Made by a program: the position numbers and the translations under genes
Shown here: positions 1-64,000 of the stretch, piece after piece
How positions within the stretch are numbered: position 1 is the stretch's first letter
Layout of the letters: each line of letters begins with the position of its first letter
Origin: Myxococcales bacterium
GTDB lineage: Bacteria; Myxococcota_A; Polyangia; Fen-1088
Direction of reading: 5' to 3'
DNA: 64,000 nucleotides
NCBI GenBank assembly: GCA_031423255.1
Contig: JANPFD010000022.1
Location: 6,704-70,703 of the forward strand
Notes under the pieces: model-generated
Told to the model about the DNA's origin: nothing
The model's database searches: none
What the model saw: the letters and a program-made list of their open reading frames with translations, nothing else

Positions 1-156
1 GCGGCCAGTCTCCCGTGCCGTCGATGGGCGGCCCCGCCGTCGGGCCGGTCAGCGGCCCGTCCTCGATGCGGCAGTCGAGCGGCACGGCGGCTTCGAAACG
101 CGGTGCAGGCAGCGGTATCACGGATGACACCGCAAGGCCGCCGTACGAATAGACCA

Positions 157-1308
157 TCACCCATCCCGGCCGTAGCGGCGCGCGAGCTCTCCCACGCGGA
201 CGAGGGCGCTGTCCCGATCGACCACCACACCCGGAAAACGTTCGAGCAGCGCCGTCGCGATCTCGCCGTTGGTCATCCCGGACGACATCGCCGCGAGGAC
301 GTAGGCGTCCACCTGTCCGGCGTCGTTCAACATCACCCGCTGCTCGGGCGACGCTCGTCGCACGCGGGCCAGCGTCAGCTCCAGACCCTCCCAGTTCGAT
401 TGCTCGAACGCGGCCTTCTCCCGGGTCCCGGCGAATACCCGGGTCGCCCAGGCCCAGATGTATCCGCGGCCGACGAGATCCGCCCGCAGCTTCACCTCGA
501 CCCGGTCGCCCGGATCGAGCGGCACCGGATCGAGCCACGGCAGGAAGACCCGGCCGTAGACGGTCGGAGGCTCGGCCGGGTGATTCGAGAACCCGATGTC
601 GTCGGCGAGGACCGCGTCGAACCAGATCAGAAGACCCCGCGCGGTCGCAGCCCTGTCGGCGACGAGATCGAAGCGCGCGGCGACATGCGGGGAGTTGAGA
701 GTCGGGTAGTCGAGGGTCGCCCATCGAACGGGCTGGCTCATGAGCTCACGCGCCTCGATCGACGTGTCCGAGGACTGGTTGAGGAGAAGCCGCTCGGCCG
801 GACGCATGTCGAAGCCGAGGTCGTTGCCTTGCCACGGGCGGCGGGCGTGGGTGTACGCCTCCTCGGCCTCGACCACGGCGGCGAACAGGTGGTCCCGCTG
901 TCCGACAAGCACACCGTCCGGCGCGAGCAGGCGTTTCCGGATGTCGACGATGTCGACCAAATGCGTCCCGTAGAGCGGGACCGCGCCGCGCAGATCCGAC
1001 ACCACGACGTCCGCTTGCTCGGGGAGCACGACCTCGGACGAATGACGCTCGAAGAACGTCACGCGATCGGCGAAGCCGTTGGCCTTGACCACCTCGCGGG
1101 CCATCTGGATGGCGGGCAACGGCTCGATCGCGTACACGCGGCGCGCGCCGAGACGGCACGCGAGCAGAGCCATGACCCCCGTGCCTGTGCCGATGTCGAG
1201 TACGACGCTGTCTGGCCGTACGACGCTATGAAGAGCGCGGGCGAAGGCATCCATGCGGACGCGGTCCGCCATCATGCGACCGAAGCTCCGGACCGTGTAG
1301 TGCGCCAC
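157..1308 (-). CDS. Class I SAM-dependent methyltransferase, PRMT-like (protein arginine N-methyltransferase-like core with ~180 aa C-terminal extension)
   Basis: Motif I VLDIGTGTGVMALLACRLGARRVYAIE and post-I/II acidic residues resemble PRMT/PrmA-type Rossmann MTases. Long ORF in a codon-biased frame. The antisense ORF 103..1515 is Arg-rich junk. Confidence 0.7.
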   Translation of the reverse strand: MAHYTVRSFGRMMADRVRMDAFARALHSVVRPDSVVLDIGTGTGVMALLACRLGARRVYAIEPLPAIQMAREVVKANGFADRVTFFERHSSEVVLPEQADVVVSDLRGAVPLYGTHLVDIVDIRKRLLAPDGVLVGQRDHLFAAVVEAEEAYTHARRPWQGNDLGFDMRPAERLLLNQSSDTSIEARELMSQPVRWATLDYPTLNSPHVAARFDLVADRAATARGLLIWFDAVLADDIGFSNHPAEPPTVYGRVFLPWLDPVPLDPGDRVEVKLRADLVGRGYIWAWATRVFAGTREKAAFEQSNWEGLELTLARVRRASPEQRVMLNDAGQVDAYVLAAMSSGMTNGEIATALLERFPGVVVDRDSALVRVGELARRYGRDG

Positions 1309-1342
1309 CGGTCTCCGGACTCAGCACATCTTCGGGTTCATG

Positions 1343-1370
1343 TCTGGACTGAAACAGTCCGGATTGTTTT
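1343..1370. other. Second hairpin GGACTG-aaa-CAGTCC (extendable to ~9 bp) followed by T-run on + strand, in 5' region of PRMT-like gene
   Basis: Read directly. Would act as an intrinsic terminator only for plus-strand transcription. Confidence 0.25.
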
Positions 1371-1468
1371 CCCGCACGCTCCCAATGCTGCCGGCGACAA
1401 GAGCCGTGGCGCTGCCGAAGTACGTGAGTTTTGGTTTCACGTACGGCTTGCGTCCTCGTTGATCACTC

Positions 1469-1498
1469 GAGAATGGCTGAACCCCCCCAGCCATTCTC
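1469..1498 (-). terminator. 11-bp perfect stem-loop GAGAATGGCTG-(aacccccc)-CAGCCATTCTC immediately 3' of asnB-like stop
   Basis: Read directly. Overlaps the stop codon of the asnB-like gene. No U-tract follows on the minus strand. Confidence 0.3.
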
Positions 1499-3376
1499 AG
1501 TTCCTCGGTCCGTAGTCAGGGGGCGAACCGCGCGCGCGTGCCATGAAGAGGCCGAGCGCCGCCACCACACCGAGAGACTCACGCGTGTCGACGGGCCAGG
1601 TTTCTTGCGAATCGGCATGCCGAATCTGCGCTTCGAGACATGCGACGTCGACGAACGGTGCCACGTGATTTCGGGTGTACTCTAGCACACCGCGTAGCCA
1701 CGCCACATTGAGCTGGAACAGCCTGTCGCGGAATGGCTCGTGCAGCGCGGGTGCCCATCGGCGCCAGCAGACAGGGTGGGGCAAGACCCCCTCCATGCTC
1801 CGGCGCAGGAGGCTCTTGGGCCACCCCTCGCTCTCGAGGTCGGCCCACGACGAACCGACGCAGAATTCCACGACGCGGCGGTCGAGCAGAGGGTGTCGGG
1901 CCTCGACTGACTGGTGCGCGGCCGTGCGGTCGTACCGCTCGACCCCCGCCTGCAGGAAAGACGAGCAGATGAGGGCGCGTTGCACCTCGTCGGCCGAGGA
2001 TCGAATGAGCGGCGCTGGTCGGATCTGCTCCAGCGTATGCCTCAGCCGGCCGGGCACGTCGACCTGGCGTATCAGGTCCGGATGGATGAACCCGTTTGCC
2101 GATGAAGGCTGGTAGCGGGGTACTCCCGCGCGTCCACGCCACTGTCGCAGAGCGCGCCCGGCGCGGGTCTCGAGCGCGGTTTCCCTCAGCAACGACTCGA
2201 GACCGAAGCGCCACAGAACCTGGAGCGGCGTTTCACCCGACCACCGCGCCCGTCCGCTGGCCGCCTTCCAGGCGGCGCGCGCCCGTCCTTGCAGCAAGGC
2301 CTCCGAGAGTCCCTCCCCCTTGCCGAAGATCAGGTCACCGTCGATGCCGTCCAGCACGACGTCGATGCCACGCGCGCGCGCCTCCGCCCAGGCGAGGAAC
2401 TGGATGTCGTGCATTCCGAAGTCGAAGGGTTCCTCGCAGGTGCTGGCCAGGTCGCGGACCGCCGGCACGAATCGCTCGAGCTCCGATGGACGGATGTAGA
2501 CCGCAGACGTGCCGACGTGGTCGGCGACCTGCCGGATGAGCGCCGTCTCGTGACAGCCTTCGTCGTCGGAGATGCCCGACAGGGTGACGAGCGGCCTGGG
2601 CGCCAGCGCGACGATCGACGAAGAATCGATGCCCCCGCTGAGCATCGCCGCGGGGCGAGCGACATCCCGCAGGCGACAAGCGACAGCCTCGGTCAACAGA
2701 TCCCGGACGTGTTCTCGACGGTCGCCGTCGGAGCGGAACCGTAGCCCGGTGTTCACGTCGGGCCACCAGTAGCGCCGGACGGTCACGTCCTCCTCGGTGA
2801 CTGCCAGCCAGTGACCCGCCGGAAGACGGAGGACGCCACGGTAGAACGTATTGGTGGGGTCGCTGCATTCGAAGAAGCCACCCAGCAGGTAGTCCGCGAC
2901 CCGCCCAGGATCGATCGCCCCCAGGAGACCAGCTGCGCTTGCCACCACGCTGGCATCGGACGCGACGATCACGCGCGCGCGATCGACCGCGTAGCTCAGC
3001 GAGCGCACACCGAGTGCGTCCCGAGCGCACAGCAGCAGGCGCTGGTCTGCGTCCCACAGGACGAATGCAAAATCACCGAGGAGCAAGGGCACCGCGTCCC
3101 GGCCCCAGCGCCGGTAGGCGTGCAGGACCAGCGTGGCGTGATCGGGCACCTCGTCGGGCCGCAGATCGAGGCGCGACAGCAGGTCACCCGCGTTGTCGAG
3201 GCGGACGTCGGCATCGATCGCCAGCCCTCCGAGGACTGCCCCGTGACCGAGGCCCACCGGGCCGGCCGACCAGACCTTGCCCGGCCCCATGCCGCGACGG
3301 CGCATCTGCCGCGACATCGCGCCGAGCGCCGCCTCGTCCACGGGGGCGCGATCGCGTCGAAAGAGGCCGCAGACGG
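1497..3376 (-). CDS. Asparagine synthetase (glutamine-hydrolysing) family amidotransferase (AsnB / beta-lactam-synthetase-like)
   Basis: N-terminal nucleophile Cys directly after the start (VCGLF...), GDFAFVLWD glutaminase motif and PP-loop SGGIDSS. Start assigned at GTG ~3376, immediately after the upstream gene's stop. The ORF-track upstream extension is not coding. Confidence 0.8.
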
Positions 3377-3379
3377 CTC

Positions 3380-4570
3380 TCAGGAGAAGAGCCCCTGAAA
3401 CATGGGCATTCGACGCAGCTCGCGGAAAAGCGGCGCCGTGGCGAGGTCCGCAGGAGGTTCCACGCCTTCGCCTTCTAGGAAAAGTCGCAGAGCGCGCAAC
3501 GAAGGCTCGTCGGCTGCCGGCAGGCCGACCACGCTCGGTTCCCAGGCCTGACCGCCTGCCTGAAGCTTGAGCGTCAGCCGGGACAGCTCGTCGACCCACC
3601 GGACGATGGTGTCGGCGGCGGGAGCGGATATGTCGTAAGCGGCGACAAGTTCCAGGATGTGACGGCGGCCGAGCGCGTTCATCAGCAACGCCAGGAAGAA
3701 GCGGTGCCCGGGGTCCGTCACGTTGGCGCGCCGCGAGATGACGTGATCGACCCGGCGGGCCTCGTGGAGAGCCGCCCCGAAGGCATCGGCCAGCTCGGGA
3801 TCTTGCACCCGTCCGACGAGCCGCGCGAGCCGCGCCTGGTCACCGCTGCGGGCGATCCGGCGCAGACCGACGAAGCAGGTCAACGGATCGGCGCGCTCGA
3901 TGAGCGCACCTTCCAGGCTTTCGCGTTCCGGGTGCTCGCCACGTTCGAGCAGCGCGGTCAGCTGCACGATCCGTTCGCGCCACTCCTCGCGGCGCAGCTG
4001 GTTCACCGCCAGACCGGGACGGTAGTAGTTGTACTGCGGGCCGGCGCGCTCGTCGGAGTAGGTGCGCACCACGATGGTGGCGCTCGGGCGTTCCAGATGG
4101 AACAACGAGTGGATGAAGGCTCGTCCGGCGACAATCGGGCGTATGTCCCCGCGCCTCAGCAGCCCGACCTCGCGGCCGAGGAGCGATCCCAGGACCACAT
4201 CCTCGTTGACGCGGCGGCGGGGTTCGAACTCGAAGCGGGCCTGGACGCTGCTCCCCTCGAGCACCTGGAAGGCGCCGGAAAAACTGTGCTGGTGGATGGT
4301 CGTCGTGCCGTCGAGCCAGAACAGCACCATGATCGCGAAGCGGCGCCCGGCGAACACGGTCAGCGGCGGCTGCCCGAAGGTGGCGTCCACGTCGTGCTGC
4401 GCAGGCAGGGCTCGGGTCGTCAGCCCCCACCGCAAGACGTCCGTCGCCGAGACTTGCCCGGGGAGGTTGGCTGCGGCCAGCTGTTCGGCCGCAATCTGGG
4501 TGAACGCGTCCTCGGCGTGGTGTGCACGCTCCCACGCCAGCTCGACGGCGTCACCCAGCTCGACGAAGGG
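3380..4570 (-). CDS. Hypothetical protein, possible cupin-like fold (His-rich IHQHSF...E, ...FIHSLFHLE)
   Basis: Long ORF between E1-alpha and asnB on the same strand. The N-terminal 84 codons of the track ORF overlap the E1-alpha gene in another frame, so the true start is ~4570 (alternative start codon). No confident family assignment. Confidence 0.45.
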   Translation of the reverse strand, partial: PFVELGDAVELAWERAHHAEDAFTQIAAEQLAAANLPGQVSATDVLRWGLTTRALPAQHDVDATFGQPPLTVFAGRRFAIMVLFWLDGTTTIHQHSFSGAFQVLEGSSVQARFEFEPRRRVNEDVVLGSLLGREVGLLRRGDIRPIVAGRAFIHSLFHLERPSATIVVRTYSDERAGPQYNYYRPGLAVNQLRREEWRERIVQLTALLERGEHPERESLEGALIERADPLTCFVGLRRIARSGDQARLARLVGRVQDPELADAFGAALHEARRVDHVISRRANVTDPGHRFFLALLMNALGRRHILELVAAYDISAPAADTIVRWVDELSRLTLKLQAGGQAWEPSVVGLPAADEPSLRALRLFLEGEGVEPPADLATAPLFRELRRMPMFQGLFS

Positions 4571-4572
4571 CT

Positions 4573-5664
4573 TCAAGGTGCTGTCTTGGGGCTGCGCGCC
4601 TCGGCCTCCGCCTGCTGCTCCGCGAGATGCCAGGGGATGTCTGCGTAAACGTCCGAGAACATCGTCGCCAGCGGCGGCGCGGGCGGCACCTGCTCCACTT
4701 CCTTCAGCGTCGCCGTGAACTGCTGCTCGAAATCGGCGCGGAACCTGGTCTCGTCGGCCTCGCTCCAGAGGTTGCGCGACTCGAGGTACTTGCGGAAGCG
4801 GGGCAGGGGATCGTGCGGCTCCCACTCCTTGGGCTCGCTGGGGTCACGGTAGACGGAGGGGTCGTCGGACGAGCTGTGGGCGCCCCGACGATAGGTGCGG
4901 GCCTCGATCAGCGTCGGCCCGTCGCCACGGCGGGCGCGGGCTGCCGCCTCGGCAGTGGCGTGCACCATCGCCAGCGGATCGTTGCCGTCGACCAGCACGC
5001 CGGGCATGCCGTAGGCGATCGCCTTCTGCGCGAAGGTGACGGCGGCCGTCTGCACCGAGCGCGGCACCGAGATCGCCCAGCCGTTGTTGCGGCAGACGAA
5101 GATGCAGGGGGCCTTGCGGACAGCGGCGAAGTTGCAGGCGACGTGGAAGGCGCCTGTCGAGGTGGCGCCGTCGCCGAAGAAGGTCAACGCCACGTCGTCC
5201 TTGCCCGACAGCTGTGCGCCCATGGCGATGCCGACCGCCTGCGGGATCTGCGTGCCGACCGGCGAGCTGATCGACACGAAATTCAGCGATCGAACCGAGT
5301 GGTGCACGGGCATCTGGCGGCCCTTCACCGGATCCTCGGCGTTGCCGAACAGCTGGCACAGGAAGGTGCGCAGCGGGTAACCCCGGTACAGCGCCGACGA
5401 CGTCTCGCGGTACGAGGAGTAGATCCAGTCGCCCGGGCGCAGGGCCGCGGCGGCGCCGACGGCGACCGCCTCCTCGCCAGTGGAGGTCAGGTAGAACCCG
5501 ATGCGGCCCTGGCGCTGTAGCCGCAGAAGACGCTCGTCGAGCAGCCGCGACAGCAGGATGGTCTCGTACATCTTCCGGAGGGTCGCCTCCGGGAGGCCCG
5601 GATCACGGTCCGGGCGCACCACCCGGCCGTCGTCGTCGAGCACCTTGATGACCTCGAGGTTCAC
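4573..5664 (-). CDS. TPP-dependent 2-oxoacid dehydrogenase E1 component, alpha subunit (pyruvate/acetoin/branched-chain E1-alpha family)
   Basis: YLTSTGEEAVAVGAAAAL and GDGATSTGAFHVACNFAAV (GDG-x25-N TPP-binding motif), 363 aa. No E1-beta gene follows. Confidence 0.85.
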   Translation of the reverse strand: MNLEVIKVLDDDGRVVRPDRDPGLPEATLRKMYETILLSRLLDERLLRLQRQGRIGFYLTSTGEEAVAVGAAAALRPGDWIYSSYRETSSALYRGYPLRTFLCQLFGNAEDPVKGRQMPVHHSVRSLNFVSISSPVGTQIPQAVGIAMGAQLSGKDDVALTFFGDGATSTGAFHVACNFAAVRKAPCIFVCRNNGWAISVPRSVQTAAVTFAQKAIAYGMPGVLVDGNDPLAMVHATAEAAARARRGDGPTLIEARTYRRGAHSSSDDPSVYRDPSEPKEWEPHDPLPRFRKYLESRNLWSEADETRFRADFEQQFTATLKEVEQVPPAPPLATMFSDVYADIPWHLAEQQAEAEARSPKTAP

Positions 5665-5685
5665 AGGTAGACCTTACCACTCCAT

Positions 5686-6127
5686 GAAGCTGCGCTTGCG
5701 CGACGTCATCAGTTACGAGGGCAAGGACTACATCGTCGAGGGTCTCTTGACGTACAAGCTGGGCGGCAAGGTGTACCGCCTGGCCCGCGCGGTCGACGGT
5801 GTCGACGTCCGCTGGATCGAGCCGCTGACGGACGACGCCGACGACCGGATCCTCTGGTTCAGCGACGCCAAGGACCTGGACATGGCCACCCCCCCGCCGC
5901 AGACCATCTCGTACCGCGGTAAAAGTTACCTGCCGCGGCTGTCGGGCCAGGCGCAGGTGGCCGTCGAGGGCAAGGTGCCGGAGCGTTTCGCCGGCACGTG
6001 CGAGGTGTGGCGCTACCGCGCCGCTGGCGACCTGTTCCTGCAGATCGAGAAGTGGCCCGACCGCACCGTCACGCTGACCGGCGAGGGGGTTCACAAGAAC
6101 ATGATCGACGTGCTCCCGGGAGCCTAG
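5686..6127 (+). CDS. Small conserved hypothetical protein (~147 aa)
   Basis: ATG at 5686 ([31 protein letters not shown]...). The upstream part of track ORF 5501.. overlaps E1-alpha and is not coding. Confidence 0.5.
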
Positions 6128-6129
6128 CC

Positions 6130-6876
6130 ATGCACAAGCTCGTACTGCTGCGACACGGGGAGAGCGACTGGAACCGCGAGAACCGGTTCACCGGCTGGGC
6201 GGACGTGGATCTGTCCGAGACCGGCCTCGAGGAAGCGAAGGCCGCCGGCGCGTTGCTCAAGCGCGAGGGCTATGTCTTCGACCACAGCTTCACCTCCGTG
6301 CTCAAGCGGGCCATCCGGACGCACTGGCTGGCGCTCGAAGCGCTGGATCAGCTGTGGCTGCCGGTCGAGCGATCGTGGCGGCTGAACGAACGGCACTACG
6401 GCGCCTTGCAAGGGTTGAACAAGGCGGAGACCGCGGCCAAGTACGGCGACGAACAGGTGAAGATCTGGCGGCGCAGCTACGACATCCCGCCGCCGGCGCT
6501 GGACAAGAGCAGCCCGCACTATCCGGGCAACGATTCGCGCTACACGAACCTGTCGCCTTCCGAGTTGCCGACGACCGAGTGCCTGAAGGACACGGTTGCC
6601 CGGTTCCTGCCGCTGTGGCACGAGCGGGTAGCGCCGCTGGTCAAGTCGGGCAAGCGCGTGCTGATCGCTGCCCACGGCAACAGCTTGCGCGCGCTGGTGA
6701 AGTACCTGGACGACATCTCGGAGCAGGAGATCGTCGAGCTGAACATCCCCACCGGCATCCCGCTGGTGTACGAGCTGGACGACCACCTGAAGCCGATCCG
6801 CCATTACTACCTGGGCAATCAGGCCGAGATCGAGGCCAAGATGAAGGCCGTCGCCGCCCAGGGAAAAGCGAAGTAA
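6130..6876 (+). CDS. gpmA: 2,3-bisphosphoglycerate-dependent phosphoglycerate mutase
   Basis: [23 protein letters not shown]..., RHG catalytic motif and full-length dPGM similarity. ATG at 6130. Confidence 0.9.
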
Positions 6877-7347
6877 CTACTTTCGAAGCTGCTTTTCCAG
6901 CAGCTTGTAGGCCGCACCGAGCTTCTGCGAGAGCTCGTTGGCGGCCTTCTGCTTTTCGGGCGTCTGTACGTGGCGGTCGGGGTGGTACTTGCGCATCAGA
7001 GTCCGGTACGACTTGCGCACGGTCTCGAAGTTCGAACCCTGGGGCACCTCGAGTGCGGCGTAGGCGCGACGGATCTCATCGCTGTGGCTTGGGGACGGCG
7101 GCGGGGGCGCGGCGCGACTGGTGGGGCGCGGGCGTTCGGTCCGTGCGGCCTTGGCGGCCGTTTCCCGCGCCTTGCGCCGGCGCTCGAGTTCGGCCTCGAG
7201 TTGCTCGTCCGTCAGCGTGTTCATGCCGTAGCGGCGGTAAAGATCATCGTCGGGATCGTGCGCCTCCGATGAGGAACTCCCCGCACGTTCGAGCAGGTCA
7301 TTGAGCTCGGCCCGCGCGAGGTCGATGAGACGCTTCCCGATGCTCAT
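6877..7347 (-). CDS. J-domain (DnaJ-like) protein with C-terminal J domain
   Basis: C-terminal YRTLMRKYHPDRH... AAYKLLE matches the J-domain HPD motif. Pro/Ala/Arg-rich linker. Convergent with gpmA. Confidence 0.65.
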   Translation of the reverse strand: MSIGKRLIDLARAELNDLLERAGSSSSEAHDPDDDLYRRYGMNTLTDEQLEAELERRRKARETAAKAARTERPRPTSRAAPPPPSPSHSDEIRRAYAALEVPQGSNFETVRKSYRTLMRKYHPDRHVQTPEKQKAANELSQKLGAAYKLLEKQLRK

Positions 7348-7369
7348 GCCGCGTAATTTATCACTTCAG

Positions 7370-7792
7370 CTATTTGTTGTAGGGCTCGCCGCGCAACGAG
7401 GAGATGCAGCGGTAGATCTGCTCGCAGAGCACCACCCTGGCCAGCCGGTGGGGAAGGGTGAGAGGCGAGAGCGACAGGCGACGCTGGGCTTTCGCCACCA
7501 CATCGGCGGGAAGGCCTTCGGCGCCGCCGATGAGGAAGACCACCGCGCGGGACCCACGCAGCATCCGTTCGCCCAGGAAGTCGGTGAACTGCCGCGTGGT
7601 CCAGGCATCGCCGCCGGGCTCGAGCGCGATCACCTCGGCGCCGGCAGGAAGCTGCTTGACCAGCGCGGCCGCGTCGTCGACCTCGGCCACCTCGACGGAA
7701 AGGTGCCGGCGGGCCCGGTCGACGTACTCGCGGCATAGCTCGTCCAGGCGGCGGTCGCGCATCTTGCCGACCGCGCGAACGAGGATTTTCAT
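7370..7792 (-). CDS. rlmH: 23S rRNA (pseudouridine1915-N3)-methyltransferase RlmH (SPOUT)
   Basis: 140-aa SPOUT fold typical of RlmH/YbeA. Immediately downstream of rsfS, as in the conserved rsfS-rlmH arrangement. Confidence 0.85.
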   Translation of the reverse strand: MKILVRAVGKMRDRRLDELCREYVDRARRHLSVEVAEVDDAAALVKQLPAGAEVIALEPGGDAWTTRQFTDFLGERMLRGSRAVVFLIGGAEGLPADVVAKAQRRLSLSPLTLPHRLARVVLCEQIYRCISSLRGEPYNK

Positions 7793-8329
7793 CTAGAGCG
7801 CGTAAAGAGCGTCGCTCTGGTACAGCTGGGCTTCGGGAGGGATGGTCAGCGGCACCCGCGCGGCGTCGATCCACAGCCCCTCGATGTCATACACTTCGCG
7901 CACCGGGTGATAGAAGACGTGCATCACGACGTCGCCGAAGTCGAGCAGCGTCCAGCGGCCGTTGCCGCGGCCCTCCCGGCCGAGCAGGCGCCAGCCACGG
8001 CTCTGCATCGTGGCAATCACGTTCTCGGAGATGGCGTCGACCTGGCGGTCGCTCCGGCCGCTGACCACGCCGATGAAGTCGGTGTAGCTGGCGGTCGCGG
8101 AGACGTCCAGCAGCACCGGCAGCAACGCCTTTTTCTCGAGCGCGGACTCGATCGCAGCCTGCGCCGCGTCACGCGACGCGCGCACACGTGGGCCAGCTGA
8201 CGCGACGACGGGGACCGGGGCCCGGTTGACCGGCTGTTTCCGAGGCTTGGGAGAGGGGGTCTTTTTCTGGCCGGGGCGCGTCTTCGTCACGTACCTCCTC
8301 ATCGTAGCAAAGGCCCGGGGTTGCCTCAA
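7793..8329 (-). CDS. rsfS: Ribosomal silencing factor RsfS (Iojap family), with basic N-terminal extension
   Basis: LLPVLLDVSATASYTDFIGVVSGRSDRQVDAISENV...WTLLDFGDVVMHVF is Iojap/RsfS-like. Confidence 0.8.
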   Translation of the reverse strand: MRQPRAFATMRRYVTKTRPGQKKTPSPKPRKQPVNRAPVPVVASAGPRVRASRDAAQAAIESALEKKALLPVLLDVSATASYTDFIGVVSGRSDRQVDAISENVIATMQSRGWRLLGREGRGNGRWTLLDFGDVVMHVFYHPVREVYDIEGLWIDAARVPLTIPPEAQLYQSDALYAL

Positions 8330-9174
8330 TCACCGGGCGATGCGGGCGGCGCCGCGCCGACAGGCCGGTTGCGCCAATCGGTCTCGAAGCGATCCACCAG
8401 CGCTCCCAGGTAATCCTGGCCCAGGCCGGAAAGACGCTCTTCGACCAGCCGGGTGGCGCGGTCGAGCCAGCGGGCATTGACGGCGCCTTCGGGTCCCGTG
8501 CGCTCGGTCTCGTCGAGGATGACGTCCGGGTTGCCGCCGCTGGCGCCGAATCTCTGGACGGCGGCCGCCATGCGTTCGCCGATCCATCGGGGCGCCTCCA
8601 GAAGCGAACGGCCCAGCACCTTGCCTCCATCGCGGAAGACGTTCACCAGCGCGGTCTTCTCGGAGCGCTCGATGCAGGTGAGGATCAGCTTGTGCAACTG
8701 AGCGGCGTCCGGGCGGGTGATGGCACCACCGACGTGTAGCCGCGCGCAGTAGTGATCGACCAGGGTCGCGAACTGGAAGGTGGTGGCCATCTCCTCGGCG
8801 CCGCGACCGGCCGCCAGCAGCACGAAGACCTTTCGCCAGGCCAGCTTGATGGCGATCAGCGCCGCGGCGGTCAGGGTGACGTTCTTCAACGCCGAGCCCT
8901 CGCGCGGGTCGGCCAGCAGATCGGCGGACGGCTGCGGCAGGTCGACGTGGCGGGTGGCGGCCAGGCGCATGAACAGTCCGGCGCGGATCCGGCCGGCGAC
9001 GATGTCGTCCATCACCGGCAGGGGGACCAGCCCGCCGACCGCGCTGGACATGAGCGATCGACGCACGATCAGCGAGCGGTTCTCGGCAAGATGCGCCAGC
9101 CGCGCGGGATCACGCGGCGTCACGGGCTCGGCACCGATCATGGGGGGCAAGGGTCCATTCGACTGTCCGCTCAT
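8326..9174 (-). CDS. Hypothetical protein
   Basis: ORF in the operon frame. Start ATG 9174 (MSGQSNG...) overlaps the upstream stop (ATGA). The N-terminal 125 codons of the track ORF are rejected as an overlap. No NadD HxGH motif, despite the position usually held by nadD. Confidence 0.45.
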   Translation of the reverse strand: MSGQSNGPLPPMIGAEPVTPRDPARLAHLAENRSLIVRRSLMSSAVGGLVPLPVMDDIVAGRIRAGLFMRLAATRHVDLPQPSADLLADPREGSALKNVTLTAAALIAIKLAWRKVFVLLAAGRGAEEMATTFQFATLVDHYCARLHVGGAITRPDAAQLHKLILTCIERSEKTALVNVFRDGGKVLGRSLLEAPRWIGERMAAAVQRFGASGGNPDVILDETERTGPEGAVNARWLDRATRLVEERLSGLGQDYLGALVDRFETDWRNRPVGAAPPASPGD

Positions 9175-9998
9175 CGCAAGTCCTTCCCCAGAAGCGCTCG
9201 TTCGTCGAGAACCGTGCGTTGTCGCTTGCGCAGCTCTTCCGAGGCCGGGGGCGCGATCGTGGTCGTGCTGCCGATGCCGTCGAGCTGCGCCTTGACCGAG
9301 GTCTCGCCCGCCAGCAGCACGCCCTCGCGCTTGGCGGAGAACACCGACTCGAGCGAGAAGCTGACCAGCGCGCCCGACTGCTCGTCGAAGCGAGCCTCGC
9401 CGGTCAGGCTCTGCACCTCGACGCTGTCGCGCCAGCGGCGCAGGGCGGGCTCGTCGGCGCTGGCCGCCTGTGCCTGGTCGGCCTTGCCGATCTTGTACGC
9501 ACCAGGACCCGACGGCGTCACCGTGGCGAAGCGGCGGACGGTCTCCCACGCCGCCCAGGGTGCGCTGGCTGCTTCCTCCAGGAGGCGCGTCGGTTCCGGT
9601 TCCTGGGCAGGTCGGCGGATCATCCGGCCATAGCGCAGCGCGATCGCCAGCTCGCGGCCGACGAGCACCACCTCGCGCCCGCCATCCTGATCGTTGCTCT
9701 CGACCAGACGAAACTGTCCCTGCGCGTCGAGCCAGAGCTCGGTGTCCGTGGTCACCGAGTCGGGGGCGGCGGGCACCTGATTCGCCCCGGGCGGCGCGGC
9801 CGGACGCACGTGAAACCTGGCCTGACCCTTCAGATGGGCGCCGCGGAGTCCGCGCAGCTTCGCGACCAGGGCAGCGGGCCGCAGCGCGGTGTCCAGCGCC
9901 TCGTAGGGTGCCGTCAGCCGGGACGGCGTCGCCCCGTTCCCTTTGCAGGCCTCACCGGCGAGCGACATCGCGATCATTCCCAGAGCGATCCGCTTCAA
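9171..9998 (-). CDS. Hypothetical lipoprotein
   Basis: N-terminus MKRIALGMIAMSLAGEAC has signal peptide plus lipobox features. Confidence 0.5.
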   Translation of the reverse strand: MKRIALGMIAMSLAGEACKGNGATPSRLTAPYEALDTALRPAALVAKLRGLRGAHLKGQARFHVRPAAPPGANQVPAAPDSVTTDTELWLDAQGQFRLVESNDQDGGREVVLVGRELAIALRYGRMIRRPAQEPEPTRLLEEAASAPWAAWETVRRFATVTPSGPGAYKIGKADQAQAASADEPALRRWRDSVEVQSLTGEARFDEQSGALVSFSLESVFSAKREGVLLAGETSVKAQLDGIGSTTTIAPPASEELRKRQRTVLDERALLGKDLR

Positions 9999-10036
9999 GG
10001 AGCGCGGAATCTACCACTAAATGCTACCGTTGCCGG

Positions 10037-10903
10037 GTGGACGCCAGTGACTGGCTGAACTCGCCTGTCGCGGTGATCACGGCGGGGTTGTTCGGCGCGG
10101 TCTGGGGCAGCTTCTTCAACGTCTGCATCGCCCGGATCCCACTCGGGAAGTCGGTCGTGCATCCGGGGTCGCACTGCTTTGCTTGCAACCAGCCTGTGCG
10201 GGCCTACGACAACGTGCCGCTGCTGTCGTACCTGCTGTTGCGAGGGCGCTGTCGTTCCTGCGGCGTACGCTTCTCGCCGCGCTACCTGCTGGTCGAGGTG
10301 CTGTCGGGTGTGCTGGCGGCGCTGGTATTCTGGCAGTTCGTGGCGGCGGCGCCGGAGGTGCCCACGGCCATCAGGCTGGCGCGGTTTGCCGTCTACTTCG
10401 CGCTGGCCGGGGTGCTGGTCGTGCTGTCCCTCATCGATCTCGACACCAAACGGTTGCCCGACATCATCACCCTGCCGGCGGTGCCGGTGCTGTTCCTCGC
10501 CGCGTTCGGCGCGCAGGACGTGCCCTGGATCGAGCGAGGGATCGGAGCCGTCGCCGGCTACGTGGTGGTGCGGGTGATCGCCGACGGTTACTACTACCTG
10601 ACCGGGCGCGAGGGGCTGGGCCTCGGCGACGGCAAGCTCCTGGCGGTGGTGGGCGCGGTGCTGGGGTGGCGGGCGATCCCGGTGGTGATCTTCGGGGCTT
10701 CGTTCGTCGGCATTGCCGTCAGCGTGCCGCTGCTTCTCGCCCAGCGTCGGAATGCCGTCCCAGAGCCAGCGACCGCCGAGGATGCTCCGCCGGTCCGCCA
10801 CACCGAGGTGCCGTTCGGGCCCTTCCTGTCGCTCAGCGCGCTCGTCTACCTGTTCTGCCGCGACAGGCTGTGGGCGTGGGCGATGCGCCTCGTGGGGGCG
10901 TAG
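10037..10903 (+). CDS. pilD: Type IV prepilin peptidase / N-methyltransferase (A24 family)
   Basis: N-terminal Zn tetracysteine CFACNQPV...CRSCGVRF. Catalytic Asp regions LIDLDTKRLPD and GLGDGKL. Polytopic membrane profile. GTG start at 10037. Confidence 0.8.
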   Translation: MDASDWLNSPVAVITAGLFGAVWGSFFNVCIARIPLGKSVVHPGSHCFACNQPVRAYDNVPLLSYLLLRGRCRSCGVRFSPRYLLVEVLSGVLAALVFWQFVAAAPEVPTAIRLARFAVYFALAGVLVVLSLIDLDTKRLPDIITLPAVPVLFLAAFGAQDVPWIERGIGAVAGYVVVRVIADGYYYLTGREGLGLGDGKLLAVVGAVLGWRAIPVVIFGASFVGIAVSVPLLLAQRRNAVPEPATAEDAPPVRHTEVPFGPFLSLSALVYLFCRDRLWAWAMRLVGA

Positions 10904-10915
10904 TACAATTCGCCG

Positions 10916-13909
10916 GTGCGTGCTGTCGCATCGGGCGGTGCCTTGGCGCTGCTGCTCGTGGCAGGGCCAGCCCAGGCGCTGGATCCGCACAAGCGGGTGT
11001 CCCAGTACACCTACCGGACCTGGGGCGAGGAGACCGGGCTGCCCCAGCCGAGCGTCTACGCGATCGCACAGACGACGGAGGGATATCTGTGGCTGGGCAC
11101 CGAGGCCGGGCTGGCGCGGTTCGACGGCGAGACCTTCACCGCCGTCGTCCCGACGGACGGGATAGGCTCCTCCAACCAGGTAAGAGCCATCCTCATCGCG
11201 CGCGACGGTGCCTTCTGGCTCGGCACGCGCGGGGGCGAGGGTCTGCTGCGCTTCAATGGCAAGACCGTCGGCACGACCTTCGAGTCGTTCCGTGGTCGCA
11301 CCGGCCTCGCCAGCCACGGCACGCTGTCGGCTTTCGAGGACAGCCGCGGGGATCTCTGGCTGGGCGGATGGCGTGGCGTGGTGCGATTTTCGCGCGGGCG
11401 CTTCGATGCCTTCTCCGACAAGGATGGTTTGCCCTTTGGCGGGGTGCTGGCGATCGCCGAGGCCGAGGACAGCACGCTCTGGTTCGCCACGTCGACGGGC
11501 GTGGGGCGGATGCGCGCCGGCGTCTTCGACACCGTGCGCGTCGAGGGCCTGGACGGGCAACGTGTCACGGCGATCCTCGCGGACGGATCGGGCGTCTGGG
11601 CCGGAAGCTCGACCGGACTCTACCGGTTGGACGGGGATGACGGGGGCAAGGTACGGCGACTCGGCCGCGGCGACGGCCTCCCGGGGGACGCGGTCAACGT
11701 GCTGTTCCGCGATCGCGACGGGAACATCTGGGTGGGCACCGACGAAGGCATCGCCCGGATGCGCGACGGCGAGATCCAGGCGCTCACACCTGGAGCGCCG
11801 AACAACGACAGCTTCATCTCCGCGTTCGAGGACCGTGAGGGGAACCTGTGGCTGGGGACGCGCGCCGGCGGGCTGGTGCGGCTGTCGGACGGTAAGTTCT
11901 CGACGCTCACCACGGCGGAGGGACTTCCCTCGAACCTGACGACCGCCGTGCTACAGACGCGCGACGGGGCGCTGTGGATCGGCACCGAAGGCGCGGGGCT
12001 GATCCGCTTCGCCGAGGGCCGTTACAAGACGATCACCACCGCCGACGGGCTGTGCACCAATCTGGTGATCTCGCTGTTCGAGGGCGCCGACGGCAGCCTC
12101 TGGGTCGGCGGCGGCACGGGTGGGCGCTCGGCGCTCTGCCGGCTGCGGAAGGACGGGACGATCCGCTCCTACACCGAGGCGGATGGGATGCCGCGCAACG
12201 AGCACGGCCGCGTGGTGTACGAGAGTCCGAGTGGCAAGACCTACGTCGGTACCGAGCGCGTCTTCGTGTACGAGAACGACCGGATGGTCCTGCTGGATCA
12301 TCCGCGCGCCCATGCGAAGCCAGGCCCCAACGTCTTCAGCCTCCACGAGGACCGCAAGGGTGGCTTGTGGGTCGGCCTCGGCAACGGCCTGTGGCACCGA
12401 AAAAAGGGCGAGACGGCGTGGAAGGAGTACCGGACGCCAGCCGCCTCGCTGTCGGCGCACCTCGTCTATCACATCAGCGAGGATCCAGACGGGACGCTGT
12501 GGATGGGCACCAGCCGGGGGATGACCCGGTACCGCGACGGCGTCTTCCGGCCCTACATGGCCACGCGCGGCCTGTTCGATCACCAGGTATTCCATGTCCA
12601 CGACGACGGCGCGGGACTGCTGTGGCTGGCGACGTCGCGCGGCGTGTTCCGCGTGCGCAAGCAGGACTTCGACGAGTTCGACCAGGGCAAGCTGACGGCG
12701 ATCCCGTTCACCCGCTTCGGTATCGGCGACGGCATGAAGACCGACCAGTGCTCGGGCATGGGACCGTCGGGGGTGGTGCGCGCGCGCGACGGACGGTTGC
12801 TGTTCGCCACCAGCAAGGGTCTGGCGACGGTCGATCCGAACCGCCTGCCCATCAACACAGTACCGCCCAACGTCGTCGTCGAACGGGTGGTGGCTGATGG
12901 GCACGTCCTCGCCAGCGGCGCGGCCGCAACTCCCGGCACGCGATCGCTCGAGGTGCACTACACGGCGCTATCGTTCACTGCGCCCGAGAAGGTGCGCTTC
13001 AAGTACCGCCTGGAGCCCTTCGATCGCGACTGGATCGACGCCGAGGGCCGTCGTACGGCGTACTACACGAACCTGCCGCCGGGGAGCTACCGCTTCAGGG
13101 TCGTGGCCGCCAACAACGACGGGGTCTGGAATCGTCAGGGCGCCTTGATGGCCTTCGCCCTCGCGCCCTATTTCCACGAGACGGTGTTCTTCCGGGTTCT
13201 GGTGGTGCTGGGGATCGGCATCATCGGCTGGGCGATTCACAAGCGGCGCCTGGCGCAGGTGGAGGCGCGCCACGTGGCGGTGCTGGCCGAGCGCACCCGG
13301 ATCGCGCGCGAGATGCACGACACCCTGGCGCAGGGGTTCACCGGGATCTCGCTGCACCTGGAGGCGGCGGTGAAGAAACTGATCGCCGGAGCGCCGGATC
13401 GCGCGCAGTGGTGTCTGGACCAGGCGCGGTTGCAGGTGCGGGCGTCGCTGGCGGAGGCGCGGCGGGCGGTCTGGGGGCTGCGGTCACAGGTGCTCGACAG
13501 CGGCGACCTGTCGACGGCGCTGTCCCAGGTGATCGACAAGCTCCGCGGAGAGACGCCGATGCGCCTGTCGGTGTCGGGCGAGGTTCGGCCACTTCCCGAG
13601 AACCACGAGCAGACGCTGGTGCGGGTGGCGCAGGAGGCGTTGACGAATGCCGTCCGGCACGCGCGCGCCTCGGAGATCTCGGTCGAACTCACGTACGGGC
13701 CGGACGTGGTCGAGCTGCGGGTGCGGGACAACGGGGTGGGTTTCGACGTGGATGCCCAGTTCCCCGGACACTTCGGTCTGGTCGGCATCCGGGAGCGGGT
13801 AGCGGCGCTGGGCGGCGAGCTGTCCGTGCAGAGCGCGCGTGGCGAGGGTACTCTGGTGGCGGTCCGTTTGCCGGTCCCGACCGCCACCGAGCGGCCGCGC
13901 GCGGCCTGA
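10916..13909 (+). CDS. Sensor histidine kinase with periplasmic beta-propeller (two-component regulator propeller repeats + Y_Y_Y), HisKA_3 and HATPase_c domains
   Basis: Signal peptide, then ~12 repeated (D/E)GxLWxGT modules. TM segment, H-box EMHDTLAQGF and ATPase motifs VRDNGVGFD / GLVGIRERV. Confidence 0.85.
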   Translation: MRAVASGGALALLLVAGPAQALDPHKRVSQYTYRTWGEETGLPQPSVYAIAQTTEGYLWLGTEAGLARFDGETFTAVVPTDGIGSSNQVRAILIARDGAFWLGTRGGEGLLRFNGKTVGTTFESFRGRTGLASHGTLSAFEDSRGDLWLGGWRGVVRFSRGRFDAFSDKDGLPFGGVLAIAEAEDSTLWFATSTGVGRMRAGVFDTVRVEGLDGQRVTAILADGSGVWAGSSTGLYRLDGDDGGKVRRLGRGDGLPGDAVNVLFRDRDGNIWVGTDEGIARMRDGEIQALTPGAPNNDSFISAFEDREGNLWLGTRAGGLVRLSDGKFSTLTTAEGLPSNLTTAVLQTRDGALWIGTEGAGLIRFAEGRYKTITTADGLCTNLVISLFEGADGSLWVGGGTGGRSALCRLRKDGTIRSYTEADGMPRNEHGRVVYESPSGKTYVGTERVFVYENDRMVLLDHPRAHAKPGPNVFSLHEDRKGGLWVGLGNGLWHRKKGETAWKEYRTPAASLSAHLVYHISEDPDGTLWMGTSRGMTRYRDGVFRPYMATRGLFDHQVFHVHDDGAGLLWLATSRGVFRVRKQDFDEFDQGKLTAIPFTRFGIGDGMKTDQCSGMGPSGVVRARDGRLLFATSKGLATVDPNRLPINTVPPNVVVERVVADGHVLASGAAATPGTRSLEVHYTALSFTAPEKVRFKYRLEPFDRDWIDAEGRRTAYYTNLPPGSYRFRVVAANNDGVWNRQGALMAFALAPYFHETVFFRVLVVLGIGIIGWAIHKRRLAQVEARHVAVLAERTRIAREMHDTLAQGFTGISLHLEAAVKKLIAGAPDRAQWCLDQARLQVRASLAEARRAVWGLRSQVLDSGDLSTALSQVIDKLRGETPMRLSVSGEVRPLPENHEQTLVRVAQEALTNAVRHARASEISVELTYGPDVVELRVRDNGVGFDVDAQFPGHFGLVGIRERVAALGGELSVQSARGEGTLVAVRLPVPTATERPRAA

Positions 13910-13925
13910 ACCAGGGAGGAACACG

Positions 13926-14555
13926 ATGCCCGAGGCGAACCGGATCCGGGTGATGCTGGTCGACGATCACCCGATCGTCCGGCAGGGCGTGGCGTCTCTC
14001 CTGGCGGACGAGGCGGAGGTCGAGGTGGTGGGTGAGGCCCGCACAGGCGAGGAAGCCGTGGACACTTTCCGGAAGCTGAAGCCTGACGTGACCCTGATGG
14101 ATCTGCGCCTTCCGGGCATGAGCGGCGTGGAGGCGATCCAGAAGATCCGCCAGGAGTTCCCGAACGCGCGCTTCATCGTGCTCACCACCTACGACGGCGA
14201 CGAGGACATCCACCGGGCGCTGCAGGCGGGGGCGAAGGCGTACGTCCTCAAGGACACGTTCCTCGACGAGATCCTCGACACCATCAAGGCGGTGCATGCG
14301 GGCATGCGCCGCATCCCCGAGGCGGTGGCGCGCCGGCTGGAGGAGCGAATGCCCGGCCCCACACTGAGTCCCCGGGAACTGGACGTGCTCCGGCACATCG
14401 CCACGGGCGAAAGCAACAAGGAGATCGCCGCCGCGCTGGGGATCACCGAGGGGACGGTGAAGACGCACGTGGTGAACATCCTGGGCAAGCTGGGCGTGAA
14501 CGACCGGACCGCGGCGGCGACCGCCGCCCTCCAGCGCGGCTTCATCAGGCTCTGA
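13926..14555 (+). CDS. Response regulator, NarL/LuxR family (REC + HTH)
   Basis: IRVMLVDDHPIV...LMDLRLPGMSG receiver, and LuxR HTH LSPRELDVLRHIATGESNKEIAAALGITEGTVKTHV. Directly follows the kinase. Confidence 0.9.
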   Translation: MPEANRIRVMLVDDHPIVRQGVASLLADEAEVEVVGEARTGEEAVDTFRKLKPDVTLMDLRLPGMSGVEAIQKIRQEFPNARFIVLTTYDGDEDIHRALQAGAKAYVLKDTFLDEILDTIKAVHAGMRRIPEAVARRLEERMPGPTLSPRELDVLRHIATGESNKEIAAALGITEGTVKTHVVNILGKLGVNDRTAAATAALQRGFIRL

Positions 14556-14559
14556 CGCC

Positions 14560-14904
14560 TCAGTTCTCGCCGGCCCCGCGGGGATCCACGCCCGTGGCGC
14601 GCGAGCCGAGGGTGATGGCGCGGCGGCGATCGAGGAAGTCCTGCGACGAGGCGATGATGTCGGCGAGGGCGGCGGGATCGACGGGGACGTCGCCGTCGAG
14701 GCATTCGTCGCAGATGGAGACGATCGGGGTGACGTAGACCTCGGGCCGGGACTGCTTGCAGAACCAGCACTCACCCGCCTCGAGGAGTTTCTTCGTGCGC
14801 GCACGTCTCGCAGCATCGAGGCAGAGGATGCACCCGGCGCCGCCGAGTCTGGGGAGCAACTCGCACTCGTCGTCGTGAAGGCCACAGAACAGGCAACGAG
14901 TCAT
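14560..14904 (-). CDS. Small protein with two tandem ClpX-type C4 zinc-finger motifs
   Basis: CLFCG...CILCLD and CWFCKQ...ICDECLD each match the ClpX N-terminal ZnF pattern C-x-F-C...I-C-D-E-C. ATG at 14904 overlaps the PMM stop (ATGA). Confidence 0.55.
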   Translation of the reverse strand: MTRCLFCGLHDDECELLPRLGGAGCILCLDAARRARTKKLLEAGECWFCKQSRPEVYVTPIVSICDECLDGDVPVDPAALADIIASSQDFLDRRRAITLGSRATGVDPRGAGEN

Positions 14905-16268
14905 GGTTGCACCACCTCGGCCGTGATGACCCGCAGCCGTTCCTCGATCTCGCCGCGGATCGCCGCGAGCCGTTCGGCCGAATCCGCCTCGCAGCGGACC
15001 ACCAGCACCGGGCCGGTGTTCGACGCGCGGATCAGGCCCCAGCCACCCGGGAATGAGATGCGCGCGCCGTCCACCTCGACCACCGCCTGTCGTGCCTTGT
15101 AGTACGCGCAGGCGCGACGAACCACCTCGAACTTCACGTCGTCGAGGCAGGGCACGCGGATCTCCGGGGTGTTGTACAGGACGGGCAGGGTGTCCACCAG
15201 CTCGGCCAGTGTGCGGTCGCTCTGTGACAGGAGTTCGACGAGGCGCGCGGCAGCGTAGACCGCGTCGTCGAAACCGAAGTAGCGGTCGGCGAAGAACATG
15301 TGCCCCGACATCTCGCCAGCCAGGACGGCGCCTTCTTCCTTCATCTTGGTCTTGATCAGCGAGTGTCCGACCTTCCACATGATGGCGCGGCCGCCGTGGG
15401 CCGCGATGTCGTCGTACAGCGCCTGGCTGCACTTCACCTCGCTGACGAAGGTGGCGCCGGGGCGGTCCTTCAGGATCTCCCGCGCGAACAGCATCATCAG
15501 CTGGTCGCCCCAGACGATGCGGCCGCGCGGATCGACGACGCCGATGCGGTCGGCGTCTCCGTCGAGGGCAATGCCCAGCTCGGCGCCCGACTGCTGCACC
15601 CGGCCGATCAGATCGGCGAGATTCTCGGGCACGGTGGGATCGGGGTGGTGATTGGGGAAGCGCCCATCGGGCTCGCAGTAAAGCGCCTCGACGTCGAAAC
15701 CGAGGCGGCGCAGGAGCGGAAGGCAGGAGATCCCACCGGTGCCGTTGCCGCCGTCGAGCACCACCTTGAATCGCCGCGGGCCGAGGCGGATGTTGTTTGC
15801 AAGGTGGTCGATGTAGGCGGGAAGGAGATCCACGTCGCGCGCGGTGCCGGCTTCGACGGGCGCACGCATGCCGCGCTCGACCCGCTCGCGTAGCTGCTGG
15901 ATCTCAGCGCCGTAGATGGTGCCGCGGCCGCGCATGATCTTGAAGCCGTTGTCCTCCTGCGGGTTGTGGCTGGCGGTGATCATCACCCCGCCGTCCGTCT
16001 GCAGGTGGAAGACCGAGAAGTAGAGGCCGGGGGAGTGGAGCACGCCCACGTCGTCGATGACCAGCCCGGCGGCCAGCAGCTTCTCCTTCATCGTGCGGTG
16101 AATCCGCGGAGAGGAGAGGCGGCAGTCACGGCCGAGCGTGATGTGGCGGACGCCGGCCTCGCGGAAGTGCGCGCCCAGCGCCTCGCCCAGCGCGCCAATG
16201 AAAGGCTCGGTCAGATCCCGCTCGGCCATACCGCGGATGTCGTACTCGCGGAAGATGCGCGGGTTCAT
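14901..16268 (-). CDS. Phosphomannomutase / phosphoglucomutase
   Basis: MNPRIFREYDIRG..., phosphoserine loop TASHNP. Alpha-D-phosphohexomutase architecture, ~455 aa. Confidence 0.9.
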   Translation of the reverse strand: MNPRIFREYDIRGMAERDLTEPFIGALGEALGAHFREAGVRHITLGRDCRLSSPRIHRTMKEKLLAAGLVIDDVGVLHSPGLYFSVFHLQTDGGVMITASHNPQEDNGFKIMRGRGTIYGAEIQQLRERVERGMRAPVEAGTARDVDLLPAYIDHLANNIRLGPRRFKVVLDGGNGTGGISCLPLLRRLGFDVEALYCEPDGRFPNHHPDPTVPENLADLIGRVQQSGAELGIALDGDADRIGVVDPRGRIVWGDQLMMLFAREILKDRPGATFVSEVKCSQALYDDIAAHGGRAIMWKVGHSLIKTKMKEEGAVLAGEMSGHMFFADRYFGFDDAVYAAARLVELLSQSDRTLAELVDTLPVLYNTPEIRVPCLDDVKFEVVRRACAYYKARQAVVEVDGARISFPGGWGLIRASNTGPVLVVRCEADSAERLAAIRGEIEERLRVITAEVVQP

Positions 16269-16273
16269 GGCGA

Positions 16274-17362
16274 TCAAAGTAGGTCCTTTCGACCGCGGGA
16301 GGCCAGAGCGTCGACGAGCCGTCGCACCTCCTGGGCGCGGTCCTTCGGAACCACCAGGACCGCATCGGGCGTGGCGATCACCACCAGGTTGTCGACACCG
16401 ACCACACCGACCAGAGGCGCCCCCGGCTCGGACATGACCACGCTGCCGCGCGTATCGGCGATGATCGTGTCGCCCGCCAGCACGTTGCCATTGGCGTCGG
16501 CGGCGCGGATCTCGGCGAGTGCGGCCCAGCTGCCGACGTCGCTCCAGCCGAACTCGCCCGCGACGACCCGGATGCCCGAGGCGCGCTCCATGATCCCGTA
16601 GTCGATGGAGATGGCGGGCACGCGCGGGTACAGGTCGCGCATCGTCGAGGCAAGGTCGACGTCTTCGCAGGCGATCAGCCGCTCGAGGGTCTGGGCGAGA
16701 TCGGGCAGGTGACGGCTGGCTTCGGCCAGCAGGCGCTCGGCGGTGAAGAAGAACATGCCCGCGTTCCACAGATAGGTGCCGGCGGCGACGTACGCGGCTG
16801 CCTTGGCGGTGTCGGGTTTTTCGACGAAGCGCGCCACCTCGTACACTTCGTCGGCGATCGAGCGGCCGAGTTCCAGGTAGCCGAAGCCGGTCTCGGGGTG
16901 GGTGGGGCGGATGCCGATGGTGACCATCGCCTCGCCGGCATTGGCCAGGGCCAGCGCCGCGGTGGAAACAAAGCTGGCCTCGTCGCGAATAAAGTGATCC
17001 GACGGCAGGACCGCCAGGCGCGCATTCCGTCCGGCGCGGCGGGCGACCACGGCGGCTCCCAGACCGACGGCGGCGGCGGTGTTGCGGGGCGCGGGCTCGG
17101 CCACCAGGTTCTCGGGAGCCAGTTCGGGCAGGGCGCCGCGCACGGCCTCGGCCTGATCCGCGGCAGTGACGATCAACGTCCGGTCGGCGCCGACCAGACG
17201 GCTCGCGCGGCGGAAGGTTGCCGCGAGCAGTGACTCATCGCCGCCCAGCGCCAGGAGTTGCTTCGGTCGGGCACGCCGGCTCGCTGGCCAAAGCCGCGTC
17301 CCGCCGCCACCGGCGAGGATCAGCACGAACGCGTCAGAGGGGGGCATCGAGCTCGGGAACAT
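16274..17362 (-). CDS. Mannose-1-phosphate guanylyltransferase (GDP-mannose pyrophosphorylase)
   Basis: LAGGGGTRLWP nucleotidyltransferase motif and family-wide similarity. Sits upstream of PMM. Confidence 0.85.
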   Translation of the reverse strand: MFPSSMPPSDAFVLILAGGGGTRLWPASRRARPKQLLALGGDESLLAATFRRASRLVGADRTLIVTAADQAEAVRGALPELAPENLVAEPAPRNTAAAVGLGAAVVARRAGRNARLAVLPSDHFIRDEASFVSTAALALANAGEAMVTIGIRPTHPETGFGYLELGRSIADEVYEVARFVEKPDTAKAAAYVAAGTYLWNAGMFFFTAERLLAEASRHLPDLAQTLERLIACEDVDLASTMRDLYPRVPAISIDYGIMERASGIRVVAGEFGWSDVGSWAALAEIRAADANGNVLAGDTIIADTRGSVVMSEPGAPLVGVVGVDNLVVIATPDAVLVVPKDRAQEVRRLVDALASRGRKDLL

Positions 17363-17404
17363 ACCAAAAGAGCGGTATCCGAGAACTTCGGCGAGAATCA
17401 GCCT

Positions 17405-17596
17405 GTGATCGGGACGCTTCTGGTGATCGCGGGCGCGGTGCTGGTTGTCGTTGGCCTTCGGCTCGCGACGGGGAGACCACGACCTGTCGATCTGGCAGGC
17501 GGCCTGCTGGCGGCCCTGGGTCTATGCGTTGCGCTCCTGGGAGCCGAGCGGCTCGTGTCGAAGCCGGGTGCCGCTGAGCAGCATCTCCGTCGGTGA
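17405..17596 (+). CDS. Possible small membrane protein (~64 aa, two hydrophobic helices)
   Basis: VIGTLLVIAGAVLVVVGLRL...LLAALGLCVALLGA lies in the divergent ManC/ROK intergenic region. Weak. Confidence 0.25.
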   Translation: MIGTLLVIAGAVLVVVGLRLATGRPRPVDLAGGLLAALGLCVALLGAERLVSKPGAAEQHLRR

Positions 17597-17637
17597 TTGG
17601 CGACGGCGACTAAATGAGATATCCAGGAGAGCAGGTA

Positions 17638-18668
17638 TGAACGCTCCGCGCGAGCAGCTCTTCGTAGGCCTCGACATGGGCGGGACCGACATCAAGGCCA
17701 CGGTCAGCAACGGCCTGGGCGAGATCCTGGTGAACGACTGCGAGAAGGTTCTCAGCCTGGCCGCCGAGGGGCCGCGCAAGACGGTCGAGCAGCTGGCCAT
17801 GGCGGCGGACAAGGTGCTGGCGGCCGCGGGCAGCAAATGGGAACACGTGGCGGGCATCGGGCTGGACACGCCCGGCCCGGCGTCCCTGGAGGGTGTGTTG
17901 ACCCGTTCCCCGAACCTGAAGCATCCGGACTGGGAGGGCTTCCCGATCCGCAAGGTGTTCGAGCAGCGCACCGGGCGCCCGACGGTCTACGCGAACGACG
18001 GCAACGCGGCTGCGTACTGGGAGTACTACCGCCTGTTCCGCGACGACCCCGAGAAGATCATGGCCGCGGCGATCCTGGGGACGGGCTTCGGCGGTGCTCT
18101 GGTCTGGGGCGGCGAGGTGCTGACCGGCTCGCGTGGCTTCGGCGCCGAGTTCGGCCACATCCGTCTCCCGACGCACGAGATCGCCAGGGACGGCGACGTG
18201 CCCATCTGCGGCTGCACCAAGGCCGGCTGTGCCGAGGCGTTCGTCAGCGTGGCGGCCCTGGACTACTTCCTTCGCAAGGCGCTCAAGCGGCCCGAGCACA
18301 AGAGCCACCCGTTGCAGAAGGTGGCTGACGCAGGTCGCGAGCGGGCGCTGAAGCTGCTGGGGCTCGCGCAAAAAGGAGACACGCTGGCGCAAGAGCTGTT
18401 CGACGCCCAGGCCGACGCGCTCGGCCTGCTGTTCGTGCAGATCGCCAACTGCTTCGACCCCGACGTCTACATCATCGGCGGCGGGCTGACCGACAGCTCG
18501 ACCGAGTTCCGCGAACGGTACATAGGCCGCGTGCGCGCCATCTTCAAGCGCGAGACGTTCCCCGCCGTGGCGAAAGACGCCTCGATCGAGTTCGCGGCCG
18601 ATCAGGACATGGCCGGCTGTCGAGGCGCGGCGTTGCTGGCCCGACAGGCTGCTCAGAAGTCGCGCTAG
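17638..18668 (+). CDS. ROK-family sugar kinase (glucokinase-like)
   Basis: GLDMGGTDIKA ATP-binding N-terminus. ROK zinc motif GHI...CGCTKAGCAE. Confidence 0.8.
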
Positions 18669-20017
18669 CCGCTTCTGAGGTGCCAGGCCTTGGGCTGCAA
18701 GAAGGCGCGGATGCCCCAGGCCGACAGGGTCGAGCCGATGCCGGAGTGCTTGCGGCCGGTCCAGGGTAGGCGCGGGCTGACGCGGTCGCAGCAGTTCCAG
18801 TACACGCTGCCAGCGTTCGCCTGCCGCAAGATGGTTTGCGCGCGGGCTTGGTCGGGCGTGTAGACGCCAGCCGTGAGGCCGTAGTCCGTGTCGTTCATCA
18901 GCGTGACCGCCTCGTCGTCACCGTCGACGACCTGGATGCCGATGATCGGGCCGAAGCTCTCCTCGCGCATCACGGCCATCTGGTGGGTCACGTCGGTGAG
19001 CACCGTCGGCGCGAAGTAGTAGCCACGGCGATCGATGCGCTTGCCGCCGTGGAGCAGCCGCGCGCCTTTTGCCACGGCGTCCTTCACCTGGGTTTCGAGC
19101 GCGGCCAGCTGATCCTTGCGGGCCAGCGGCCCGATGTACGTGTTCTCGTCGGTCGGCTCGCCGACGACGAAGGCGCGCACCACCTCGACGAACGCCTCGA
19201 TGAAAGCGGGGGCGATCGTGCGGTGGACGTAGATGCGCTCGACGGAGCAGCAGCTCTGTCCGGTGTTGTAGAACGCGCCGTCGGCCAGGCTCTCGGCGGC
19301 GGCGCGTGCGTCGGCGTCGTCGCAGACGTACGTCGGGTCCTTGCCGCCGAGCTCGAGCTGCACCTTCACCATGCGGCCGGCGACGGTCTCGGCGATCTTG
19401 CGGCCGGTGCCATAGCTGCCGGTGAAGAAGACGCCGTTCACGTTCTGCGCCAGCAGCGCGCGCCCGGCCTCGCCTGTGCCGACGACGGCGATGAACGTCT
19501 CTTTCGGGACGCCGGCTTCATGCAGCAACGCCTCGATCCGCAGGCCGGTCATGGCTGCGTGCTCGGACGGCTTGTAGAGGACCGTGTTGCCGGTCAGCAG
19601 CGCCGGCACGAAGACGTTCGAGCCGACGAAGTAGGGGTAGTTCCAGGCCGAGATGTTGGCGATCACGCCCAGCGGTTCGTGGGTGGTCTTCTCCTCGAGC
19701 TTCCCGTCGCGCAGCACGACGTCGTCGGCCATGACCTCGGCGGTTTTCTCGAGGAAATAGTCGATCCGTCCCGCCATGGCCGCGATCTCGTTGCCCGCCT
19801 GCTTGATCGGTTTGCCCATCTCGCGCGTCAGCGTCAGCGCCAGGTCCGCCTTGTGCGTGGCCAGCAGGTCCTTGAAGCGCCGGATGGCGGCCAGGCGATC
19901 GGCCAGCGGAGCGGGACGGGCCTGACGGGCGCGCTCGTACTTCGCCGCTATCGAACCGGCGTCGTCCTCGCGCAAGTCGGCGACCACCTCCTCGGTGGCG
20001 GGATTGACGACCTTCAT
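18665..20017 (-). CDS. NAD(P)-dependent aldehyde dehydrogenase (PuuC-like)
   Basis: ELGGKDP, catalytic GQSCCSVER, ~450 aa ALDH. Start ATG ~20017 overlaps the upstream stop. Confidence 0.9.
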   Translation of the reverse strand: MKVVNPATEEVVADLREDDAGSIAAKYERARQARPAPLADRLAAIRRFKDLLATHKADLALTLTREMGKPIKQAGNEIAAMAGRIDYFLEKTAEVMADDVVLRDGKLEEKTTHEPLGVIANISAWNYPYFVGSNVFVPALLTGNTVLYKPSEHAAMTGLRIEALLHEAGVPKETFIAVVGTGEAGRALLAQNVNGVFFTGSYGTGRKIAETVAGRMVKVQLELGGKDPTYVCDDADARAAAESLADGAFYNTGQSCCSVERIYVHRTIAPAFIEAFVEVVRAFVVGEPTDENTYIGPLARKDQLAALETQVKDAVAKGARLLHGGKRIDRRGYYFAPTVLTDVTHQMAVMREESFGPIIGIQVVDGDDEAVTLMNDTDYGLTAGVYTPDQARAQTILRQANAGSVYWNCCDRVSPRLPWTGRKHSGIGSTLSAWGIRAFLQPKAWHLRSG

Positions 20018-20761
20018 CGGCGCTTCTCCACCTCGGCGAGGAATGCGGTCAGCAGCACCTCGGGATCGAGGAACCCGGGTGCGCCCGGGCTCATGAACTC
20101 GGGGTGCCACTGCACGCCGTAGGCAAACGCGCCGCCGTCGTGGCGTACGGCTTCGACGACCCCGTCGGGAACGGACCGCGCCTCGACGACCAGCCCCTTG
20201 CCCAGCTTGTTGAGGCACTGGTGGTGAACGCTGTTCACGCGGCCCCCGGCGGCATACCACTGGCCCAGCATTGCGCCTGGTTCAAATGCCACCTCGTGCT
20301 CGTGCTGGTCGTAGATCTCCCAGTTGCGGTGCATGCGCTTTTCGGGATGGAGCGTCTCGACGTCCTGGTAGAGCGTGCCTCCGAATGCGACATTCAGCAC
20401 CTGCGCGCCGCGACAGACGCCGAGCACCGGCTTGTTGCGGGCCATCGCCAGGCGAATCAACTCCATCTCGTAGATGTCGCGCGCGGGGTCGCCTTCCCAC
20501 TCGGGGCGCAGCGGCTCTTCGCCGTAATGCCGCGGGGACATGTCGGCTCCGCCCTGGAGCACCAGCCCATCGACGCCTTCGAGGAGATCGGCGGCATCCA
20601 GTTTGCCCGCCGCGCGAGGTAGCAGCACGGGCACCGCGCCGCCGGTCATCAGCCAATGAAGCATCGATTCTTCCGCGAACAGCAGCGTCTTGCCCTTGAA
20701 CAGCGGCCGTTTGGGATCCGCGTGGAGAAAACAGGCCGACACCCCGATGCGCGGGCGGATC
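20014..20761 (-). CDS. Gamma-glutamyl-gamma-aminobutyrate hydrolase family protein (peptidase C26 / class-I glutamine amidotransferase-like; PuuD-like)
   Basis: GVCRGAQVLNVAFGG (Cys nucleophile) and VQWHPE. GTG start ~20761 overlaps the ADH stop. Confidence 0.85.
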
Positions 20762-21923
20762 ACAGCGCCTGCTCGAAGATCCTCTGGAAGTCCGCCTTGG
20801 TGACCGGCTTCGGGTTGTTCGGGTGGCAGGCGTCGCCGACGGCGATGGCGACCAGGCGGTCGAGGTGCTCGCGCTTCACGCCCACCTCGCCCAGCGTTTT
20901 CGGGATGCCGATGGCGACTTTCAGCTCTTCCAGCCAGCGCACGAAGTCGGGCGTCCCGACGATCGCCGCCAGGTCGGCGAACTTCTCGGGCACCGCCGAC
21001 GCGTTGAACGCCATGGCGTACGGGATCATGATGCCGTTGGCGAGCCCGTGGTGCAGGTCGCACACCGTCGAGAGCGCGTGGGCGCACGAGTGCGTCACCC
21101 CGAGCCCTTTTTGGAAGGCGACGCCCCCCATCAGGGCTGCATTCAGCATCAGCCCGCGTGCTTCGCGGTGTGCCTCGTCGGTGAGCAACTCCTTGTCGCC
21201 CCTGTCGATGCGGCGCGCGTAGTCGACGCACTTACCGAGGTTGCGGGCGACGAGCCGCAGCCCGGACAGGGCGATCCCCTCGCACATCGGATGGAAGTCC
21301 TTGGCCAGGTACGCCTCGACCAGGTGGGTCAGCGCGTCCATGCCCGTCCCCGCGGTCACCGACGCCGGCAGGGCCATCGTCAGGTTCGGATCCACGAACA
21401 CCCGCTGCGCCAGGAGCCGCGGCGAGAAGATGATCTTCTTCACGTGCGTCTCGTCATCCGAGACCACGGTGCTGCGCCCGACCTCGCTGCCCGTCCCGGC
21501 CGTCGTGGGGATCGAGACGTAGTACGGCAGCTCCTTGTCGATCGGCCGCGCGTCGGGCTTGCCGTCCTCGTAGTCGAATAGATCGCCCGGGTGATGGGCC
21601 ATGAGAGCGATCGCCTTGGCCACATCGATGGCCGCGCCGCCGCCCAGGGCGACGACGGCATCGGCGCCGTGGTCCTTGAAGACGGCGACCCCGGCGGTCA
21701 CCTGCGACTTCACCGGGTTGCCCCACACGCCGGAGAACATCGCCACCGACAGTCCCGCAGCCTCCAGGATCTTCACGACGTCCCGGGCCGGCGGCAGGAG
21801 CGCCAGCGCCTTGTCGGTCACCACCAGCGGCTTTGCGCGGCCGGCGTCCTTCAGCGCGCCGGGTAAAAGGCCGATCGCGCCGGCACCGTACTGGATCCTC
21901 GTCGGGAAACTGAATTGAATCAT
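20760..21923 (-). CDS. Iron-containing (group III) alcohol dehydrogenase
   Basis: MIQFSFPTRIQYG..., GGGAAIDVAKAIA and metal-binding His-rich C-terminal half. Confidence 0.9.
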   Translation of the reverse strand: MIQFSFPTRIQYGAGAIGLLPGALKDAGRAKPLVVTDKALALLPPARDVVKILEAAGLSVAMFSGVWGNPVKSQVTAGVAVFKDHGADAVVALGGGAAIDVAKAIALMAHHPGDLFDYEDGKPDARPIDKELPYYVSIPTTAGTGSEVGRSTVVSDDETHVKKIIFSPRLLAQRVFVDPNLTMALPASVTAGTGMDALTHLVEAYLAKDFHPMCEGIALSGLRLVARNLGKCVDYARRIDRGDKELLTDEAHREARGLMLNAALMGGVAFQKGLGVTHSCAHALSTVCDLHHGLANGIMIPYAMAFNASAVPEKFADLAAIVGTPDFVRWLEELKVAIGIPKTLGEVGVKREHLDRLVAIAVGDACHPNNPKPVTKADFQRIFEQAL

Positions 21924-23290
21924 ATGATCTCGAAGTAGCGGGCCATCTCCCAGTTCGTGACCGCCTTGCTGAACTGCCGCCACTCCCAGTGACGGCTGGC
22001 GACGAAGTGCTCGACGAACGCCTCGCCGAACAGCTCGCGCGCCACCTGCGACTGTTCGAGCCGCACCGTGGCCTCGTGCAGGTTGCGCGGCAAGATCGGC
22101 GCGCTGGTGTCGGCATAGCCGCTGCCCGCGACCGGACCGCGCGGCAGCTCCAGCTTCTTCTCGATGCCGTAGAGGCCGCTGGCCAGCGCCGCGGCCATCG
22201 CCAGGTAGGGGTTGGTGTCCGAACCGTTGACCCGCGTCTCGAGCCGCGTCGACTTGGCGCTGCCGGGGATCACCCGCATGGCGGTGGTGCGGTTGTCGAT
22301 GCCGTAGTTCGCCCGGGTCGGAGCCCAGGCGCCCTCGACGAGGCGTTTGTAGCTGTTCACCGTCGGAGCGAAGAACGGCAGGATCTCCGGCAGGCACAGC
22401 ATCTGCCCGGCGAGGTAGCTCTTGAAGGTCGCGCTCATCTTGTGGGGATCGCGCTCGTCGAAGAACAGGTTCTTGGCGCCGCTCCTGTCCCACAGGCTCT
22501 GGTGGATGTGGCCGCTGCAACCGGGCAGGTCGGCGCTCCACTTGGCCATGAAGGTGGGCAGGATGCCGAAGCGGTGGCCGATCTCCTTGGCGCCAGTCTT
22601 GAAAAGGACGGCGCGGTCGGCGGCCTCGACAGGATGGTCGTAAAGGATCGCCGCCTCCAGGACGCCCGGGCCCGTCTCGGTGTGCAGTCCCTCGATCGGG
22701 ACACCGAAGGCGAGCATCTCGTCCATGAGCGCGTTCAAGAAAGGGCGGTTCTGGTTCATCCGCACCACCGAGTACCCGAACATGCCGGGCGTCAGCGGAG
22801 CAGGCTTGGCGTAGCCCTTGTCGGCCAGGCTCTGCGAGGTCTCACGGAAGTTGAACCACTCGTACTCCAGCGAGCTCAGCACCGAGAATCCGGCCGCGTC
22901 GAGGCGCGCCACCACCTTCTTGAGCAGCTGCCGGGGGCAGATCTCGAGCGGCGCGCCGCCCGCCCAGAAGTCGCCCAGCAGGAACGGGACCTTGTCGTCC
23001 CAGGGGACCTCTCGATAGGTCGATGTGTCCAGGCGCACTTCGGCGTCGGGGTAGCCGGTGTGCCAGCCGGTGTAGCGGGCGTTGTCGTAAACGACGTCGG
23101 CCGAGTCCCAGCCGAACACCACGTTGCAGAACCCGAGCCCGCCGTCCAGGCCCGACAGGAACTTGTCCTTGTGGATGTACTTGCCGCGCAGGACACCGTC
23201 GATGTCGGTGACCGCCACCTTCACCTTGGCGGCGCCGGCCTTCTCGACCCGCTCGACGATCTCCTTGCCGGTGAGGGCGGCCTTGCGCAT
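21920..23290 (-). CDS. Glutamine synthetase-family gamma-glutamyl-amine ligase (PuuA / gamma-glutamylpolyamine synthetase-like, GS catalytic domain)
   Basis: GS-I-like catalytic region (...HTETGPGVLEAA..., NPYLAMAAALASGLYGI), ~456 aa. First gene of an overlapping four-gene operon. Confidence 0.85.
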   Translation of the reverse strand: MRKAALTGKEIVERVEKAGAAKVKVAVTDIDGVLRGKYIHKDKFLSGLDGGLGFCNVVFGWDSADVVYDNARYTGWHTGYPDAEVRLDTSTYREVPWDDKVPFLLGDFWAGGAPLEICPRQLLKKVVARLDAAGFSVLSSLEYEWFNFRETSQSLADKGYAKPAPLTPGMFGYSVVRMNQNRPFLNALMDEMLAFGVPIEGLHTETGPGVLEAAILYDHPVEAADRAVLFKTGAKEIGHRFGILPTFMAKWSADLPGCSGHIHQSLWDRSGAKNLFFDERDPHKMSATFKSYLAGQMLCLPEILPFFAPTVNSYKRLVEGAWAPTRANYGIDNRTTAMRVIPGSAKSTRLETRVNGSDTNPYLAMAAALASGLYGIEKKLELPRGPVAGSGYADTSAPILPRNLHEATVRLEQSQVARELFGEAFVEHFVASRHWEWRQFSKAVTNWEMARYFEII

Positions 23291-23334
23291 GCACGTCGAG
23301 TATCGGTCCACCCGACGAGGGGTGCAAGGCGGGG

Positions 23335-24822
23335 TCAGCGCAGGTTCAGGCGGGCGCGCGTCGCCCAGAAGTTCCCGGTGTCGGCGATCTCGCCCAGGCC
23401 CGGGGCGGCGCGGGTGTCGATTCCCAGCGCGTCGCCCAGCGTGACCCAGAGTGAATCGATCTTCTGGCCGGCGTACACCGTTCCGGGCAGGCCGCTGCGC
23501 CCGAACAGCTCGGGCGATCCGGCATGGCCGGAGGTGCCGCCCGAGACGCGCAGGTGGCGTCCCGGTGTGATGATGCCGCCGCCACGTCCGGCCACGACGA
23601 TCGGCAGATCATGCACGTCGTGGGTGGCTCCGTGAGACATGGAGCCGGTGTAGACGGCCATGCAATTGTCCAGCAACGTGCCGCCGCCTTCGCCCGGGAG
23701 CGCCTTCAGCTTGCCCACCACACGGGCGTAGCGCTGGGTGTTCCACTCCTCGATGCAGCGCAGAGCGAGGATGCGCTCCTCGGCGGTGGCGGGGCTGTTC
23801 GGCGCCTCGCCGTCGACGGTGCCCTGGCTGTAGTGCGAAAGACCGTTGTGGTATTCGTGCGACCCCAGCACGAACTTCAGCCGGTCGCGCCTGGCAGCGT
23901 CGAGTGGCGTGCCGTCGCCGAGCGTCGCCGGTGGGGTGATGAAGCCGTACTTCATGCGCACCGTCTCGATGTCCGACTGCCAGGTGACCAGGCGGGTGAG
24001 ATCGCACTGGAACGCCAGCACCACCAGGTCGCCGATGAGATCCATCTGCTTCTCGAGGCTGCTGCCCGCCGGATAGGCGAAGGCGGCCTCCTGGTTCTTG
24101 CCACAGGTCGACGGCGGCAAGGCCAGCTGGCGCTGCACCTCCGTCAGACTCTGGAGGTATTCCGCCAGGCGCGCCTGATCCTCGCGGCCAAGCCGGGTGT
24201 TCAGGGACTTCGCCTGCGGCAGCACGAAATCCACCAGACCCTTGCGGTGGCGGATGGCGCGCGCAGCGGCTTCCATCGCCGCCGGGTCGGAGGCGCCGAA
24301 CAGGTCCAGGTACATCGCGTGCGGATCGGGGTTCTGGGGAGTGACGATGTAGTTCGTCGTCGAGGTCCAGGACATGAACATCTTCGACGCCTGGCCGTTG
24401 AGCGTCCGCCGTGTGCTCAGCTCGAGGGACTTGCGCCGTAGGCCCAGCTTGCGCAGGCGCGAGGAGAGGAACTGATCGTACGAAGGGCGGGCGACGATCT
24501 TGTCTTGCGACGTCGGACCGCCAGTCAGCATCTCGGCCTGGGGAGAGTGCGCGTCCTGCCCGGATGCTCGGTCGTGGTTGTCGATGCCCGACAGCACCAG
24601 GAGGTCCGATTTGTACGGATCGAGCGAACGGAGCGTCGGCGCGAGCGAGAACGGCATCTCCGGCACCGACGAGACCATCGATCGGCGGTAAAAGCCGTTC
24701 GGCGTGTTGAAGATCAAGAGCCGCACCGGACGGGCCTGGGCGCGTGCCTCCATGACTTCGAGGAACGGCAGCGCCAGGGACAGGCCGCCGCCGCGGAGCA
24801 TCGTCCGGCGTGAGAGCTTCAT
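23335..24822 (-). CDS. DUF1552 family protein with twin-arginine (Tat) signal - module A partner
   Basis: MKLSRRTMLRGGGLSLALPFL Tat motif. Conserved FQCDLTRLVT and C-terminal HDVHDLPIVVAGRGGG shared with three paralogs in this window. ATG 24822 overlaps the upstream stop. Confidence 0.85.
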   Translation of the reverse strand: MKLSRRTMLRGGGLSLALPFLEVMEARAQARPVRLLIFNTPNGFYRRSMVSSVPEMPFSLAPTLRSLDPYKSDLLVLSGIDNHDRASGQDAHSPQAEMLTGGPTSQDKIVARPSYDQFLSSRLRKLGLRRKSLELSTRRTLNGQASKMFMSWTSTTNYIVTPQNPDPHAMYLDLFGASDPAAMEAAARAIRHRKGLVDFVLPQAKSLNTRLGREDQARLAEYLQSLTEVQRQLALPPSTCGKNQEAAFAYPAGSSLEKQMDLIGDLVVLAFQCDLTRLVTWQSDIETVRMKYGFITPPATLGDGTPLDAARRDRLKFVLGSHEYHNGLSHYSQGTVDGEAPNSPATAEERILALRCIEEWNTQRYARVVGKLKALPGEGGGTLLDNCMAVYTGSMSHGATHDVHDLPIVVAGRGGGIITPGRHLRVSGGTSGHAGSPELFGRSGLPGTVYAGQKIDSLWVTLGDALGIDTRAAPGLGEIADTGNFWATRARLNLR

Positions 24823-26822
24823 GGCGTCCCTCCCCGGCGGGAGCGGAAGCTGCGGCCCGTCACCACCCGCCGCACCAGTTCCTTGAACGGGACGCGGTTG
24901 GCATCGGCAGACACCTGGTGCACGCCGCAGGCCTCCTGACCCGGGACCTGACGCCCGAGCGCGTAGACCATCAGACGTCGGCTGGCGCAGTTTCCGAGCG
25001 CCTGCTTGCCGGCCAGCACCTTCGCCAGCTGGGTGTGGTCCCTGAACGTCTCGCCCGTCGGCAGGTAGCCGCTGGCGTCCACCGGATTGCGCTTTGGCCC
25101 CTCGACGGTGCGGTATTTGCCCTGCGGACCGAAGTGCTCGAGACCGAAGCCGATCGGCTCCATGTTGGCGTGGCAGGAGATGCAGGTGCCCTGAGCGTGC
25201 ATCAACATCTGTTCTTTCTTTGGCAGGTCGAGGTTCCGGACCTTGTCGATGAGGGATTCCACCTCGGGCGGCGGCGGCGGTGGCGCCGAGCAGAGCAGGT
25301 TGTCGAGCACGTAGTGGCCGCGGATGACGGGCGCGGTCTCGATGTCGGGCGAGGACAGGGTGAGGAAGGCGGCCTGGGTCAGGATGCCGCCGACGCGCGC
25401 CGTACCCGCCGTCGGGACCTTGGCGAAAGCGGGGTCGCCCGCCGGCAGGCCGTAGTGCGTCCGCAGGGCGGCATCGACGAAGGTGAAGTCGGCGTCGACG
25501 AGGCGTGCGACCGGAAGCTGTGGGTTCGACAGAAGCTCCTGCATGAACAGCTCTGTCTCCTTCGCCATGCTGGTCCGCAGCGCCGGTGCGACCGTGTCCT
25601 CGTTGTCCAGCTCGCCGAGCCGCAGCCACTCGCGCGCGAATCCGCGCAGAAGCGCGCTCCGGCGCGGGCTGGCGTAGAGCCGGTCGAATTGAGCGGTCAG
25701 CACCTGCGCGTTTTTCAGCTGGCCCATGCCTGCCAGCCGGAACAGCTCGTCGTCGGGCATCGAGCTCCAGAGGAAGTAAGAGAGGCGCGTCGCCAGTTCG
25801 TGGTCGCCGAGGGCGCGTACCCCGGTGGCACCCGCGGGATCCAGCTCCACCTGGTACAGGAAGCTCGGCGTCAGCAGCACCGACTGGAACACCAGCTTCA
25901 TCCGCTCCTCGAAGATGGTGCCGAGAACGGTCTTGTCGTACTGGCCGAGCATCTCGGTCACCTCGGTAGCCGTGGCCGGCCGGCGGTAGGCACGCGGCAG
26001 GAAGCGCTCGAGGATCTCCTGCGCGCAGGCGCGCTCGTTGCCGGCAATCGGGCGCGAGCAGGCCATGGTCCTGGCGTAGGCGGCGTTGGTGGCGGCGCCG
26101 GCGAAGAAGGTGTCGACCGCGCGGATGCTGCCGTCGATCAACCCCTTGGTCAGCGTGTCGTTGATGAGATTCGAGGCCTCGTCGACGCGGGTGAAAGAAT
26201 AGGCGGTGGTCTCCGCGGGCAGCGCGGCGGCAGAGTTGAAGGTGTCGGGCAGGCCGAGCAGATCGCGTACGGTGTTGGCGTATTCGGTGCGCGTCAGGCG
26301 GCGCAGACCGTTCCAGGCGACGTCCGGCTCGCCGGGCAAGGAGTAGATCCACTCGCGGACGATGCGCAGCTCGTCGTTGGTCATGCGCGTGCCCGACGGC
26401 GGCATCTCCAGCGCCATGATCCGCTCGTCCATCCGGACCAGGCGGTCCATCTGTGCGCGCGCCGTGGCCTCATTTGCCAGGAGCTTGTCCATGGCGAACT
26501 TCCCGGACGGCGCCACACCCGAATGGCAGGTCACGCAATTGCGCACGAGGATCGGTTTGACCTGCTGCTCGAAGCTGATGGAGCTGTTGTCGACGCACAG
26601 CTTGGCCGGGACGAGCGTCGGGTTGCTCACCGGGTCGTTCGGGGGCGGAGGCATCCCGGGGCCCGGAGGGTTGAGGGGATTCAGCGGGTTCAGAGGATCG
26701 ACGGGCGGCGTCCCGTCGCTGTCGCCCGGGTCGCCTCCGATGTCGCCCACGCATGACGCAAGGATCGCTGCCAACCCCAAACAACAAAGATGGCGCACGG
26801 GCACGAGGCTCTCGTAAGGCAA
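24819..26822 (-). CDS. DUF1592/DUF1588/DUF1587/DUF1585-family protein with N-terminal CxxCH (Planctomycete cytochrome-c-like, PSCyt) - module A
   Basis: Lipoprotein-like N-terminus. CVTCHSG near the N-terminus, C-terminal CISCHANMEPIGFGLEHFG. Family hallmark ...TRTEYANTVRDLLG... and ...AYRRPATATEV.... Confidence 0.85.
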   Translation of the reverse strand: MPYESLVPVRHLCCLGLAAILASCVGDIGGDPGDSDGTPPVDPLNPLNPLNPPGPGMPPPPNDPVSNPTLVPAKLCVDNSSISFEQQVKPILVRNCVTCHSGVAPSGKFAMDKLLANEATARAQMDRLVRMDERIMALEMPPSGTRMTNDELRIVREWIYSLPGEPDVAWNGLRRLTRTEYANTVRDLLGLPDTFNSAAALPAETTAYSFTRVDEASNLINDTLTKGLIDGSIRAVDTFFAGAATNAAYARTMACSRPIAGNERACAQEILERFLPRAYRRPATATEVTEMLGQYDKTVLGTIFEERMKLVFQSVLLTPSFLYQVELDPAGATGVRALGDHELATRLSYFLWSSMPDDELFRLAGMGQLKNAQVLTAQFDRLYASPRRSALLRGFAREWLRLGELDNEDTVAPALRTSMAKETELFMQELLSNPQLPVARLVDADFTFVDAALRTHYGLPAGDPAFAKVPTAGTARVGGILTQAAFLTLSSPDIETAPVIRGHYVLDNLLCSAPPPPPPEVESLIDKVRNLDLPKKEQMLMHAQGTCISCHANMEPIGFGLEHFGPQGKYRTVEGPKRNPVDASGYLPTGETFRDHTQLAKVLAGKQALGNCASRRLMVYALGRQVPGQEACGVHQVSADANRVPFKELVRRVVTGRSFRSRRGGTP

Positions 26823-26926
26823 TCGGCATGCCCGGGAAGAGCCTGGAGATGTCGCGGATCTACCAGTGACGCCGGGATGATCGCGCCGGGCGCATGCGAT
26901 CTGGTGGATCGCACCCCGTCACCTTC

Positions 26927-27978
26927 TCAGGGAGGGGGCAGAAGCACCCGGAGGTCGGGCGGCATGTCCTTGCCGTCGCGGAGATCGCCCCAGAACACCA
27001 TCCGCCCGTCCATGGTGACTGCCACCGCCGACATGTAGTTCATGAGGACGAACCGCGCCCGCAGCCCGGCTGGCGGGCGCGCGCTGCCTCCGGCGCCCCA
27101 GCAGGTGATGCCATCATCCATCCTGACCGCGCAGGTGGCCGTGTTTCCCGTGGCGATCTCGCGTCCCTTGAGGCCCGCGGGAACGTTGATGGCGCTGCTG
27201 GCCGCGCCCCAGCAGACGACGCTGTCGTCGAGTGTGATCGCGCAAGCGTGGGAGTTGGTGCCGTCGTAGAGGCCACCGACGGCGATCCGCTTCGCCTTCA
27301 GATCGGCGGGTGGGGCCGGCGCCCCGGGGCCCCAGCAGACGACGCGGTCGTCGCTGGCGATCGCGCAGTCGAAGACGAGAGAGGCGATGCGTTTGGCCTG
27401 CAGACCGGCGGGCGGCGTGTGGCCTGCCTCGCCCCAGCAGGTGACACTCCCGGCGCGGCCCAGCGCGCAGGCGTGGACGTTCCCCGAGGTCAGCGCCACC
27501 GGATCGACCACCCGGGGAGGCCGGATCGTACCCATGAAGGCGCCCCAGCAGCGGATAGCCTGATCGGCTGCCGGTGGCTCCTTCAGGATGGAACAGGCGC
27601 CCGTGTGGTGCCCCGTGAGCGCCACTGCGTTCAAGTTCGCCGGGGCCTGATGCCGGGCCCCGCCGTTCGCGACCCCCGCTACCCGTCCGAAGCAAGTGAC
27701 CAGGGACGCGGTGTCCGCGACGCAGACCGCGAATGGACCCAGGCCGATGCTCTGGAACTGAGTGGTCGACGTGCTCGGCGGCGACTCGGGGCGATTGCCG
27801 TCGACGGGAGCCGGCGGGCGGTCGGCGCCGTCACGCCCTGCGCCCGCGCGATCCTGACCGGCGTCGTCGACAGGATCGTCCGCCGAGGCATCCGGCTCGG
27901 CGGGAGACGGGGGATCGGTCGCCCCGTTCGTGGCGCTGCAGCCCGCGATCACCAGGAGAGCCAGCAGCCCGCGCACGC
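26927..27978 (-). CDS. Lipoprotein with RCC1-like (regulator of chromosome condensation) beta-propeller repeats
   Basis: GTG start 27978, 12 bp after the kinase stop. LLALLVIAGCS lipobox. Repeated ...HACA/TCA...DG.V.CWG... units (VTCWG, VVCWG, ITCWG). Confidence 0.6.
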
Positions 27979-27989
27979 CTTCCAGGATA

Positions 27990-29984
27990 CTACTTCGCCA
28001 GCTTGAACACGCCGCTGGATTCGCTGCCCGTCCAGTAGAGAGCCCGGGCATCGACGACCACGCGGATCGGACCCCGCGTGTGGCCCACGGGCAGGTTGAC
28101 GACCTGGCCGCCGCGGCGGCTGACCCTGCTGACGGTGTGTCCCGAACGGCTCGCGAAGTAGATCCAGTCGCTGTCCAGCGCGATGCCGAGCGCCGTGTAC
28201 TGTCCGCGCGCCAGTTCGGTCGGTGGCGACAGCGGAGCGGCGCTCTTGGCGAGCATGTTGATGGTACCACCGTTGAACGTGGTCCAGAAGATCGCTTCCC
28301 GATCGACGGCGATCCCCGAGGGCCGCGATTGATTGGTCGCCAGCACCACGAACCGACCGAGGGGTTCGCGCTTGGACCATCGGCGCACCGTGCCCGCGGT
28401 GCCTCCTTGGCGCTCGGTCCAGTAGACGTTCTCGTCGTCGACGGCGATGGCGCCGGCGTCGGCGCCTGTGGCGATCGTCTCCAGCGATGTTCCGTCCTTG
28501 GTCACGCGCTTGACCGTGCCGTCGGTGCTGCTGCCGAAATAGACGTGGGTGGCGTCGGCTGCGATCTCCCAGGGTTGCGCCTGGTCGCTCACCAGCACGC
28601 GTTGCGCGCCGCCGGACTTGGAGGCGCTCACCACGCGGCCCCTTCCCCACTCGGTCCAGTAGACGTTCGTGTCGTCGAGCGCCAGGAATCTCGGGTCGCC
28701 TTCACCGCCGGAGACTTGCAACCGCGTCTTCGGGTCGCCGTTCTTGGCGATCTTCACCACCGTCTTGGCGCGCAGGTTGGTCCAGTAGACGTGGGCCTCG
28801 TCGACGGCGATGCCGTAAGGGGAACCCTGGTTGGCGGCCAGGAGGATGGGCTGGCACTGTCCACCGACGCAGGCACCTCCCAGGCAAGAGTGGTTGCAGG
28901 CGCCGCAGTGATCGGCGGCGGTCTGCAGGTCCGCCCCGCAGGGTGGAGGCGCCGGCCGCAAGGCGCGCCATCCCGTGAAGGTGGCCATCAGAGCGACGGC
29001 GCCGATCAGCAGGGGCGCTCGCCGGCGGGCGCGCGCCTTCACGCGCAACTCCGCCACGCGCATGCGGCGCTGCTCCAGCGCGGGCGCGGCAAGGTCGGCG
29101 ACGTACTCGGCCACGGCCGAGGGGTCGGCGAGCGGACCGGTCTCGGCGATGCGCCGCCGCAGCTCTTCCGCGGTGGGGCAGCGTGCGTCGACATCCTGGA
29201 TCAGCGCCGAGGCGACCGCCTCCGCGAGGGGCTTCGGTAGCGACGGATCGACGGTGCTCAACAACGGTGGCTTCTCGGTCACGACGCGCAGACCCGTGGC
29301 GATCTCCTCGTCGCCCTCGAACAGCCGCCGGCCGGCGAACACCTCCCAGGCGACGGCGCCAGCGGACCAGACGTCGGCGCGTCGATCCAGGGGAAGGCCG
29401 CGCGCTTGCTCGGGCGACATGTACGCCACCTTGCCCTTGACCGTCCCGGTGCGCGTGACCGTCAACCGGCTCGCCGCCTTGGCGATACCGAAGTCGGTCA
29501 GTCGGCAGACGCCATCGATGCCGACCAGCAGGTTCTGCGGCGAGAAATCCCGGTGCACCACACCCAGCGCGAAGCCGCGATCGTCCTTCAGCTCGTGAGC
29601 GGCGTGGAGTCCGGCCAGGCCGTCGCACAGGATCCGGCGGCCGATGTCCGGCGGGATCTTGCCGCCCGCGGCGGCGAGCAAGCCGGCCAGGCTGTCCCCC
29701 TCGATGTACTCCATGGCCAGGAAGACGCCGGCGGCCTCGTCTCCCACGTCGAGGATCGGCACCACGTTCGGATGGCGGATGCGCGCGGCGAGCTTCGCCT
29801 CCTCGATGAGGTCGGTGATCCATTCCCCCGACTCGCGCAGGTGCGGATGCACCAGCTTCAGGGCCACGTCGCGCTGGAAGCCCGCCGGCCCCGACTGCCG
29901 CGCCAGGTAGACGGTGGCCATGCCGCCCGTCGCGATCGGCAAGAGCAGCTGGTAACGACCGATCCGCTGCGGCACCTCGGGCAA
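27990..29984 (-). CDS. Eukaryotic-like Ser/Thr protein kinase with TM segment, Cys-rich module and extracytoplasmic 7-repeat YWTD (LDL-receptor class B-like) beta-propeller
   Basis: Kinase motifs HRDFSPQN, DFGIAK, YMSPE. TM LLIGAVALMATF. Cys-rich stretch CGADLQTAADHCGACNHSCLGGACVGGQC. Seven ~43-aa repeats ending VYWTN, VYWTE, VYFGS, VYWTE, IFWTT, IYFAS, LYWTG. Confidence 0.8.
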   Translation of the reverse strand: MPEVPQRIGRYQLLLPIATGGMATVYLARQSGPAGFQRDVALKLVHPHLRESGEWITDLIEEAKLAARIRHPNVVPILDVGDEAAGVFLAMEYIEGDSLAGLLAAAGGKIPPDIGRRILCDGLAGLHAAHELKDDRGFALGVVHRDFSPQNLLVGIDGVCRLTDFGIAKAASRLTVTRTGTVKGKVAYMSPEQARGLPLDRRADVWSAGAVAWEVFAGRRLFEGDEEIATGLRVVTEKPPLLSTVDPSLPKPLAEAVASALIQDVDARCPTAEELRRRIAETGPLADPSAVAEYVADLAAPALEQRRMRVAELRVKARARRRAPLLIGAVALMATFTGWRALRPAPPPCGADLQTAADHCGACNHSCLGGACVGGQCQPILLAANQGSPYGIAVDEAHVYWTNLRAKTVVKIAKNGDPKTRLQVSGGEGDPRFLALDDTNVYWTEWGRGRVVSASKSGGAQRVLVSDQAQPWEIAADATHVYFGSSTDGTVKRVTKDGTSLETIATGADAGAIAVDDENVYWTERQGGTAGTVRRWSKREPLGRFVVLATNQSRPSGIAVDREAIFWTTFNGGTINMLAKSAAPLSPPTELARGQYTALGIALDSDWIYFASRSGHTVSRVSRRGGQVVNLPVGHTRGPIRVVVDARALYWTGSESSGVFKLAK

Positions 29985-30007
29985 TCCTATATGATCGAAG
30001 GTTCACG

Positions 30008-31315
30008 ATGACGGACGAGCTGCCCACCGCGGTCGGCCCGCGGCTGGAGACCGCCGACGAGCCCGCCTCCTTCGTTCTGGTGGTCGTGGAAGGTCCCGAG
30101 GCGGGACGCACCTTCGACCTCGCCCCGCGTGCGTTCGTCGGCAAGAGCGAATCGTGCGACATCCGCCTTGGCGATCCGGAGATCTCGCGGCGCCACATCG
30201 TGCTCGACTCGACCGACGGGCGGCTTCGACTGACCGACCTCGGGTCGACGAACGGCACCGTCGTCGGCGGCGTGGCGGTCCTGGACGCTTACCTCGGCGA
30301 GGGACAGGAGGTGCGCATCGGGTCGACGCGCTTCCGTGTCGATCGACGCAGTGGCGGCGAGCCGCAGCGTCCGCCTGCACCGGGGTTCGGCAAGCTGATC
30401 GGCGGCAGTCCGGCGATGCAGAGGATCTACCCGGTCTGCGAGCGGCTGGCAGCGCACAACGTGCTGGTGTTGATCGAGGGTGAGACCGGCACTGGCAAGG
30501 AGGTGCTGGCCGAGGCGCTCCACGAGCAGGGCCCGAGGGCCGCCGGCCCTTTCGTCGTGTTCGACTGCACGGCGGTGCCGCCGAACCTCGTCGAGAGCGA
30601 GCTGTTCGGCCACGAGCGCGGCTCCTTCACCGGCGCGATGAGCTTGCGCAAAGGGCTGTTCGAGCAAGCGCATGGCGGTACGCTGCTCATCGACGAGATC
30701 GGGGATCTGGATCCGGCGCTCCAGCCGAAGCTGCTGCGGGCCATCGAGCGCGGCGAAGTGAGGCGCCTGGGCGGCGCGCAGCCCATCAAGGTCGACGTGC
30801 GGATCCTCGCGGCCACGCGGCGCGATCTGGACCGCGAGGTGCAGGCTGGGCGTTTCCGCGATGATCTGTTTCACCGCCTGGCCGTCGCGCGTATCGAGCT
30901 GCCGCCGCTGCGCCGCCGCAAGGGAGACGTCGACAAGCTGGCGCAGCACTTCTTCGCGCAGCTGGGTGGAGCCGGCAGCGTGTCGACGGCGCTTCTGGCC
31001 CGCTGGCGCGACTACCCGTGGCCGGGGAATGTGCGCGAGCTGAGGAACGCGGTGGCCCGGCAGATCGTGCTCGGCGATCTGGCCGACCAGCCCGTCGAGG
31101 CCGACCTTCCGGCGAAGGCGAGCGATGTCGTCGATCAGGTGCTCGCGATGCGGTTGCCCCTGACGCTCGCGCGGCAGAAGGTGATCGCGGACTTCGAGCG
31201 ACGCTACGTCGAGCGCGTGCTGGAAGAGCACGGCGGCAACGTGGTACGGGCCGCCCAGGCCTCCGGGATCGCGCGGCGCTACCTGCAGAAGCTGAAAGCC
31301 CGGCAGGGCAAGTAA
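30008..31315 (+). CDS. Sigma-54-dependent transcriptional activator with N-terminal FHA domain (FHA-AAA+-Fis HTH)
   Basis: FHA signature (...GRTFDL...IGKSESCDIRL...ISRRHIVLD...LGSTNGTVV). Walker A GETGTGKE, GSFTGA, FRDDLFHRL. C-terminal HTH. Confidence 0.85.
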   Translation: MTDELPTAVGPRLETADEPASFVLVVVEGPEAGRTFDLAPRAFVGKSESCDIRLGDPEISRRHIVLDSTDGRLRLTDLGSTNGTVVGGVAVLDAYLGEGQEVRIGSTRFRVDRRSGGEPQRPPAPGFGKLIGGSPAMQRIYPVCERLAAHNVLVLIEGETGTGKEVLAEALHEQGPRAAGPFVVFDCTAVPPNLVESELFGHERGSFTGAMSLRKGLFEQAHGGTLLIDEIGDLDPALQPKLLRAIERGEVRRLGGAQPIKVDVRILAATRRDLDREVQAGRFRDDLFHRLAVARIELPPLRRRKGDVDKLAQHFFAQLGGAGSVSTALLARWRDYPWPGNVRELRNAVARQIVLGDLADQPVEADLPAKASDVVDQVLAMRLPLTLARQKVIADFERRYVERVLEEHGGNVVRAAQASGIARRYLQKLKARQGK

Positions 31316-32167
31316 CTACCCGCGCGGCTTGCGCGCCGAGAACCGCCCGCCGAACATGCTCACGGGGAAGGCCCGTCCCGCGAAGTAGGTGTCGATCGCC
31401 TCCTTCACTTGCAGGAACGTCTCCTGCATCTCGGAGCCGCTGCCGACCAGATCCTTCCAGCGGGCCAGGGGACCGAACTCGATCACCGGTGCGTAGAAAA
31501 ACTCGCGGCCGCTCCGGAACACCAGCTCCCAGCCCTGCAGTTCGGCATCGACGGGTTTCCAGCCGGCGCCCTCCATGTGCAGCGCCACGGTCTCCGGCGC
31601 CGGCGGCTCGTTCGCCCGGTAGACGTCCAGCTTTGCCAGCGCTTCCTTGCGCCCGTGGCGCACCAGCACCTCTCGCAGCAGATCGAGCGGCTTGGACCAC
31701 GTGCCGCGCAGGAGCGTGGCGATCACCACCTGCGCGCCGCGCTTGGCGACGCGAAAGTAATCCGCCAGCACGGCAGCCGGATCTGGCAGCTCGCCGAACG
31801 GGAGGTTGGCGATGATGAGATCGAAGGTCTCTTCCGCGAAAGGAAGCTTGGCGCCGAGCCCGTGCGCCCGGAAGAAGACCCGACGGCCGACGTGCTCCTG
31901 ATCGTGGACGCGCACCCGCGCCAGGTCGAGCAACGCCTGCGAGGGATCGGTGGCGACGATGCGGCTGTCCCCGTCCACCCGGTGCGCGAGCTCGGCCGTC
32001 AAAGCGCCGGTGGCGCAGCCGACCTCCAGCACCATCGCCCGCGCTGGCACCGTGGCGGTACGCAGCAGCATCTCCGCGAGGCGCTGGCCCACGAGCGGGT
32101 AGACCTCGTCATCGAAGACGCGGACCAGGCGGGAGGGTGACGGCGTCGAGGGCAACGCAGGCGCCAT
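31316..32167 (-). CDS. Class I SAM-dependent methyltransferase
   Basis: VLEVGCATGALTAELA motif I and acidic motif II DLIIAN. Confidence 0.7.
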   Translation of the reverse strand: MAPALPSTPSPSRLVRVFDDEVYPLVGQRLAEMLLRTATVPARAMVLEVGCATGALTAELAHRVDGDSRIVATDPSQALLDLARVRVHDQEHVGRRVFFRAHGLGAKLPFAEETFDLIIANLPFGELPDPAAVLADYFRVAKRGAQVVIATLLRGTWSKPLDLLREVLVRHGRKEALAKLDVYRANEPPAPETVALHMEGAGWKPVDAELQGWELVFRSGREFFYAPVIEFGPLARWKDLVGSGSEMQETFLQVKEAIDTYFAGRAFPVSMFGGRFSARKPRG

Positions 32168-32188
32168 AGTACGCTAGGATGCCGAGCG

Positions 32189-32509
32189 ATGCCGCTGCCG
32201 ATCCAGCGCCTCGACATCCGGCGCTTCGACGCCGAAAAGATGCAGAAGGTGAGCCTGTTCGGCACGGCGCGCTTCTTCTGCGACGTCTATTGCCTCGAGC
32301 CCGGTCAGGCGCAGAAGCCGCACCGGCACGAGGAGGCGGACAAGATCTACGCCGTGCTCGAAGGACAGGTGCTGGCGCGGGTCGGGGCCGACAGCGCCAC
32401 CCTGCACGAGGGGGACGCGGTGCTGGCCCCTGCGGGTCTGGAGCATGGTGTAGAGAATCCGGGGCCGGGGCGCGCGGCGCTGCTGGTGTTCATGACACCG
32501 CGGCCGTAA
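32189..32509 (+). CDS. Cupin-domain protein
   Basis: HRHEEADKIYAVLEG...GDAVLAPAGLEHGVEN matches cupin motifs 1 and 2. Confidence 0.7.
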   Translation: MPLPIQRLDIRRFDAEKMQKVSLFGTARFFCDVYCLEPGQAQKPHRHEEADKIYAVLEGQVLARVGADSATLHEGDAVLAPAGLEHGVENPGPGRAALLVFMTPRP

Positions 32510-32525
32510 TATCCCGGATTCGTCG

Positions 32526-33053
32526 ATGGTCGAGGTGACCCAGCCCGGGCGAGGGCCGAGTCAGGGAAGGCGGATTGCCCTGGTGTTGCTGGGGACGGCC
32601 GCGCTCGTCGTGCTGTCCTGGGGCTCGGTGGCCCTTGGCACCCCGACGGTGATCACCCCCCACAGCGCCGTCATCTCGGTGCCCTACCAGATCGCGGGGC
32701 CCGTGGTCGCCTTCTCGATCATCCCGGCCGTGTTCTTCCTGTGGAATCTGGGCGCGATGCGCGGGCGCCGGCGGTTGCCTCGGCGATCGATGGCGCTGTT
32801 CACGGTCGTCGCCGTGTCCAGCTTGACGCTGCTGCTGATGGACTGGCAGCGGGGGGCGCAGGAGCAGGGGATGCTGCACATGATGGGCATCCTCGCCGAG
32901 AACGCTTTCTTCATCGGCTTTCTCGTGCTGCGAGCGAGCCGCTCCCGGCGGGAGCGTTCGTTCCAGAACACTTACGTTTTCCATCTGGCGCTGTTCGCGT
33001 GGATCGCCTGGTGCGCCTTCCCACACATCGGCAGCGCTCCACTCGCGAACTAG
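32526..33053 (+). CDS. Hypothetical integral membrane protein (4 predicted TM helices)
   Basis: Alternating hydrophobic segments. Stop overlaps the next gene. Confidence 0.45.
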   Translation: MVEVTQPGRGPSQGRRIALVLLGTAALVVLSWGSVALGTPTVITPHSAVISVPYQIAGPVVAFSIIPAVFFLWNLGAMRGRRRLPRRSMALFTVVAVSSLTLLLMDWQRGAQEQGMLHMMGILAENAFFIGFLVLRASRSRRERSFQNTYVFHLALFAWIAWCAFPHIGSAPLAN

Positions 33054-33808
33054 TCGCGGCCGCCGGCGACGGCGACCTTTGCCGGTACGCCGCCGATGGT
33101 CTCGGCGAGGCGGCCGGTGTCCCACGGCTTGTGTAAAGCCTTGTGCGCGCGACCCGATCGCAACGCCAGGTCCAATCGGAACGGACGCAGCTCGTCGGCC
33201 ATCACCACCCGCTGGATGTTCGGATGGTGGGCGCCGAGGAACTCCAGCACGTCGAGTCCCTGACTGGGACCGGGCGAAAGGTCCACCACCACGGTGGCGA
33301 TGCGCGCATCGGGCCGATCGAGCCACGCCAGCGCCTCGAGCGGCGTGGCCACTCCGACGGCCTGGTGGCCCAGCGCGCGCAGGTCCCGCTCGAGCGCCTC
33401 GCGGCAAGAGGCGTCGTGGTCGACGACCAGGATCGTCGCCGAGCGCCGCGTGTTCTCACGCTCGAGCGCGTTCATGATGGCTTCGTGGATGCTGTCCTCG
33501 TCCTCGGCGGACAGGTCGATGAACGAGATCGCGGTGCGGGCGCTCTTCCGGTGATGATCGTCGTTGCGGACGGTGCGCGCTTGGAGGCTGAACGGCGTCT
33601 TGCCGGGAAACTGGAGGAGCACGGTCACCCGCTCGCCACCGGGCGCGGCCATGTCGCCGACCAGGCAGGCGCCACCGGCGGACAGGTCTCGCACCAGATA
33701 CGTCCCGTGGAGGCGGTCTTCCGAGAAGACCACCGCGGTGGCCACCACTTCGCTGCGCGGATACCGGCGACGATCCAGTATGCGCGAGGGGTCGTTCGGG
33801 TTCGTCAC
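33050..33808 (-). CDS. PilZ-domain / receiver-domain response regulator (PixA-like architecture)
   Basis: N-terminal PilZ c-di-GMP motifs RRRYPR ... DLSAGGACL. C-terminal REC domain (ILVVDHDAS...VVVDLSPG...HKP). Confidence 0.7.
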   Translation of the reverse strand: MTNPNDPSRILDRRRYPRSEVVATAVVFSEDRLHGTYLVRDLSAGGACLVGDMAAPGGERVTVLLQFPGKTPFSLQARTVRNDDHHRKSARTAISFIDLSAEDEDSIHEAIMNALERENTRRSATILVVDHDASCREALERDLRALGHQAVGVATPLEALAWLDRPDARIATVVVDLSPGPSQGLDVLEFLGAHHPNIQRVVMADELRPFRLDLALRSGRAHKALHKPWDTGRLAETIGGVPAKVAVAGGRD

Positions 33809-33816
33809 GGTCTGAC

Positions 33817-35046
33817 ATGGTGTTCATCGGCGTTACCGCGGACGCTCTTGAGCGCGGTAGGCTGGGGACCGTGAGCCAGCGCAAGCTGCCCGCCACCGTC
33901 TATGCGCTGGGGGCGACCAGCTTGCTCAATGACGCGGCAAGCGAGATGATCTACCCGCTGCTCCCCGTGTTCCTGTCGGCGACGCTGGGGGCGGGCGCCG
34001 CGACGCTGGGGATCATCGAGGGCACGGCCGACGCACTGTCGAGCGTGCTGAAGCTGGCGTCGGGTTACCTGTCGGACAGGGTGGGGCGGCGCAAGCCGCT
34101 GGTGGTGGCTGGCTACGTGATCGCCTCGGCGGCGCGGCCGCTGGTGGCTTTCGCGCGCACCGGCTGGTTCGTGCTGGGCATCCGGATGGTCGACCGACTC
34201 GGCAAGGGGCTGCGATCGGCGCCGCGGGACGCGCTGATCGCCGACGCGGCGCCGCCCGAGTTGCACGGCCGCGCCTTCGGGGTACACGAGGCGATGGACC
34301 ATGCGGGGGCGGTCATCGGCCCGCTGATGGCGTACGCGCTGCTGGCGGGCGGACTGCAGATGCGGTCGGTGTTCCTGCTGGCCGTGATACCTGGGGTCGC
34401 GGCCTGTCTCGTGGCGGCGCTGGTGGTGCGCGAGGCGCCCCGACCGGTGGCGAAGCGCGTGGAGGAGGCGCCCCGGGTCGCCGGGGGTGCGCAGAATACC
34501 CCGCTGCTGTCCCGGCCCTTCCGCGGGTATCTGGCCGCCGTCGTGCTGTTCTCGCTCGGCAACTCGTCGGACGCATTCTTGCTGCTGCGGGCGCACGATG
34601 CGGGGCTGCCGATCACCGCGGCGCCTCTGCTCTGGGCGCTTCACCATGTGGTGAAGAGCGCCATCGGCGCCTGGGGTGGGGCGCTGGCGGATAGCGTCGG
34701 TCGACGCCGGGCGCTGGCGCTCGGGTGGCTGGTGTACGCGGCGATCTACGCAGGGTTCGCCTTCGTCACCGGCCTCGTCGGCATCGCCGGCCTGTTCGTG
34801 GCCTACGGGCTGCACTTCGCGCTGGTCGGAGGCGCGCAGAAGGCGCTGGTTGCCGAGATTGTCCCCGCCCACGCCCGCGCCCGTGGGTTCGGCGCCTATC
34901 ATCTGTGCGTCGGCCTGGCGGCGCTGCCGGCCAGCGTGCTGTTCGGCGTGCTCTACCAGCGGCTGGGGGCGCCGACCGCATTTCTCACCGGTGCGGCGCT
35001 GGCATTGGCGGCCGTGGCAGCGTTGCCCCTCTCGCGGACGCGATGA
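33817..35046 (+). CDS. MFS transporter
   Basis: 12-TM profile. MFS loop motif DRVGRRKPLV between TM2 and TM3. Confidence 0.8.
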   Translation: MVFIGVTADALERGRLGTVSQRKLPATVYALGATSLLNDAASEMIYPLLPVFLSATLGAGAATLGIIEGTADALSSVLKLASGYLSDRVGRRKPLVVAGYVIASAARPLVAFARTGWFVLGIRMVDRLGKGLRSAPRDALIADAAPPELHGRAFGVHEAMDHAGAVIGPLMAYALLAGGLQMRSVFLLAVIPGVAACLVAALVVREAPRPVAKRVEEAPRVAGGAQNTPLLSRPFRGYLAAVVLFSLGNSSDAFLLLRAHDAGLPITAAPLLWALHHVVKSAIGAWGGALADSVGRRRALALGWLVYAAIYAGFAFVTGLVGIAGLFVAYGLHFALVGGAQKALVAEIVPAHARARGFGAYHLCVGLAALPASVLFGVLYQRLGAPTAFLTGAALALAAVAALPLSRTR

Positions 35047-35630
35047 CCATGCGACGACTCCTTTACCTGGCGCGCCACGGGGAGACCGAATGGAACCGCC
35101 TCGGCCGGTGGCAGGGGCAGACGGACATCGTGCTGTCCGACGTGGGACGAGCGCAGGCGCGCGTGATGGCCGAGCGTCTGCGCGGCGTGGGGTTGTCGCG
35201 GATCGCGGCCAGCCATCTGGCGCGGGCGCGCGAGACGGCCGAGATCGCTGCCGGGGTGCTGGGGCTGGGTCCAGTGGAGCTGGATCCGGATCTGTGCGAG
35301 CGCGCCTTCGGCTGCTTCGAGGGGCTCACGCGCGAGGAATGCGCGGTGCGATTCCCCGAAGCCTGGGCCCGGTACCACGCCGACGCCCGCATCTGCCCGC
35401 CGGGCGGCGAGGCGCAGGAGGCCGTGGTCGCCCGCATGCGCGCGGCGGTCGGCCGCGCCGCGGCCACGCTGGGTGACGGCGAGGCGACCCTGCTGGTGAC
35501 TCACGGCGGGGCGATGCGCGCCTTCATCGCGTCGGTGACCGGCACGGCGCCCCCGCCGGTGGAGAACGGTGCCGTCTTCCGCGTGGTCGCGCTCGCTGAC
35601 GGCTACGGCGAGATCGAGCGGATGGTCTAG
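35043..35630 (+). CDS. Histidine phosphatase (phosphoglycerate mutase superfamily) protein
   Basis: LARHGETEWN...HGG. ATG overlaps the MFS stop (ATGA). Confidence 0.8.
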   Translation: MTMRRLLYLARHGETEWNRLGRWQGQTDIVLSDVGRAQARVMAERLRGVGLSRIAASHLARARETAEIAAGVLGLGPVELDPDLCERAFGCFEGLTREECAVRFPEAWARYHADARICPPGGEAQEAVVARMRAAVGRAAATLGDGEATLLVTHGGAMRAFIASVTGTAPPPVENGAVFRVVALADGYGEIERMV

Positions 35631-36364
35631 GTCGGCTCGTCCACCGGGCGCACGAACAGGCGGCGCACCGCGGGCGGCACCTGGATCCACAGTTCGACGC
35701 GCGCCCCGGTCAACGCCAGGCGCGTGTGCCCGATGGTGAGGCTGTCGGACGGTTCCTCGAAGGGGACTCCGTGGTGCTCGGCGAGCTGTCGGGCCAGCGA
35801 GCGGAACAGGCGGTGGGCATGATCGGCGTTCAGGCCGTCCACCTGACGCAGCAGGCGGCCGTCCTCGCCCTCGGGCAGCTTGGGCGGCACGCCGAGCAGC
35901 AGCAGTTCGAGCAGCCCGACCCGCCCCGGATCTCCCGCGGCCGGCGGCGTTCCGAGCGCGCGCGGGGCCGGCACGGGACGCAGATCGTACTGTGGTTCGA
36001 TGCCCGCGCTTCGCAGCCAGGACAGCGCCTCCTCCAGGAGCGCGGCGCGGTTCCGCGCCTGCCAGCGGACGCGCAGGTCGGGGTAGGCGGCGACGGCCCA
36101 GCGAAACAGGAAGAAGGCATCCTGGTGGTCCAGCGCCAGCGACAGGCGCGCGCGCGCCTCTGCGTCACCGACGGACGCCGTGAAGGACTGCATCAGCAGG
36201 CGGCCGGCGGCCAGATCGCGCTGCGGCACCTCCAGCTGGCGGTCTTCGTCATCCGGCGACAGGTTGATGCGGCCGCTCTCCAGGTCCAGATCGAAGCGGG
36301 CGCCCGGATGGTGAGTATCCATGGCGTCCAGCAGGCCGTCCATGTCCACGTAGGCCGTGCGCAT
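35627..36364 (-). CDS. Hypothetical protein
   Basis: Long ORF with genome-typical codon bias. No recognisable motifs. Confidence 0.4.
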   Translation of the reverse strand: MRTAYVDMDGLLDAMDTHHPGARFDLDLESGRINLSPDDEDRQLEVPQRDLAAGRLLMQSFTASVGDAEARARLSLALDHQDAFFLFRWAVAAYPDLRVRWQARNRAALLEEALSWLRSAGIEPQYDLRPVPAPRALGTPPAAGDPGRVGLLELLLLGVPPKLPEGEDGRLLRQVDGLNADHAHRLFRSLARQLAEHHGVPFEEPSDSLTIGHTRLALTGARVELWIQVPPAVRRLFVRPVDEPT

Positions 36365-36422
36365 GGGCCCATCATAAGGGCCACCGGCACCACGGCGATC
36401 GCTCGGTTATATTAGCGACGGT

Positions 36423-37364
36423 TTGACGATGGAGCCCGCGCCCACACCGTTGGTCGTCCTGACCGGGTTCCTCGGGGCGGGGAAGACCACGTTGCTCAAC
36501 CGGGTGCTCGGCAGCCAGCAGCGGTGGCGGCTGGCCGTCATCGTCAACGAGCTGGGTCGCATCGACATAGACGGCAAACTGCTGCGCGCGCGCGCCGGCG
36601 ACATGGTCGAGTTGACGGGCGGCTGCGTCTGCCACGAGGTGCGCACCATGGAGGAGCTGTGGAGCGGCCTCGACGAGGTGCTGGCGCGTTCGCGGCCCGA
36701 GCGGATCGTGCTCGAGACGACGGGAATCGCCGAGCCGCAGGCGATCCTCGAGGGTCTGGCGGCGCGCCCCGGACGCGTGGTGGTGACGGGCGTGGTGACC
36801 GTGGTCGACGCCGACGCCGGGGTCGACCAGCTCGAACGCCATCCGGAGGCGCGGGCGCAGGTCGAGGTCGCCGATGCGATCCTGCTGACGAAGATGGATC
36901 TGGCGCGGCCCGCGGCCGTGGCGGCGCTGCACCGGGCGCTGGACGCCTTGAACGCGAACGCCCCGCGTGCCGCTTTTCCACCGACGCCCGAGGCGACGGC
37001 CGAGCTCGTCCCGTGGCTGCTGGATCGAGCGGCGACCATGCGACCCGCCCGCGGCAGCCGCCCTCACGCGCACGGCCAGCTCGTGGCTGCTTCGTTCGTG
37101 GATGACGTTCCCCTGCTGGCCGAGCCGCTGGTCGCGCTGTGCGACCGGATGGGGTCGGCGCTGGTGCGGGTCAAAGGGTTCGTCCACCTGGCGGGCGAGG
37201 AGCGGCGCGGGTTCCTGGAGCGCGCCGGGAACCAGACCGGCCTGCGCCTCGGCGATCCCTGGCCGCCCGGCGCGCGTCGCAGCGAGCTGGTGTTCATCGG
37301 CGAGGGGCTCGACCCGGGCGATCTCCGGCGCGCGATCTGGGCCTGCCGTGCGAGGCAGCCGTGA
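36423..37364 (+). CDS. CobW/HypB/UreG-family (COG0523) metallochaperone GTPase
   Basis: Walker A GFLGAGKTTLLN and metal-binding GCVCHE (CxCC-like) motif. C-terminal CobW_C-like region. Confidence 0.8.
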   Translation: MTMEPAPTPLVVLTGFLGAGKTTLLNRVLGSQQRWRLAVIVNELGRIDIDGKLLRARAGDMVELTGGCVCHEVRTMEELWSGLDEVLARSRPERIVLETTGIAEPQAILEGLAARPGRVVVTGVVTVVDADAGVDQLERHPEARAQVEVADAILLTKMDLARPAAVAALHRALDALNANAPRAAFPPTPEATAELVPWLLDRAATMRPARGSRPHAHGQLVAASFVDDVPLLAEPLVALCDRMGSALVRVKGFVHLAGEERRGFLERAGNQTGLRLGDPWPPGARRSELVFIGEGLDPGDLRRAIWACRARQP

Positions 37365-38224
37365 CTGCCATCATCCGGATCTCGCCCGACGGCCAGCAGG
37401 CCGAGGCCTGGGCGTTCGTGCTCGAGGCGGTGGGCGTACCTCACCAGGTGATGTCGATGACCAACGGATGGGCGGTGCTGGTCGATCCGGCCGACGCTGC
37501 GCGTGCCTCGGCCGCGCTCGAGGCCCACGATCGCGAGGCTGCCGAGCCGGCGAGCGACCATCCCCCGCCGGATCACGGCGCCTCGCCCGTGGCGCTTCTG
37601 GTGCCCGCCGCGCTGGTCGCCTTCTTCTTCATCACCGGGCCGCGCGGGCCCGGCCCATGGTTTTCCGCCGGCAGCGCCGTGGCCGATCGCATCGTCGCCG
37701 GCGACCTGGCCCGGGCCGTCACCGCCCTGACCCTGCACGCGGATCTGGCGCACGTCGCGGGGAACGCGCTGTCGCTCGCCATCTTCCTCTCGGCACTCTG
37801 CCGCTGGCTCGGCGCCGGGCTGGCCATGTCGCTGGTGCTTGCCTCCGGCATCGTCGGCAACCTGGTCACCGCGTTCGTCCACGGCGCCCATCACGACTCG
37901 GTCGGCGCCTCGACGGCTGCGTTCGGCGCCATCGGCATCCTGGGCGGGCTGCAGTTCGTACGGCGCTTCCGTGTCACGACCCGCGTCGATCGCCGTCGGC
38001 GCGCGCTGACTGCCATTGCCGCCTGTCTGGGGTTGTTCGCCATGCTGGGCGTGGGCGAGCGCAGCGACGTGCTGGCGCATCTGTTCGGCCTCGGCGCTGG
38101 TCTCGTGCTGGGGCTGGTGGCCGGGCTGGTCGTGCGGCGGCCTCTGACGGCGTGGGCGCAGGTGGCTCTGGGGCTGGGGGCCGCGGGCACCGTCGCCGGC
38201 GCGTGGATCCTGGCGCTGGGTTAG
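37364..38224 (+). CDS. Rhomboid-family intramembrane serine protease
   Basis: GASTAAFGAIG (GxSG) and downstream AHLFGLGAGL (catalytic His). GTG start overlaps the CobW stop. Confidence 0.7.
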   Translation, partial: TAIIRISPDGQQAEAWAFVLEAVGVPHQVMSMTNGWAVLVDPADAARASAALEAHDREAAEPASDHPPPDHGASPVALLVPAALVAFFFITGPRGPGPWFSAGSAVADRIVAGDLARAVTALTLHADLAHVAGNALSLAIFLSALCRWLGAGLAMSLVLASGIVGNLVTAFVHGAHHDSVGASTAAFGAIGILGGLQFVRRFRVTTRVDRRRRALTAIAACLGLFAMLGVGERSDVLAHLFGLGAGLVLGLVAGLVVRRPLTAWAQVALGLGAAGTVAGAWILALG

Positions 38225-38269
38225 CTGCGCCTTTACGCACCCCTCGCCCCCGTTGTAAACCACGGGATC

Positions 38270-38809
38270 ATGCGCGTGCGTCTCCTGGCTTTGTCTGGTC
38301 TGGCCTTCGTTCTTGTCGTCGGTTGCCGGGACGACGGACTCGGCAAGAAGTGTGGGTTCACACGGGACTGCCTTGCGGGCCTGGTGTGTGACCTTTCCGG
38401 GGCGACCGACGGCAGCTTCGGGGTGTGCAAGAAGCCACGGGACGTCACGCCCTTCGACGCCGGCCTGGATCGTCGGACGGTGCCGCAGAAGCCGGATGCG
38501 GCGCCGGATGTGGCCTCCGATGGCGACGAGACCGACTCGGGCGGCACGCCGGCGGACGCCATGCCCGACCGCGCTCCCGACCGCGCCGCCGACATGACTC
38601 CGGCCGACGGGTTTGCTCCCGACATGGAGAGCCCCGAGGACGCAGCGGCCGATTCGTCGGCGCAGCCTGATTCCGCCCCGCCGGCCGACGCCGCCCAGGA
38701 CAGGGCCGTCGATGCGGTGACCTCGCCCGACGTCTCTGCCGACGGCATTCCTCCCGACGCGACTGCCGGCTCGACCGACACGGGGGCCTTCGAGGCCAGC
38801 GTCGACTGA
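38270..38809 (+). CDS. Acidic low-complexity lipoprotein with small N-terminal 4-Cys module
   Basis: LAFVLVVGC lipobox. CGFTRDCLAGLVCDLSG...GVC, then a D/P/A-rich disordered tail. Confidence 0.5.
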   Translation: MRVRLLALSGLAFVLVVGCRDDGLGKKCGFTRDCLAGLVCDLSGATDGSFGVCKKPRDVTPFDAGLDRRTVPQKPDAAPDVASDGDETDSGGTPADAMPDRAPDRAADMTPADGFAPDMESPEDAAADSSAQPDSAPPADAAQDRAVDAVTSPDVSADGIPPDATAGSTDTGAFEASVD

Positions 38810-38865
38810 GCGATTCACCTCCAGAGCCCGCGCGTCCGCTGCTTTCGCGCGGCTTCGTCGCCCTG

Positions 38866-39957
38866 ATGGCGATGCAGCTGGCGTACGGCTTCTCGTTCTC
38901 GGTCTTCCTCCTGTTGCCGAAGTTCATGGCGGTGGCGCTGCACGCCGGGCCGCTGGCGATCGGCGTGGTGTCGGCGATGCTGGGCGTCGGCTGCGTTGCC
39001 GCCGTGCCGCTGCTCGGCACCCACCTCGAGCGACGGGGCGTGCGGGCGCCGATTCTGATCGGCAACCTGATGCTGGCGGTGGGCGCGCTGGGGTTCGCCT
39101 TCGTCGACTCGGTCGGGCCGCTGGCGGCGTTGCTGCGCGGCCTGCACGGCATGTCCTGGACGCTGGTGTTCAACGCGGGGATGACCCTGACGACGATGAT
39201 CGCCCCGCCCGGCAGGATGGCGCAGGCGATTGGCATCTACGGCAGCACGAACCTGATCTCGAACGCGTTGGCGCCCGCCGTGGCGGAACCGCTGATGAAC
39301 GTCGTCGGGTACCGCCCGGTGTTCGCGGGCGCCGCCGCCGTGGCCCTGGTCGCCTGGTGGCTCGGCCTGCGCCTGCAGGTGCCGCCGCGCGAGCCCGGCC
39401 CGCGCCAGCCGGTGTCTCTGGTGGGGCTGCTGCGCCGGCCGCATGTGCGCGCGCTGACCATCGTGGTGGCGCTCTCGGGGGTGGCCCTGGGAGTGATGTT
39501 CACCTTCCATCAACCGTTCGCGCTGCAGCTGGGCATGACCCACGTGAGCGGTTTCTTCATCGGCTACACGGCGGGGGCGCTGCTCGTCCGCATCGGAGGC
39601 GGCCGGCTGGTGGACCGGATCGGGCACCGCCGCGCGATGGTCTGGTCGCTGGTCCTGTATGGCGCGGTCACCGCTGCCATGAGTCTGCTGACGCCGGGCC
39701 GCCTGGCGCCGCTCGGATTCCTGTTCGGGCTCGCGCACGGGACATTTTTCCCGGCCAGCCTCGCGCTGGCCGTCAGCGGGACCGAGCCGGTGGCGCGCGG
39801 CCACGTGCTGGCCCTGCTGAACGGCGCCCTGATGGGCGGGATGATGCTGGTGCCGGCCGTGGGAGCTGCTGCGGGCGCCGTGGGCTACCCGGCGATCTTC
39901 CTGGTCAGCGGGGCGGTCGTTTTGTCGGCGCTGTTGTTCATCCCGCGCGGCCGGTGA
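38866..39957 (+). CDS. MFS transporter
   Basis: 12 hydrophobic helices. The antisense ORFs across it are rejected. Confidence 0.75.
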   Translation: MAMQLAYGFSFSVFLLLPKFMAVALHAGPLAIGVVSAMLGVGCVAAVPLLGTHLERRGVRAPILIGNLMLAVGALGFAFVDSVGPLAALLRGLHGMSWTLVFNAGMTLTTMIAPPGRMAQAIGIYGSTNLISNALAPAVAEPLMNVVGYRPVFAGAAAVALVAWWLGLRLQVPPREPGPRQPVSLVGLLRRPHVRALTIVVALSGVALGVMFTFHQPFALQLGMTHVSGFFIGYTAGALLVRIGGGRLVDRIGHRRAMVWSLVLYGAVTAAMSLLTPGRLAPLGFLFGLAHGTFFPASLALAVSGTEPVARGHVLALLNGALMGGMMLVPAVGAAAGAVGYPAIFLVSGAVVLSALLFIPRGR

Positions 39958-40199
39958 AGCGGAAGTCCCGGACCAGCAGCGCCGGGCAGCGCACCGAGCC
40001 CGGGCCGACGGTCCAGCGCAGAGGTGACGCTGCCAGCTCGCGCCCGACGCCGATGCCGCGCGAGGCATTCCGTTGCAGCCGCTCGATCTCCTCGAAGCGC
40101 ACCGCGCTCGCCTCGCGTTCCAGCTCGACCAGGCGGGCCTCGCCGTGCGACGCCCCCGCGCGCGCCAGCTCGCCCAGCGCAGCCTCCAGCACCCCGAAC

Positions 40200-41225
40200 A
40201 TGACGCAGACATATATACTGCGCCGCATGCGCTCATCAGTGGTGGCCCTGGCGTTCGTCGCCACCGGATGCACCGGCTTGAAATTGCAGATGGTGGACAA
40301 GTCCGTGCAGCGGCCGTCGAACATCGCCGTCTACTTCACCGTCGACACCACGCGCGGCGATCCCGTCCCCGATCTCAAGCCCTCCGACTTCCGCATCTAC
40401 GAGGACCACGGTCCGGTCTCGGTCTTCGAGAGCAAGCAGACGATCCTGCAGCCCGAGGTGGCCGCCGTACACTACACCCTCCTGCTCATGGACATGAGCG
40501 GCAGCGTGGTCAGCTCGCCGGACCTGCCGCGCCTGATCGGCGCCGCCTCTTCGTTTGCCGAACGTGTCGGCAAGCACCAGAAGCTGGCGGTGTACGCCTT
40601 CGATGGCAGCCCCCATCTGACGCCCATGGTCGGCTTCGGCGGCAACGCCCAGGCTGGCATCCAGGGGCTCGGCACCTATCAGCCGCGCGATCCCTCGACG
40701 AACCTGAACGGCGCCATCGTCGAGGCGCTCAAGGCGCTGGATAAGCAGCTCGAGAACGCGTCCGTGCCGCTGCGCTTCGGGACGCTGGTGGTGTTCACCG
40801 ACGGCTCGGACCGCGCCCACCGCGTCTCCACCGAGACGATGCGCAAGGCCATCGCCGACACCGATCTGGACGTCTATGCCATCGCCGTCGGCGGTGAGAT
40901 CAACGACGGCGAGGTGCGCGCCATCGGCCGCTCGGGCACCTTCGCCTCGAAGAACCGCGAGGACATCGCCACGGGCTTCGAGCAGATCGCCCGCCGCATC
41001 GAAGGCTTCTCCAAGCGCTACTACCTGCTGTCCTACTGCAGTCCGGCGCGCGCCGGCCACCACGAGGTGGAGATCGAGGCGGTGCAGGGCAGCAAGCGCG
41101 GCCGCCTGAAGTACGAGTTCAAGGCCGACGGCTTCGGCCCGAACTGCGACCCCAACCAGAAGCCTGCCTTCAACGTCCACCGCCCGCGCATGCGGCCCGC
41201 GCCCACGAAGGCCGGCGGATCCTGA
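40200..41225 (+). CDS. von Willebrand factor A (VWA) domain lipoprotein
   Basis: Signal/lipobox ALAFVATGC. MIDAS LLLMDMSGS (DxSxS) and downstream T/D ligands. In-frame ATG at 40200. Confidence 0.75.
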   Translation: MTQTYILRRMRSSVVALAFVATGCTGLKLQMVDKSVQRPSNIAVYFTVDTTRGDPVPDLKPSDFRIYEDHGPVSVFESKQTILQPEVAAVHYTLLLMDMSGSVVSSPDLPRLIGAASSFAERVGKHQKLAVYAFDGSPHLTPMVGFGGNAQAGIQGLGTYQPRDPSTNLNGAIVEALKALDKQLENASVPLRFGTLVVFTDGSDRAHRVSTETMRKAIADTDLDVYAIAVGGEINDGEVRAIGRSGTFASKNREDIATGFEQIARRIEGFSKRYYLLSYCSPARAGHHEVEIEAVQGSKRGRLKYEFKADGFGPNCDPNQKPAFNVHRPRMRPAPTKAGGS

Positions 41226-41830
41226 GAGCGGCCCTTCTCCTCGTCGCTGCGCTGGCCGCCTGTTCGACCACCCGTGTGCGACCGCTCGGCCGCGGGAACG
41301 CCGTCGCGGACGCCAGCCTCGGTGGCCCGATGCTGCAGGCGCTGGGCCTGACCATCCCCACGCCGATCCTGATGGCCGGGACCGCCTACGGGGTACGTGA
41401 CGATCTGGAAGTCGGCGTGCGCGGTGATGCCACTGCTTCCGCCTACGGGGTCGCGCACGTCGAGCCCGGGGTGGCGTGGCATCCGATCCCGACCGTGACC
41501 CTCGCTGGATCGCTGCACCTGCTGTCGGACTTCCAGGCATTCCGTGCGGCGCCGCTGGTGACGGGGGTTCACGCCTGGAGGCTCGGGCATCATCTGGTCT
41601 ATGCCGGCGCCGACGTGGCCGTCGCCTTCGGCAACCCCACGCGCGTCGTCGCCGGGCCCCTGGCTGGCACCGAGCTGCGCCTTGGCCGCTGGGGCCTGGC
41701 CCTGGAGCTGAAGTGGCTGGCCCCCTACCACGACGTCGAGCCGCTGGCCCCCACCTGGATCTCGCCCGCGCACCACGGTTACCTCTCGGCGATCGTCGGC
41801 GTCAGCCGCTACGTCGGAGAGGTGCGATGA
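41222..41830 (+). CDS. Hypothetical lipoprotein (start codon uncertain)
   Basis: In-frame RAALLLVAALAACST signal/lipobox precedes track ORF 41276... There is no canonical ATG nearby, so a CTG/GTG start is likely. Confidence 0.4.
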   Translation: MRAALLLVAALAACSTTRVRPLGRGNAVADASLGGPMLQALGLTIPTPILMAGTAYGVRDDLEVGVRGDATASAYGVAHVEPGVAWHPIPTVTLAGSLHLLSDFQAFRAAPLVTGVHAWRLGHHLVYAGADVAVAFGNPTRVVAGPLAGTELRLGRWGLALELKWLAPYHDVEPLAPTWISPAHHGYLSAIVGVSRYVGEVR

Positions 41831-42624
41831 GCAGGGTGCTGCTGCTGATTCTGCTCGCCGGGTGCCAGTCGCTGGACGGCTTCCTGTACGATCCGCTCGA
41901 GGCGGACGGTCACGATCTTTCGACGGCGGTGATTCCATCGCACGAGGACCTGACGATTCGAACCCCCGACGGTGAGACCCTGCACGCCGTCTTCGTGCCC
42001 TCGTCGGGACGACGGCCGGAGGTGACGCTGATCTATTTGCACGGCCAGAGTCACCACATCGGGAAGTCCTGGCCTCGCATCGAGTACCTGTACCCGCTCG
42101 GCTACAACATCGTCGCCCTCGACCCGCGCGGCTACGGCAAGTCGACCGGTACCCCGACCGAGAAGGGCTTGCAGATCGATCTTGCGGCGACGCGCGCTTT
42201 CTTGCTCGACCGGCCCGACGTCGACGCCAAGCACCTCGTCTACTACGGTCGGTCCTTCGGCGGCGCCCTGGCCATCGAACTTGCGGCCCAAGCTGCGCCC
42301 GCCGCTCTCATCACGGAGAGCACCTTCACCTCCGTGGCGGCCATGGTGAAGGATGGCGCCTACGTCGACCTGCCGAGGTCGTTCGTGGCCAACGACCGCT
42401 GGGACAGCATCGGCAAGATCCGCGACATCGCCGCGCCGTACCTGGTGCTCCATGGCACCGCGGATCCCTACGTGCAGTTCAAGTACGCAGGCGAGCTGGT
42501 CGCCGCCCACCGCGGTCCGCACCAGCTGGTCGCGGTTTCCGGCGCCGACCACGGCAACCTGCCTGAAGTGATGGGGCAGGTCGAGTACCGGCGGTCGATC
42601 GCTTCCTTCGTCGACGCGTTCTAG
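41827..42624 (+). CDS. Alpha/beta-hydrolase lipoprotein (esterase/peptidase S9-like)
   Basis: MSRVLLLILLAGC lipobox. Nucleophile elbow GRSFGG, downstream D and H. ATG overlaps the upstream stop. Confidence 0.8.
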   Translation: MSRVLLLILLAGCQSLDGFLYDPLEADGHDLSTAVIPSHEDLTIRTPDGETLHAVFVPSSGRRPEVTLIYLHGQSHHIGKSWPRIEYLYPLGYNIVALDPRGYGKSTGTPTEKGLQIDLAATRAFLLDRPDVDAKHLVYYGRSFGGALAIELAAQAAPAALITESTFTSVAAMVKDGAYVDLPRSFVANDRWDSIGKIRDIAAPYLVLHGTADPYVQFKYAGELVAAHRGPHQLVAVSGADHGNLPEVMGQVEYRRSIASFVDAF

Positions 42625-42663
42625 CGTCAACGCCGGGGCAGGGTGGCGTGGTATTGACGGGTC

Positions 42664-43854
42664 ATGCGCGTCCTTCTCATCCTCGTCGCTCTCGCCTCGC
42701 CGGCCGTCGCCCAGGAGCTCACGCCCGTGTCGTTGCACGCAGCGCTTGCCGGCAGGCCGACGGGGCCGGCGGCCACGCAGCTCGCGGAACGGATCCGCAA
42801 GTGGCTGGGCAAGGATCTCGCGGCGGGCACGGCCGCGCGGGTCGAGGGGCTGGACGCCGCCTGGGCGATCGAGGCGCCAGGGGCGAAGCAGGTGGAGGCT
42901 GTGTCCGTCGAGGGCAACTACAAGCTGTCGCTCCAGCCGGTGGGCGACACCGGGGTCTTCGCCAACGCCGCCTCGCTCTCCGACGGTACGGCGATGCGCT
43001 GGACCTTCGAGGTCGACGGACAGAGCCGCGGCGGCGGCAAGCTGGAGGCGTACGCCGTTCACCCGGACAGCCTCGCCCGCGGCGGCGTTCCGCGCGGCGT
43101 CGTCACCCAGCAAAAGCCGTGGAAGTCGACGCGCGTCTTCGCTGGCACCGAGCGCGACTGGTGGATCTACGTGCCAGCGCAGATCAAGGCCGGGACGCCC
43201 GCGGCGCTGATGGTGTTCCAGGACGGCGGCGGCTACGTGAAGTACGTGCCGACGGTATTCGACAACCTGATCGCCAAGGGGGACATGCCGCCGACCGTCG
43301 GTGTGTTCATCAACCCAGGCGCGTTCGCCGACGGCCGCAAGAACCGATCGTTCGAATACGACACGCTCTCCGATCAGTACGTCCGCTTCCTGCTCGAGGA
43401 GATCCTCCCCGAGGTCGGCAAGACGGTGAAGCTGCGCAACGACGCTGCCAGCCGCGCCATCATCGGCGCCTCGTCGGGCGGCATCTGCGCCTTCACGGCG
43501 GCGTGGCAGCGCCCGGATCAGTTCGGCAAGGTGCTGTCGATGATCGGCAGCTTCACCAACATCGCCGCCGGCAAGACGATGCAGGAGGGCGGTCACAACT
43601 ACCCGGCGCTGATCCGGAAGATCCCGCGCAAGGCGATCCGCGTTCTGCTCCAGGACGGTAAAAACGATCTCGACAACGCCCACGGCAACTGGCCGTTGGG
43701 CAACGAGCAGATGGCCAAGGCGTTGGCCTTTGCCGGGTATGATTCTCGCATCATCTGGGGCAATGGGTTCCACAGCCAGAACCACGGCCGGGCCATCCTC
43801 CCCGATGCATTGCGTTGGCTCTGGCGGGACCATACAGGTGTCAGCGCGAGGTAG
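42664..43854 (+). CDS. Secreted esterase (putative esterase / enterochelin-esterase-like family)
   Basis: Signal peptide. N-terminal beta-sandwich followed by an alpha/beta-hydrolase with GASSGG. Confidence 0.7.
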   Translation: MRVLLILVALASPAVAQELTPVSLHAALAGRPTGPAATQLAERIRKWLGKDLAAGTAARVEGLDAAWAIEAPGAKQVEAVSVEGNYKLSLQPVGDTGVFANAASLSDGTAMRWTFEVDGQSRGGGKLEAYAVHPDSLARGGVPRGVVTQQKPWKSTRVFAGTERDWWIYVPAQIKAGTPAALMVFQDGGGYVKYVPTVFDNLIAKGDMPPTVGVFINPGAFADGRKNRSFEYDTLSDQYVRFLLEEILPEVGKTVKLRNDAASRAIIGASSGGICAFTAAWQRPDQFGKVLSMIGSFTNIAAGKTMQEGGHNYPALIRKIPRKAIRVLLQDGKNDLDNAHGNWPLGNEQMAKALAFAGYDSRIIWGNGFHSQNHGRAILPDALRWLWRDHTGVSAR

Positions 43855-44875
43855 ACAGGCGCTCGCGGTCGCCGTCCTCCTGCTGGTGGCCGCTCCCGCC
43901 AGCGCGACCGTCGTGTGGCGGGGCGACTTCGAGACCGGCACCACGAAGCAATGGACCAGCCTCCTCTTCGGTCCGCACATCACGGTCGTCGGCACGCCCG
44001 TGCGCCACGGCAAGTTCGCCGCCCGGTGCGAGGTACACAACGAGGACAAGTGGGGCAACGGCCTGCGCCGGGTCGAACTTTCCTACACGCCCACCGCGGC
44101 CACCTTCGAGAACTCCGAGCGCTACTACGCCTTCAGCGTCATGCAGGCGCCGGACATGCCGCTGTCGCAGACGTACCGGACTCACATCGGATACTGGGAG
44201 TCGTACCCGCTCTACAAGCAGGTGATGGACTTCAGCGTCGACAAGAACCAGCTGGTCTTCAGCGCCTGGCTGAACAAGCCCGACGGCAGGCCGGGCGGCA
44301 CGCTGTTCCGGGGCTCGTTCGCGCCCGGCCGATGGCACGATTTCGTGCTGCACGTGAAGTGGTCGACGGACCCCGGCGTCGGTTTCATCGAGCTCTGGTA
44401 CGACGGCGTCCGCGTGGTCAACAAGATCGCCATCCAGACCATGCACCTCGAGGCGGGCACGAAGTATCCGAGTTTTTTCCACATCGGCGTGCTGCGCGGA
44501 GATTTCGAGGCCGAGCCCGTGGCGGTGTTCGTCGACAGCGTGATGGACGCGACCACCTTCGATGACGTCGCCCTCTTGGCCGTTCCGCCCGACGGGGGCG
44601 CGCCGATGCCCGACGCCGGCGCCTCTCGCGCGGACGCCAGCAGCACACCTCCACGCGACGCTGTTTCCGGCGCCGAGGTCCGCCGCCCACCCGACGGCAG
44701 CAACCCGACCTACAACTTCGACACGGGAGGGACATTCGGCGATGACCCGCTGACCCCGCTCGACGACAAGCCGTACACCATCAAGACCGGCTGTTCCTTC
44801 GGGGCGGGATCGCCCGGCGGGTGGTTGTTCCTGCCCCTGGCCTTCGCGTTGTTGTTGCTACGGCGCCGACGCTGA
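43838..44875 (+). CDS. Secreted protein with C-terminal MYXO-CTERM / GlyGly-CTERM-like sorting tail
   Basis: Signal peptide LAVAVLLLVAAPASA. C-terminus TGCSFGAGSPGGWLFLPLAFALLLLRRRR (Cys, GG, TM helix, Arg cluster). GTG start 43838, in frame with track ORF 43730... Confidence 0.6.
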   Translation: MSARGRQALAVAVLLLVAAPASATVVWRGDFETGTTKQWTSLLFGPHITVVGTPVRHGKFAARCEVHNEDKWGNGLRRVELSYTPTAATFENSERYYAFSVMQAPDMPLSQTYRTHIGYWESYPLYKQVMDFSVDKNQLVFSAWLNKPDGRPGGTLFRGSFAPGRWHDFVLHVKWSTDPGVGFIELWYDGVRVVNKIAIQTMHLEAGTKYPSFFHIGVLRGDFEAEPVAVFVDSVMDATTFDDVALLAVPPDGGAPMPDAGASRADASSTPPRDAVSGAEVRRPPDGSNPTYNFDTGGTFGDDPLTPLDDKPYTIKTGCSFGAGSPGGWLFLPLAFALLLLRRRR

Positions 44876-44914
44876 CACCATCCCGCGGAGCGCGGCCTGC
44901 TACACTTCGCGCGC

Positions 44915-46045
44915 TTGGAAGCGCACCGTCGGTTGCTCGCGGCCCTGCTCACCCCGCCTTCACCCGCGGTGCTGATCGCCTATCAGGAGCCGCTGGCAGT
45001 CCTTGAGCTGCCGGAGGAAGGAACCGGCCTCGTGGTGCTGGACGAAGCCGGCGCGACGCCCGAGGAGTTGCGGCAGCGGCTGGATCGCGTCTTCGCCGCG
45101 CACCAGGGCGGCGTACTCATCGCCGTGGTCACCGGCGGAGGACCCGAGCTTCGCCCCGTGCTCGAGCAGGCGGACAGGGAGGCCCACAACCGGAACCGCC
45201 TCGGCCTTTATCACCTCGACCGTCTGGCCCAGCTGACCCGGGTCGCGGGCCGACGCCTGAAGCTGCTGGAGAAGGCGAACCTCGCGGGCGTCGCTCCGTT
45301 CTCCGCGGCCGACGCTGCCGCTCTCATCGAGCGCGGTCGAAAAGAGCGCGAGGAGGCCGCCGCGTTCGCACAAAGGCTGCACGCTCGCTTTCCGCACGTG
45401 ACCACGATCCTGCTCGCCGCCTGCGTGGTGATGTACGGGCTGACGTTGCACTGGCGGGCAGGTGGGGAGGCCATGGGCGCGAACAGCGCCTCCCTCGTGC
45501 GCGAGGGACAGGTCTGGCGCCTCCTGTCTCACGCCTTCCTGCACGGCAACAACGCCCACCTGATCATGAACATGATCGGGCTCCACAGCTTCGGCGGGTT
45601 TCTCGAACGCATGCTCGGTTGGCGGCGTTACCTGGTGCTGTATGGCCTGTCGGCGCTCGGTGGCGGCATCGCCAGCGCGCTCGTCGCCAACAATCCGGCA
45701 TCGGTCGGCGCCTCGGGTGCGCTGTGGGGGCTGATGCTGGCAGGGTTTGCGGTGGCGCGTCAGCGGCAGAGCGCCATCCCTGCGCGCATCGCCGCGGGCC
45801 TGCGACAGCGGTTGCTGGTCGTGCTGGGGATAAACACGCTGCTGTCATTCATCCCCGGCATCGATTTTTCCGCCCACTTCGGTGGCGGCATCGTCGGGTA
45901 CCTGCTGGTCCGGACGGGGCTACCCCCGGAGGGAATCGCCCTGCGGCTGGCTGCCCCCGTGGTGGCCTTGATGCTCGCCGGCTCCGTGTTTCTGGCCCTG
46001 GCAACGGGTCAACCTTGGGCTCAAGGTTCTCACCCGTTCGGGTGA
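44915..46045 (+). CDS. Rhomboid-family intramembrane protease with ~150-aa N-terminal cytoplasmic domain
   Basis: GASGALWGLM (GxSG) and FSAHFGGGIVG (His). TTG start. Begins 39 bp after the sorting-tail protein. Confidence 0.7.
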   Translation: MEAHRRLLAALLTPPSPAVLIAYQEPLAVLELPEEGTGLVVLDEAGATPEELRQRLDRVFAAHQGGVLIAVVTGGGPELRPVLEQADREAHNRNRLGLYHLDRLAQLTRVAGRRLKLLEKANLAGVAPFSAADAAALIERGRKEREEAAAFAQRLHARFPHVTTILLAACVVMYGLTLHWRAGGEAMGANSASLVREGQVWRLLSHAFLHGNNAHLIMNMIGLHSFGGFLERMLGWRRYLVLYGLSALGGGIASALVANNPASVGASGALWGLMLAGFAVARQRQSAIPARIAAGLRQRLLVVLGINTLLSFIPGIDFSAHFGGGIVGYLLVRTGLPPEGIALRLAAPVVALMLAGSVFLALATGQPWAQGSHPFG

Positions 46046-46163
46046 TGTAAGGGGGTAGCGTGCAGCTGTCTCATCGTGCCGGACACTTTTGTGTCATAAA
46101 AACGTTCTCACATTGGGGTTTTCGCGGGCTTACGGCTTGCATCCCTGAGCCCGCGGAGGCGCC

Positions 46164-47885
46164 ATGACAGTACGTACCTTCTGTCTCGGAGTTCTGGCGC
46201 TGGCCGCTGGCTGCACCGGCGTGGTCGGCGGCGGTGGCGGAGGTGATGAACCAGGGGGCGATGTAACGAATCCTCCTCCCGGGGGTGGTGGCAGCGGCGG
46301 CAGCGGTCCCGATGGCGTCAAGCCGCCCGACGTCGTCAACCTGTGCAAGGGCGTGACCACGCAGGCTGCGCCCGCTCCGGTTCGACGCTTGACCCGCCGC
46401 GAGTACAACAACGCCATTCGCGACCTCCTGAACGACACCGCGGTCCCGACCCCGGCCCGCGACTTCGCGCTGGATGACCACCTCGGCCTGTTCGAGAACA
46501 ACGCCGGCTCTCCCGCGACGGTCCTCACCACCACCCAGTACGCCGAGACGGCCGAGACGCTGGCGCGCAACGCCGTGACGAGGAAGCTCGCCATGATCGT
46601 GCCGTGCGCGAACGCCGCCGGCGACGACACCTGCGCCCGCGACTTCATCAAGAACTTCGGCAAGCGCACTTACCGCAGGCCATTGACCGACGTCGAGGTG
46701 AACCGCCTGTTCAACGTGTACAACGTCGCCAAGGGCACCGGCGGCTATGCGAACGGTGTGCGCCTGGCGCTGCAGACGATGCTGCAATCCCCCGTCTTCC
46801 TGAACCACATCGAGAAGGGCGTCGCGCCTGCGGTGGGCGCCACGGTGGCGGCGCTCACCCCCTACGAGATGGCCTCGCGGCTGTCGTTCTTCCTGTGGAG
46901 CACGATCCCGGATACGGCGCTGATGACCGCGGCGGACGCCAACCAGCTCGGCACCCCGGCCGAGATCGAGGCTCAGGTCACGCGCATGCTCGCCTCCGAC
47001 AAGGCCAGGTCGGGCGTCTACACCTTCTTCTCGCAGTGGCTGGAACTGGACAAGCTGGGAGCCGCTGACCGCAATGCCACGATGTTCCCGATGTGGACCA
47101 ACGCCCGGAAGTTCGTCCGCGCCGAGACCGACATGTTCATCAACGAGACCATCTGGAAGGGCGACGGCAAGCTGACGACGATGCTGCTGGCCCCGTACTC
47201 GTACGTGAACAGCACGCTGGCGGCGCTCTATGGCGTCCAGGGCGTCACCGGCGATCCGCTGGTCAAGACCGATCTCAACCCGATGCAGCGGGCCGGTCTG
47301 TTGACGCAGTCGTCGGTCCTCGCGACCACCGCCGCCTTCGACAGCACCTCGCCGGTGCATCGCGGCCTCCTCGTTCGCGAGCGCTTCCTGTGTCAAGTGA
47401 CGCCGTCGCCGCCGCCGGACGTCGACGTGAACATCCCGCGCGCCGATCCGAAGATGACCACGCGCGAGCGGTACGCCAGGCACCAGAGCGAGCCGTACTG
47501 CGCGGGCTGCCACAGGCTGATGGACTCGATCGGCCTCGGCTTCGAGAGCTACGATGCGATCGGCAAGTTCCGGACGATCGAAAATGGGAAGACCATCGAC
47601 GCCACCGGTGAGGTCGTGGCCTCTCGCGACGTGGACGGCCCGTTCAACGGCGCCGTCGAGCTGGCGAACAAGGTGGCGAAGAGCAGCGAGGTCCGCGAGT
47701 GCATGACCCAGATCTGGCTGTCCTACGCCACGGCGAATCTCACCTCGGACCTCGCCTGCACGGTGGCGCGTCTCACCACGGACTTCAACAACGCAGGCTC
47801 CGACTTCCGCAAGCTGATCCTGGCCATCGCGAAGAGTGACGCCTTTCGCAGCCGGCGAGCCCTCTCGAAGGAGGTGTGCCAATGA
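46164..47885 (+). CDS. DUF1592/DUF1588/DUF1587-family lipoprotein (short form, no N-terminal CxxCH) - module B
   Basis: LALAAGC lipobox, Gly-rich linker. RRLTRREYNNAIRDLL, KRTYRRPLTDVEV. C-terminal CAGCHRLMDSIGLGFESYD. Confidence 0.8.
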   Translation: MTVRTFCLGVLALAAGCTGVVGGGGGGDEPGGDVTNPPPGGGGSGGSGPDGVKPPDVVNLCKGVTTQAAPAPVRRLTRREYNNAIRDLLNDTAVPTPARDFALDDHLGLFENNAGSPATVLTTTQYAETAETLARNAVTRKLAMIVPCANAAGDDTCARDFIKNFGKRTYRRPLTDVEVNRLFNVYNVAKGTGGYANGVRLALQTMLQSPVFLNHIEKGVAPAVGATVAALTPYEMASRLSFFLWSTIPDTALMTAADANQLGTPAEIEAQVTRMLASDKARSGVYTFFSQWLELDKLGAADRNATMFPMWTNARKFVRAETDMFINETIWKGDGKLTTMLLAPYSYVNSTLAALYGVQGVTGDPLVKTDLNPMQRAGLLTQSSVLATTAAFDSTSPVHRGLLVRERFLCQVTPSPPPDVDVNIPRADPKMTTRERYARHQSEPYCAGCHRLMDSIGLGFESYDAIGKFRTIENGKTIDATGEVVASRDVDGPFNGAVELANKVAKSSEVRECMTQIWLSYATANLTSDLACTVARLTTDFNNAGSDFRKLILAIAKSDAFRSRRALSKEVCQ

Positions 47886-49156
47886 AAATGGTCCGTCGCT
47901 ATTCGCCCCGACGTGAGTTTCTCCAGGGCGTGGGCCTCGGCGCCTTCGCGTTGCCGTTCCTGCGCGCGACCGAGGGGCGCGCCCAGACGCAGCCCAAGCG
48001 CCTGGTGGTGTTCTCCAGCCCGAACGGCACGGTGATGAACGACTTCTTCCCGGTGACGGGGAACGTGTACGGACGCATCCTCAAGCCTCTGGAGCCGCTC
48101 AAGAGCAAGATCGCCGTCCTGCGCGGCATCAACATGGAGACGGCCTACAAGACGCCGATCCCCAAGGACCACAACCCGGATTACCGGAACATGCTCACGG
48201 CGCGCCAGCCGACGGGTGATGGCACCAATTTCCGGGTCGAGGGCATCTCCATCGATCAGCACATCGCCAACGCCATCGGCACGAGGACCAAGTTCGCCTC
48301 GCAGCAACTGGGGGTGCTGGCCGTCTCGTATCAGATCTCCAGCCGTGGGGTCGGCCAGCCGATCAGCCCCGAGAACAGCCCGTACAAGGCGTTCACCCGC
48401 CTGTTCGCGGGAGTGACCGCATCGCCCACCGAGCTGGATCGCCTCCGCCGCGAGAAGAAGAGCGTCATCGACGCGCTGATTGGCGAGACGACCGACCTGC
48501 GCTGCGCGCTCGGCCGCGAAGAGAAGCCGAAGTTCGACCTCCACCTCGAGTCGCTGCGCGAGCTGGAGCGTAGCCTGGACATCCCCGTGGGTGCCGGCTG
48601 CCGCGCACCGGATCAGGGCGCGCCCGTCCCCGTCGACACCGCCAATGCCCAGCAGATCATGAAGCTGCAGATTGACATCCTGGCAGCGGCCATCGCCTGT
48701 GATCTCACCCGGGTCTTGACGCTCCAGCACGGTCAGGGCCGCCTGCCATACAGCTGGCTCGGCATCAATCAGAGCCATCACGGCATCTCGCACGGCAGCG
48801 AGGGGGTCACCGCGACCCAGGCGCAGCGCACCGAGTGGCTGGTCCTGATCGAGACCTGGATAGCGTCGCAGTTCTTCTATCTGCTGCAGAAACTGGACGC
48901 CATTCCCGATCCGCGCGGCACCGCGCTCGACAACACCGCGGTGCTATGGGCCCACGAGCAGTCGAACGGCGGCAGCCACCAGCGCAAGGACATGCCGTAC
49001 GTGCTGGCCGGTGGCCTCTTCCAGGGCGGACGCGCCGTCAACTTCGGCGGCAAGGCCCACAACGGCCTGCTCATCAGCCTGGCCAACGCCGTCGGCGTCC
49101 CCACGGCGGAGTTCGGCGACCCGGACTTCTCCCGGGGGCCACTGGCCGGGCTCTAA
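47876..49156 (+). CDS. DUF1552 family Tat-signal protein - module B partner
   Basis: SPRREFLQGVGLGAFALPFL Tat motif. IACDLTRVLTLQ. Start overlaps the upstream gene by 10 bp. Confidence 0.85.
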   Translation: MPMKMVRRYSPRREFLQGVGLGAFALPFLRATEGRAQTQPKRLVVFSSPNGTVMNDFFPVTGNVYGRILKPLEPLKSKIAVLRGINMETAYKTPIPKDHNPDYRNMLTARQPTGDGTNFRVEGISIDQHIANAIGTRTKFASQQLGVLAVSYQISSRGVGQPISPENSPYKAFTRLFAGVTASPTELDRLRREKKSVIDALIGETTDLRCALGREEKPKFDLHLESLRELERSLDIPVGAGCRAPDQGAPVPVDTANAQQIMKLQIDILAAAIACDLTRVLTLQHGQGRLPYSWLGINQSHHGISHGSEGVTATQAQRTEWLVLIETWIASQFFYLLQKLDAIPDPRGTALDNTAVLWAHEQSNGGSHQRKDMPYVLAGGLFQGGRAVNFGGKAHNGLLISLANAVGVPTAEFGDPDFSRGPLAGL

Positions 49157-49158
49157 CC

Positions 49159-50454
49159 TTAGACCAGCCCCGCCAGCCGGCCGGTGCTGTCGCCGAACGT
49201 ATCCACCGGCACACCGATCCGGTCCAGCAGGGAGACGTACAGGTTGTTCAGCGGGAGCTTCTCGTACCTGAGATGGCGGCCCGGCTTGACGGTGCCGCCG
49301 CCGCGCCCGGCCAGGACCACGGGCAGGTCGTCGTGGTTGTGGCGGTCGCCGTCGCCGATGCCGCTGCCGTAGACGATCATCGAGTTGTCCAGCAGCGTGC
49401 CGTCCCCCTCGCCGATCGACTTCAACTTCTCCAGCAGGTAGGCCAGTTGCGTGGCGTGGAAGCGGTTGATGCGCGAGATCTTCTGCAGCTTCTCGGGGTT
49501 GCGGCCGTGGTGGGACAGCTCGTGGTGCCCCTCGGGGATCTCCAGGTGCGGGTAGCTCTTGTTGCTGCCGGCGTTCGCTACCAGGAAGGTGGCGATGCGG
49601 GTGATGTCGCTCTGGAACGCCACCACCAGCAGATCGCACATCAGGCGGATGTGTTCCTGGTTGTCGCTCGGGATCTCCTCCGGCCGCCCGAAGGCAGGCG
49701 CGTCGACGGGCGGCATCTGCCCGAAGCGCGCGATTCGCTGCTCGATCTCGCGCACCGCCGTCAGGTACTCGTCCATCTTGCGGTTGTCGGTCTTGCCCAG
49801 CCGAGGCTTGAGGGACTCGAGATCCCGGGCCACGAAGTCGAGGATGCTGCGCTTCTGGCGATCGCGCTTGGGGTCCACACCCATGCCGAACAGGCGGTCG
49901 AACACCAGCGACGGGTCCACCTCCTTCGCCAGCGGCATCGTGTCTGACTTCCATGCCAGGTTCGACGAGTAGGCGCAGGAGTAGCCCGAGTCGCAGTTCC
50001 CGGACTGCGCGCCGCGATCGACGCCCAGCTCCAGAGACGGCAGGCGCGTCAGATGGCCCAGCTTCTGCGCCGCCACCTGGTCCGCCGAGATCCCGTTCTT
50101 GATGTTCGCGCCGTTGGTCTTGTGGGGGTGCGCGCCGGTCAGGAACGCGCCCAGAGCCCGCGCGTGGTCGCCCGGTCCGTCGCCGAGCGCGAAGGCATTC
50201 CGTTGCTCGAGGCCCGTGAGGACGGTGATCTCGTCCCGGACACTGCGCAGCGGCTCCAGGATCGACGGCAACGTGAAGTCCGTCCCCGCCTTGCTGGGCG
50301 TCCAGTCCGGCATGTGCACGCCATTCGGGACGTAGAGGACGGCGAAACGCAGCGGCGCCCTGGGACGCTTCGGCGCTGCCATCGCCTCGAGCCACGGCAA
50401 CGAGACCCCGATTCCCACCCCACGCAGCAATGTCCGTCGGGATAGCGACTTCAT
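49159..50454 (-). CDS. DUF1552 family Tat-signal protein - module C partner
   Basis: MKSLSRRTLLRGVGIGVSLPWL. FQSDITRIATFL. HDDLPVVLAGRGGG. ATG 50454 overlaps the upstream stop. The N-terminal 171 codons of the track ORF are rejected. Confidence 0.85.
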   Translation of the reverse strand: MKSLSRRTLLRGVGIGVSLPWLEAMAAPKRPRAPLRFAVLYVPNGVHMPDWTPSKAGTDFTLPSILEPLRSVRDEITVLTGLEQRNAFALGDGPGDHARALGAFLTGAHPHKTNGANIKNGISADQVAAQKLGHLTRLPSLELGVDRGAQSGNCDSGYSCAYSSNLAWKSDTMPLAKEVDPSLVFDRLFGMGVDPKRDRQKRSILDFVARDLESLKPRLGKTDNRKMDEYLTAVREIEQRIARFGQMPPVDAPAFGRPEEIPSDNQEHIRLMCDLLVVAFQSDITRIATFLVANAGSNKSYPHLEIPEGHHELSHHGRNPEKLQKISRINRFHATQLAYLLEKLKSIGEGDGTLLDNSMIVYGSGIGDGDRHNHDDLPVVLAGRGGGTVKPGRHLRYEKLPLNNLYVSLLDRIGVPVDTFGDSTGRLAGLV

Positions 50455-52709
50455 GGTGTGACCTCTCCGCGCCTCTTCAAGAATGGATCGCTGGTGACGA
50501 TCGCCAGCACCAGGCTGGAGAAGCTGTCCCCAGCCTCGAGCGTGCGATCCGCGATGTCGTCGATGGCCGCCCGGTCGAACGGCTCGGTGCCGCGGCCCGT
50601 GGCGTAGGTCAGCATCTTCTGCGCGAACGAGCGCCGGAACGCCGCCTCCTTGGTCTTCAGGACCGCCTTCAGCTCGGTCGGGCCGCGGAACGACTGGCCG
50701 TTTGGCAGCACCCCCGACGAATCGACCGGTGTGCCGCTCTCGTCCTCTTCCGTGCGCCACCCGCCGACGGCGTCGAAGTTCTCGAGACCGAAGCCGAGGG
50801 GATCCATCTTGCGGTGGCAGACGGCGCAGTTCGGGTCGGCGCGGTGCTGCTCCAGTTGCTGGCGCATCGTTCCCGCCAGCTGCTTCTTCTTCGTGTCCTC
50901 GATCAGGTCCGGGACGCCGGGTGGCGGTGGCGGTGGTGGCGTCCCGAACAGTTGCTCCAGCACCCACTTGCCCCGTTTCACCGGCGACGTCCGCGTCGGG
51001 TTCGACGTCACCGTCAGCACGCTGGCCTGGGTCAGCACGCCGCCGCGGGGCGTTCCCGCCGTGGAGACGCGACGGAACTCCGATCCCTCGACACCGTCGA
51101 TGCCGTAGTGGCGCGCCAGGCGCTCGTTCAGATAGGTGAAGTCCGCCTCGAGGAACGTGCCGAGGGGCAAGTCCTCGCGCATCACCGCTTCAAAGAAGAG
51201 CTCGGTCTCCTTCATCATCGACGCTCGCAGGTTGTCGTCGAACCCGGGGAAGCGCCGCCGCGACGGCCTGATGCTCGACAGGTTCCGGACCTGCAGCCAC
51301 TGGGTGGCAAAGTTCTCGACCAGGGCGTGGGCCTTCCGGTCCTGCAGCATCCGCTTGACCTGCGCACCCAGCACCTCGGGCTGGTGCAGGCTGCCGTCGG
51401 CGGCCTGCCGGAAAAGTTCGTCGTCCGGCATTCCGCTCCACAGGAAATACGACAGCCGTGAAGCCAGCTCCCAGTCGTTGATCGGGTGCGCTTCGCCGGC
51501 CGGATCGCCCGGATCCAGCTCGACCCGGAAGACGAAGTGCGGCGAGACGAGGATGGCCCGCAGCGCCACCTGCATCCCGCGCTCGAAGGTGTCGCCCTCC
51601 TCGACCGCCTGCTCGACGAACGTCACCAGCCGGTCCAGTTCCGGGCGGGCGACGGGACGCCGGTAGGCGCGCGTCGCCAGGGTCGCCAGGAATTCCCGCG
51701 CGTCGTCGCGGTAAGTCTCGGCGCCGGGGTGTCGAGGGATGATCCGGGTGTGACTGTCGGGCAGCGCGCGCGCCTTCACCCTCAGTGGCCCCTCGATGCG
51801 CAAAAAATCGATCGAAACCTGGCGCTTGGGCGCCGGATTCGCGAACGCCAGCTCGATCCGGTGCCGCCCCCCGTCGACGGCGAACTTGGTCGTGTACACC
51901 GACGAGCCGCGCACCTCGATGGTCTTTTTCTCCTGGCCATCCACCTTCAGGACAAGCCGCGCCCCGCGCCCCGCGGCCTTCACCTTGAACATGTACTCGG
52001 CCTGGGTCGGGAACTCGTGATGCGCGCGCACCGAGCCGGCGGCACTCATCACCAGCTTGCCGTTCTTGATCGCGCTGCCGGCGGGGGTTGGCGCCAGCTT
52101 CTCCACCTCGATCGTGTCGCCCCGGAACTTCGGGTCGATATCGGCGACGATCACCTTCTCGGCGATCCGGTCGGCGGCCGCGAGATAGCGCTCGACGAGC
52201 AGCGGCGGCATCGATAGCACGTCGCCGATGTTGTCGAAGCCGTAGCCGACGTCGTCGGAGGGAAACTGGTTCGCGGGCTTGAGGTCGACGCCCAGCAGAT
52301 CGCGGATGGTGTTGTTGTACTCGGCGCGGTTCAGCCGCCGGATGGTCACCCGACCCGGGTCGCGCTTGCCGTCCGCCGCGGCGCGGCTCTGCGCCCAGTC
52401 GATCCAGGCCATCAGGCTTTGGACCTCGGCCGCGGTCGGTTGCGGCTTCTCCTCGGGCGGCATCTCGCGTGCCTCCAGCCGCTCGGCCACGGTCTGCCAG
52501 ACGTGGATGTTCTTGAGCAACGCCGTCTCGTCCGCCCCGCGGAACGCCTCGAAGCTCAGGTCCCCTTTCTTTTGGTCACCCCCGTGGCAGGACCCGCAGT
52601 ACTTGTCGAGCAGGGGGACCATCTCGCGACCGAAGTCGGCCGCCTGGGCACTGCCACCGGCGAGCACCACAGACGCTACGCGGCACAAAGAAGCAGCCAG
52701 GCGAATCAC
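50451..52709 (-). CDS. DUF1592/DUF1588/DUF1587/DUF1585-family protein with N-terminal CxxCH (PSCyt-like) - module C
   Basis: Signal peptide. CGSCHGG at the N-terminus. RRLNRAEYNNTIRDLLG, AYRRPVARPELDRL. C-terminal CAVCHRKMDPLGFGLENFD. Confidence 0.85.
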   Translation of the reverse strand: MIRLAASLCRVASVVLAGGSAQAADFGREMVPLLDKYCGSCHGGDQKKGDLSFEAFRGADETALLKNIHVWQTVAERLEAREMPPEEKPQPTAAEVQSLMAWIDWAQSRAAADGKRDPGRVTIRRLNRAEYNNTIRDLLGVDLKPANQFPSDDVGYGFDNIGDVLSMPPLLVERYLAAADRIAEKVIVADIDPKFRGDTIEVEKLAPTPAGSAIKNGKLVMSAAGSVRAHHEFPTQAEYMFKVKAAGRGARLVLKVDGQEKKTIEVRGSSVYTTKFAVDGGRHRIELAFANPAPKRQVSIDFLRIEGPLRVKARALPDSHTRIIPRHPGAETYRDDAREFLATLATRAYRRPVARPELDRLVTFVEQAVEEGDTFERGMQVALRAILVSPHFVFRVELDPGDPAGEAHPINDWELASRLSYFLWSGMPDDELFRQAADGSLHQPEVLGAQVKRMLQDRKAHALVENFATQWLQVRNLSSIRPSRRRFPGFDDNLRASMMKETELFFEAVMREDLPLGTFLEADFTYLNERLARHYGIDGVEGSEFRRVSTAGTPRGGVLTQASVLTVTSNPTRTSPVKRGKWVLEQLFGTPPPPPPPGVPDLIEDTKKKQLAGTMRQQLEQHRADPNCAVCHRKMDPLGFGLENFDAVGGWRTEEDESGTPVDSSGVLPNGQSFRGPTELKAVLKTKEAAFRRSFAQKMLTYATGRGTEPFDRAAIDDIADRTLEAGDSFSSLVLAIVTSDPFLKRRGEVTP

Positions 52710-52752
52710 GCAATCTTACTACCGGCCCGGGCGATCCGCCGCTGAACCTCTT

Positions 52753-54036
52753 CTAAAGAGGCCGCTCGACCAGCCGGTACAGCCCTGGCGGGGCGTCCAG
52801 AATGACAATCGTCGTGACCTGGACGGCGAAAGCCGATATCCCATCCTTGACGACCTCGTACGGTTGTCCCTCCTCCCTCGTCGCTTCGACGGCGTAACGC
52901 TTGCCCGGGACCAGGACCGTTCGCAGCGTGAGCGTACCGTCCGTATACGTGAAGCTCGATCCCCACGGCTGGGCCAGAGGTTCGCCGATGAACAACCCTT
53001 CACCGGGCCAGAGCACCGTCTTCCAGTACGCTTCGACGATGGTCGCTCCGCGCAAATAGTGCGACAGCAGCACGCCGGCGTTGGGAAACTTCGTCGGGAA
53101 AGCACAAGGCTCCACGACCGTTCCGTAGCTGGCCGTGACGCCCGCCTCCAGCCAGCGCACCGCGCTCATCTGAGAGCTACTCGGCACGCGTCCACCGAAA
53201 GAGGTCATGTGATCCGCGACGGCACCCGGCAGATAGCTGTTCGTGCCGATGGCGTCGACGCTGGCCAGTGAGGTGAAATAGAAGAGCACGTCCGTCTTGT
53301 CACGAACATGGTTGGCTCCGTTTCCCATGGAGTTGTCGATGTAGTCCAGACTGAGCGACATCTGGCCGTTCCACGTCGTGACGGTCTGCTTGAACTCCGG
53401 CCACCGGGCGCTGCGGGCTGCATCGTTGGTCCTGATGAAGTACCCGTTCCCTCCCGGATAGGTCGCATCGGCCGCGACCCCCTTGTCGACGAGGCGCCGG
53501 GCGTCGTCGACGGACGCGGCCGCCAGCATCATCGCAGGGCGAATCCCGAGGTCGTCATGCGGACGCGTCGAGCTCGAGTCGTAGTAGGCCACCGGGGCCG
53601 TCGCGCTGCAGGTCCCTGTGCCTACCTTGCAATATTTGGCGTCGAAGCCCAGCGCCACCGCGGAGGTCATGGACATGCAATCGACCCGGTAGGGAGTGGT
53701 CCAGGTGATCGCATAGGCCTGAACCTCGGGCGGAGTGGCCGCGTCGATCTGGGCCTTGAGGGGAGCGAAACCATCTCGCGCAAGTACGGCGCCCGAAGGG
53801 TCGAACGCCAGGCGGATCACATTCTGTGGAGGAATTCTTCGCTTCTCCTGGTAGTACGCCGCCACCGCCACGGATTGCGGGTCGTTCGTGTTGACGAGGA
53901 TCGCAAGCTCTGCCGAGGTCACCGCCTGGCGTGGGAAGAGCACCCGCACCGACCCCGCAGCGCCATCGCTTTCGCTTTCGCGCACGCATCCCCCGAGGAG
54001 GAGGAGAACCATGATGGGCGTTCGCAAGCCGGTCAC
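52753..54036 (-). CDS. Hypothetical secreted lipoprotein
   Basis: MVLLLLGGC lipobox. 427 aa, no assignable catalytic motifs. Confidence 0.5.
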   Translation of the reverse strand: MTGLRTPIMVLLLLGGCVRESESDGAAGSVRVLFPRQAVTSAELAILVNTNDPQSVAVAAYYQEKRRIPPQNVIRLAFDPSGAVLARDGFAPLKAQIDAATPPEVQAYAITWTTPYRVDCMSMTSAVALGFDAKYCKVGTGTCSATAPVAYYDSSSTRPHDDLGIRPAMMLAAASVDDARRLVDKGVAADATYPGGNGYFIRTNDAARSARWPEFKQTVTTWNGQMSLSLDYIDNSMGNGANHVRDKTDVLFYFTSLASVDAIGTNSYLPGAVADHMTSFGGRVPSSSQMSAVRWLEAGVTASYGTVVEPCAFPTKFPNAGVLLSHYLRGATIVEAYWKTVLWPGEGLFIGEPLAQPWGSSFTYTDGTLTLRTVLVPGKRYAVEATREEGQPYEVVKDGISAFAVQVTTIVILDAPPGLYRLVERPL

Positions 54037-54039
54037 CTG

Positions 54040-56796
54040 CTACTCCCGGATGAGCTCCACAGGTCCTATCAGGCCAGCGGGCGGCGGGTCTTTGGTGACT
54101 TTCTTCTCCTGCGGGTCGGGAAACCGATTTCCGTAGGCAGCGCGGAGAGGACGGAGGTCCTCGTCGGGCAGGCCGAGGAGACGATTGAGCATCAGGTTGC
54201 CCACGGTCACTTTCACCGTGTTTTTGCCCTGTTTCAGCAGCGGACCTATCTCCACGTCGTAAGGAGGCAGCCAGACTCCGCCGGCCAGCTTGTCGTTCAC
54301 CCAGACCTCGCCCGCTTCCCGCACCTCGTGGAAACGAAGCTTGATAGACCCTCCCGCCGGCTCGTCCCAGGCGAAGGTCGTCTCGTAGGTCGCCTGGCCC
54401 GAGAAGGCTTTCCCGCCGGGCCATTGAATCCAGGACACCAGGTCGCCCGTCAGCACGGGGCGCGGCGCATCGGGGCCACTGAAGGTGACCTTCCACTCCG
54501 CGCCGTCCCATTTGCGGACCGATTCGCGGGACGACACGTCGGTTGCATCGAGGCGAACAAGTCTCGACCGAGATTCTGCTGTCGCACGTCGAGGGTAGAG
54601 CAAGAACGTGGAGCCGCGCGCGGCCAGATGGACTGGCAAGGGCCTGGCCGTCCCCCCGGGAGCAAGCCTCACACGGTGTTCGCCCGTTGCGGGATCGAGC
54701 TGGAGCACCGGCGTCTTCTGATGACCGAAGGTGAAATCGGCGGGGACGTCGGCGGTGTTGGCGACGAAGACGATGTCGTAGTCGGAGGTCCTTCGTTGCA
54801 CCGAGGCAACGCTCGGCTCCGATCTCAGCGGCGCAATGTGCGCGTTGCGGGCCCCCTCGGTGAAAACTGCGGAGGACGTGACGTCCGTTGCTGCGCCAAC
54901 GAAGGCGGTCTTCCCGCGTCCGACGTATGAGCCGCCAAAGAGTTCCCGGGAAAGTTGCTTCAGCCGAAGATCACGCGCCCGGTTCCCCGAAGCGCCACCG
55001 AACGATCTGTCCGGCGTGCGGCCCGTGGCGATGAGCGTGCCGCCTTGCCTCACGAACTCCGCGAGCTTCTCCAGAGCCTCCAGTTCCATCCCCTCCACGT
55101 CCGGCAGGATGACGACGGAATAGGCCCCGTCGCCACAGATCAGCTTGCCGCCCTTGATACTCGCCTGCCGGATGAGCGTCCAGAAGTCGATTCCGTCGAA
55201 GTTGTAGCCCCGAGTCACCAGCGTGTGGATGAGATCGGAGCGGTGCTTGCGGGCATTGACCAGGCTGAACTCACCGGTCTTCTCGCCGGTCACGAAATGG
55301 TCGCGCAGGAGAAAGTCGAGGGGCATCTGGGCCACGGGGCCGCGCGCAAACGCCTGCTCGACCGGAAGGTAGAGCGCGATCTGCGCGATGGGCTTGCCCT
55401 GTCGAAGCAGCCACTGGCTCCGGTTGACGTACTGAACGAGATACTTGAAGAAGGGCCACTGCGGGTTGTTCTGGTTCATCACCGGGCCGAAGTAGGGCAG
55501 CCAGCCGGGCGGCGCGACGCTTGGCGGAGAGTATGAGAAACCCACTCCGGTCAGGTCGTTGATGCCTGCAAGGAAATGAAAGTCCGAGGCGAGTTTCAGG
55601 TCGCGCAGGCTATCGACGAGACGGTTCGGGATCCCGGTCCAGGTCCACGCCTCCGCCCCGATGACGCGCTTTGCGGCGAGGTGTCCGCCCGAGGATGCGT
55701 AACGCGAGAAGGAGAAGCCCATCCACTCGTACTGCTCTCCGGTCGGGACGTCGATGTGGCGGAACGAGGTGAGAGGGCTGGGTGGCGTGCCGTAGGCCTC
55801 CATTTCCAACTTCACGCCGTGCTTGCCGGACCACGCGCCGAGCGGCTTCGTGAAGCGTTCCTCGTTCAACTCGGCCAGGGTGCGCCAGAAGTCGAAACGG
55901 AGGTCGGGTGACGTCACGCCTTTGTCGTCGAACAGTTCGACAAGGCGAGAGACAAGGTCGTAACCACGGCGCTTCAGGAACACCTGAGGCAGGTCGTGGG
56001 TCCAATTCGCGTTGTAGACCTCAAGGCTGTCGCAGAAGATCGACTCCACCAGCCCCGGCGCGGCCCGGAGCAGTGGGCTCACGTTCGCCTCCAGCCATCG
56101 CTCGAGCGCGGGCGTGTTGTAGTGATCGAGCACGTAACCGTCCGCCCCGAGGGCTGCGCGCTTGACCTTCATATAGGTCGGGCCCGTCACGAAAAGCGTG
56201 AGTGGTTCGTTGCCATGTGGCCGTTCATCCCCGATGGCGGGCAGGTCGATCCGTCGCTGCTGACGCCACGCCGCCAGGATCCGCTCGCCCTCCTGAAGCG
56301 TCGGCATCGCATACGCGGTGCCATCGGCTGTGGGAGGCACCGCCACCCGGCGGATACGCTGGGCGGCGTCCTGCAATCTGACGGTCGGTCCGCCGAACGG
56401 CCACCCGGTCCCGCCTTCCACACTGAATCGCAGTCCCAATGACTTCGCCTTCTTCGCGGCATACGCGAAGTTGTCCAGGAATTCCCTCGATAGAAAAGCC
56501 TGGTTCTTGATTCCCCTCGCCGGATCGTCGATTGCGACGGGATAGAACGGTATGAGCGTCACGCCACCCACACCGGCCTGCCTCAGCAACGTCAGTTGAT
56601 GGTCGATGCCCTCATGGTTCCACGCCGGTCCGAATACGTGCCAGTACATGCGCATCCGCGCCTCGGGCGGCGGGTTCAGGAAGCCCTCGAGCAGGGGATC
56701 GGCCTTCTGCTGCGCGTGTGCGTTCGGCTGGGCGGCCTGGGTGGCCAGCCATGCGGTCAGGAGAAGACCCCGACGACCGGCGTTTGATGTTGTCAC
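54040..56796 (-). CDS. Large secreted glycoside-hydrolase-like protein with C-terminal galactose-binding-like (GH2 sugar-binding type) domain
   Basis: Signal peptide. N-terminal (beta/alpha)-barrel-like region (MRMYWHVFGP...GVGGVTLIPFYP). C-terminal ...LKQGKNTVKVTVGNLMLNRL... resembles GH2 N-terminal jelly-roll. Family assignment is tentative. Confidence 0.55.
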   Translation of the reverse strand: MTTSNAGRRGLLLTAWLATQAAQPNAHAQQKADPLLEGFLNPPPEARMRMYWHVFGPAWNHEGIDHQLTLLRQAGVGGVTLIPFYPVAIDDPARGIKNQAFLSREFLDNFAYAAKKAKSLGLRFSVEGGTGWPFGGPTVRLQDAAQRIRRVAVPPTADGTAYAMPTLQEGERILAAWRQQRRIDLPAIGDERPHGNEPLTLFVTGPTYMKVKRAALGADGYVLDHYNTPALERWLEANVSPLLRAAPGLVESIFCDSLEVYNANWTHDLPQVFLKRRGYDLVSRLVELFDDKGVTSPDLRFDFWRTLAELNEERFTKPLGAWSGKHGVKLEMEAYGTPPSPLTSFRHIDVPTGEQYEWMGFSFSRYASSGGHLAAKRVIGAEAWTWTGIPNRLVDSLRDLKLASDFHFLAGINDLTGVGFSYSPPSVAPPGWLPYFGPVMNQNNPQWPFFKYLVQYVNRSQWLLRQGKPIAQIALYLPVEQAFARGPVAQMPLDFLLRDHFVTGEKTGEFSLVNARKHRSDLIHTLVTRGYNFDGIDFWTLIRQASIKGGKLICGDGAYSVVILPDVEGMELEALEKLAEFVRQGGTLIATGRTPDRSFGGASGNRARDLRLKQLSRELFGGSYVGRGKTAFVGAATDVTSSAVFTEGARNAHIAPLRSEPSVASVQRRTSDYDIVFVANTADVPADFTFGHQKTPVLQLDPATGEHRVRLAPGGTARPLPVHLAARGSTFLLYPRRATAESRSRLVRLDATDVSSRESVRKWDGAEWKVTFSGPDAPRPVLTGDLVSWIQWPGGKAFSGQATYETTFAWDEPAGGSIKLRFHEVREAGEVWVNDKLAGGVWLPPYDVEIGPLLKQGKNTVKVTVGNLMLNRLLGLPDEDLRPLRAAYGNRFPDPQEKKVTKDPPPAGLIGPVELIRE

Positions 56797-56804
56797 GTGT
56801 AAAT
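56788..56804. promoter_or_regulatory. Related imperfect palindrome TGTTGTCACGTGTAAAT overlapping the start of the glycoside-hydrolase gene
   Basis: Shares the CACGTGTAAA core with the 58695 site. Overlaps the GTG start at 56796. Confidence 0.3.
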
Positions 56805-56818
56805 CCCCGGCGGCACAG

Positions 56819-57874
56819 TCACGGCCGCGGGCGGCGCCGAGGCCGCTCGACCGGGGCGCCGGTCGACTCGCGCTCCACCAGCTCGACGGGCAGGATCTGG
56901 TGCCGGGGACGGAAGGGGACCTGACTGGAGGCCTGCTCGAGCACGCGCAGCACCGCCTGCGCGCCCAGCTGGGCTTTCGGCTGGCGTACGGTCGTCAAGG
57001 AGGGGGACAGGAACGGCGCGAATGAATCGTCGTCGTAGCCCACCAGCAAGACGTCGCGCCCCACCTGAAGGCCGCGCTCGGCGAACGCCCGCATCGCGCC
57101 GAGCGCGTGCAGATCGTTGGTGCAGAAAAGTCCGCGCGGGGCAGGGTGAGTCTCGAGGTACGCAAGCACGGCGGCATGGCCGTAGGCCTCGGGACGGGCG
57201 TGCAGGGTGCGATCGCCAGGGATGAAGCACGGGCGCCGCTTGTGCCGTTGGATGGCGCGGATGTAGCCCGCGCGGCGGGCTGCTACCGCGCTGTGGTCCG
57301 GCGAGGCCGACGCCTCCAGCAGGGCGGCGTCTACGCCGCGCGCCAGCAGATGATCGGTGGCGGCTGAAGCTCCCGCTTCGTGGTCCGCGATGACGAAGGT
57401 GTCTCGCGTCGTGAAGTGGTGGTCGACGAAAACCACCGGTCGCCGATCGGACACCCGGCGCCATAGCGCGAGATTCAGCCGGGTCACCACCGGTGTGGCG
57501 ACCACGCCGACGACGTCCAGACTGATCAGGTGTCGCAACATCTGCGCCTCGAGTCCCGGGTCGTCCCCGGAGCAGCGGTAGACGAGATCGTGATCGTGAC
57601 GTAGGGCCTCGCGCTCGGCCGCCTCCACGATCTCGGCGTAGAAGGCATTCGTCAGCGACGAGACCAGGAGGCCGATGGTGCGGCTGCGGCCCGATACCAG
57701 CTTGCGTGCGTAAAGGTTGGGAACGTAGTCGAGCCGCTCGCACGCCGCCTCGATGCGCCGGCGCACCCCAGGCGAGCCCGCCGATGGATCGTTGAGCACC
57801 TTGGAAGCCGTGACACGCGACACGCGCGCGAGGCGCGCCACGTCGGACATGGTGACGCGGGCGGAGCGGATCAT
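56819..57874 (-). CDS. LacI-family transcriptional regulator
   Basis: HTH VTMSDVARLARVSRVTASKVLN and periplasmic-binding-protein-like sugar-binding core. Confidence 0.85.
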   Translation of the reverse strand: MIRSARVTMSDVARLARVSRVTASKVLNDPSAGSPGVRRRIEAACERLDYVPNLYARKLVSGRSRTIGLLVSSLTNAFYAEIVEAAEREALRHDHDLVYRCSGDDPGLEAQMLRHLISLDVVGVVATPVVTRLNLALWRRVSDRRPVVFVDHHFTTRDTFVIADHEAGASAATDHLLARGVDAALLEASASPDHSAVAARRAGYIRAIQRHKRRPCFIPGDRTLHARPEAYGHAAVLAYLETHPAPRGLFCTNDLHALGAMRAFAERGLQVGRDVLLVGYDDDSFAPFLSPSLTTVRQPKAQLGAQAVLRVLEQASSQVPFRPRHQILPVELVERESTGAPVERPRRRPRP

Positions 57875-57916
57875 GACCCGAGCATCTTACAAGAGCGCCT
57901 GTCGTCGCCCCCAGTT

Positions 57917-58693
57917 TCATCGGGCGCAGTAGCCTCCATCGACCAGCAGCGACGCTCCGGTGATATAGGACGCCTCGTCGGATGCCAGGAACAGGGCCGC
58001 AGCGGCGATTTCCTCCGGCTCGCCTATGCGACCGAGCAGGATCTTCGGGCATTCCTCGGCGAGGAAGGCGTCATGATCGATGCCGTTGTCGGCGATCACC
58101 TTGCGCAGCGCCGGCGTCCACACTGCGCCGGGGCACAAGCAATTGGCGCGGATCCGGTGGGGCGCGAGGTCCATCGCCATGTTGCGGGTCATCTGGACCA
58201 CCGCCGCCTTGGTCGCGCTGTACGTCGTGAGCCGGGGTTGCGCGACGAAGGCCGAGATGGAGCCCAGGTTGACGATGGCCCCCCCGCCTCGCCGCTTCAT
58301 CTGGCGAACCGCGTGCTTGCTGGTCAAGGCCGTGCCCGTCACGTTGACCACCAGCGAGCGATGCCAGTCGTCCGCCGTCGCTTCCAGATCCTTCATGACG
58401 AACACGGCGGCGCAGTTGACCAGCACATCGATGCCGCCATATCGTGCGGCCGCCGCGTTACAGGCGCGCTCCACCGAGGTCTCGTCGGCGACATCGATGC
58501 TGGCGAAGGACGCCTCGCCGCCGGCGGCAGCGATCGCATTGCACACGCGCTCGCCGTCTGCGTCGTTGCGGTCTGTCACCAGCACCCGCGCCCCTTCACG
58601 GGCGAATCGTCGGGCTATGGACTCGCCGATCCCTGAAGCCGCGCCGGTGACGAGAGCGATCTTGCCTTCGAGGCGTCGTGTGAGTTCTTGCAT
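57917..58693 (-). CDS. Short-chain dehydrogenase/reductase (SDR) family oxidoreductase
   Basis: TGAASGIG cofactor motif, NCAAV, catalytic YSATKAAV (YxxxK). Confidence 0.9.
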   Translation of the reverse strand: MQELTRRLEGKIALVTGAASGIGESIARRFAREGARVLVTDRNDADGERVCNAIAAAGGEASFASIDVADETSVERACNAAAARYGGIDVLVNCAAVFVMKDLEATADDWHRSLVVNVTGTALTSKHAVRQMKRRGGGAIVNLGSISAFVAQPRLTTYSATKAAVVQMTRNMAMDLAPHRIRANCLCPGAVWTPALRKVIADNGIDHDAFLAEECPKILLGRIGEPEEIAAAALFLASDEASYITGASLLVDGGYCAR

Positions 58694-58694
58694 C

Positions 58695-58710
58695 CCGGAA
58701 GGTACTTTAC
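58695..58710. promoter_or_regulatory. Perfect 16-bp palindrome CTTTACACGTGTAAAG in divergent SDR / DUF1592-module-D intergenic region; candidate LacI-family operator
   Basis: Read directly. Left half CTTTACAC is the exact reverse complement of GTGTAAAG. It sits 0-50 bp from both start codons, with the LacI gene adjacent. Confidence 0.4.
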
Positions 58711-58740
58711 ACGTGTAAAGCCACCGAGTATAGTGGCTCG

Positions 58741-60375
58741 ATGGTCAGCAGTCGTCTCGCGCTCCTGATCCCCGCCTTGTTCCTGTCGGCGGCATCGTGC
58801 ATGGGCCAGATCGCCGGCGGCGATGACGGTGAAACCAGCGTCGAGCGAGCGACGCCCGGATCGATCCGTGTCTGGCGTCTCACGACCCAGCAGTACGACA
58901 ACACCGTTCGCGATCTTTTGGGGGACACCAGCAGGCCGGCTCGCCTTTTCACGCCGGACATCGGCGGCACCGGCTTCACGAACAACGCCGATCTGCTCGG
59001 AGTCAATCCGGCGCAGGCGGCCGAGTTCGCGGCAAGCGCGGCGCGACTCGCTTTCGATGCGGTCACCTCCAGGCTCGGCCGCATCTTCCCTTGCCCCGCC
59101 TCCCAGCTGACCGATGCCGGGTGTGCGCGCCAGTTCATCGAGACCTTCGGCCTTCGCGCTTTCCGGCGCCCGCTGGGCGCGGACGAGGTGGCCGCTTACC
59201 TCGGGCTCTACGCCCAGGGTTCACAGACGATCGACGCGACAGCGGGGCTGTCGCTGGTCATCGAAACGATGCTGCAGTCCCCGCACTTCCTCTACCGGAG
59301 CGAGATTGGCGATGGCCGCCCGGACTCTGGCGGTGAAGTGCGTCTCACCCCCCACGAGCTCGCCAGCGCTCTGTCGTATCACTTCGTGGGCAGCATGCCC
59401 GACGAGATCCTGTTCGCGGCGGCCAGCAGTGGCAGCCTGAGCACACCGGCGGGCCTGGGCGCGGAGGTCGAACGGCTGGCGGCCAGGGACGATGCACGCG
59501 CCCCGATGCTCGACTTTTACCGACAGCTCCTGGACTACGACGACGTCGGAAGTGTCACCCGCGACCCGAAGCTGTTCCCGAAGTTCGACTCGGTTCTGGC
59601 GAGCATGCAGCGTGAGACGCAAACGTTCATCGAGAAGAACGTCTTCGAGGGTGATGCTCGACTCGATACGTTGCTGACGGCGCCGCACAGCTACATCGAC
59701 GCCAACCTCGCTCCCATCTACCGGCTGCCCAAGCCGAACGGAACGACGATGGTGCGGGTCGACCTCGATCCCGGCCAGCGCGCCGGACTGCTCACCCAGC
59801 CCGGTTTCTTGACCATCCACTCCCTGCCCGACGAGACGTCGCCGCCGCGCCGGGGCAAGTCAGTGCTGGAGAAGATTCTCTGCCTGCACATCCCGCCACC
59901 GATCGACAACATTCCCGATCCGCCGTCTCCCGCGGGCAAGGAGAGCACCCGGCAGAAGTTCGAGCGCCTCACCGGTCCTCCTGTGTGCATGGGGTGCCAT
60001 CGGCTACTCAACCCCGCCGGCTTCTCCTTCGAAGCTTATGACGTCGTCGGGGCGTGGAGGACGGTCGACAACACGCTCCCCGTCGACACCCGGGTCGACC
60101 TGACTGGCATTCCCGGTGTCGACGGCCCGGTGGCCGGCGCCGTGGACCTGGTCAGGAAGATCGCCCAAAGCCGCGAGGCGGGGGAGTGCCTTGCGCGCCA
60201 GACGGTGCGGCATGCCTTCGGCCGCGAAACGGGCAGTGACGACGACGGACTCGTCTCAAAGATGTTAGCGCGCTTTCAAGCGACTGGCGGCAATGTGCGC
60301 GAACTGTTCGCGTCCGTGGCCGGCACCCGGGCCTTTACCCACCGGCGTATGGGGTTTTCGGCAGGTGTGCAATGA
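58741..60375 (+). CDS. DUF1592/DUF1588/DUF1587-family protein (short form) - module D
   Basis: Signal/lipobox LFLSAASC. WRLTTQQYDNTVRDLLG, AFRRPLGADEV. C-terminal CMGCHRLLNPAGFSFEAYD. Confidence 0.8.
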   Translation: MVSSRLALLIPALFLSAASCMGQIAGGDDGETSVERATPGSIRVWRLTTQQYDNTVRDLLGDTSRPARLFTPDIGGTGFTNNADLLGVNPAQAAEFAASAARLAFDAVTSRLGRIFPCPASQLTDAGCARQFIETFGLRAFRRPLGADEVAAYLGLYAQGSQTIDATAGLSLVIETMLQSPHFLYRSEIGDGRPDSGGEVRLTPHELASALSYHFVGSMPDEILFAAASSGSLSTPAGLGAEVERLAARDDARAPMLDFYRQLLDYDDVGSVTRDPKLFPKFDSVLASMQRETQTFIEKNVFEGDARLDTLLTAPHSYIDANLAPIYRLPKPNGTTMVRVDLDPGQRAGLLTQPGFLTIHSLPDETSPPRRGKSVLEKILCLHIPPPIDNIPDPPSPAGKESTRQKFERLTGPPVCMGCHRLLNPAGFSFEAYDVVGAWRTVDNTLPVDTRVDLTGIPGVDGPVAGAVDLVRKIAQSREAGECLARQTVRHAFGRETGSDDDGLVSKMLARFQATGGNVRELFASVAGTRAFTHRRMGFSAGVQ

Positions 60376-61808
60376 CCACCAGCCGTCGTGCCTTCTCGAG
60401 AATCCTGGGTACGGGCGCCTTCGCCGTGCCCCTGCTCTGGCGCTATGGCCGAACGATCGCCGCCGGTCCCTCCCCGTCGGGTCCCAGGCGGCTGCTGATC
60501 TTCTGGAACCCGCAAGGGAACTGCTCCGGTCTGCCCGTGAATGGCGTCGACGCATTCTGGCCCACCGGTACCGAGAAGGACTTCAAGCTCAGCCGGATCC
60601 TCGCTCCGCTCGAGCGCCACAAGAAGGATTTGCTGCTGCTCAAGGGGTTCAACGACTGGGCGACCATGGCCAGGCCGTTGTGCTCACCGATCGTGAGCGA
60701 TGGCGAGCACGGGTTTGGCACCATGTGCCGCCTGACGAACACGTGCCCGACGACGGCGAGCGTTGGTGGAGCGGCACCTCGCCAGTGGGGAGGCGGCATC
60801 TCCATCGACCAGGCGATCAGCCAGACCGTGGGTGCGGATACGCCCAGGCCGTCGCTCGAACTGATCGGCAGTGCCAACAAGAACTCCAACCACCGCGGGT
60901 TCATCAGCTACTCGGGCGCGGGCCGCCCCGTCATTCCGCAGGCGAGTCCGCTCGGCGCCTACGATTCTCTCTTCGGCGGCAGCACCGGGCTGGCCGGCGA
61001 TCCCGCGAGGGTGAAGGCATTGCGGGCGATGCGCAAAAGCTCCCTCGACCACATTCTCTCGGAGATCGCGCGCGTGCGCAGCCGGTTGCCCGCCTCCGAA
61101 CGAGCGAAGATGGACGGCCATTTCGAGGCCGTCCGCGTCCTCGAGCGCGACCTCGACGACCGGGCGCCGACCGTCTCCTGTGACCGCCAGCGGCCGCCTT
61201 TCCCGGCCGATCCCATCCCAACCTTCCCCACCCGGCATGAGTTGCACTTCCGAACCATCGCCGCTGCCTTCGCCTGCGATCTCACGCGTGTGGCCACGTT
61301 CATGGCCGCGTCCGGGGGAGGAGACACAGCCCCGGACCTCCGGGCGTTCATGCCGGACTGGCAGACGAACTATCACTCCACCGGACACGCGTCGGGCGGC
61401 AACTCCGACGGCGGCGGGAACAACGCTGCGGTTCGCGACCGCGCGCTCGAGGTGATGATCCGGGTCAGCACCTACTACGCCGACCAGCTGGCAAAATTCG
61501 TCGACGCATTGAAGGCCATTCCAGAAGGCGCCGGTACGGTGTTCGACAACACCGTGATCCTATGGTGCAGCGAAATGTCGCACGGGAACCACGGCAACAG
61601 CTCCGTGCCCTACGTCGTCATCGGCGGCGGCTGGCACCTCCGCACCGGGCGCTTCTTGGACCTGCCCACGTACAGCAAGTACGACTTCAGCAACAAATCC
61701 GGCACGCCGCTGGTGTTGATGGCGAACGCCATGGGGCTGCCAATCAGCAGCTTCGGGCGCGCCGACTGGTGCGACGGTCCCGACAAACTGACTGCAATCC
61801 GCGGCTAG
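60372..61808 (+). CDS. DUF1552 family Tat-signal protein - module D partner
   Basis: MTTSRRAFSRILGTGAFAVPLL Tat motif. FACDLTRVATFM. ATGA overlap with the upstream gene. Confidence 0.85.
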   Translation: MTTSRRAFSRILGTGAFAVPLLWRYGRTIAAGPSPSGPRRLLIFWNPQGNCSGLPVNGVDAFWPTGTEKDFKLSRILAPLERHKKDLLLLKGFNDWATMARPLCSPIVSDGEHGFGTMCRLTNTCPTTASVGGAAPRQWGGGISIDQAISQTVGADTPRPSLELIGSANKNSNHRGFISYSGAGRPVIPQASPLGAYDSLFGGSTGLAGDPARVKALRAMRKSSLDHILSEIARVRSRLPASERAKMDGHFEAVRVLERDLDDRAPTVSCDRQRPPFPADPIPTFPTRHELHFRTIAAAFACDLTRVATFMAASGGGDTAPDLRAFMPDWQTNYHSTGHASGGNSDGGGNNAAVRDRALEVMIRVSTYYADQLAKFVDALKAIPEGAGTVFDNTVILWCSEMSHGNHGNSSVPYVVIGGGWHLRTGRFLDLPTYSKYDFSNKSGTPLVLMANAMGLPISSFGRADWCDGPDKLTAIRG

Positions 61809-61825
61809 AGAAGGAGGCCTCACCA

Positions 61826-64000
61826 TGAACCGACTGTTTGTGTTCCATGCCGCTCTGGTCACGATGACAATCGGGGGTTGCGACGCGCAACGACCAGAAG
61901 ATCTCACCACGCTCCTGAGCCACGCAACCGCAGCGCCCGTCATCTATCAGCTCTCGCGCTATGATTTCAACTACGCGTTCAGTTACCCGGTCACCATCAG
62001 AGGCGCCAATCTGACGGGAACATCCACGGTGACCGCGGACGGCCATGCGTGCACCGGTCTGGTCGTTGTCGACGACTCCACCGTCACGTGTCAATCGCCG
62101 CTGAACCCCAACTACAGGATCTTCGACCTGGTCGACCTCATTCTGACGACGCCGAATGGGCAGTTCAATCTGGCAAAATCCGTCTACTGGTACGGCCAAA
62201 GTGGGGCCGGAGTCACGGCAGTCGCGAAGGACTATTCCGTCCCCATCGAGGTGTCAGTAACGACGAGTCCGCCGTCCACCGCCCTGACGTGGCCATCGGA
62301 AGGCGCGGCCACTAGCTACGAAATTTCCCGAAAAGCGCGCGCGAGTCATACATGGACTCCGCTTGCGACAATCGACGCTGCCAATGCTCCAAGGGCAACG
62401 TCATGGCAAGACACCAACGTCGTCGTCGGCGCCGCCTATGAATACAGGGTCAAGCGGACCTCGACGATCCTGGCGGCATTCATCGATCCAGTCATTCCAC
62501 AAAAACCCGCGCCGGTCACGAGCTACGGCTACGTTTATGCGGGCATCAACGTCTCACCCGTGGACCACCGCGGCACGGTCGTTCTCATCGTCGATCAGAA
62601 CATGGCTCCCGCCCTCGGTCCCGAACTCACGATGCTCAAAAGCGATCTCGAGGGTGACGGTTGGTCCGTCATCCGGCACGACGTTCGGCGAGGCAGCGTC
62701 ACCAATGAGAAGGGACCGGTTCCGTACGACCCCACGGGCGCATTGGCTGTGAAACAACTCATTGTGGCCGATTATCGCAAAAACCCGAAGGAAGTTAAGG
62801 CGGTGCTCCTCGTCGGACATGTCCCGGTGCCGTACTCGGGAAATTTCTTCCCGGCTGGGCATTCGAATGAACACCAGGGCGCCATGCCGGCCGACGTCTT
62901 CTATGGCGACATGGACGGCGTCTGGACCGATAGCGTGGTGAATGAGCAGACACCACACAAGATCTGGTTCTCGGCCTGGAACGTCCCGGGCGACGGAAAG
63001 TTCGACCAATCGAAGGTGCCGACGGAGGTCGAGCTCGAAGTGGGACGCGTTGACCTATGGGCGTTCAAAGGAGCCGGGGAAATCGCGTTGCTGAAACAAT
63101 ACTTCGCCAAGAACCACAATCATCGCCACGCTCTGACAGTCTTGCCGCGACGAGCTCTCATGGAAGAGGGAAGAGAGTCCGTCAAGGATGGAAGGGTCCA
63201 GAGCGGGCGTCGTTCATGGGCTCCGTTGGTCGGCGCCGCAAACATCGTCGGTGATACCTTCGCAAATGCCATAGGACAAAGGAAAGAGTCGTATCTCGGC
63301 TTCTGTATCTGGCATACGGGTTCCAATCAATATACCGGTAGCGTCAGCACCTACGGCTCTGTCGATCCCGATGGGGCGGGCCCCCGCCGCGGAAGTGACG
63401 GCCTGATATGGCCGAATGCGGCGGACGAGCCGAACATTGCCTTCTTCATGACATACGGAAGTCATCACGGCGATTGGGATCATGAATCGAACTTTCTGAG
63501 AGCTCCTCTCGCGACCAAGACCTATGGTTTGACCAACACCTATGGAAGCACCTACCTACACACCCTCGGCGTCGGTGGAACTTTTGGGGAGTCGATTCGA
63601 CTGAAACAGAACAACTCGACGACCTATGCCCCCTATGACGCAATCAACGGCGGCGGCGTTCATGAGGTGTTGATGGGTGATCCGACCCTTCGCATGTTTG
63701 CGGTCAAGCCGCCATCGGGGTTGGCGTCGAGCCTTGCCGGCAGTCACCCCAGTTTGACCTGGCAGGCCTCCCAGGACAGTTCCCTCCTTGGGTACTACGT
63801 CTATCGATCGACGAACCCAAGCGGTCCGTTCACCCGTTTGACGGCCGATCCCGTCACGCAGACGACGTGGACCGACAGCAGCGTTTCGTCGGGAACATTC
63901 ACCTATCAGGTCAAGGCGGCAAAGCTGGAGACGACGGCCAGCGGAACCTACGTCAATACCAGCCAGGCGATTACAGATACCGTGGCCATCGCCGCGAATG
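61826..64000 (+). CDS. Large secreted lipoprotein, 5' partial (continues beyond window), lower-GC composition
   Basis: ATG 61826. MTIGGCDA lipobox. My manual translation found no stop through position 64000, which would explain its absence from the ORF track. Frequent A/T-ending codons, unlike the rest of the window. Confidence 0.5.

Follow-up and report, generated by a model that had tools for sequence, protein, structure and literature searches.

Four paralogous PSCyt3/DUF1552 gene pairs in a Myxococcales contig and the likely heme c site of their large subunits

The four gene pairs and their surroundings

The window analyzed here, that is, the whole stretch of 64,000 nucleotides taken from a Myxococcales contig, was found by profile searches of all its open reading frames (ORFs) to contain exactly four large proteins of one family and four DUF1552 partners. 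The large proteins, designated A to D, were delimited from the ORF list and Pfam matches, supplemented by AF2 models for B and C. Two of them are long forms, A (24819-26822, minus strand, 667 aa) and C (50451-52709, minus strand, 752 aa), and two are short forms, B (46164-47885, plus strand, 573 aa, with a single CxxCH) and D (58741-60375, plus strand, 544 aa). They are paralogues that share 31-37% pairwise identity in a MAFFT alignment. The closest named relatives come from Archangiaceae, Polyangiaceae and Byssovorax, and the best match in a genome scan for homologues was a Polyangiaceae MAG at 38% identity. A weak MYXO-CTERM match was also obtained; judged by it and by the nearest named relatives, the host appears to have a high-GC genome of the Myxococcota type and not to be a planctomycete.

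All four large proteins contain five Pfam domains above their cut-offs in the same order, PSD3-PSD5-PSD4-PSCyt3-PSD2 (DUF1587/1595/1592/1588/1585). PSCyt3 (DUF1588, PF07627; cut-off 27 bits) scored 89.9 bits in A, 109.6 in B, 131.2 in C and 93.7 in D, and the further matches in A reached 111.8 (PSD4), 59.1 (PSD5), 42.6 (PSD3) and 37.9 bits (PSD2). Pfam searches gave no match to PSCyt2 or PSD1 in any of A to D, no NCBIfam model matched the large proteins or the DUF1552 partners, and a PDB sequence search with C returned no match. A to D are ordinary members of the large, catalogued PSCyt3/DUF1592 family of exported bacterial proteins. In A, a lipobox-like signal (ending in LAAILASC) is followed by a cytochrome-c-like N-terminal domain and the five family domains, while B has a lipobox-like signal directly followed by these five. 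C consists of a Sec signal, a PSCyt1/class-I-like cytochrome c domain, PSD3, a CBM36-like insert and then PSD5-PSD4-PSCyt3-PSD2; both Cys of the PSD2 pair are missing together in this protein. The hydrophobic N-termini of the large proteins, which were judged by eye, show LASC, AAGC or AASC or a plain signal: a lipobox-like Cys ends the signal in A, B and D, which look like lipoproteins, and AQA-AD is found in C. A Sec-type export signal, as expected for a c-type cytochrome apoprotein, was thus read in each of the four.

Each large gene is followed by a DUF1552 gene with a twin-arginine signal, recognizable by an N-terminal SRR or PRR motif. The partner of A lies at 23335-24822 on the minus strand (166.7 bits to HXXSHH, MKLSRRTMLRG), that of B at 47882-49156 on the plus strand (226 bits, SPRREFLQG), that of C at 49159-50454 on the minus strand (349.5 bits, SLSRRTLLRG) and that of D at 60372-61808 on the plus strand (185.4 bits, TSRRAFS). 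HXXSHH/DUF1552 corresponds to PF07586, the cut-off of which is 30 bits, so that scores of 166-350 are far above it. The stop codon of the large gene and the start codon of its partner overlap as ATGA at all four junctions, which are preceded by GGAGG-like sites. Such an arrangement is not restricted to the window, as 66 of 80 external loci, distributed over six phyla, have a DUF1552 gene immediately after the large gene. Coupling in the four pairs together with this conservation suggests that the large protein and DUF1552 form a stoichiometric complex.

Searches for remote homologues of the DUF1552 subunit revealed nothing about its fold. A Pfam search at E<=10 with a partner returned HXXSHH only, and PDB profile searches yielded nothing relevant, the lone weak match being to HEPN (E 0.0096) over a helical stretch and probably spurious. 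An hhalign comparison with the E. coli sulfatase AslA, in which the LDNT…SDNG / …LDLAG region was aligned, gave a probability of just 3.5%, and membership of the alkaline-phosphatase/sulfatase superfamily is therefore not claimed.

The adjacent genes include a GH106-like rhamnosidase, a LacI regulator, a polysaccharide lyase and an esterase; no LPMO gene was found among the window ORFs scanned. In addition, the insert of C (approximately aa 196-307; 51789-52124, minus strand) is predicted to be a beta-sandwich of the CBM36/CBM6/CBM35 type, and the model clearly assigns it a CBM36-type fold. Carbohydrate redox chemistry, with substrates derived from carbohydrates, is suggested for the module by gene context (the neighboring genes for a glycoside hydrolase, a lyase and an esterase) and by one CBM, the insert of C. 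Links between the family and CBMs, as well as a cellulose-growth defect of cbp2D mutants, have been published (PMC5615132, PMC8981238, PMC12542752).

CxxCH motifs in the window and in the wider family

A preliminary description of this DNA had quoted six CxxCH-containing peptides, and a six-frame search located all of them, each with one occurrence. Four belong to the PSCyt3 domain: CISCHANMEPIGFGLEHFG in A (25128-25184, minus strand), CAGCHRLMDSIGLGFESYD in B (47499-47555, plus strand; C446, C449 and H450), CAVCHRKMDPLGFGLENFD in C (50772-50828, minus strand) and CMGCHRLLNPAGFSFEAYD in D (59986-60042, plus strand). In the MAFFT alignment of A to D they occupy identical columns, as had been proposed, and the stretch matched by PSCyt3 includes the motif (in B, for instance, this stretch is residues 376-471). 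The consensus given at that time, CxxCH-x3-P-x-GF-x-E-x-[FY], needed correction, because none of the four peptides matches it when read literally, whereas CxxCH-x4-[PS]-x-G-[FL]-x2-E-x-[FY] matches all four. Only the two Cys, the His, one Gly and one Glu are invariant in A to D, B having Ser for Pro and Leu for Phe. The agreement among the four motifs reflects homology rather than coincidence, and its meaningful test is conservation beyond the window.

The other two peptides lie near the N-termini of the long forms, namely CVTCHSG of A (26517-26537, minus strand; CVTCH at 26523-26537) and CGSCHGG of C (52578-52598, minus strand; CGSCH at 52584-52598). No CxxCH other than these six sites occurs in window open frames of more than 200 codons, so a second, N-terminal motif is indeed confined to A and C and missing from B and D. 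Pfam and alignment placed the motif of A in a cytochrome-c-like domain (aa 91-159; 26346-26552, minus strand) that has CVTCH and, downstream, the Met of an MPP motif, and placed that of C, with additional support from the helix pattern of the model, in an N-terminal cytochrome c domain (approximately aa 26-113; 52371-52634, minus strand) with M83-P84-P85. The domain of C scored 32.8 bits to PSCyt1 (PF07635, cut-off 22) and 27.2 bits to Cytochrome_CBB3 (cut-off 27); that of A reached 25.3 bits to Cytochrome_CBB3, below the same cut-off of 27, and had no Pfam match to PSCyt1 at E<=0.01. C38, C41, H42, M83, P84 and P85 are invariant columns in an alignment including A and C. A class I cytochrome c would have a first helix that ends in CxxCH, a distal Met some 40 residues further along and a last helix at the C-terminal end. 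By its sequence (CxxCH…MPP), the domain around the extra motif of A and C is recognizable as a cytochrome c domain, putatively of this class-I-like type.

Conservation beyond the window was examined because the earlier reading would fail if the C-terminal CxxCH were absent from wider family members. Exactly one CxxCH was found in 120 of 120 relatives of B and exactly two in 119 of 119 relatives of C, and the motif was present in all 80 external loci examined. A profile comprising only PSD5 and PSD4, so that CxxCH was excluded from the query, matched 21,775 cluster representatives (clusters at 50% identity). Among the best 148 of these, 115 had enough C-terminus to be judged, and 101 of the 115 have CxxCH 70-99 residues downstream. 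The remaining 14 are visibly frameshifted and were set aside rather than counted as counter-examples, because inspection showed that, once the PSCyt3 region is reached, they read as out-of-frame sequence rich in Arg and Pro. The motif is thus conserved in every intact relative compared, including 101 of 101 representatives, and the earlier reading withstood this check. The proposed division into two architectural classes also proved to be real, and both are common (50 long forms with the extra CxxCH and 48 short forms among the 115). Members of the family occur in six phyla or more, among them Planctomycetota, Verrucomicrobiota, Acidobacteriota, Gemmatimonadota, Myxococcota and Gammaproteobacteria.

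The C-terminal motif as a putative heme site

AF2 models of B (pLDDT 91.3, pTM 0.88) and C (pLDDT 89.9) place the C-terminal motif in a helical fold that was predicted with confidence (pLDDT ~90), in which CxxCH occupies the N-terminus of a long helix (444-460 in B). Structural prediction had been suggested as a check for a cytochrome-c-like pocket. The PSCyt3 region has no detected resemblance to any solved cytochrome c, and no solved relative of the helical fold was detected with these high-confidence models. The position of the motif on the helix does not discriminate between possible roles, because redox-active CxxC disulfides also occupy helix N-termini. Considering the family-wide occurrence of the motif and the N-terminal cytochrome c domain, covalent heme attachment at the C-terminal CxxCH is likely. 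In the literature found, no family member is reported with demonstrated heme binding, the function of the family being given as unknown (PMC5615132) and X132 as uncharacterized (PMC10916295).

If heme is bound, the motif His would be its proximal ligand, and a sixth ligand may be sought among the conserved residues nearby. Met at position +7 was rejected for this role because it is merely 73% conserved and is otherwise replaced by Leu or Ile. A His at position -6 is present in 331 of 336 sequences, and all four non-redundant sequences lacking it also have Asn for Asp at +8, one of them with Met in place of the His. This His, which co-varies with the Asp four residues past the motif His, is the strongest candidate for a sixth ligand. 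D is such a rare variant, with Leu for His -6 and Asn for the co-varying Asp, and no residue that might act as sixth ligand is strictly invariant in the family sequences compared.

These features also bear on a different explanation, in which the C-terminal CxxCH binds no heme. It would instead be a redox-active or structural disulfide, or a non-heme metal site in which the motif His and the upstream His join both Cys as ligands, and the large protein would serve the DUF1552 enzyme as a scaffold or in substrate binding, with no redox role of its own. The missing cytochrome-like fold, the location of the motif where helix 444-460 of the B model begins and the existence of a fourth conserved potential ligand in His -6 are all compatible with this explanation, as are the extracytoplasmic location of these proteins and the disulfide-like behavior of their other Cys pairs (C is without both PSD2 Cys). 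Nevertheless, we consider it improbable. The His directly after the second Cys, a hallmark of heme c that a disulfide would not need, is conserved in 338 of 340 sequences, as strictly as both Cys, and adjacent Cys and His residues that both ligate one non-heme metal are sterically unusual. Moreover, the contrast between Sec-type signals on the large subunits and Tat signals on their partners fits periplasmic heme attachment, and the fusion of a bona fide cytochrome c domain in half of the family implies an electron-transfer partner inside the module.

Relation to known systems and possible function

Pfam and several papers already cover this motif and its domain, the pairing of the two genes and the existence of forms with one or two motifs. 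Proteins with PSCyt3 and PSD2-PSD5 that are paired with DUF1552 constitute the 'planctomycete-specific cytochrome c' group of Studholme et al. 2004, as far as the accounts in PMC5615132 and PMC2754498 relate it, and of He et al. 2017; the PSCyt3 domain is called "planctomycete-specific cytochrome c" after its CxxCH motif. Members of this group share with the window proteins an identical domain order, the CxxCH domain, the DUF1552 neighbor and optional N-terminal PSCyt1 and CBM inserts (PMC5615132). There is no essential difference from the window proteins, except that the host of the latter appears to be Myxococcota-like rather than a planctomycete. Mono- and di-motif architectures and speculation on a redox role were also published earlier (PMC5615132, PMC3542564, PMC10916295), the two classes having been described by He 2017 and probably also in CAZy as [X183][X132].

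CAZy X183 and [DUF1587] X132 proteins, such as Cbp2D of Cellvibrio japonicus and TERTU_2913 and TERTU_3803 of Teredinibacter turnerae, are likewise CBM-associated, and [X183][X132] is the listed architecture of many planctomycete proteins, in agreement with the long form C (PMC8981238 supplement, PMC10916295). Only from published domain strings and an NCBI product name, we infer that X132 equals PSD5-PSD4-PSCyt3-PSD2; a CBM2-bearing Cellvibrio protein carries the name 'DUF1592 domain-containing' (PMC6004670). Cbp2D-type proteins differ in having CBM2/X158/FN3 extensions, which the window proteins lack, and X132 is said to be without a characterized homologue (PMC10916295). PSCyt1-PSCyt2-PSD1 and DUF1501 pairs (Kamneva et al. 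2012, PMC3542564) are similar in that a large exported protein with cytochrome c motifs is encoded beside an often twin-arginine protein, with frequent CBM or protein-interaction inserts and heavy within-genome duplication (PMC3542564), whereas they possess PSCyt2/PSD1 instead of PSD3-5/PSCyt3/PSD2 and DUF1501 instead of DUF1552.

The window contains four paralogous copies of the known two-gene PSCyt3/DUF1552 module, in which the C-terminal CxxCH is probably a heme site of a redox enzyme. SorAB sulfite dehydrogenase and flavocytochrome c sulfide dehydrogenase consist of Tat-exported catalytic and Sec-exported cytochrome c subunits. They offer a functional analogy only, in the split export routes and in the gene for a heme c subunit beside that for a catalytic subunit, but no sequence or fold relationship was detected, and the 'cytochrome' subunit in the window is much larger than its partner and has a novel fold. 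The large subunit would be exported unfolded via Sec and receive its heme in the periplasm, most likely by covalent attachment at the C-terminal CxxCH in the large helical fold, while the DUF1552 subunit would be exported folded via Tat, probably with a metal or cofactor. Both subunits would come together as a redox enzyme, located in the periplasm or at the surface, that may act on carbohydrate-derived substrates. In the long forms A and C, the added His/Met class-I-like cytochrome c would pass electrons between the PSCyt3 heme and an outside partner, and the short forms B and D would rely on a separate electron carrier.

It is very improbable that the motif binds heme in a module that is no enzyme subunit but an electron shuttle, a role proposed for proteins of the Cbp2D type, which would supply oxidative enzymes outside the cell, for example LPMOs, while DUF1552 would assist as an accessory protein or in maturation. 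In favor of it, LPMOs can be reduced by the X183 cytochrome domain of Cbp2D in isolation (PMC8981238), and the CBM36-like module of C would provide an anchor to polysaccharide. Against it, results for T. turnerae X183 proteins are inconsistent with donation to LPMOs (PMC10916295), no LPMO gene was found in the ORFs scanned, the ATGA coupling suggests a stoichiometric complex and the short forms lack the relay domain.

As a discovery, these findings carry little weight, since they correctly rediscover a catalogued family. The family itself is very large, with more than 21,000 clusters, and has repeatedly been linked to polysaccharide use. The leads added here are models of a novel heme-motif fold, a candidate distal His with a co-varying Asp and a CBM36-type insert in C. 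A bolder and rather unlikely reading is that PSCyt3/DUF1552 proteins are an uncharacterized class of two-subunit periplasmic or surface carbohydrate redox enzymes, in which electrons would move between a heme c, tuned by a His-Asp pair and set in a novel fold, and a Tat-exported subunit with a metal or cofactor. Rare D-like variants without the His-Asp pair would then have an open or Met-ligated heme and perform different chemistry. If true, one genome would offer for dissection four natural variants that differ in the presence of the relay cytochrome, of the CBM and of the distal His, and the short lipoprotein forms B and D may serve as compact constructs for tests of heme binding.

Large proteins, their partners and putative export signals

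Four large proteins of the PSCyt3/DUF1592 family, A to D, are encoded in the window, each followed directly by a gene for a DUF1552 (HXXSHH) partner: A at 24819-26822 (minus strand, 667 aa), B at 46164-47885 (plus, 573 aa), C at 50451-52709 (minus, 752 aa) and D at 58741-60375 (plus, 544 aa). Profile searches of all window ORFs returned exactly these four proteins and exactly four partners (166-350 bits). The large proteins are 31-37% identical to one another and have the common Pfam order PSD3 (DUF1587), PSD5 (DUF1595), PSD4 (DUF1592), PSCyt3 (DUF1588) and PSD2 (DUF1585), with each of the five domains above its gathering cut-off in all of them. In each, the PSCyt3 match encloses a C-terminal CxxCH. 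The six peptides quoted in the preliminary description were each found once by six-frame search, including the column-aligned C-terminal motifs of A (25128-25184, minus), B (47499-47555, plus), C (50772-50828, minus) and D (59986-60042, plus) and the N-terminal motifs of the long forms, CVTCHSG in A (26517-26537, minus) and CGSCHGG in C (52578-52598, minus). Window open frames of more than 200 codons contain no other CxxCH. The consensus formula offered there was mis-spaced and literally matched none of the peptides, the correct form being CxxCH-x4-[PS]-x-G-[FL]-x2-E-x-[FY]. A proline run (LLC/G-x-PPPPPP-x-V) is also conserved in A to D some 30 residues ahead of the CxxCH (approximately 410-420 in B); the Cys at the LLC/G position is invariant in B-type (myxobacterial) relatives and replaced by Gly in C-type (planctomycete and verrucomicrobial) ones.

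In all four pairs, the partner ATG lies over the TGA of the large gene in an ATGA overlap (A, 24819-24822, minus; B, 47882-47885, plus; C, 50451-50454, minus; D, 60372-60375, plus) with a GGAGG-like site ahead, which suggests translational coupling of each pair. Of 66 loci outside the window that share this gene order, only 14 have an ATGA or GTGA junction. Read by eye, the partner N-termini carry twin-arginine motifs (SRRTML, PRREFL, SRRTLL and SRRAFS), and those of the large proteins are hydrophobic and signal-like, with lipobox-like ends (LASC, AAGC or AASC) in A, B and D and a plain signal in C (SAQA followed by ADF). P0269 (739 aa), the publicly available gene call for C, begins 13 codons downstream of the GTG at 52709 and thereby loses most of the predicted signal peptide; from that GTG, a Sec signal, MIRLAASLCRVASVVLAGGSAQA followed by AD, is plausible. 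A Cys pair in PSD2 (C513/C532 of B) is almost invariant in both subfamilies. Window protein C has lost both residues (approximately 691 and 712; FRRSFAQ and FDRAAID), and D retains the first and lacks the second; this pattern is in keeping with a disulfide in an extracytoplasmic protein.

Conservation of the CxxCH and the long and short forms

A single CxxCH is present in each of the 120 nearest relatives of B in the database, and exactly two in 119 of 119 relatives of C. For motif-independent sampling, a profile built from the PSD5 and PSD4 regions only was searched against 1.84 billion cluster representatives, yielding 21,775 matches at E<=1e-3, of which the best 148 were taken; 115 of these had at least 130 residues beyond the match. 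A CxxCH lies 70-99 residues downstream of the match in 101 of the 115 representatives, whereas in the other 14 (approximately 12%; P0133, P0141, P0163, P0175, P0184, P0186, P0194, P0198, P0203, P0206, P0243, P0250, P0265 and P0266) the tail becomes Arg/Pro-rich and out-of-frame at that point. These are frameshifted gene calls of a high-GC family rather than natural variants, and their wrong-frame tails mimic motif loss. The motif is also kept in every large ORF of 80 genomic loci from Acidobacteriota, Gemmatimonadota, Planctomycetota, Verrucomicrobiota, Myxococcota and Gammaproteobacteria, a set that is partly biased because one of the DNA patterns used for fetching encoded the motif; DUF1552 is directly downstream in 66 of them. 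The proposed invariance thus survived in the wider family, where the C-terminal CxxCH is as conserved as any other feature. The original observation is real and its interpretation sensible; the motif is, at the same time, already named as the feature that defines a long-catalogued family, and the long/short dichotomy is already in published work.

By N-terminus, the 115 representatives comprise 50 long forms with an extra CxxCH and 48 short forms without it, together with minorities of 14 long forms without and 3 short forms with one. The N-terminus of C matches PSCyt1 (32.8 bits, cut-off 22) and Cytochrome_CBB3 (27.2, cut-off 27), and that of A only Cytochrome_CBB3, just under threshold (25.3 against 27). 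C38, C41, H42 and M83-P84-P85 do not vary when C and A are aligned with 110 relatives; by sequence they are the ligands expected of a His/Met class-I-type cytochrome c, and the predicted secondary structure of C (helix 26-37, CxxCH 38-42, long helix 93-113) fits this class. The suggested division into mono-heme and di-heme variants is right as far as motif counts go, with two classes and an invariant CxxCH...MPP.

Core structure and candidate heme ligands

AlphaFold2 with the family alignment gave confident models of B (pLDDT 91.3, pTM 0.88) and C (pLDDT 89.9). The B model is largely helical, with CxxCH 446-450 at the start of helix 444-460, and C contains a CBM36-like beta-sandwich insert. 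For the PSCyt3-containing core there is no solved relative, and no similarity to a known cytochrome c fold was seen.

When the cores of 340 members of the family are aligned, a single further conserved His stands out, H440 of B, six residues ahead of the first Cys (331/336); the Met at +7 reaches only 73% conservation, and there is no conserved Met elsewhere in the core. H440 is the candidate distal ligand of the putative heme. All four non-redundant sequences without H440 (of approximately 335) carry Asn for Asp454, with H440 replaced by Leu in D, Arg in P0012 and P0219, and Met in P0016, whereas Asp454 is kept in 328 of 331 sequences with H440 (Fisher p 7e-8, uncorrected for phylogeny; the four may be one clade). 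This co-variation points to a functional His-Asp pair beside the motif, compatible with His as the distal ligand, and suggests its presence at the putative heme. Protein D, with Leu at -6 (59968-59970) and Asn at +8 from the first Cys (60010-60012), would then represent a rare variant whose heme is ligated differently. Further invariant polar residues (R171, R172, E217, D250, R274, E321, R376, R400, E461, R470 and D479) could line an active site or interface.

A covalent heme at the PSCyt3 CxxCH is likely, given the strict conservation of the His that follows the second Cys, the Sec-type export of the large subunit versus Tat export of the partner, and the frequent fusion of a relay cytochrome; a disulfide or a non-heme metal site is considered unlikely.

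Gene context and proposed function

Pairs B and C have carbohydrate-related genes as neighbours. On the minus strand, C and its partner are the last genes of a closely packed run, in which they follow a GH106-like alpha-L-rhamnosidase relative (54040-56796) and a TIGR03790-family protein (52753-54036); a LacI-type regulator (56819-57886, minus) and an SDR (57917-58744, minus) lie upstream. Pair B, on the plus strand, is preceded by an esterase (42658-43854), by a polysaccharide lyase whose tail weakly matches MYXO-CTERM (43613-44875) and, directly ahead of the pair, by a rhomboid (44876-46045); a second rhomboid-family membrane protease gene is located at 37106-38224 (plus).

Several architectures of PSCyt1-3 with PSD1-5 have been reported (He et al. 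2017, PMC5615132), and for the parallel PSCyt1/2-PSD1 and DUF1501 modules electron transfer to sugars or proteins was proposed (Kamneva et al. 2012, PMC3542564). In the CAZy-oriented literature, Cbp2D of Cellvibrio japonicus and proteins of Teredinibacter turnerae carry X183, a class I cytochrome c of solved structure, followed by DUF1587 and then X132, and the listing [X183][X132] is given for many proteins of planctomycetes (PMC8981238, PMC10916295). From published annotations, X132 probably corresponds to the PSD5-PSD4-PSCyt3-PSD2 module. A CBM2-bearing Cellvibrio protein is named 'DUF1592 domain-containing' by NCBI (PMC6004670), and loss of cbp2D by mutation leaves growth on insoluble cellulose poor (PMC8981238, PMC12542752). 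On the favoured reading, the large subunit and its DUF1552 partner would form a redox enzyme of two subunits, located in the periplasm or at the surface, with substrates derived from carbohydrates; that the module is purely an electron shuttle to separate oxidative enzymes seems slightly less probable than a disulfide or non-heme metal site. The PSCyt3/DUF1592 family is an attractive uncharacterised system, for which B and D, as short lipoprotein-type forms, would be convenient constructs for heme-binding work.

Follow-up and report, generated by a model that had tools for sequence, protein, structure and literature searches.

PSCyt and PSD domains were first defined in Rhodopirellula baltica. 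The pairing of proteins carrying them with DUF1552 has been published by He et al. 2017 (PMC5615132), who found that Group III PSCyt3/PSD4 genes (with PSD2/3/5) adjoin DUF1552 genes and drew a link to carbohydrates; neither a Tat signal nor the DUF1552 fold was discussed, and the function was stated as not known. For the sister family DUF1501, the corresponding Tat-plus-cytochrome reasoning has also been published: Kamneva et al. 2012 (PMC3542564) described, in PVC bacteria, a DUF1501 + PSCyt1/PSCyt2/PSD1 module made up of a twin-arginine protein and a signal-peptide-bearing putative cytochrome, and inferred a cofactor-bearing enzyme with electron transfer.

The stretch of DNA analysed here (64,000 nucleotides, hereafter the window) carries four DUF1552 (Pfam HXXSHH) genes, at 23335-24822 (-), 47882-49156 (+), 49159-50454 (-) and 60372-61808 (+). 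Their products, D1 to D4, comprise 495, 424, 431 and 478 residues and score 166.7, 226, 349.4 and 185.4 bits against PF07586 (gathering threshold 30). All four gene lengths agree exactly with the database calls, including the 424-residue form of D2, and the exact D1 protein is present in the NCBI collection. The partner proteins P1 to P4 are encoded at 24819-26822 (-), 46164-47885 (+), 50451-52709 (-) and 58741-60375 (+), and each contains all five Pfam domains (DUF1587/1595/1592/1588/1585) above threshold in the order PSD3-PSD5-PSD4-PSCyt3-PSD2. In 4/4 pairs the DUF1552 gene starts 4 nt inside the stop of the partner gene, and this ATGA overlap couples the translation of the two. The modules span 23.3-26.8, 46.2-49.2, 49.2-52.7 and 58.7-61.8 kb. 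Approximately 25 unrelated genes also lie between positions 23335 and 61808.

A profile search places the DUF1552 family at 21,601 clusters at 50% identity. Searching for homologues with a profile of the four paralogues returned mostly the same D3-like subfamily. A comparison of related loci, for which D3 alone served as the query, found the DUF1552-partner pairing kept at 71 of 80 genome loci from Planctomycetota, Armatimonadota and Verrucomicrobiota, while at 6 of the 78 informative loci DUF1552 lacks a partner gene inside 4 kb. Divergence of DUF1552 and of its partner is weakly correlated across loci (rho 0.33, p 0.02), a correlation we do not take as evidence of subunit contact.

The original prediction assigned Sec or lipoprotein signals to the large partners, and this is borne out by the lipoboxes LASC in P1 (26751-26762, -), AAGC in P2 and AASC in P4 (a lipoprotein-type signal), and by a Sec-type signal in P3 that ends at AQA, directly before AD. 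CxxCH motifs occur once in P2 (47499-47513, +) and P4 (59986-60000, +), and twice in P1 (26523-26537 and 25170-25184, -) and P3 (52584-52598 and 50814-50828, -). The P3 homologues listed, 119 plus the window's own protein, contain CxxCH twice in 120/120 cases, with an RR-x-h-h pattern in only 5/120. Since haem c is joined to still-unfolded protein in the periplasm, the partners, as putative haem proteins, would have to use Sec. The N-terminal domain, cytochrome-c-like in P1 and PSCyt1 in P3, matches Cytochrome_CBB3/PSCyt1 in Pfam, and some partners add a class-I cytochrome-c domain or an insert resembling a carbohydrate-binding module (CBM). In P3 (AlphaFold pLDDT 90.9), a CBM36/CBM60-like β-sandwich is inserted between PSD3 and PSD5 (aa 196-311; 51777-52124, -).

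The N-termini of the DUF1552 proteins read MKLSRRTMLRGGG, MKMVRRYSPRREFLQGVG, MKSLSRRTLLRGVG and MTTSRRAFSRILG, with the cores SRRTMLR, PRREFLQ, SRRTLLR and SRRAFSR to be compared with S/T-R-R-x-F-L-K at the n/h boundary within the first ~35 residues. The proposed fit to the Tat consensus holds for all four, and the family-wide sequence S-R-R-x-(F/L/V)-L-(R/K)-G, in which x is T or A, conforms to it as well. The Tat-type signal regions cover aa 1-30 of D1 (MKLSRRTMLRGGGLSLALPFLEVMEARAQA; 24733-24822, -, with the RR at 24805-24810), aa 1-36 of D2 (MKMVRRYSPRREFLQGVGLGAFALPFLRATEGRAQT), aa 1-27 of D3 (MKSLSRRTLLRGVGIGVSLPWLEAMAA; nt 50374-50454, -) and aa 1-31 of D4 (MTTSRRAFSRILGTGAFAVPLLWRYGRTIAA). 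Across the whole DUF1552 family, the conserved core of this segment is S-R-R-x-(F/L/V)-L-(R/K)-G-x-G-...-L-P-(F/L/W)-L. The twin arginine on which the prediction depended is found in 117 of 120 close orthologues, the three exceptions being truncated sequences, so that it is kept in 117/117 at full length. Among 150 diverse representatives of 50% identity clusters it occurs in 146, the others being one R-K and three truncated sequences (146/147 at full length). Column counts are 146/146 for R6, 145/146 for R7, 136 for L10, 147/149 for P20 and 131/149 for L22. The basic position beside the RR varies (R in 98, K in 17); the RR being fixed while its basic neighbour changes points to selection on the twin arginine and not to a mere composition effect.

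In Tat signals the h-region is moderately hydrophobic and about 12-20 residues long, and the c-region behind it has an A-x-A. The uncharged h-stretch comprises 11 residues in D1 and D3, 15 in D2 and 13 in D4; the family median is 12, with at least 13 residues in only 71/146 members and an acidic residue often next. An A-x-A follows the h-region in D1 and D3, though not cleanly in D2 and D4, and in 104/146 family members. The N-terminal profile of the family also shows a weak match to the N-terminus of PvdN, a Tat substrate. The genes of the window include no tat genes.

The Pfam TAT_signal model gave 14.4 bits for D1 (E 0.038), below its cut-off of 22.7, and no match for D2-D4; it is nevertheless the only recurrent secondary match of the DUF1552 family (22/100 members at E <= 0.1). 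A control with eight validated Tat signals showed that only one passed the cut-off: TorA, DmsA and PhoD were missed, and SufI, AmiA, EfeB and HyaA fell below it. The DUF1552 scores lie in the same range as these, and with 7/8 validated signals missed the model is uninformative here. A scan of all eight proteins (D1-D4 and P1-P4) against NCBIfam matched neither a Tat model nor a useful named family.

These sub-threshold models, together with the short h-region, would suit ordinary Sec signals in which the RR simply reflects the arginine-rich composition of a 68% G+C genome. A loose rule (RR plus an uncharged stretch) also flags 3 of the 49 other predicted proteins of the window; against these stand 4/4 DUF1552 proteins, a difference beyond chance. 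We nonetheless consider this explanation highly improbable, as the near-universal RR extends over several phyla with the next basic position swapping R for K, the full S-R-R-x-F/L-L-K/R motif is conserved, and hydrophobicity of the h-region is significantly lower than in the Sec signals of the partners (1.72 vs 2.28; p = 6e-25). Split export, with DUF1552 predicted to use Tat and its partner Sec, is well supported.

A different question is whether the segment has a role beyond targeting: after Tat targeting it might be kept, either uncleaved as a tether or as a peptide on which the partner or a chaperone docks. Among orthologues, residues 5-25 vary less than the mature enzyme does (column entropy 0.66 vs 1.05 bits); only 14% of mature 21-residue windows exceed them in conservation, and the sequence on either side is hypervariable; the family-wide P20 and L22, and the lack of an A-x-A site in D4, point in the same direction. 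An uncharged stretch of 11-15 residues is, however, too short for a membrane span, and the A-x-A seen in most family members argues for cleavage. The L-P-hydrophobic element near the h/c boundary also occurs in the validated Tat signals CueO, DmsA, SufI and PvdN. In the AlphaFold model the DUF1552 N-terminus is unstructured, with the fold starting at ~residue 34 and the segment not packed against it. Retention of this kind thus seems to us very unlikely.

Two further motifs had been proposed to recur in all four DUF1552 proteins. The first, D-x-T-R, is present as FQCDLTRL in D1 (D-L-T-R at 23992-24003, -), IACDLTRV in D2 (DLTR at 48701-48712, +), FQSDITRI in D3 and FACDLTRV in D4 (DLTR at 61278-61289, +), and corresponds to the family-wide D283 (139/149), T285 (141/149) and R286 (145/149). 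The second, VVAGRGGG, recurs in part: D1 and D3 have VVAGRGGG/VLAGRGGG (GRGGG at 23575-23589 and 49294-49308, both -), but D2 has VLAGGLFQGG and D4 VVIGGGWHL, and only P378, G383, G387 and G392 are conserved family-wide within this stretch. The H-x-x-S-H-H motif reads HELSHH in D3, HGISHG in D2 (HGISH at 48779-48793, +), HSTGHA in D4 (HSTGH at 61374-61388, +) and (H)NGLSHY in D1, where H311 is replaced by N and H310 is retained. In the family alignment H315 is invariant (149/149) and H311 nearly so (147/149). Inspection of the alignment for metal ligands yields H97, H311, H315, H372, D125, D283 and D356 as conserved candidates.

The fold of DUF1552 is that of the alkaline-phosphatase/sulfatase superfamily, whose core α/β arrangement it contains, at an identity of 9-13% to members of that superfamily. 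No solved homologue came up when the PDB was searched by sequence with profiles of DUF1552 and of the partners. Neither the canonical metal-binding Asp after strand 1 nor the Ser/Thr/formylglycine nucleophile is conserved in the DUF1552 alignment; the canonical set of the superfamily also comprises a distal Asp-His pair, and as a whole this set is not kept. Strand 1 (residues 36-41) is followed by P-N-G in the family (N in 114, and less often C, Q, H or D), and an invariant His (147/149) lies at a helix N-terminus, residues 96-97; judged by topology and not by superposition, H97 would occupy the nucleophile position. The C/S-x-P-x-R sulfatase signature is absent from D1, D2 and D3, and the sole match in D4, SGPRR at aa 36-40, sits in the linker before strand 1. 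Alignment of the family with human arylsulfatase A by hhalign gave a marginal C-terminal match with a probability of 3.6%, in which D281/N282 align to non-conserved DUF1552 residues; as the match is marginal, catalytic residues are not assignable from it. The 80 loci were also screened for a sulfatase gene from which a better profile could be made, and contained none.

To our knowledge, the characterised alkaline-phosphatase-superfamily members are all hydrolases, transferases or mutases, with no redox enzyme among them. DUF1552 could accordingly share the export architecture described above and still be an ordinary non-redox hydrolase/transferase of this superfamily that acts on decorated glycans, cleaving sulfate, phosphate or phosphonate esters or similar. 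Tat would then serve only metallation control or fast folding, and the PSD/PSCyt3 partner would provide substrate binding and anchoring, its haem being structural or regulatory. The CBM-like insert of P3, the GH106-like, polysaccharide-lyase and esterase genes nearby, the six loci with DUF1552 but no partner, and the frequent occurrence of sulfatase genes near PSCyt genes (PMC5615132) are in line with such an activity. Replacement of the canonical nucleophile and Asp ligand speaks against it, as does the partner, whose CxxCH is invariant and which in many members carries a separate class-I cytochrome-c domain, making electron transfer hard to avoid. We regard this alternative as possible, if rather unlikely.

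The known PSCyt3/PSD + DUF1552 module is thus present in the window as four paralogues. The reading we prefer, to which we give an even chance, is that in this module a Tat-exported catalytic subunit and a Sec-exported haem partner are joined after export. DUF1552 would fold, and probably take up a metal at a His-rich site (H97, H311, H315, H372), in the cytoplasm, and the folded protein would then cross the membrane by Tat. The partner would pass through Sec in the unfolded state, allowing haem c to be added in the periplasm, and would be lipid-anchored afterwards; the two would meet only after export. DUF1552 would act as the catalytic subunit and the partner as the electron-transfer and substrate-binding subunit, a division of labour like that of NapA (Tat) and NapB (Sec). 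The CBM36-like insert of P3 and the GH106-like, polysaccharide-lyase, esterase and LacI genes neighbouring the modules suggest that the substrates are likely glycan-derived. The two proteins may form a physical complex, for which the original prediction proposed a periplasmic or outer-membrane location. The description, in that prediction, of the module as a pair of redox partners is plausible for the haem subunit with its CxxCH motifs; DUF1552, on the other hand, is no recognisable redox protein and has an alkaline-phosphatase-type fold.

A bolder proposal, which we consider doubtful, is that DUF1552 + PSCyt3 represents a redox-active enzyme class, the first with an alkaline-phosphatase fold, in which a His-ligated metal on the Tat-exported catalytic subunit would be wired through the partner's haem(s) to the respiratory chain or O2 and would modify complex glycans oxidatively or reductively. 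Under this proposal, the unusually conserved Tat signal might also be what a dedicated maturation factor recognises. If correct, such a redox enzyme would offer an alternative to glycoside hydrolases, its lipoprotein partner contributing one or two c-type haems and in some cases a CBM.

In itself the finding in the window is ordinary, adding four more copies of a widespread module of a functionally unsolved kind. DUF1552 + PSCyt3/PSD is a very large family, abundant in Planctomycetota, Verrucomicrobiota and Armatimonadota, and is seen here in a high-G+C genome. What the analysis contributes is a narrower hypothesis space: the catalytic-looking subunit has an alkaline-phosphatase fold minus the canonical catalytic set, a strongly conserved Tat motif appears to target it, and its partner is a predicted Sec-exported, lipoprotein-type haem-motif protein, sometimes with a CBM.

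Compared with the alkaline-phosphatase superfamily (S1 sulfatases, NPPs, PafA, phosphonate monoester hydrolases and phosphoethanolamine transferases), DUF1552 has conserved histidines instead, and a cytochrome-type partner is obligate. In NapA/NapB and SorA/SorB, the catalytic subunit is exported by Tat and the small c-type cytochrome subunit by Sec, the catalytic subunits binding molybdopterin or Fe-S clusters. The DUF1552 module resembles these systems in having adjacent, co-expressed genes for a putative Tat-dependent catalytic subunit and a putative Sec-dependent cytochrome-type subunit; it differs in that their catalytic subunits do not have the alkaline-phosphatase fold, whereas its own cytochrome-type subunit is larger and mostly a lipoprotein. 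The DUF1501 module of Kamneva et al. follows the same two-gene Tat + cytochrome logic with other Pfam families, its partner being PSCyt2/PSD1 where that of the window is PSCyt3/PSD2-5; indeed, the DUF1501 profile (PF07394) does not match D1-D4, and matches only 1/100 DUF1552 members weakly (E 0.074). Closest of all is the Group III module of He et al. 2017, whose domain architecture is identical to that of the window (PSD3-PSD5-PSD4-PSCyt3-PSD2, with optional PSCyt1 and CBM) and which likewise has an adjacent DUF1552 gene and a carbohydrate-related neighbourhood; the window differs from it in belonging to a 68% G+C genome and in holding four copies within 38 kb.

Motif scans and ORF translations located four genes in the window whose products match the DUF1552 family (HXXSHH, PF07586) at 167-349 bits, against a family cut-off of 30 bits: D1 (23335-24822, minus strand, 495 aa), D2 (47882-49156, plus strand, 424 aa), D3 (49159-50454, minus strand, 431 aa) and D4 (60372-61808, plus strand, 478 aa). 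Exact protein matches to all four, encoded on one contig, are present in the NCBI public collection, so the start codons correspond to an independent gene call. Directly 5' of each, on the same strand, lies a gene with the Pfam domain order PSD3-PSD5-PSD4-PSCyt3-PSD2 (the partners P1-P4, numbered accordingly). The partner stop overlaps the DUF1552 start in an ATGA in all four pairs, and a clear Shine-Dalgarno-like purine run precedes three of the four DUF1552 starts, which implies translational coupling of the two genes. The D2 and D3 genes converge, and the 2 nt that separate their stops (TAA-CC-TTA, 49154-49161) are too few to hold a terminator.

P3 and D3 close an apparent operon, LacI-GH106-lipoprotein-P3-D3, in which successive genes lie 22, 3 and 43 nt apart and the last two overlap by 4 nt. 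It comprises a LacI-type regulator (56819-57874), a GH106-like alpha-L-rhamnosidase (54040-56796, minus strand, 918 aa) and a predicted lipoprotein (52753-54036, minus strand, 427 aa, lipobox LGGC) without a Pfam match. The rhamnosidase N-terminus, MTTSNAGRRGLLLTAWLATQAAQPNAHAQQ, is also Tat-like (twin-arginine) in appearance. Immediately 5' of P2-D2 are genes for an esterase (PF00756), a polysaccharide lyase (PF14099) and a rhomboid protease (42664-46045, plus strand); a second rhomboid gene lies at 37361-38224. Following a 23-nt gap, D1 is trailed by a minus-strand cluster (18665-23311), each gene overlapping by 4 nt, that encodes glutamine-synthetase-like, Fe-alcohol dehydrogenase, peptidase C26/GATase and aldehyde dehydrogenase proteins. 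It resembles a gamma-glutamylation (Puu/Ipu-like) pathway of amine or amino-alcohol catabolism, and P1-D1 is possibly co-transcribed with it. Downstream of D4, a Calx-beta-domain protein (61825-64000, plus strand) runs past the window end, its length of 1300 aa being that of the gene call on a matching Logan contig (L081 1954-2437). Elsewhere the window (G+C 68%) encodes a Ser/Thr kinase with a beta-propeller, an FHA-sigma54 activator, a PilZ response regulator, a prepilin peptidase and a Reg_prop/Y_Y_Y histidine kinase; with the high G+C, these genes point to a soil bacterium with a large genome, Myxococcota-like or similar.

The original prediction assigned Tat signals to the DUF1552 proteins and Sec or lipoprotein signals to the partners, and its observations were largely confirmed. 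The four N-termini are letter-for-letter as quoted and the motif scan recovered all four (C/S)-D-(L/I)-T-R motifs, but the supposedly recurrent GRGGG occurs in D1 and D3 and is absent from D2 and D4. A permissive criterion (RR-x-h-h in the first 35 residues, then at least 11 uncharged residues) selects all four DUF1552 proteins versus 3 of the 49 other predicted proteins of this arginine-rich window. Conservation argues more strongly against chance. Of the top 120 homologues of D3, at 56-73% identity, 117 carry the arginine pair, the other three being N-terminally truncated. A profile search with the four paralogues returned 21,601 family representatives (50%-identity clusters, E <= 1e-3); the best 150 of these comprise 146 with RR, one with R-K and three truncated sequences. 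RR is kept in orthologues and across the family, all exceptions but the single R-K being truncated. In a 149-sequence family alignment the Arg columns score 146/146 and 145/146, whereas the adjacent basic position is R in 98 and K in 17. As this neighbouring column swaps R and K, it serves as an internal control, and shows the twin arginine to be selected rather than compositional. The consensus L-S-R-R-(T/A)-(F/L/V)-L-(R/K)-G corresponds to the Tat motif S/T-R-R-x-F-L-K, establishing at the sequence level a family-wide Tat-consensus N-terminus.

The best 12-residue hydrophobic window has a Kyte-Doolittle mean of 1.72 for DUF1552 versus 2.28 for partner signals (p = 6e-25), a difference in the direction expected for Tat compared with Sec. 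Against Pfam TAT_signal (cut-off 22.7 bits), D1 scored 14.4 bits and D2, D3 and D4 gave no match, nor did an NCBIfam scan for a Tat model match any of D1-D4. When eight experimentally established Tat signals were scanned as a control, CueO exceeded the cut-off, SufI, AmiA, EfeB and HyaA fell below it at 11.7-17.7 bits, and TorA, DmsA and PhoD went undetected; two DUF1552 homologues scanned alongside scored 16.4 and 17.8 bits. TAT_signal was the sole recurrent secondary family in 100 DUF1552 members (22/100, best E 8e-4). The model is uninformative rather than negative, since seven of the eight established signals are also missed or sub-threshold. The real weak point of the Tat call is the short uncharged stretch, which spans 11 residues in both D1 and D3, reaches at least 13 in only 71 of 146 family members, and often has Glu or Asp after it. 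No clean A-x-A site was found in the D4 signal. Among 117 D3 orthologues, the signal core (residues 5-25) has a column entropy of 0.66 bits versus 1.05 bits for the mature enzyme; only 14% of mature windows are more conserved, the core flanks are hypervariable, and P20 is kept in 147/149 across the family. Core conservation above that of the mature enzyme is odd for a signal peptide (D3 signal, 50374-50454).

An AlphaFold2 model of D3 built on 149 diverse sequences was of high confidence (pLDDT 93.4, pTM 0.90). Residues 1-30 have pLDDT 57-72 and the fold starts at approximately residue 34, consistent with a detachable signal. Foldseek comparison of the model with the PDB retrieved sulfatases and other alkaline-phosphatase-superfamily proteins only (best E 1.5e-5), while a PDB sequence search detected no homologue; on this basis DUF1552 forms a distinct, deep branch of that superfamily. 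It does not conserve the canonical catalytic set: strand 1 is followed by N, C, Q, H or D in place of the canonical Asp, the C/S-x-P-x-R sulfatase signature is absent from DUF1552, and the positions aligned with the sulfatase D-(H/N) pair vary. R36, G45, H315 and H372 are invariant in the family, with H97, H311, S123, D125, Q126, D283, T285, R286 and D356 at least 93% conserved. The modelled secondary structure comprises strand 36-41, helix 67-75, strand 76-83 and helix 96-104, the latter beginning at H97 and ending L-T-G. From this topological order, H97 probably occupies the usual nucleophile position, and H311, H315 and H372 are predicted at strand C-termini on the same face.

As originally predicted, the partners carry other signals, with lipoboxes in P1, P2 and P4 and a Sec-type signal in P3 if translation begins at an upstream GTG. 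The P3 start in the database, which gives 739 aa, falls within the predicted signal peptide (MVLAGGSAQAADF..., 52671-52709, minus strand); from the GTG at 52709 the product has 752 aa and a proper signal, MIRLAASLCRVASVVLAGGSAQA/AD. All four partners contain CxxCH in PSCyt3, and P1 and P3 possess an extra N-terminal class-I cytochrome-c-like domain (Pfam PSCyt1/Cytochrome_CBB3) that in a PDB search weakly resembles the bc1-complex cytochrome c subunit. Both CxxCH motifs occur in all 120 of the P3 homologues listed, a set of 119 together with the window's own protein, and RR-x-h-h in only 5 of them. P3 also contains a CBM-like insert, and a PDB search with the helical PSD domains found no solved relative. 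Of 80 genome loci with a D3 relative (Planctomycetota, Armatimonadota, Verrucomicrobiota and a few odd bins), 71 carry a P3 homologue directly upstream on the same strand, and two have upstream sequence too short to judge. Six, mostly Verrucomicrobiota (L033, L037, L043, L047, L061 and L078), have neither a P3 or other PSCyt3/PSD homologue nor a CxxCH ORF within 4 kb either side, so pairing is not obligatory. The closest D3 relatives among species-representative genomes are from Planctomycetota and Armatimonadota (<=64% identity), and the best identity in a metagenome-inclusive protein collection is 73%.

PSCyt3 genes usually adjoin DUF1552 genes, function is stated as unknown, and CBMs together with gene neighbourhood point to carbohydrate metabolism (He et al. 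2017, PMC5615132). A sister module, DUF1501 with PSCyt, has a twin-arginine motif, and a cofactor enzyme plus cytochrome was inferred for it (Kamneva et al. 2012, PMC3542564), the same inference as the original prediction made for the DUF1552 pair. As both the pairing and the sister-module logic are published, the window's pairs add members to a known, uncharacterised module. A "secreted protein containing DUF1552" is in the list of a 2009 R. baltica study, and full-text literature searches turned up neither functional nor structural work on DUF1552 or the partner family. Apparently unstated in the literature searched are the alkaline-phosphatase fold with canonical residues lost, the quantified RR invariance, and the signal core more conserved than the mature enzyme.

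The redox-pair reading is supported in part, its weak point being that nothing marks DUF1552 itself as redox. We give a haem-coupled redox role an even chance or slightly less, and consider it less likely that DUF1552 is a plain hydrolase with the partner as its binding or anchor subunit. Haem c is attached in the periplasm, onto unfolded apoprotein delivered by Sec, whereas Tat cargo consists of folded proteins, often metal- or cofactor-loaded. Because of these differing demands, separate export routes and post-export assembly are suggested for the haem-coupled pair: DUF1552 would travel via Tat and the partner via Sec, the two subunits joining after export with the lipid anchor on the larger, partner subunit. 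The same split-route logic, also proposed originally, is known from NapA/NapB and SorA/SorB.

Follow-up and report, generated by a model that had tools for sequence, protein, structure and literature searches.

Does a receptor kinase with an extracytoplasmic β-propeller signal to the transcriptional activator encoded divergently beside it, and does the propeller lipoprotein encoded behind the kinase take part? The first-pass annotation of this locus, which lies in a 64-kb stretch of myxobacterial DNA (the window), had proposed a complete circuit leading from a receptor kinase to phospho-dependent transcription, with two propellers as candidate ligand sensors. The three genes, which encode the kinase, an RCC1-like lipoprotein and an FHA-domain sigma-54 activator, were confirmed where that annotation had placed them. 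We favour, with a probability of about 0.55, the reading that the locus provides a one-step route from a Ser/Thr kinase to sigma-54 transcription, of a kind widespread in Polyangia and equipped here with an unusually large sensor. The proposed kinase-activator link is kept in this reading, but the lipoprotein as a co-sensor is not.

The kinase gene (27990..29984, minus strand) encodes 664 amino acids from a TTG start; the identical Logan gene call (P0001) is 661 amino acids long, with a GTG start at 29975. Its Hanks-type catalytic domain (29184..29936, minus strand; residues 17-267, Pkinase 111.7 bits) aligns with the structures of PknB, Stk1 and StkP at E~1e-35 and contains the VAIK Lys (VALK, Lys43), HRD, DFG and SPE motifs, as well as an activation loop rich in Thr (LTVTRTGT). 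In the catalytic loop, HRDFSPQN, Ser occupies the canonical Lys position, a replacement by Ser or Thr that is clade-wide (120 of 120 nearest homologues). A single transmembrane helix, read from the translation (APLLIGAVALMATFTGWRA; 28962..29018, minus strand; about residues 323-341), follows the motif RARRR, and by the positive-inside rule the kinase domain would be cytoplasmic and the C-terminal part periplasmic. The Cys-rich module that had been noted after this helix is a six-Cys knot (CGADLQTAADHCGACNHSCLGGACVGGQC; 28851..28940, minus strand), with six Cys within residues 349-377 and the family consensus DxxNCGxCGHxCLGGxCxxGxCQP, modelled at pLDDT ~96. The same module is annotated as PF04885 (Stig1) in several family members; a Pfam scan of the kinase protein did not detect PF04885.

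Behind the knot lies a predicted seven-bladed β-propeller of the YWTD/NHL/Vgb-lyase superfamily (27993..28850, minus strand), built from seven repeats of ~42 amino acids. AlphaFold2 modelled it as the first reading had proposed, with 27-28 strands forming seven blades (pLDDT 96.3, pTM 0.93), which indicates that chance does not account for the repeats and, with the single helix, agrees with the proposed receptor-type kinase with a periplasmic propeller. An aromatic motif recurs at residues 400, 442, 482, 521, 566, 609 and 650 (spacing 39-45 amino acids), preceded by GIAVD, AIAVD, GIALD or similar. The repeats had been described as ending in YWT(N/E/G) after GIAVD; their number stands, but the motif sits mid-blade rather than at the blade end, and only four of the seven contain YWT (YWTN, YWTE, YWTE and YWTG), the others reading FWTT, YFGS and YFAS. 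Similarly, the claimed LDL-receptor class B signature is supported by homology to YWTD propellers (130 bits for LDLR, 1ijq), but the Asp of YWTD is kept in none of the seven repeats and PF00058 scores below threshold (18.4 versus a cutoff of 21). In the Pfam scan of the ectodomain no propeller model reached threshold, Vgb_lyase scoring 45 against a cutoff of 50, so that of the two profiles suggested earlier, Ldl_recept_b and RCC1, only the latter was recovered, in the lipoprotein (RCC1_2, 30.1 versus 22). A profile of the family fits the PknD sensor roughly as well as it fits the YWTD propellers of LDLR/LRP; in overall fold, seven-bladed virginiamycin B lyase comes closest. The suggestion that such a signature is uncommon in bacteria fails for this lineage: the ectodomain matched 23,132 cluster representatives at E<=1e-3 (616 at E<=1e-30), and where sources give organism names among the matches listed, all are Polyangia/Myxococcota. 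The propeller module is very common in Polyangia but is rarely fused to a kinase.

The start of the activator gene (30008..31315, plus strand) lies exactly 23 nt away from that of the kinase gene, as first reported. The gene encodes a 435-amino-acid enhancer-binding protein (FHA 57 bits, Sigma54_activat 216 bits, HTH_8 present). It consists of an N-terminal tail, an FHA domain (~22-112), an AAA+ domain (130-296) with a Walker A motif GETGTGK and a GSFTGA loop, a lid and HTH_8 (393-428). The closest solved-structure relatives of the FHA domain (30071..30343, plus strand) are GarA and OdhI (E 1e-11), and G45, S60, R61, H63, N82 and G83 are present. The earlier statement that FHA domains read phospho-Thr is less safe here than supposed: Lys46 replaces the canonical phosphate-contacting Arg after Gly, which is found in 0 of 81 family members, the position being Q, T, K, S or H. 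The N-terminal tail (MTDELPTAV) holds a candidate phospho-acceptor, Thr7 (codon 30026..30028, plus strand), whose column is Thr in 74 of 81 members within the motif [DE][DE]xxT[VLAI][LAVI], the surrounding residues being variable. The divergent starts are separated only by a 23-nt spacer (TCCTATATGATCGAAGGTTCACG; 29985..30007), and therefore both promoters must overlap neighbouring coding sequence; neither a sigma-70-like nor a sigma-54-like consensus was found in the spacer. No convincing sigma-54 promoter was found within the locus, and the window holds 3 near-consensus sites compared with 4.4 expected. Sigma-54-like sites are enriched in related activator loci (35 versus 15.4 in shuffles), and several adjoin activator genes.

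On the other side of the kinase, the lipoprotein gene (26927..27976, minus strand; 349 amino acids, GTG start) begins 13 nt past the kinase stop, adjacent as noted earlier although the gap is not 12, and is preceded by a ribosome-binding site (GGAAGG). The lipobox (VIAGC/S) and the RCC1_2 score bear out its description as a lipoprotein with RCC1-type CWG repeats. A disordered, Pro/Asp-rich linker of ~60 amino acids leads to a propeller most of whose blades carry a C...CWG pair; the AlphaFold2 model (core pLDDT >90) indicates that this is a real seven-bladed, disulfide-rich propeller, and the top Foldseek matches were ACR4/CR4 'crinkly' ectodomains, BLIP-II, UVR8 and RCC1. Next on the same strand come a DUF1592/1588/1595/1587/1585 (PSD/PSCyt) protein (24819..26822, minus strand), 104 nt downstream, and a DUF1552 (HXXSHH) protein with a Tat-like signal (23335..24822, minus strand), whose gene overlaps the preceding one by 4 nt. 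The whole minus-strand string runs from the kinase through the RCC1-like, DUF1592, DUF1552 and GS-like genes to Fe-ADH, with gaps of 13, 104, -4, 23 and -31 nt. Kinase and lipoprotein probably share a transcript. In one homologue context, an RCC1-like gene is followed by a gene for an NHL-like propeller.

Polyangia genomes are crowded with kinases and sigma-54 activators alike, and the two divergent genes could be neighbours by coincidence, serving unrelated pathways, with the activator under another kinase or none. A genome scan recovered 80 activator homologues, all from Polyangia (55-64% identity). A kinase lies within 6 kb at 66 of these loci and is the immediate neighbour (gap <400 nt) at 36, in all four orientations, compared with an expectation of ~2-5, at most ~5, based on the So ce56 genome, which encodes 317 kinases in 13.03 Mb (PMC2887360); the binomial P for this adjacency is 3e-21. 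The pairing thus recurs across related genomes. Six of the 36 are divergent as in the window, among them the most similar locus, L006 (64% identity for the activator and 63% for the kinase domain), and the closest activator relatives, L006, L037 and L051, share both this layout and the most similar kinase domains (55-63% identity). The window kinase also falls within the HRDx[ST]PxN clade, as do 32 of the 36 activator-adjacent kinases. In keeping with coincidence, 14 of the 80 activator loci lack a kinase within 6 kb, the activator FHA lacks the canonical Arg, and the exact combination of fusion and activator is a singleton, since the other three kinase-propeller fusions (L001, L117 and L118) have no activator in the flanks covered, which for L117 and L118 include little or no readable upstream sequence. 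None of 34 activator-adjacent kinases scanned carries a window-type propeller. At two loci the fusion has split versions, with the propeller as a separate secreted or lipoprotein gene: L044 encodes, in this order, the activator, a propeller protein and a kinase in one overlapping operon, and in L046 the activator is convergent with genes for a kinase, a 316-amino-acid protein and a propeller lipoprotein. Because a kinase is the immediate neighbour so much more often than expected, the kinase and the divergent activator are very probably signalling partners, and coincidence, although the alternative to be taken most seriously, is unlikely.

Another possibility, quite unlikely in our judgement, is that the kinase propeller and the lipoprotein form a two-propeller sensing unit, or that the kinase monitors the periplasmic DUF1592/DUF1552 system of the same gene string. 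The 13-nt gap with its ribosome-binding site, the continuous string to Fe-ADH, the single pairing of RCC1-like and NHL-like propeller genes, and the lipoprotein's best structural match, the ectodomain of the plant receptor kinase ACR4, would all fit such a unit. Against it, a kinase, activator or window-type propeller was found at none of 33 RCC1-like loci and an RCC1-like gene at none of the 80 activator loci; closer RCC1-like homologues instead adjoin DUF1592/DUF1552-type pairs, in five contexts. The proposal of joint sensing is not upheld by these counts, nor is a conserved three-gene unit, as the other three fusions also have no RCC1 neighbour in the flanks covered. The lipoprotein's function probably belongs with the downstream cassette, and with four DUF1592/DUF1552 pairs in the window, nearness to one is cheap. 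The least probable of the alternatives is that the ectodomain has enzymatic activity, as a lyase of the Vgb type or a lactonase, instead of sensing a ligand, or that the protein is a pseudokinase scaffold that has lost its catalytic-loop Lys. Vgb_lyase stays below its cutoff, and a search of the 67-member propeller alignment for a conserved catalytic constellation found none: neither His nor Glu is conserved at any column, and the near-invariant positions all belong to the repeat scaffold (Gly, Cys, Tyr, Trp, Asp and Ala). Although the Lys is missing, the VAIK Lys, HRD Asp, Asn, DFG and activation-loop Thr are all retained, and the substitution is clade-wide, not a sporadic loss. RIO and Bud32 kinases, in which S or T fills the corresponding position, are active enzymes.

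Beyond gene neighbourhood, the kinase-to-activator route that we favour is one we infer. The propeller would bind a ligand in the periplasm, with a peptide, protein or glycan as the likeliest kinds; its family conserves no catalytic constellation. Binding may alter oligomerisation or activity of the kinase, with phosphorylation of the activation-loop Thr that is nearly invariant among activator-adjacent kinases. The kinase would then phosphorylate Thr7 of the activator; the FHA domain would read the phospho-Thr of its own or of a neighbouring subunit, in the manner of GarA/OdhI, and this contact could control how the AAA+ ring assembles and, through it, whether a putative target is transcribed with sigma-54. 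Judged from its residues, catalysis by the kinase is putative, and the missing catalytic-loop Lys counts against the route, as do the absent phosphate-contacting Arg, the lack of a convincing sigma-54 promoter within the locus and the singleton status of the fusion beside an activator. The split versions of the fusion and the enriched sigma-54-like sites of related loci speak for it.

The kinase most resembles Mycobacterium tuberculosis PknD (PDB 1RWI/1RWL), in which a Hanks kinase is likewise joined through a single helix to a highly symmetric propeller of the same superfamily (116.6 bits for 1rwi with the family profile); PknD-derived Pizza designs were among the top Foldseek matches. M. tuberculosis kinases, including PknD, phosphorylate FHA proteins (works cited in PMC6213207). 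Unlike PknD, the window kinase has a propeller of seven instead of six blades with a six-Cys knot in front of it, YWT-like rather than NHL repeats and a catalytic-loop Ser for Lys; it comes from a diderm, with a periplasmic sensor, and its partner is a sigma-54 activator. The class B propellers of LDLR, LRP2, LRP4, LRP6 and nidogen share the GIAVD...(V/I)YW(T) signature (about 170 bits for the two propellers of LRP6 and 79 for nidogen), and in LDLR EGF modules flank the propeller as the small disulfide module does here. They differ in having six blades and the YWTD Asp, and the window propeller, which falls short of PF00058, has a Cys knot instead of an EGF domain and resides in a bacterial periplasm. 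Sequences of virginiamycin B lyase (Vgb, PF24684) score only about 60 bits with the family profile compared with 117-130 for PknD and LDLR; the window propeller falls below the Pfam cutoff, and its family has no conserved catalytic residues.

The lipoprotein is closest in structure to the plant CRINKLY4/ACR4 ectodomain and Streptomyces BLIP-II (21-24% identity, E 6e-15 to 1e-11). The crinkly repeats of ACR4/CR4 are reportedly Cys-stabilised, as are the lipoprotein's blades, and BLIP-II is a secreted protein-binding inhibitor. Unlike these, the lipoprotein is lipid-anchored, bacterial and free of a kinase fusion, and its conserved genomic partners are DUF1592/DUF1552-type pairs. For the activator, a model exists in the GarA/OdhI switch of Actinobacteria, in which PknB/PknG phosphorylates an N-terminal Thr that the protein's own FHA domain subsequently binds. 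The activator has a similar short tail with a conserved Thr, but its phosphorylation is putative, the FHA domain lacks the canonical Arg, and the output is a fused AAA+ sigma-54 activator rather than an enzyme inhibitor. Like the FHA enhancer-binding proteins of Myxococcus xanthus (Jelsbak, Givskov & Kaiser 2005, cited in PMC12288465 and PMC4320627), it has an FHA domain in place of an NtrC-like receiver and is proposed to be under Ser/Thr-kinase control, although its family consists of Polyangia paralogues. To the idea that Ser/Thr kinases control myxobacterial FHA-activators, which reportedly originated with those authors, our analysis adds a quantified pairing with one kinase clade, a conserved N-terminal Thr and the missing Arg.

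The three genes lie where the first-pass annotation placed them, with small corrections from the open reading frames (ORFs) and Pfam matches. The kinase ORF runs on the minus strand from 29984 to 27990 (664 aa). The lipoprotein gene (26927-27976, minus strand, 349 aa) follows directly downstream, its GTG start at 27976 separated from the TAG stop of the kinase by 13 nt (rather than the 12 bp claimed) with GGAAGG inside. On the plus strand, the σ54 activator (30008-31315) starts at 30008, divergently and 23 nt from the kinase start, exactly as proposed, and this spacer has no room for separate kinase and activator promoters. The window has a G+C content of ~69%, and its close protein relatives are all from Polyangia (Polyangiaceae, Sorangium, Labilithrix and Byssovorax).

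To assess the conservation of the kinase-activator pair, we used the activator protein as a query, taking one genome per species. This search returned 80 loci, all in Polyangia and with 55-64% identity over the full length of the protein, some genomes contributing more than one paralogue. Kinase domains in these loci were found by tblastn and the matches extended to ORFs. A Hanks kinase was present within 6 kb of the activator in 66 of the 80 loci and was its immediate neighbour (gap <400 nt) in 36, with 19 pairs arranged activator-then-kinase, 8 kinase-then-activator, 6 divergent and 3 convergent; in a further group, exactly one small gene separates activator and kinase. Sorangium So ce56 encodes 317 kinases (PMC2887360) and its genome record is 13.03 Mb long, so only ~2-5 immediate adjacencies would be expected by chance in 80 loci (binomial P = 3e-21). 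The closest locus, L006, retains the divergent layout, with 64% identity in the activator and 63% in the kinase domain, which is as near to the window kinase as any homologue found. The link between kinase and activator thus not only holds but is strengthened by comparative data.

The sensory portion of these kinases is far less constant. None of the 34 activator-adjacent kinases scanned has a propeller of the window type; 8 of them carry PEGA domains, and the membrane-spanning ones mostly have a periplasmic tail of 75-150 aa. Many such tails end in CxPP[FY]x[IV]DxxGxKxYKxxC[LF] (two-Cys C-termini in L014, L029, L035, L042, L043, L060, L061, L067, L068, L070, L072 and L081), a motif pattern that may mark a miniature sensor or a docking peptide. 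As adjacency is kept while the propeller is replaced by PEGA domains or short tails, we conclude that the cytoplasmic kinase and the FHA activator form a conserved core and that the sensor is variable. The earlier description of a complete circuit overstates the case, the target and the ligand being hypothetical and the catalytic and phospho-reading competences of the two proteins predicted.

The kinase itself is, as claimed, a receptor-type Ser/Thr kinase, with a membrane helix, an ectodomain and a Pkinase domain (PF00069, 111.7 bits versus a cutoff of 31.7, residues 17-267). Structures of PknB, Stk1 and StkP match this domain along its length (E ~1e-35); its VALK, EEAK, HRD, N and DFG elements align with the Stk1 structure, and SPE is also kept. 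Across 34 related kinases, K51, E70, H151, R152, D153, N158 and D171 are invariant and the activation-loop Thr is nearly so. The catalytic loop (~29520-29543) reads HRDFSPQN, with Ser in place of the Lys of Ser/Thr kinases. The D-L-K-P-x-N loop is an indicator of Ser/Thr specificity, and most Sorangium kinases have its Lys (PMC2887360), a residue that we sought in the catalytic loop of the window kinase and found to be absent. Ser or Thr occupies the position in all 120 of the nearest homologues and in 32 of the 36 activator-adjacent kinases. Because the substitution is clade-wide whereas most Sorangium kinases have Lys, the HRDx[ST]PxN kinases constitute a distinct clade.

The partner protein is the FHA-domain σ54 enhancer-binding protein that the first-pass annotation described. 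Pfam assigns it FHA (PF00498; 57 bits, cutoff 20.7), Sigma54_activat (216.2 bits), AAA_lid_14 and HTH_8 (31.5 bits) domains; its AAA+ domain has a Walker A motif, GETGTGK, and the loop GSFTGA, compared with the family consensus GAFTGA. Among solved structures, those nearest to the FHA domain are of GarA and OdhI (E 1e-11), proteins in which a kinase phosphorylates an N-terminal Thr that is then bound by the protein's own FHA domain. In the 81 activators (the window's own and those of the 80 loci), the ~20-residue tail preceding the FHA domain is variable except for one column, which is Thr in 74 of 81 and lies in the motif [DE][DE]xxT[VLAI][LAVI]. In the window this is Thr7 (MTDELPTAV; codon 30026-30028, plus strand), which, judged from this conservation, is the best candidate for a GarA-like phospho-acceptor.

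The FHA domain departs from the canonical form at the Arg of its Gly-Arg pair, where the window protein has Lys46 (codon 30143-30145, plus strand). None of the 81 activators has Arg at this position, which is instead Q in 37, T in 21, K in 12, S in 6, H in 3 and another residue in 2. Phospho-reading nonetheless appears plausible, with S60, R61 and K46 as putative contacts, because G45, S60, R61, H63, N82 and G83, the canonical Ser-x-x-His and Asn among them, show little or no variation even though the Arg is absent.

We also searched for promoters through which the activator might act. Allowing one mismatch, TGGCAC-N5-TTGC occurs three times in the window versus 4.4 expected, and a GG/GC-anchored scan gave no site from 17.5 kb to 32.1 kb; neither scan found a credible σ54 promoter in or beside the three-gene locus. 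The sole σ54-like site nearby, TGGCGCCTGCGTTGCC (32151-32166, minus strand), matches 9 of 12 scored consensus positions and overlaps the annotated start of a convergent methyltransferase ORF that abuts the 3' end of the activator gene. It would be usable only if the methyltransferase starts at a downstream GTG, and is no better than chance. A σ70 and terminator scan of 20-33 kb was uninformative (0 promoters, and 2 terminator-like sites versus 4.6 expected), and an Rfam scan of the window found no RNA families.

In the 80 related loci, 35 sites agree with the consensus at 10 or more of its 12 positions, compared with 15.4 in shuffles, and several of them closely flank the activator gene on one side or the other. 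Three Sorangium loci share a conserved TGGTACGTCG(T/C)TTGCT site ~270 bp past the activator stop (~7651 in L020, ~7674 in L025 and ~7640 in L027). In L027, from So ce56 (NC_010162, 5.572-5.585 Mb) and the locus in which ORFs were read, the site lies upstream of a gene for a secreted chitinase-like protein (7777-9210), which, from inspection of its translation by eye, we take to be of GH18 type with two repeated putative carbohydrate-binding modules. This gene is a possible direct target of the paralogous activator, and the site counts suggest that the FHA-activator family probably drives nearby σ54 promoters in some genomes.

The ectodomain had been described as a YWTD propeller of the LDL-receptor type. 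It does contain seven repeats, with aromatic motifs at residues 400, 442, 482, 521, 566, 609 and 650, and six Cys after the membrane helix and ahead of the first blade, in agreement with the Cys-rich module noted there. The motif reads YWT in four of the seven blades and FWT, YFG and YFA in the others; the Asp of YWTD is present in none. At 18.4 bits, Ldl_recept_b (PF00058) stays below its cutoff of 21, so the HMMER check proposed for it fails, and no individual repeat is significant, although some members of the propeller family have precomputed PF00058 matches. Similarly, Vgb_lyase (PF24684; 45 bits, cutoff 50) and DUF5050, now named LRP1-like beta-propeller (23.4, cutoff 27), fall short, NHL (PF01436) is not listed for the protein at E ≤ 1, and no Pfam propeller model exceeds its curated cutoff on the ectodomain.

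Relatives of the propeller were collected with the ectodomain alone, given that kinase-domain matches dominate a search with the full-length protein, in which only P0001 (an identical gene call) and P0119 (another fusion) cover the ectodomain. An alignment of 66 homologues (67 members with the window protein) has a near-perfect sevenfold consensus, LAxxQxxPxGIAVDxxxVYWTxxxxGxVxxxxxxGG, with a VYWT core, preceded by the Cys module DxxNCGxCGHxCLGGxCxxGxCQP. AlphaFold2 with this alignment gave a confident model (pLDDT 96.3, pTM 0.93) whose 27-28 strands form seven four-stranded blades, supporting the propeller and excluding the six blades that define the YWTD and NHL/PknD types. Foldseek against the PDB returned the PknD-derived Pizza6, the YWTD propellers of LRP6, LRP4 and LRP2, and virginiamycin B lyase (Vgb) at E ~1e-13 to 1e-15. 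The family profile matched PDB sequences of Pizza7H (141 bits), LDLR (1ijq, 130 bits, E 1e-36), PknD (1rwi, 116.6 bits), nidogen (79 bits) and Vgb (~60 bits), as well as LRP2, LRP4 and LRP6. On the basis of these structure and profile searches, the ectodomain belongs to the YWTD/NHL/Vgb superfamily and has seven blades, and in sequence it is about equally near to the animal YWTD propellers and the PknD sensor. The homology to YWTD propellers thus stands, without the Asp, the sixfold geometry or a PF00058 score above threshold. The label YWTD is best loosened to that of a YWTD/NHL-like propeller with seven blades.

The best Foldseek TM-scores (0.74-0.82) belong to the seven-bladed Vgb, on which the fold can be superposed. 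A Vgb-type enzyme, with a His/Glu metal-binding catalytic site, was considered; we rejected this reading because, in a column-wise count over the 67-member alignment, no His or Glu column reaches 90% conservation. Only scaffold residues are conserved in the family, and for this reason we read the ectodomain as a binding module. The supposed rarity of the signature does not hold for this lineage, an exhaustive HMMER search having recovered 23,132 cluster representatives with E ≤ 1e-3, of which 616 reach E ≤ 1e-30. Most top matches are proteins of 300-550 aa without a kinase domain, and only 4 of the 257 relatives retrieved also have one.

Three other kinase-propeller fusions (P0119, P0317 and P0285) have neither an activator nor an RCC1-like gene beside them in the flanks that could be read, there being little or no upstream sequence in L117 and L118. 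One of these, P0317 (L117, 568-3462; 964 aa), additionally includes a cupredoxin/copper-binding domain and adjoins a SCO1/SenC gene, which hints at a copper-related variant of this sensor architecture. Two activator loci encode stand-alone propellers. In L044, the activator, a secreted Cys-knot propeller (7299-8636) and a kinase form, in that order, one overlapping operon. In L046, the activator is convergent with an operon encoding a kinase (HRDFSPQN loop, 58% identical to the window kinase), a protein of 316 aa and a propeller lipoprotein with seven repeats (7337-8536). Because the propeller family is so abundant, these two arrangements do no more than suggest that the window kinase has counterparts in which kinase and propeller are separate proteins. 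Within the window, a second and unrelated propeller-based sensor is encoded at 10916-13909 (plus strand), a large histidine kinase with Reg_prop/Y_Y_Y periplasmic propeller repeats, HisKA_3 and HATPase_c.

The gene downstream of the kinase encodes a putative lipoprotein, beginning with VRGLLALLVIAGC followed by SATNG, in which a lipobox was read by eye. RCC1_2 (PF13540) exceeds its cutoff of 22 with 30.1 bits, passing the HMMER check suggested for it, and paired Cys and CWG are invariant in most blades of the family, so the description of RCC1-type CWG repeats was right. An AlphaFold2 model from 39 sequences has a core with pLDDT >90 and ~21 strands, after a disordered linker of ~60 aa following the lipobox. 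Foldseek ranked the CRINKLY4/ACR4 ectodomains best (24% identity, E 6e-15), along with BLIP-II, UVR8 and RCC1, at a probability of 1.00, so that the core has the RCC1-type fold of seven blades.

Two explanations for the position of this gene can be weighed: that it supplies a second propeller as co-sensor of the kinase, as initially proposed, or that it belongs to the DUF1592/DUF1552 cassette on its other side. The 13-nt gap makes co-transcription with the kinase likely, but functional coupling is unsupported, as no kinase, activator or propeller gene was found at any of 33 loci with RCC1-like homologues, and no RCC1-like gene at any of the 80 activator loci. The cassette has positive evidence. 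DUF1592 and DUF1552 genes precede one RCC1-like gene in L003 (P0377, 54% identical) and L005, and two in L086; the P0381 contig has the order PSCyt2/PSD1, DUF1501, RCC1-like, NHL-like, and the P0398 contig the order DUF1592, DUF1552, ECF sigma, a 391-aa protein, RCC1-like. In the window, a DUF1592 gene that overlaps a DUF1552 gene lies 104 nt downstream of the lipoprotein gene. On the other side, such pairs are absent from the RCC1-like loci L004, L087, L089 and L090 (in L087 and L004, the genes that precede the homologues are neither DUF1552 nor DUF1592), and a single-protein metagenome scan yielded mainly remote relatives, at 20-38% identity, whose short contigs had no informative neighbours. 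We assign the lipoprotein to the cassette from these homologue contexts and the window order, with the caveat that DUF1592/DUF1552 pairs are dense in the window. In the 104-nt gap, a short hairpin without a T-tract (TGCGATC-CACCA-GATCGCA; 26875-26895, minus strand) might separate the kinase-lipoprotein transcript from the pair, either as a weak terminator or as a site of processing.

Four pairs of DUF1592-type (PSD/PSCyt) and DUF1552 (HXXSHH) genes are present in total, at 23335-26822 (minus), 46164-49156 (plus), ~49267-52709 (minus) and 58741-61808 (plus). They are interspersed with genes for an esterase (42664-43854), a polysaccharide lyase (43730-44875), a GH106 rhamnosidase (54040-56796) and a LacI regulator (56819-57874), which suggests that they are part of polymer-degradation loci. 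After the DUF1552 gene nearest the lipoprotein come glutamine-synthetase-like and Fe-alcohol-dehydrogenase genes (20760-23311, minus strand; gaps of 23 and -31 nt), with an aldehyde dehydrogenase at 18665-20260; these may be genes for γ-glutamyl-amine catabolism that share a transcription unit with the DUF1552 gene.

In myxobacteria, eukaryote-like kinases number in the hundreds and σ54 activators in the dozens, yet to our knowledge almost no wiring from kinase to transcription factor has been described in them. The locus and its 80 relatives provide a concrete, testable pair, comprising a kinase clade, an activator family and, in Thr7, a single candidate phospho-acceptor. One mechanism would have the HRDx[ST]PxN kinases and the Arg-less FHA activators as a co-evolved pair that gives Polyangia a major alternative to NtrB/NtrC, working in a single step. 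The N-terminal Thr and the FHA domain would act as a GarA-like switch inside the transcription factor, and sensors such as this abundant propeller would be plugged in either by fusion to the kinase, as in the window, or through a periplasmic protein encoded apart from it, as L044 and L046 illustrate. We regard this reading as a whole, with its non-canonical kinase and activator and its plug-in sensors, as tentative, at a probability of roughly 0.3. If both proteins are active, a Lys-less kinase and an Arg-less FHA domain would widen the definition of a functional Hanks kinase and FHA domain. The exchange of propeller, PEGA domain and short CxPP...C tail amounts to a natural experiment in sensor swapping.

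Receptor kinases with FHA effectors are already familiar as a class, and the locus introduces no new principle; its most interesting aspects are family-wide, namely the Lys-less kinase clade, the Arg-less FHA domain and the near-invariant Thr7. Each part has a precedent: PknD of Mycobacterium tuberculosis for a propeller sensor kinase, GarA and OdhI for an FHA phospho-switch, and the FHA activators of Myxococcus xanthus for an FHA domain in a σ54 activator. Related to the YWTD modules of animals and the PknD module of mycobacteria, and with one blade more than either, this abundant bacterial propeller bears on the evolution of the fold.
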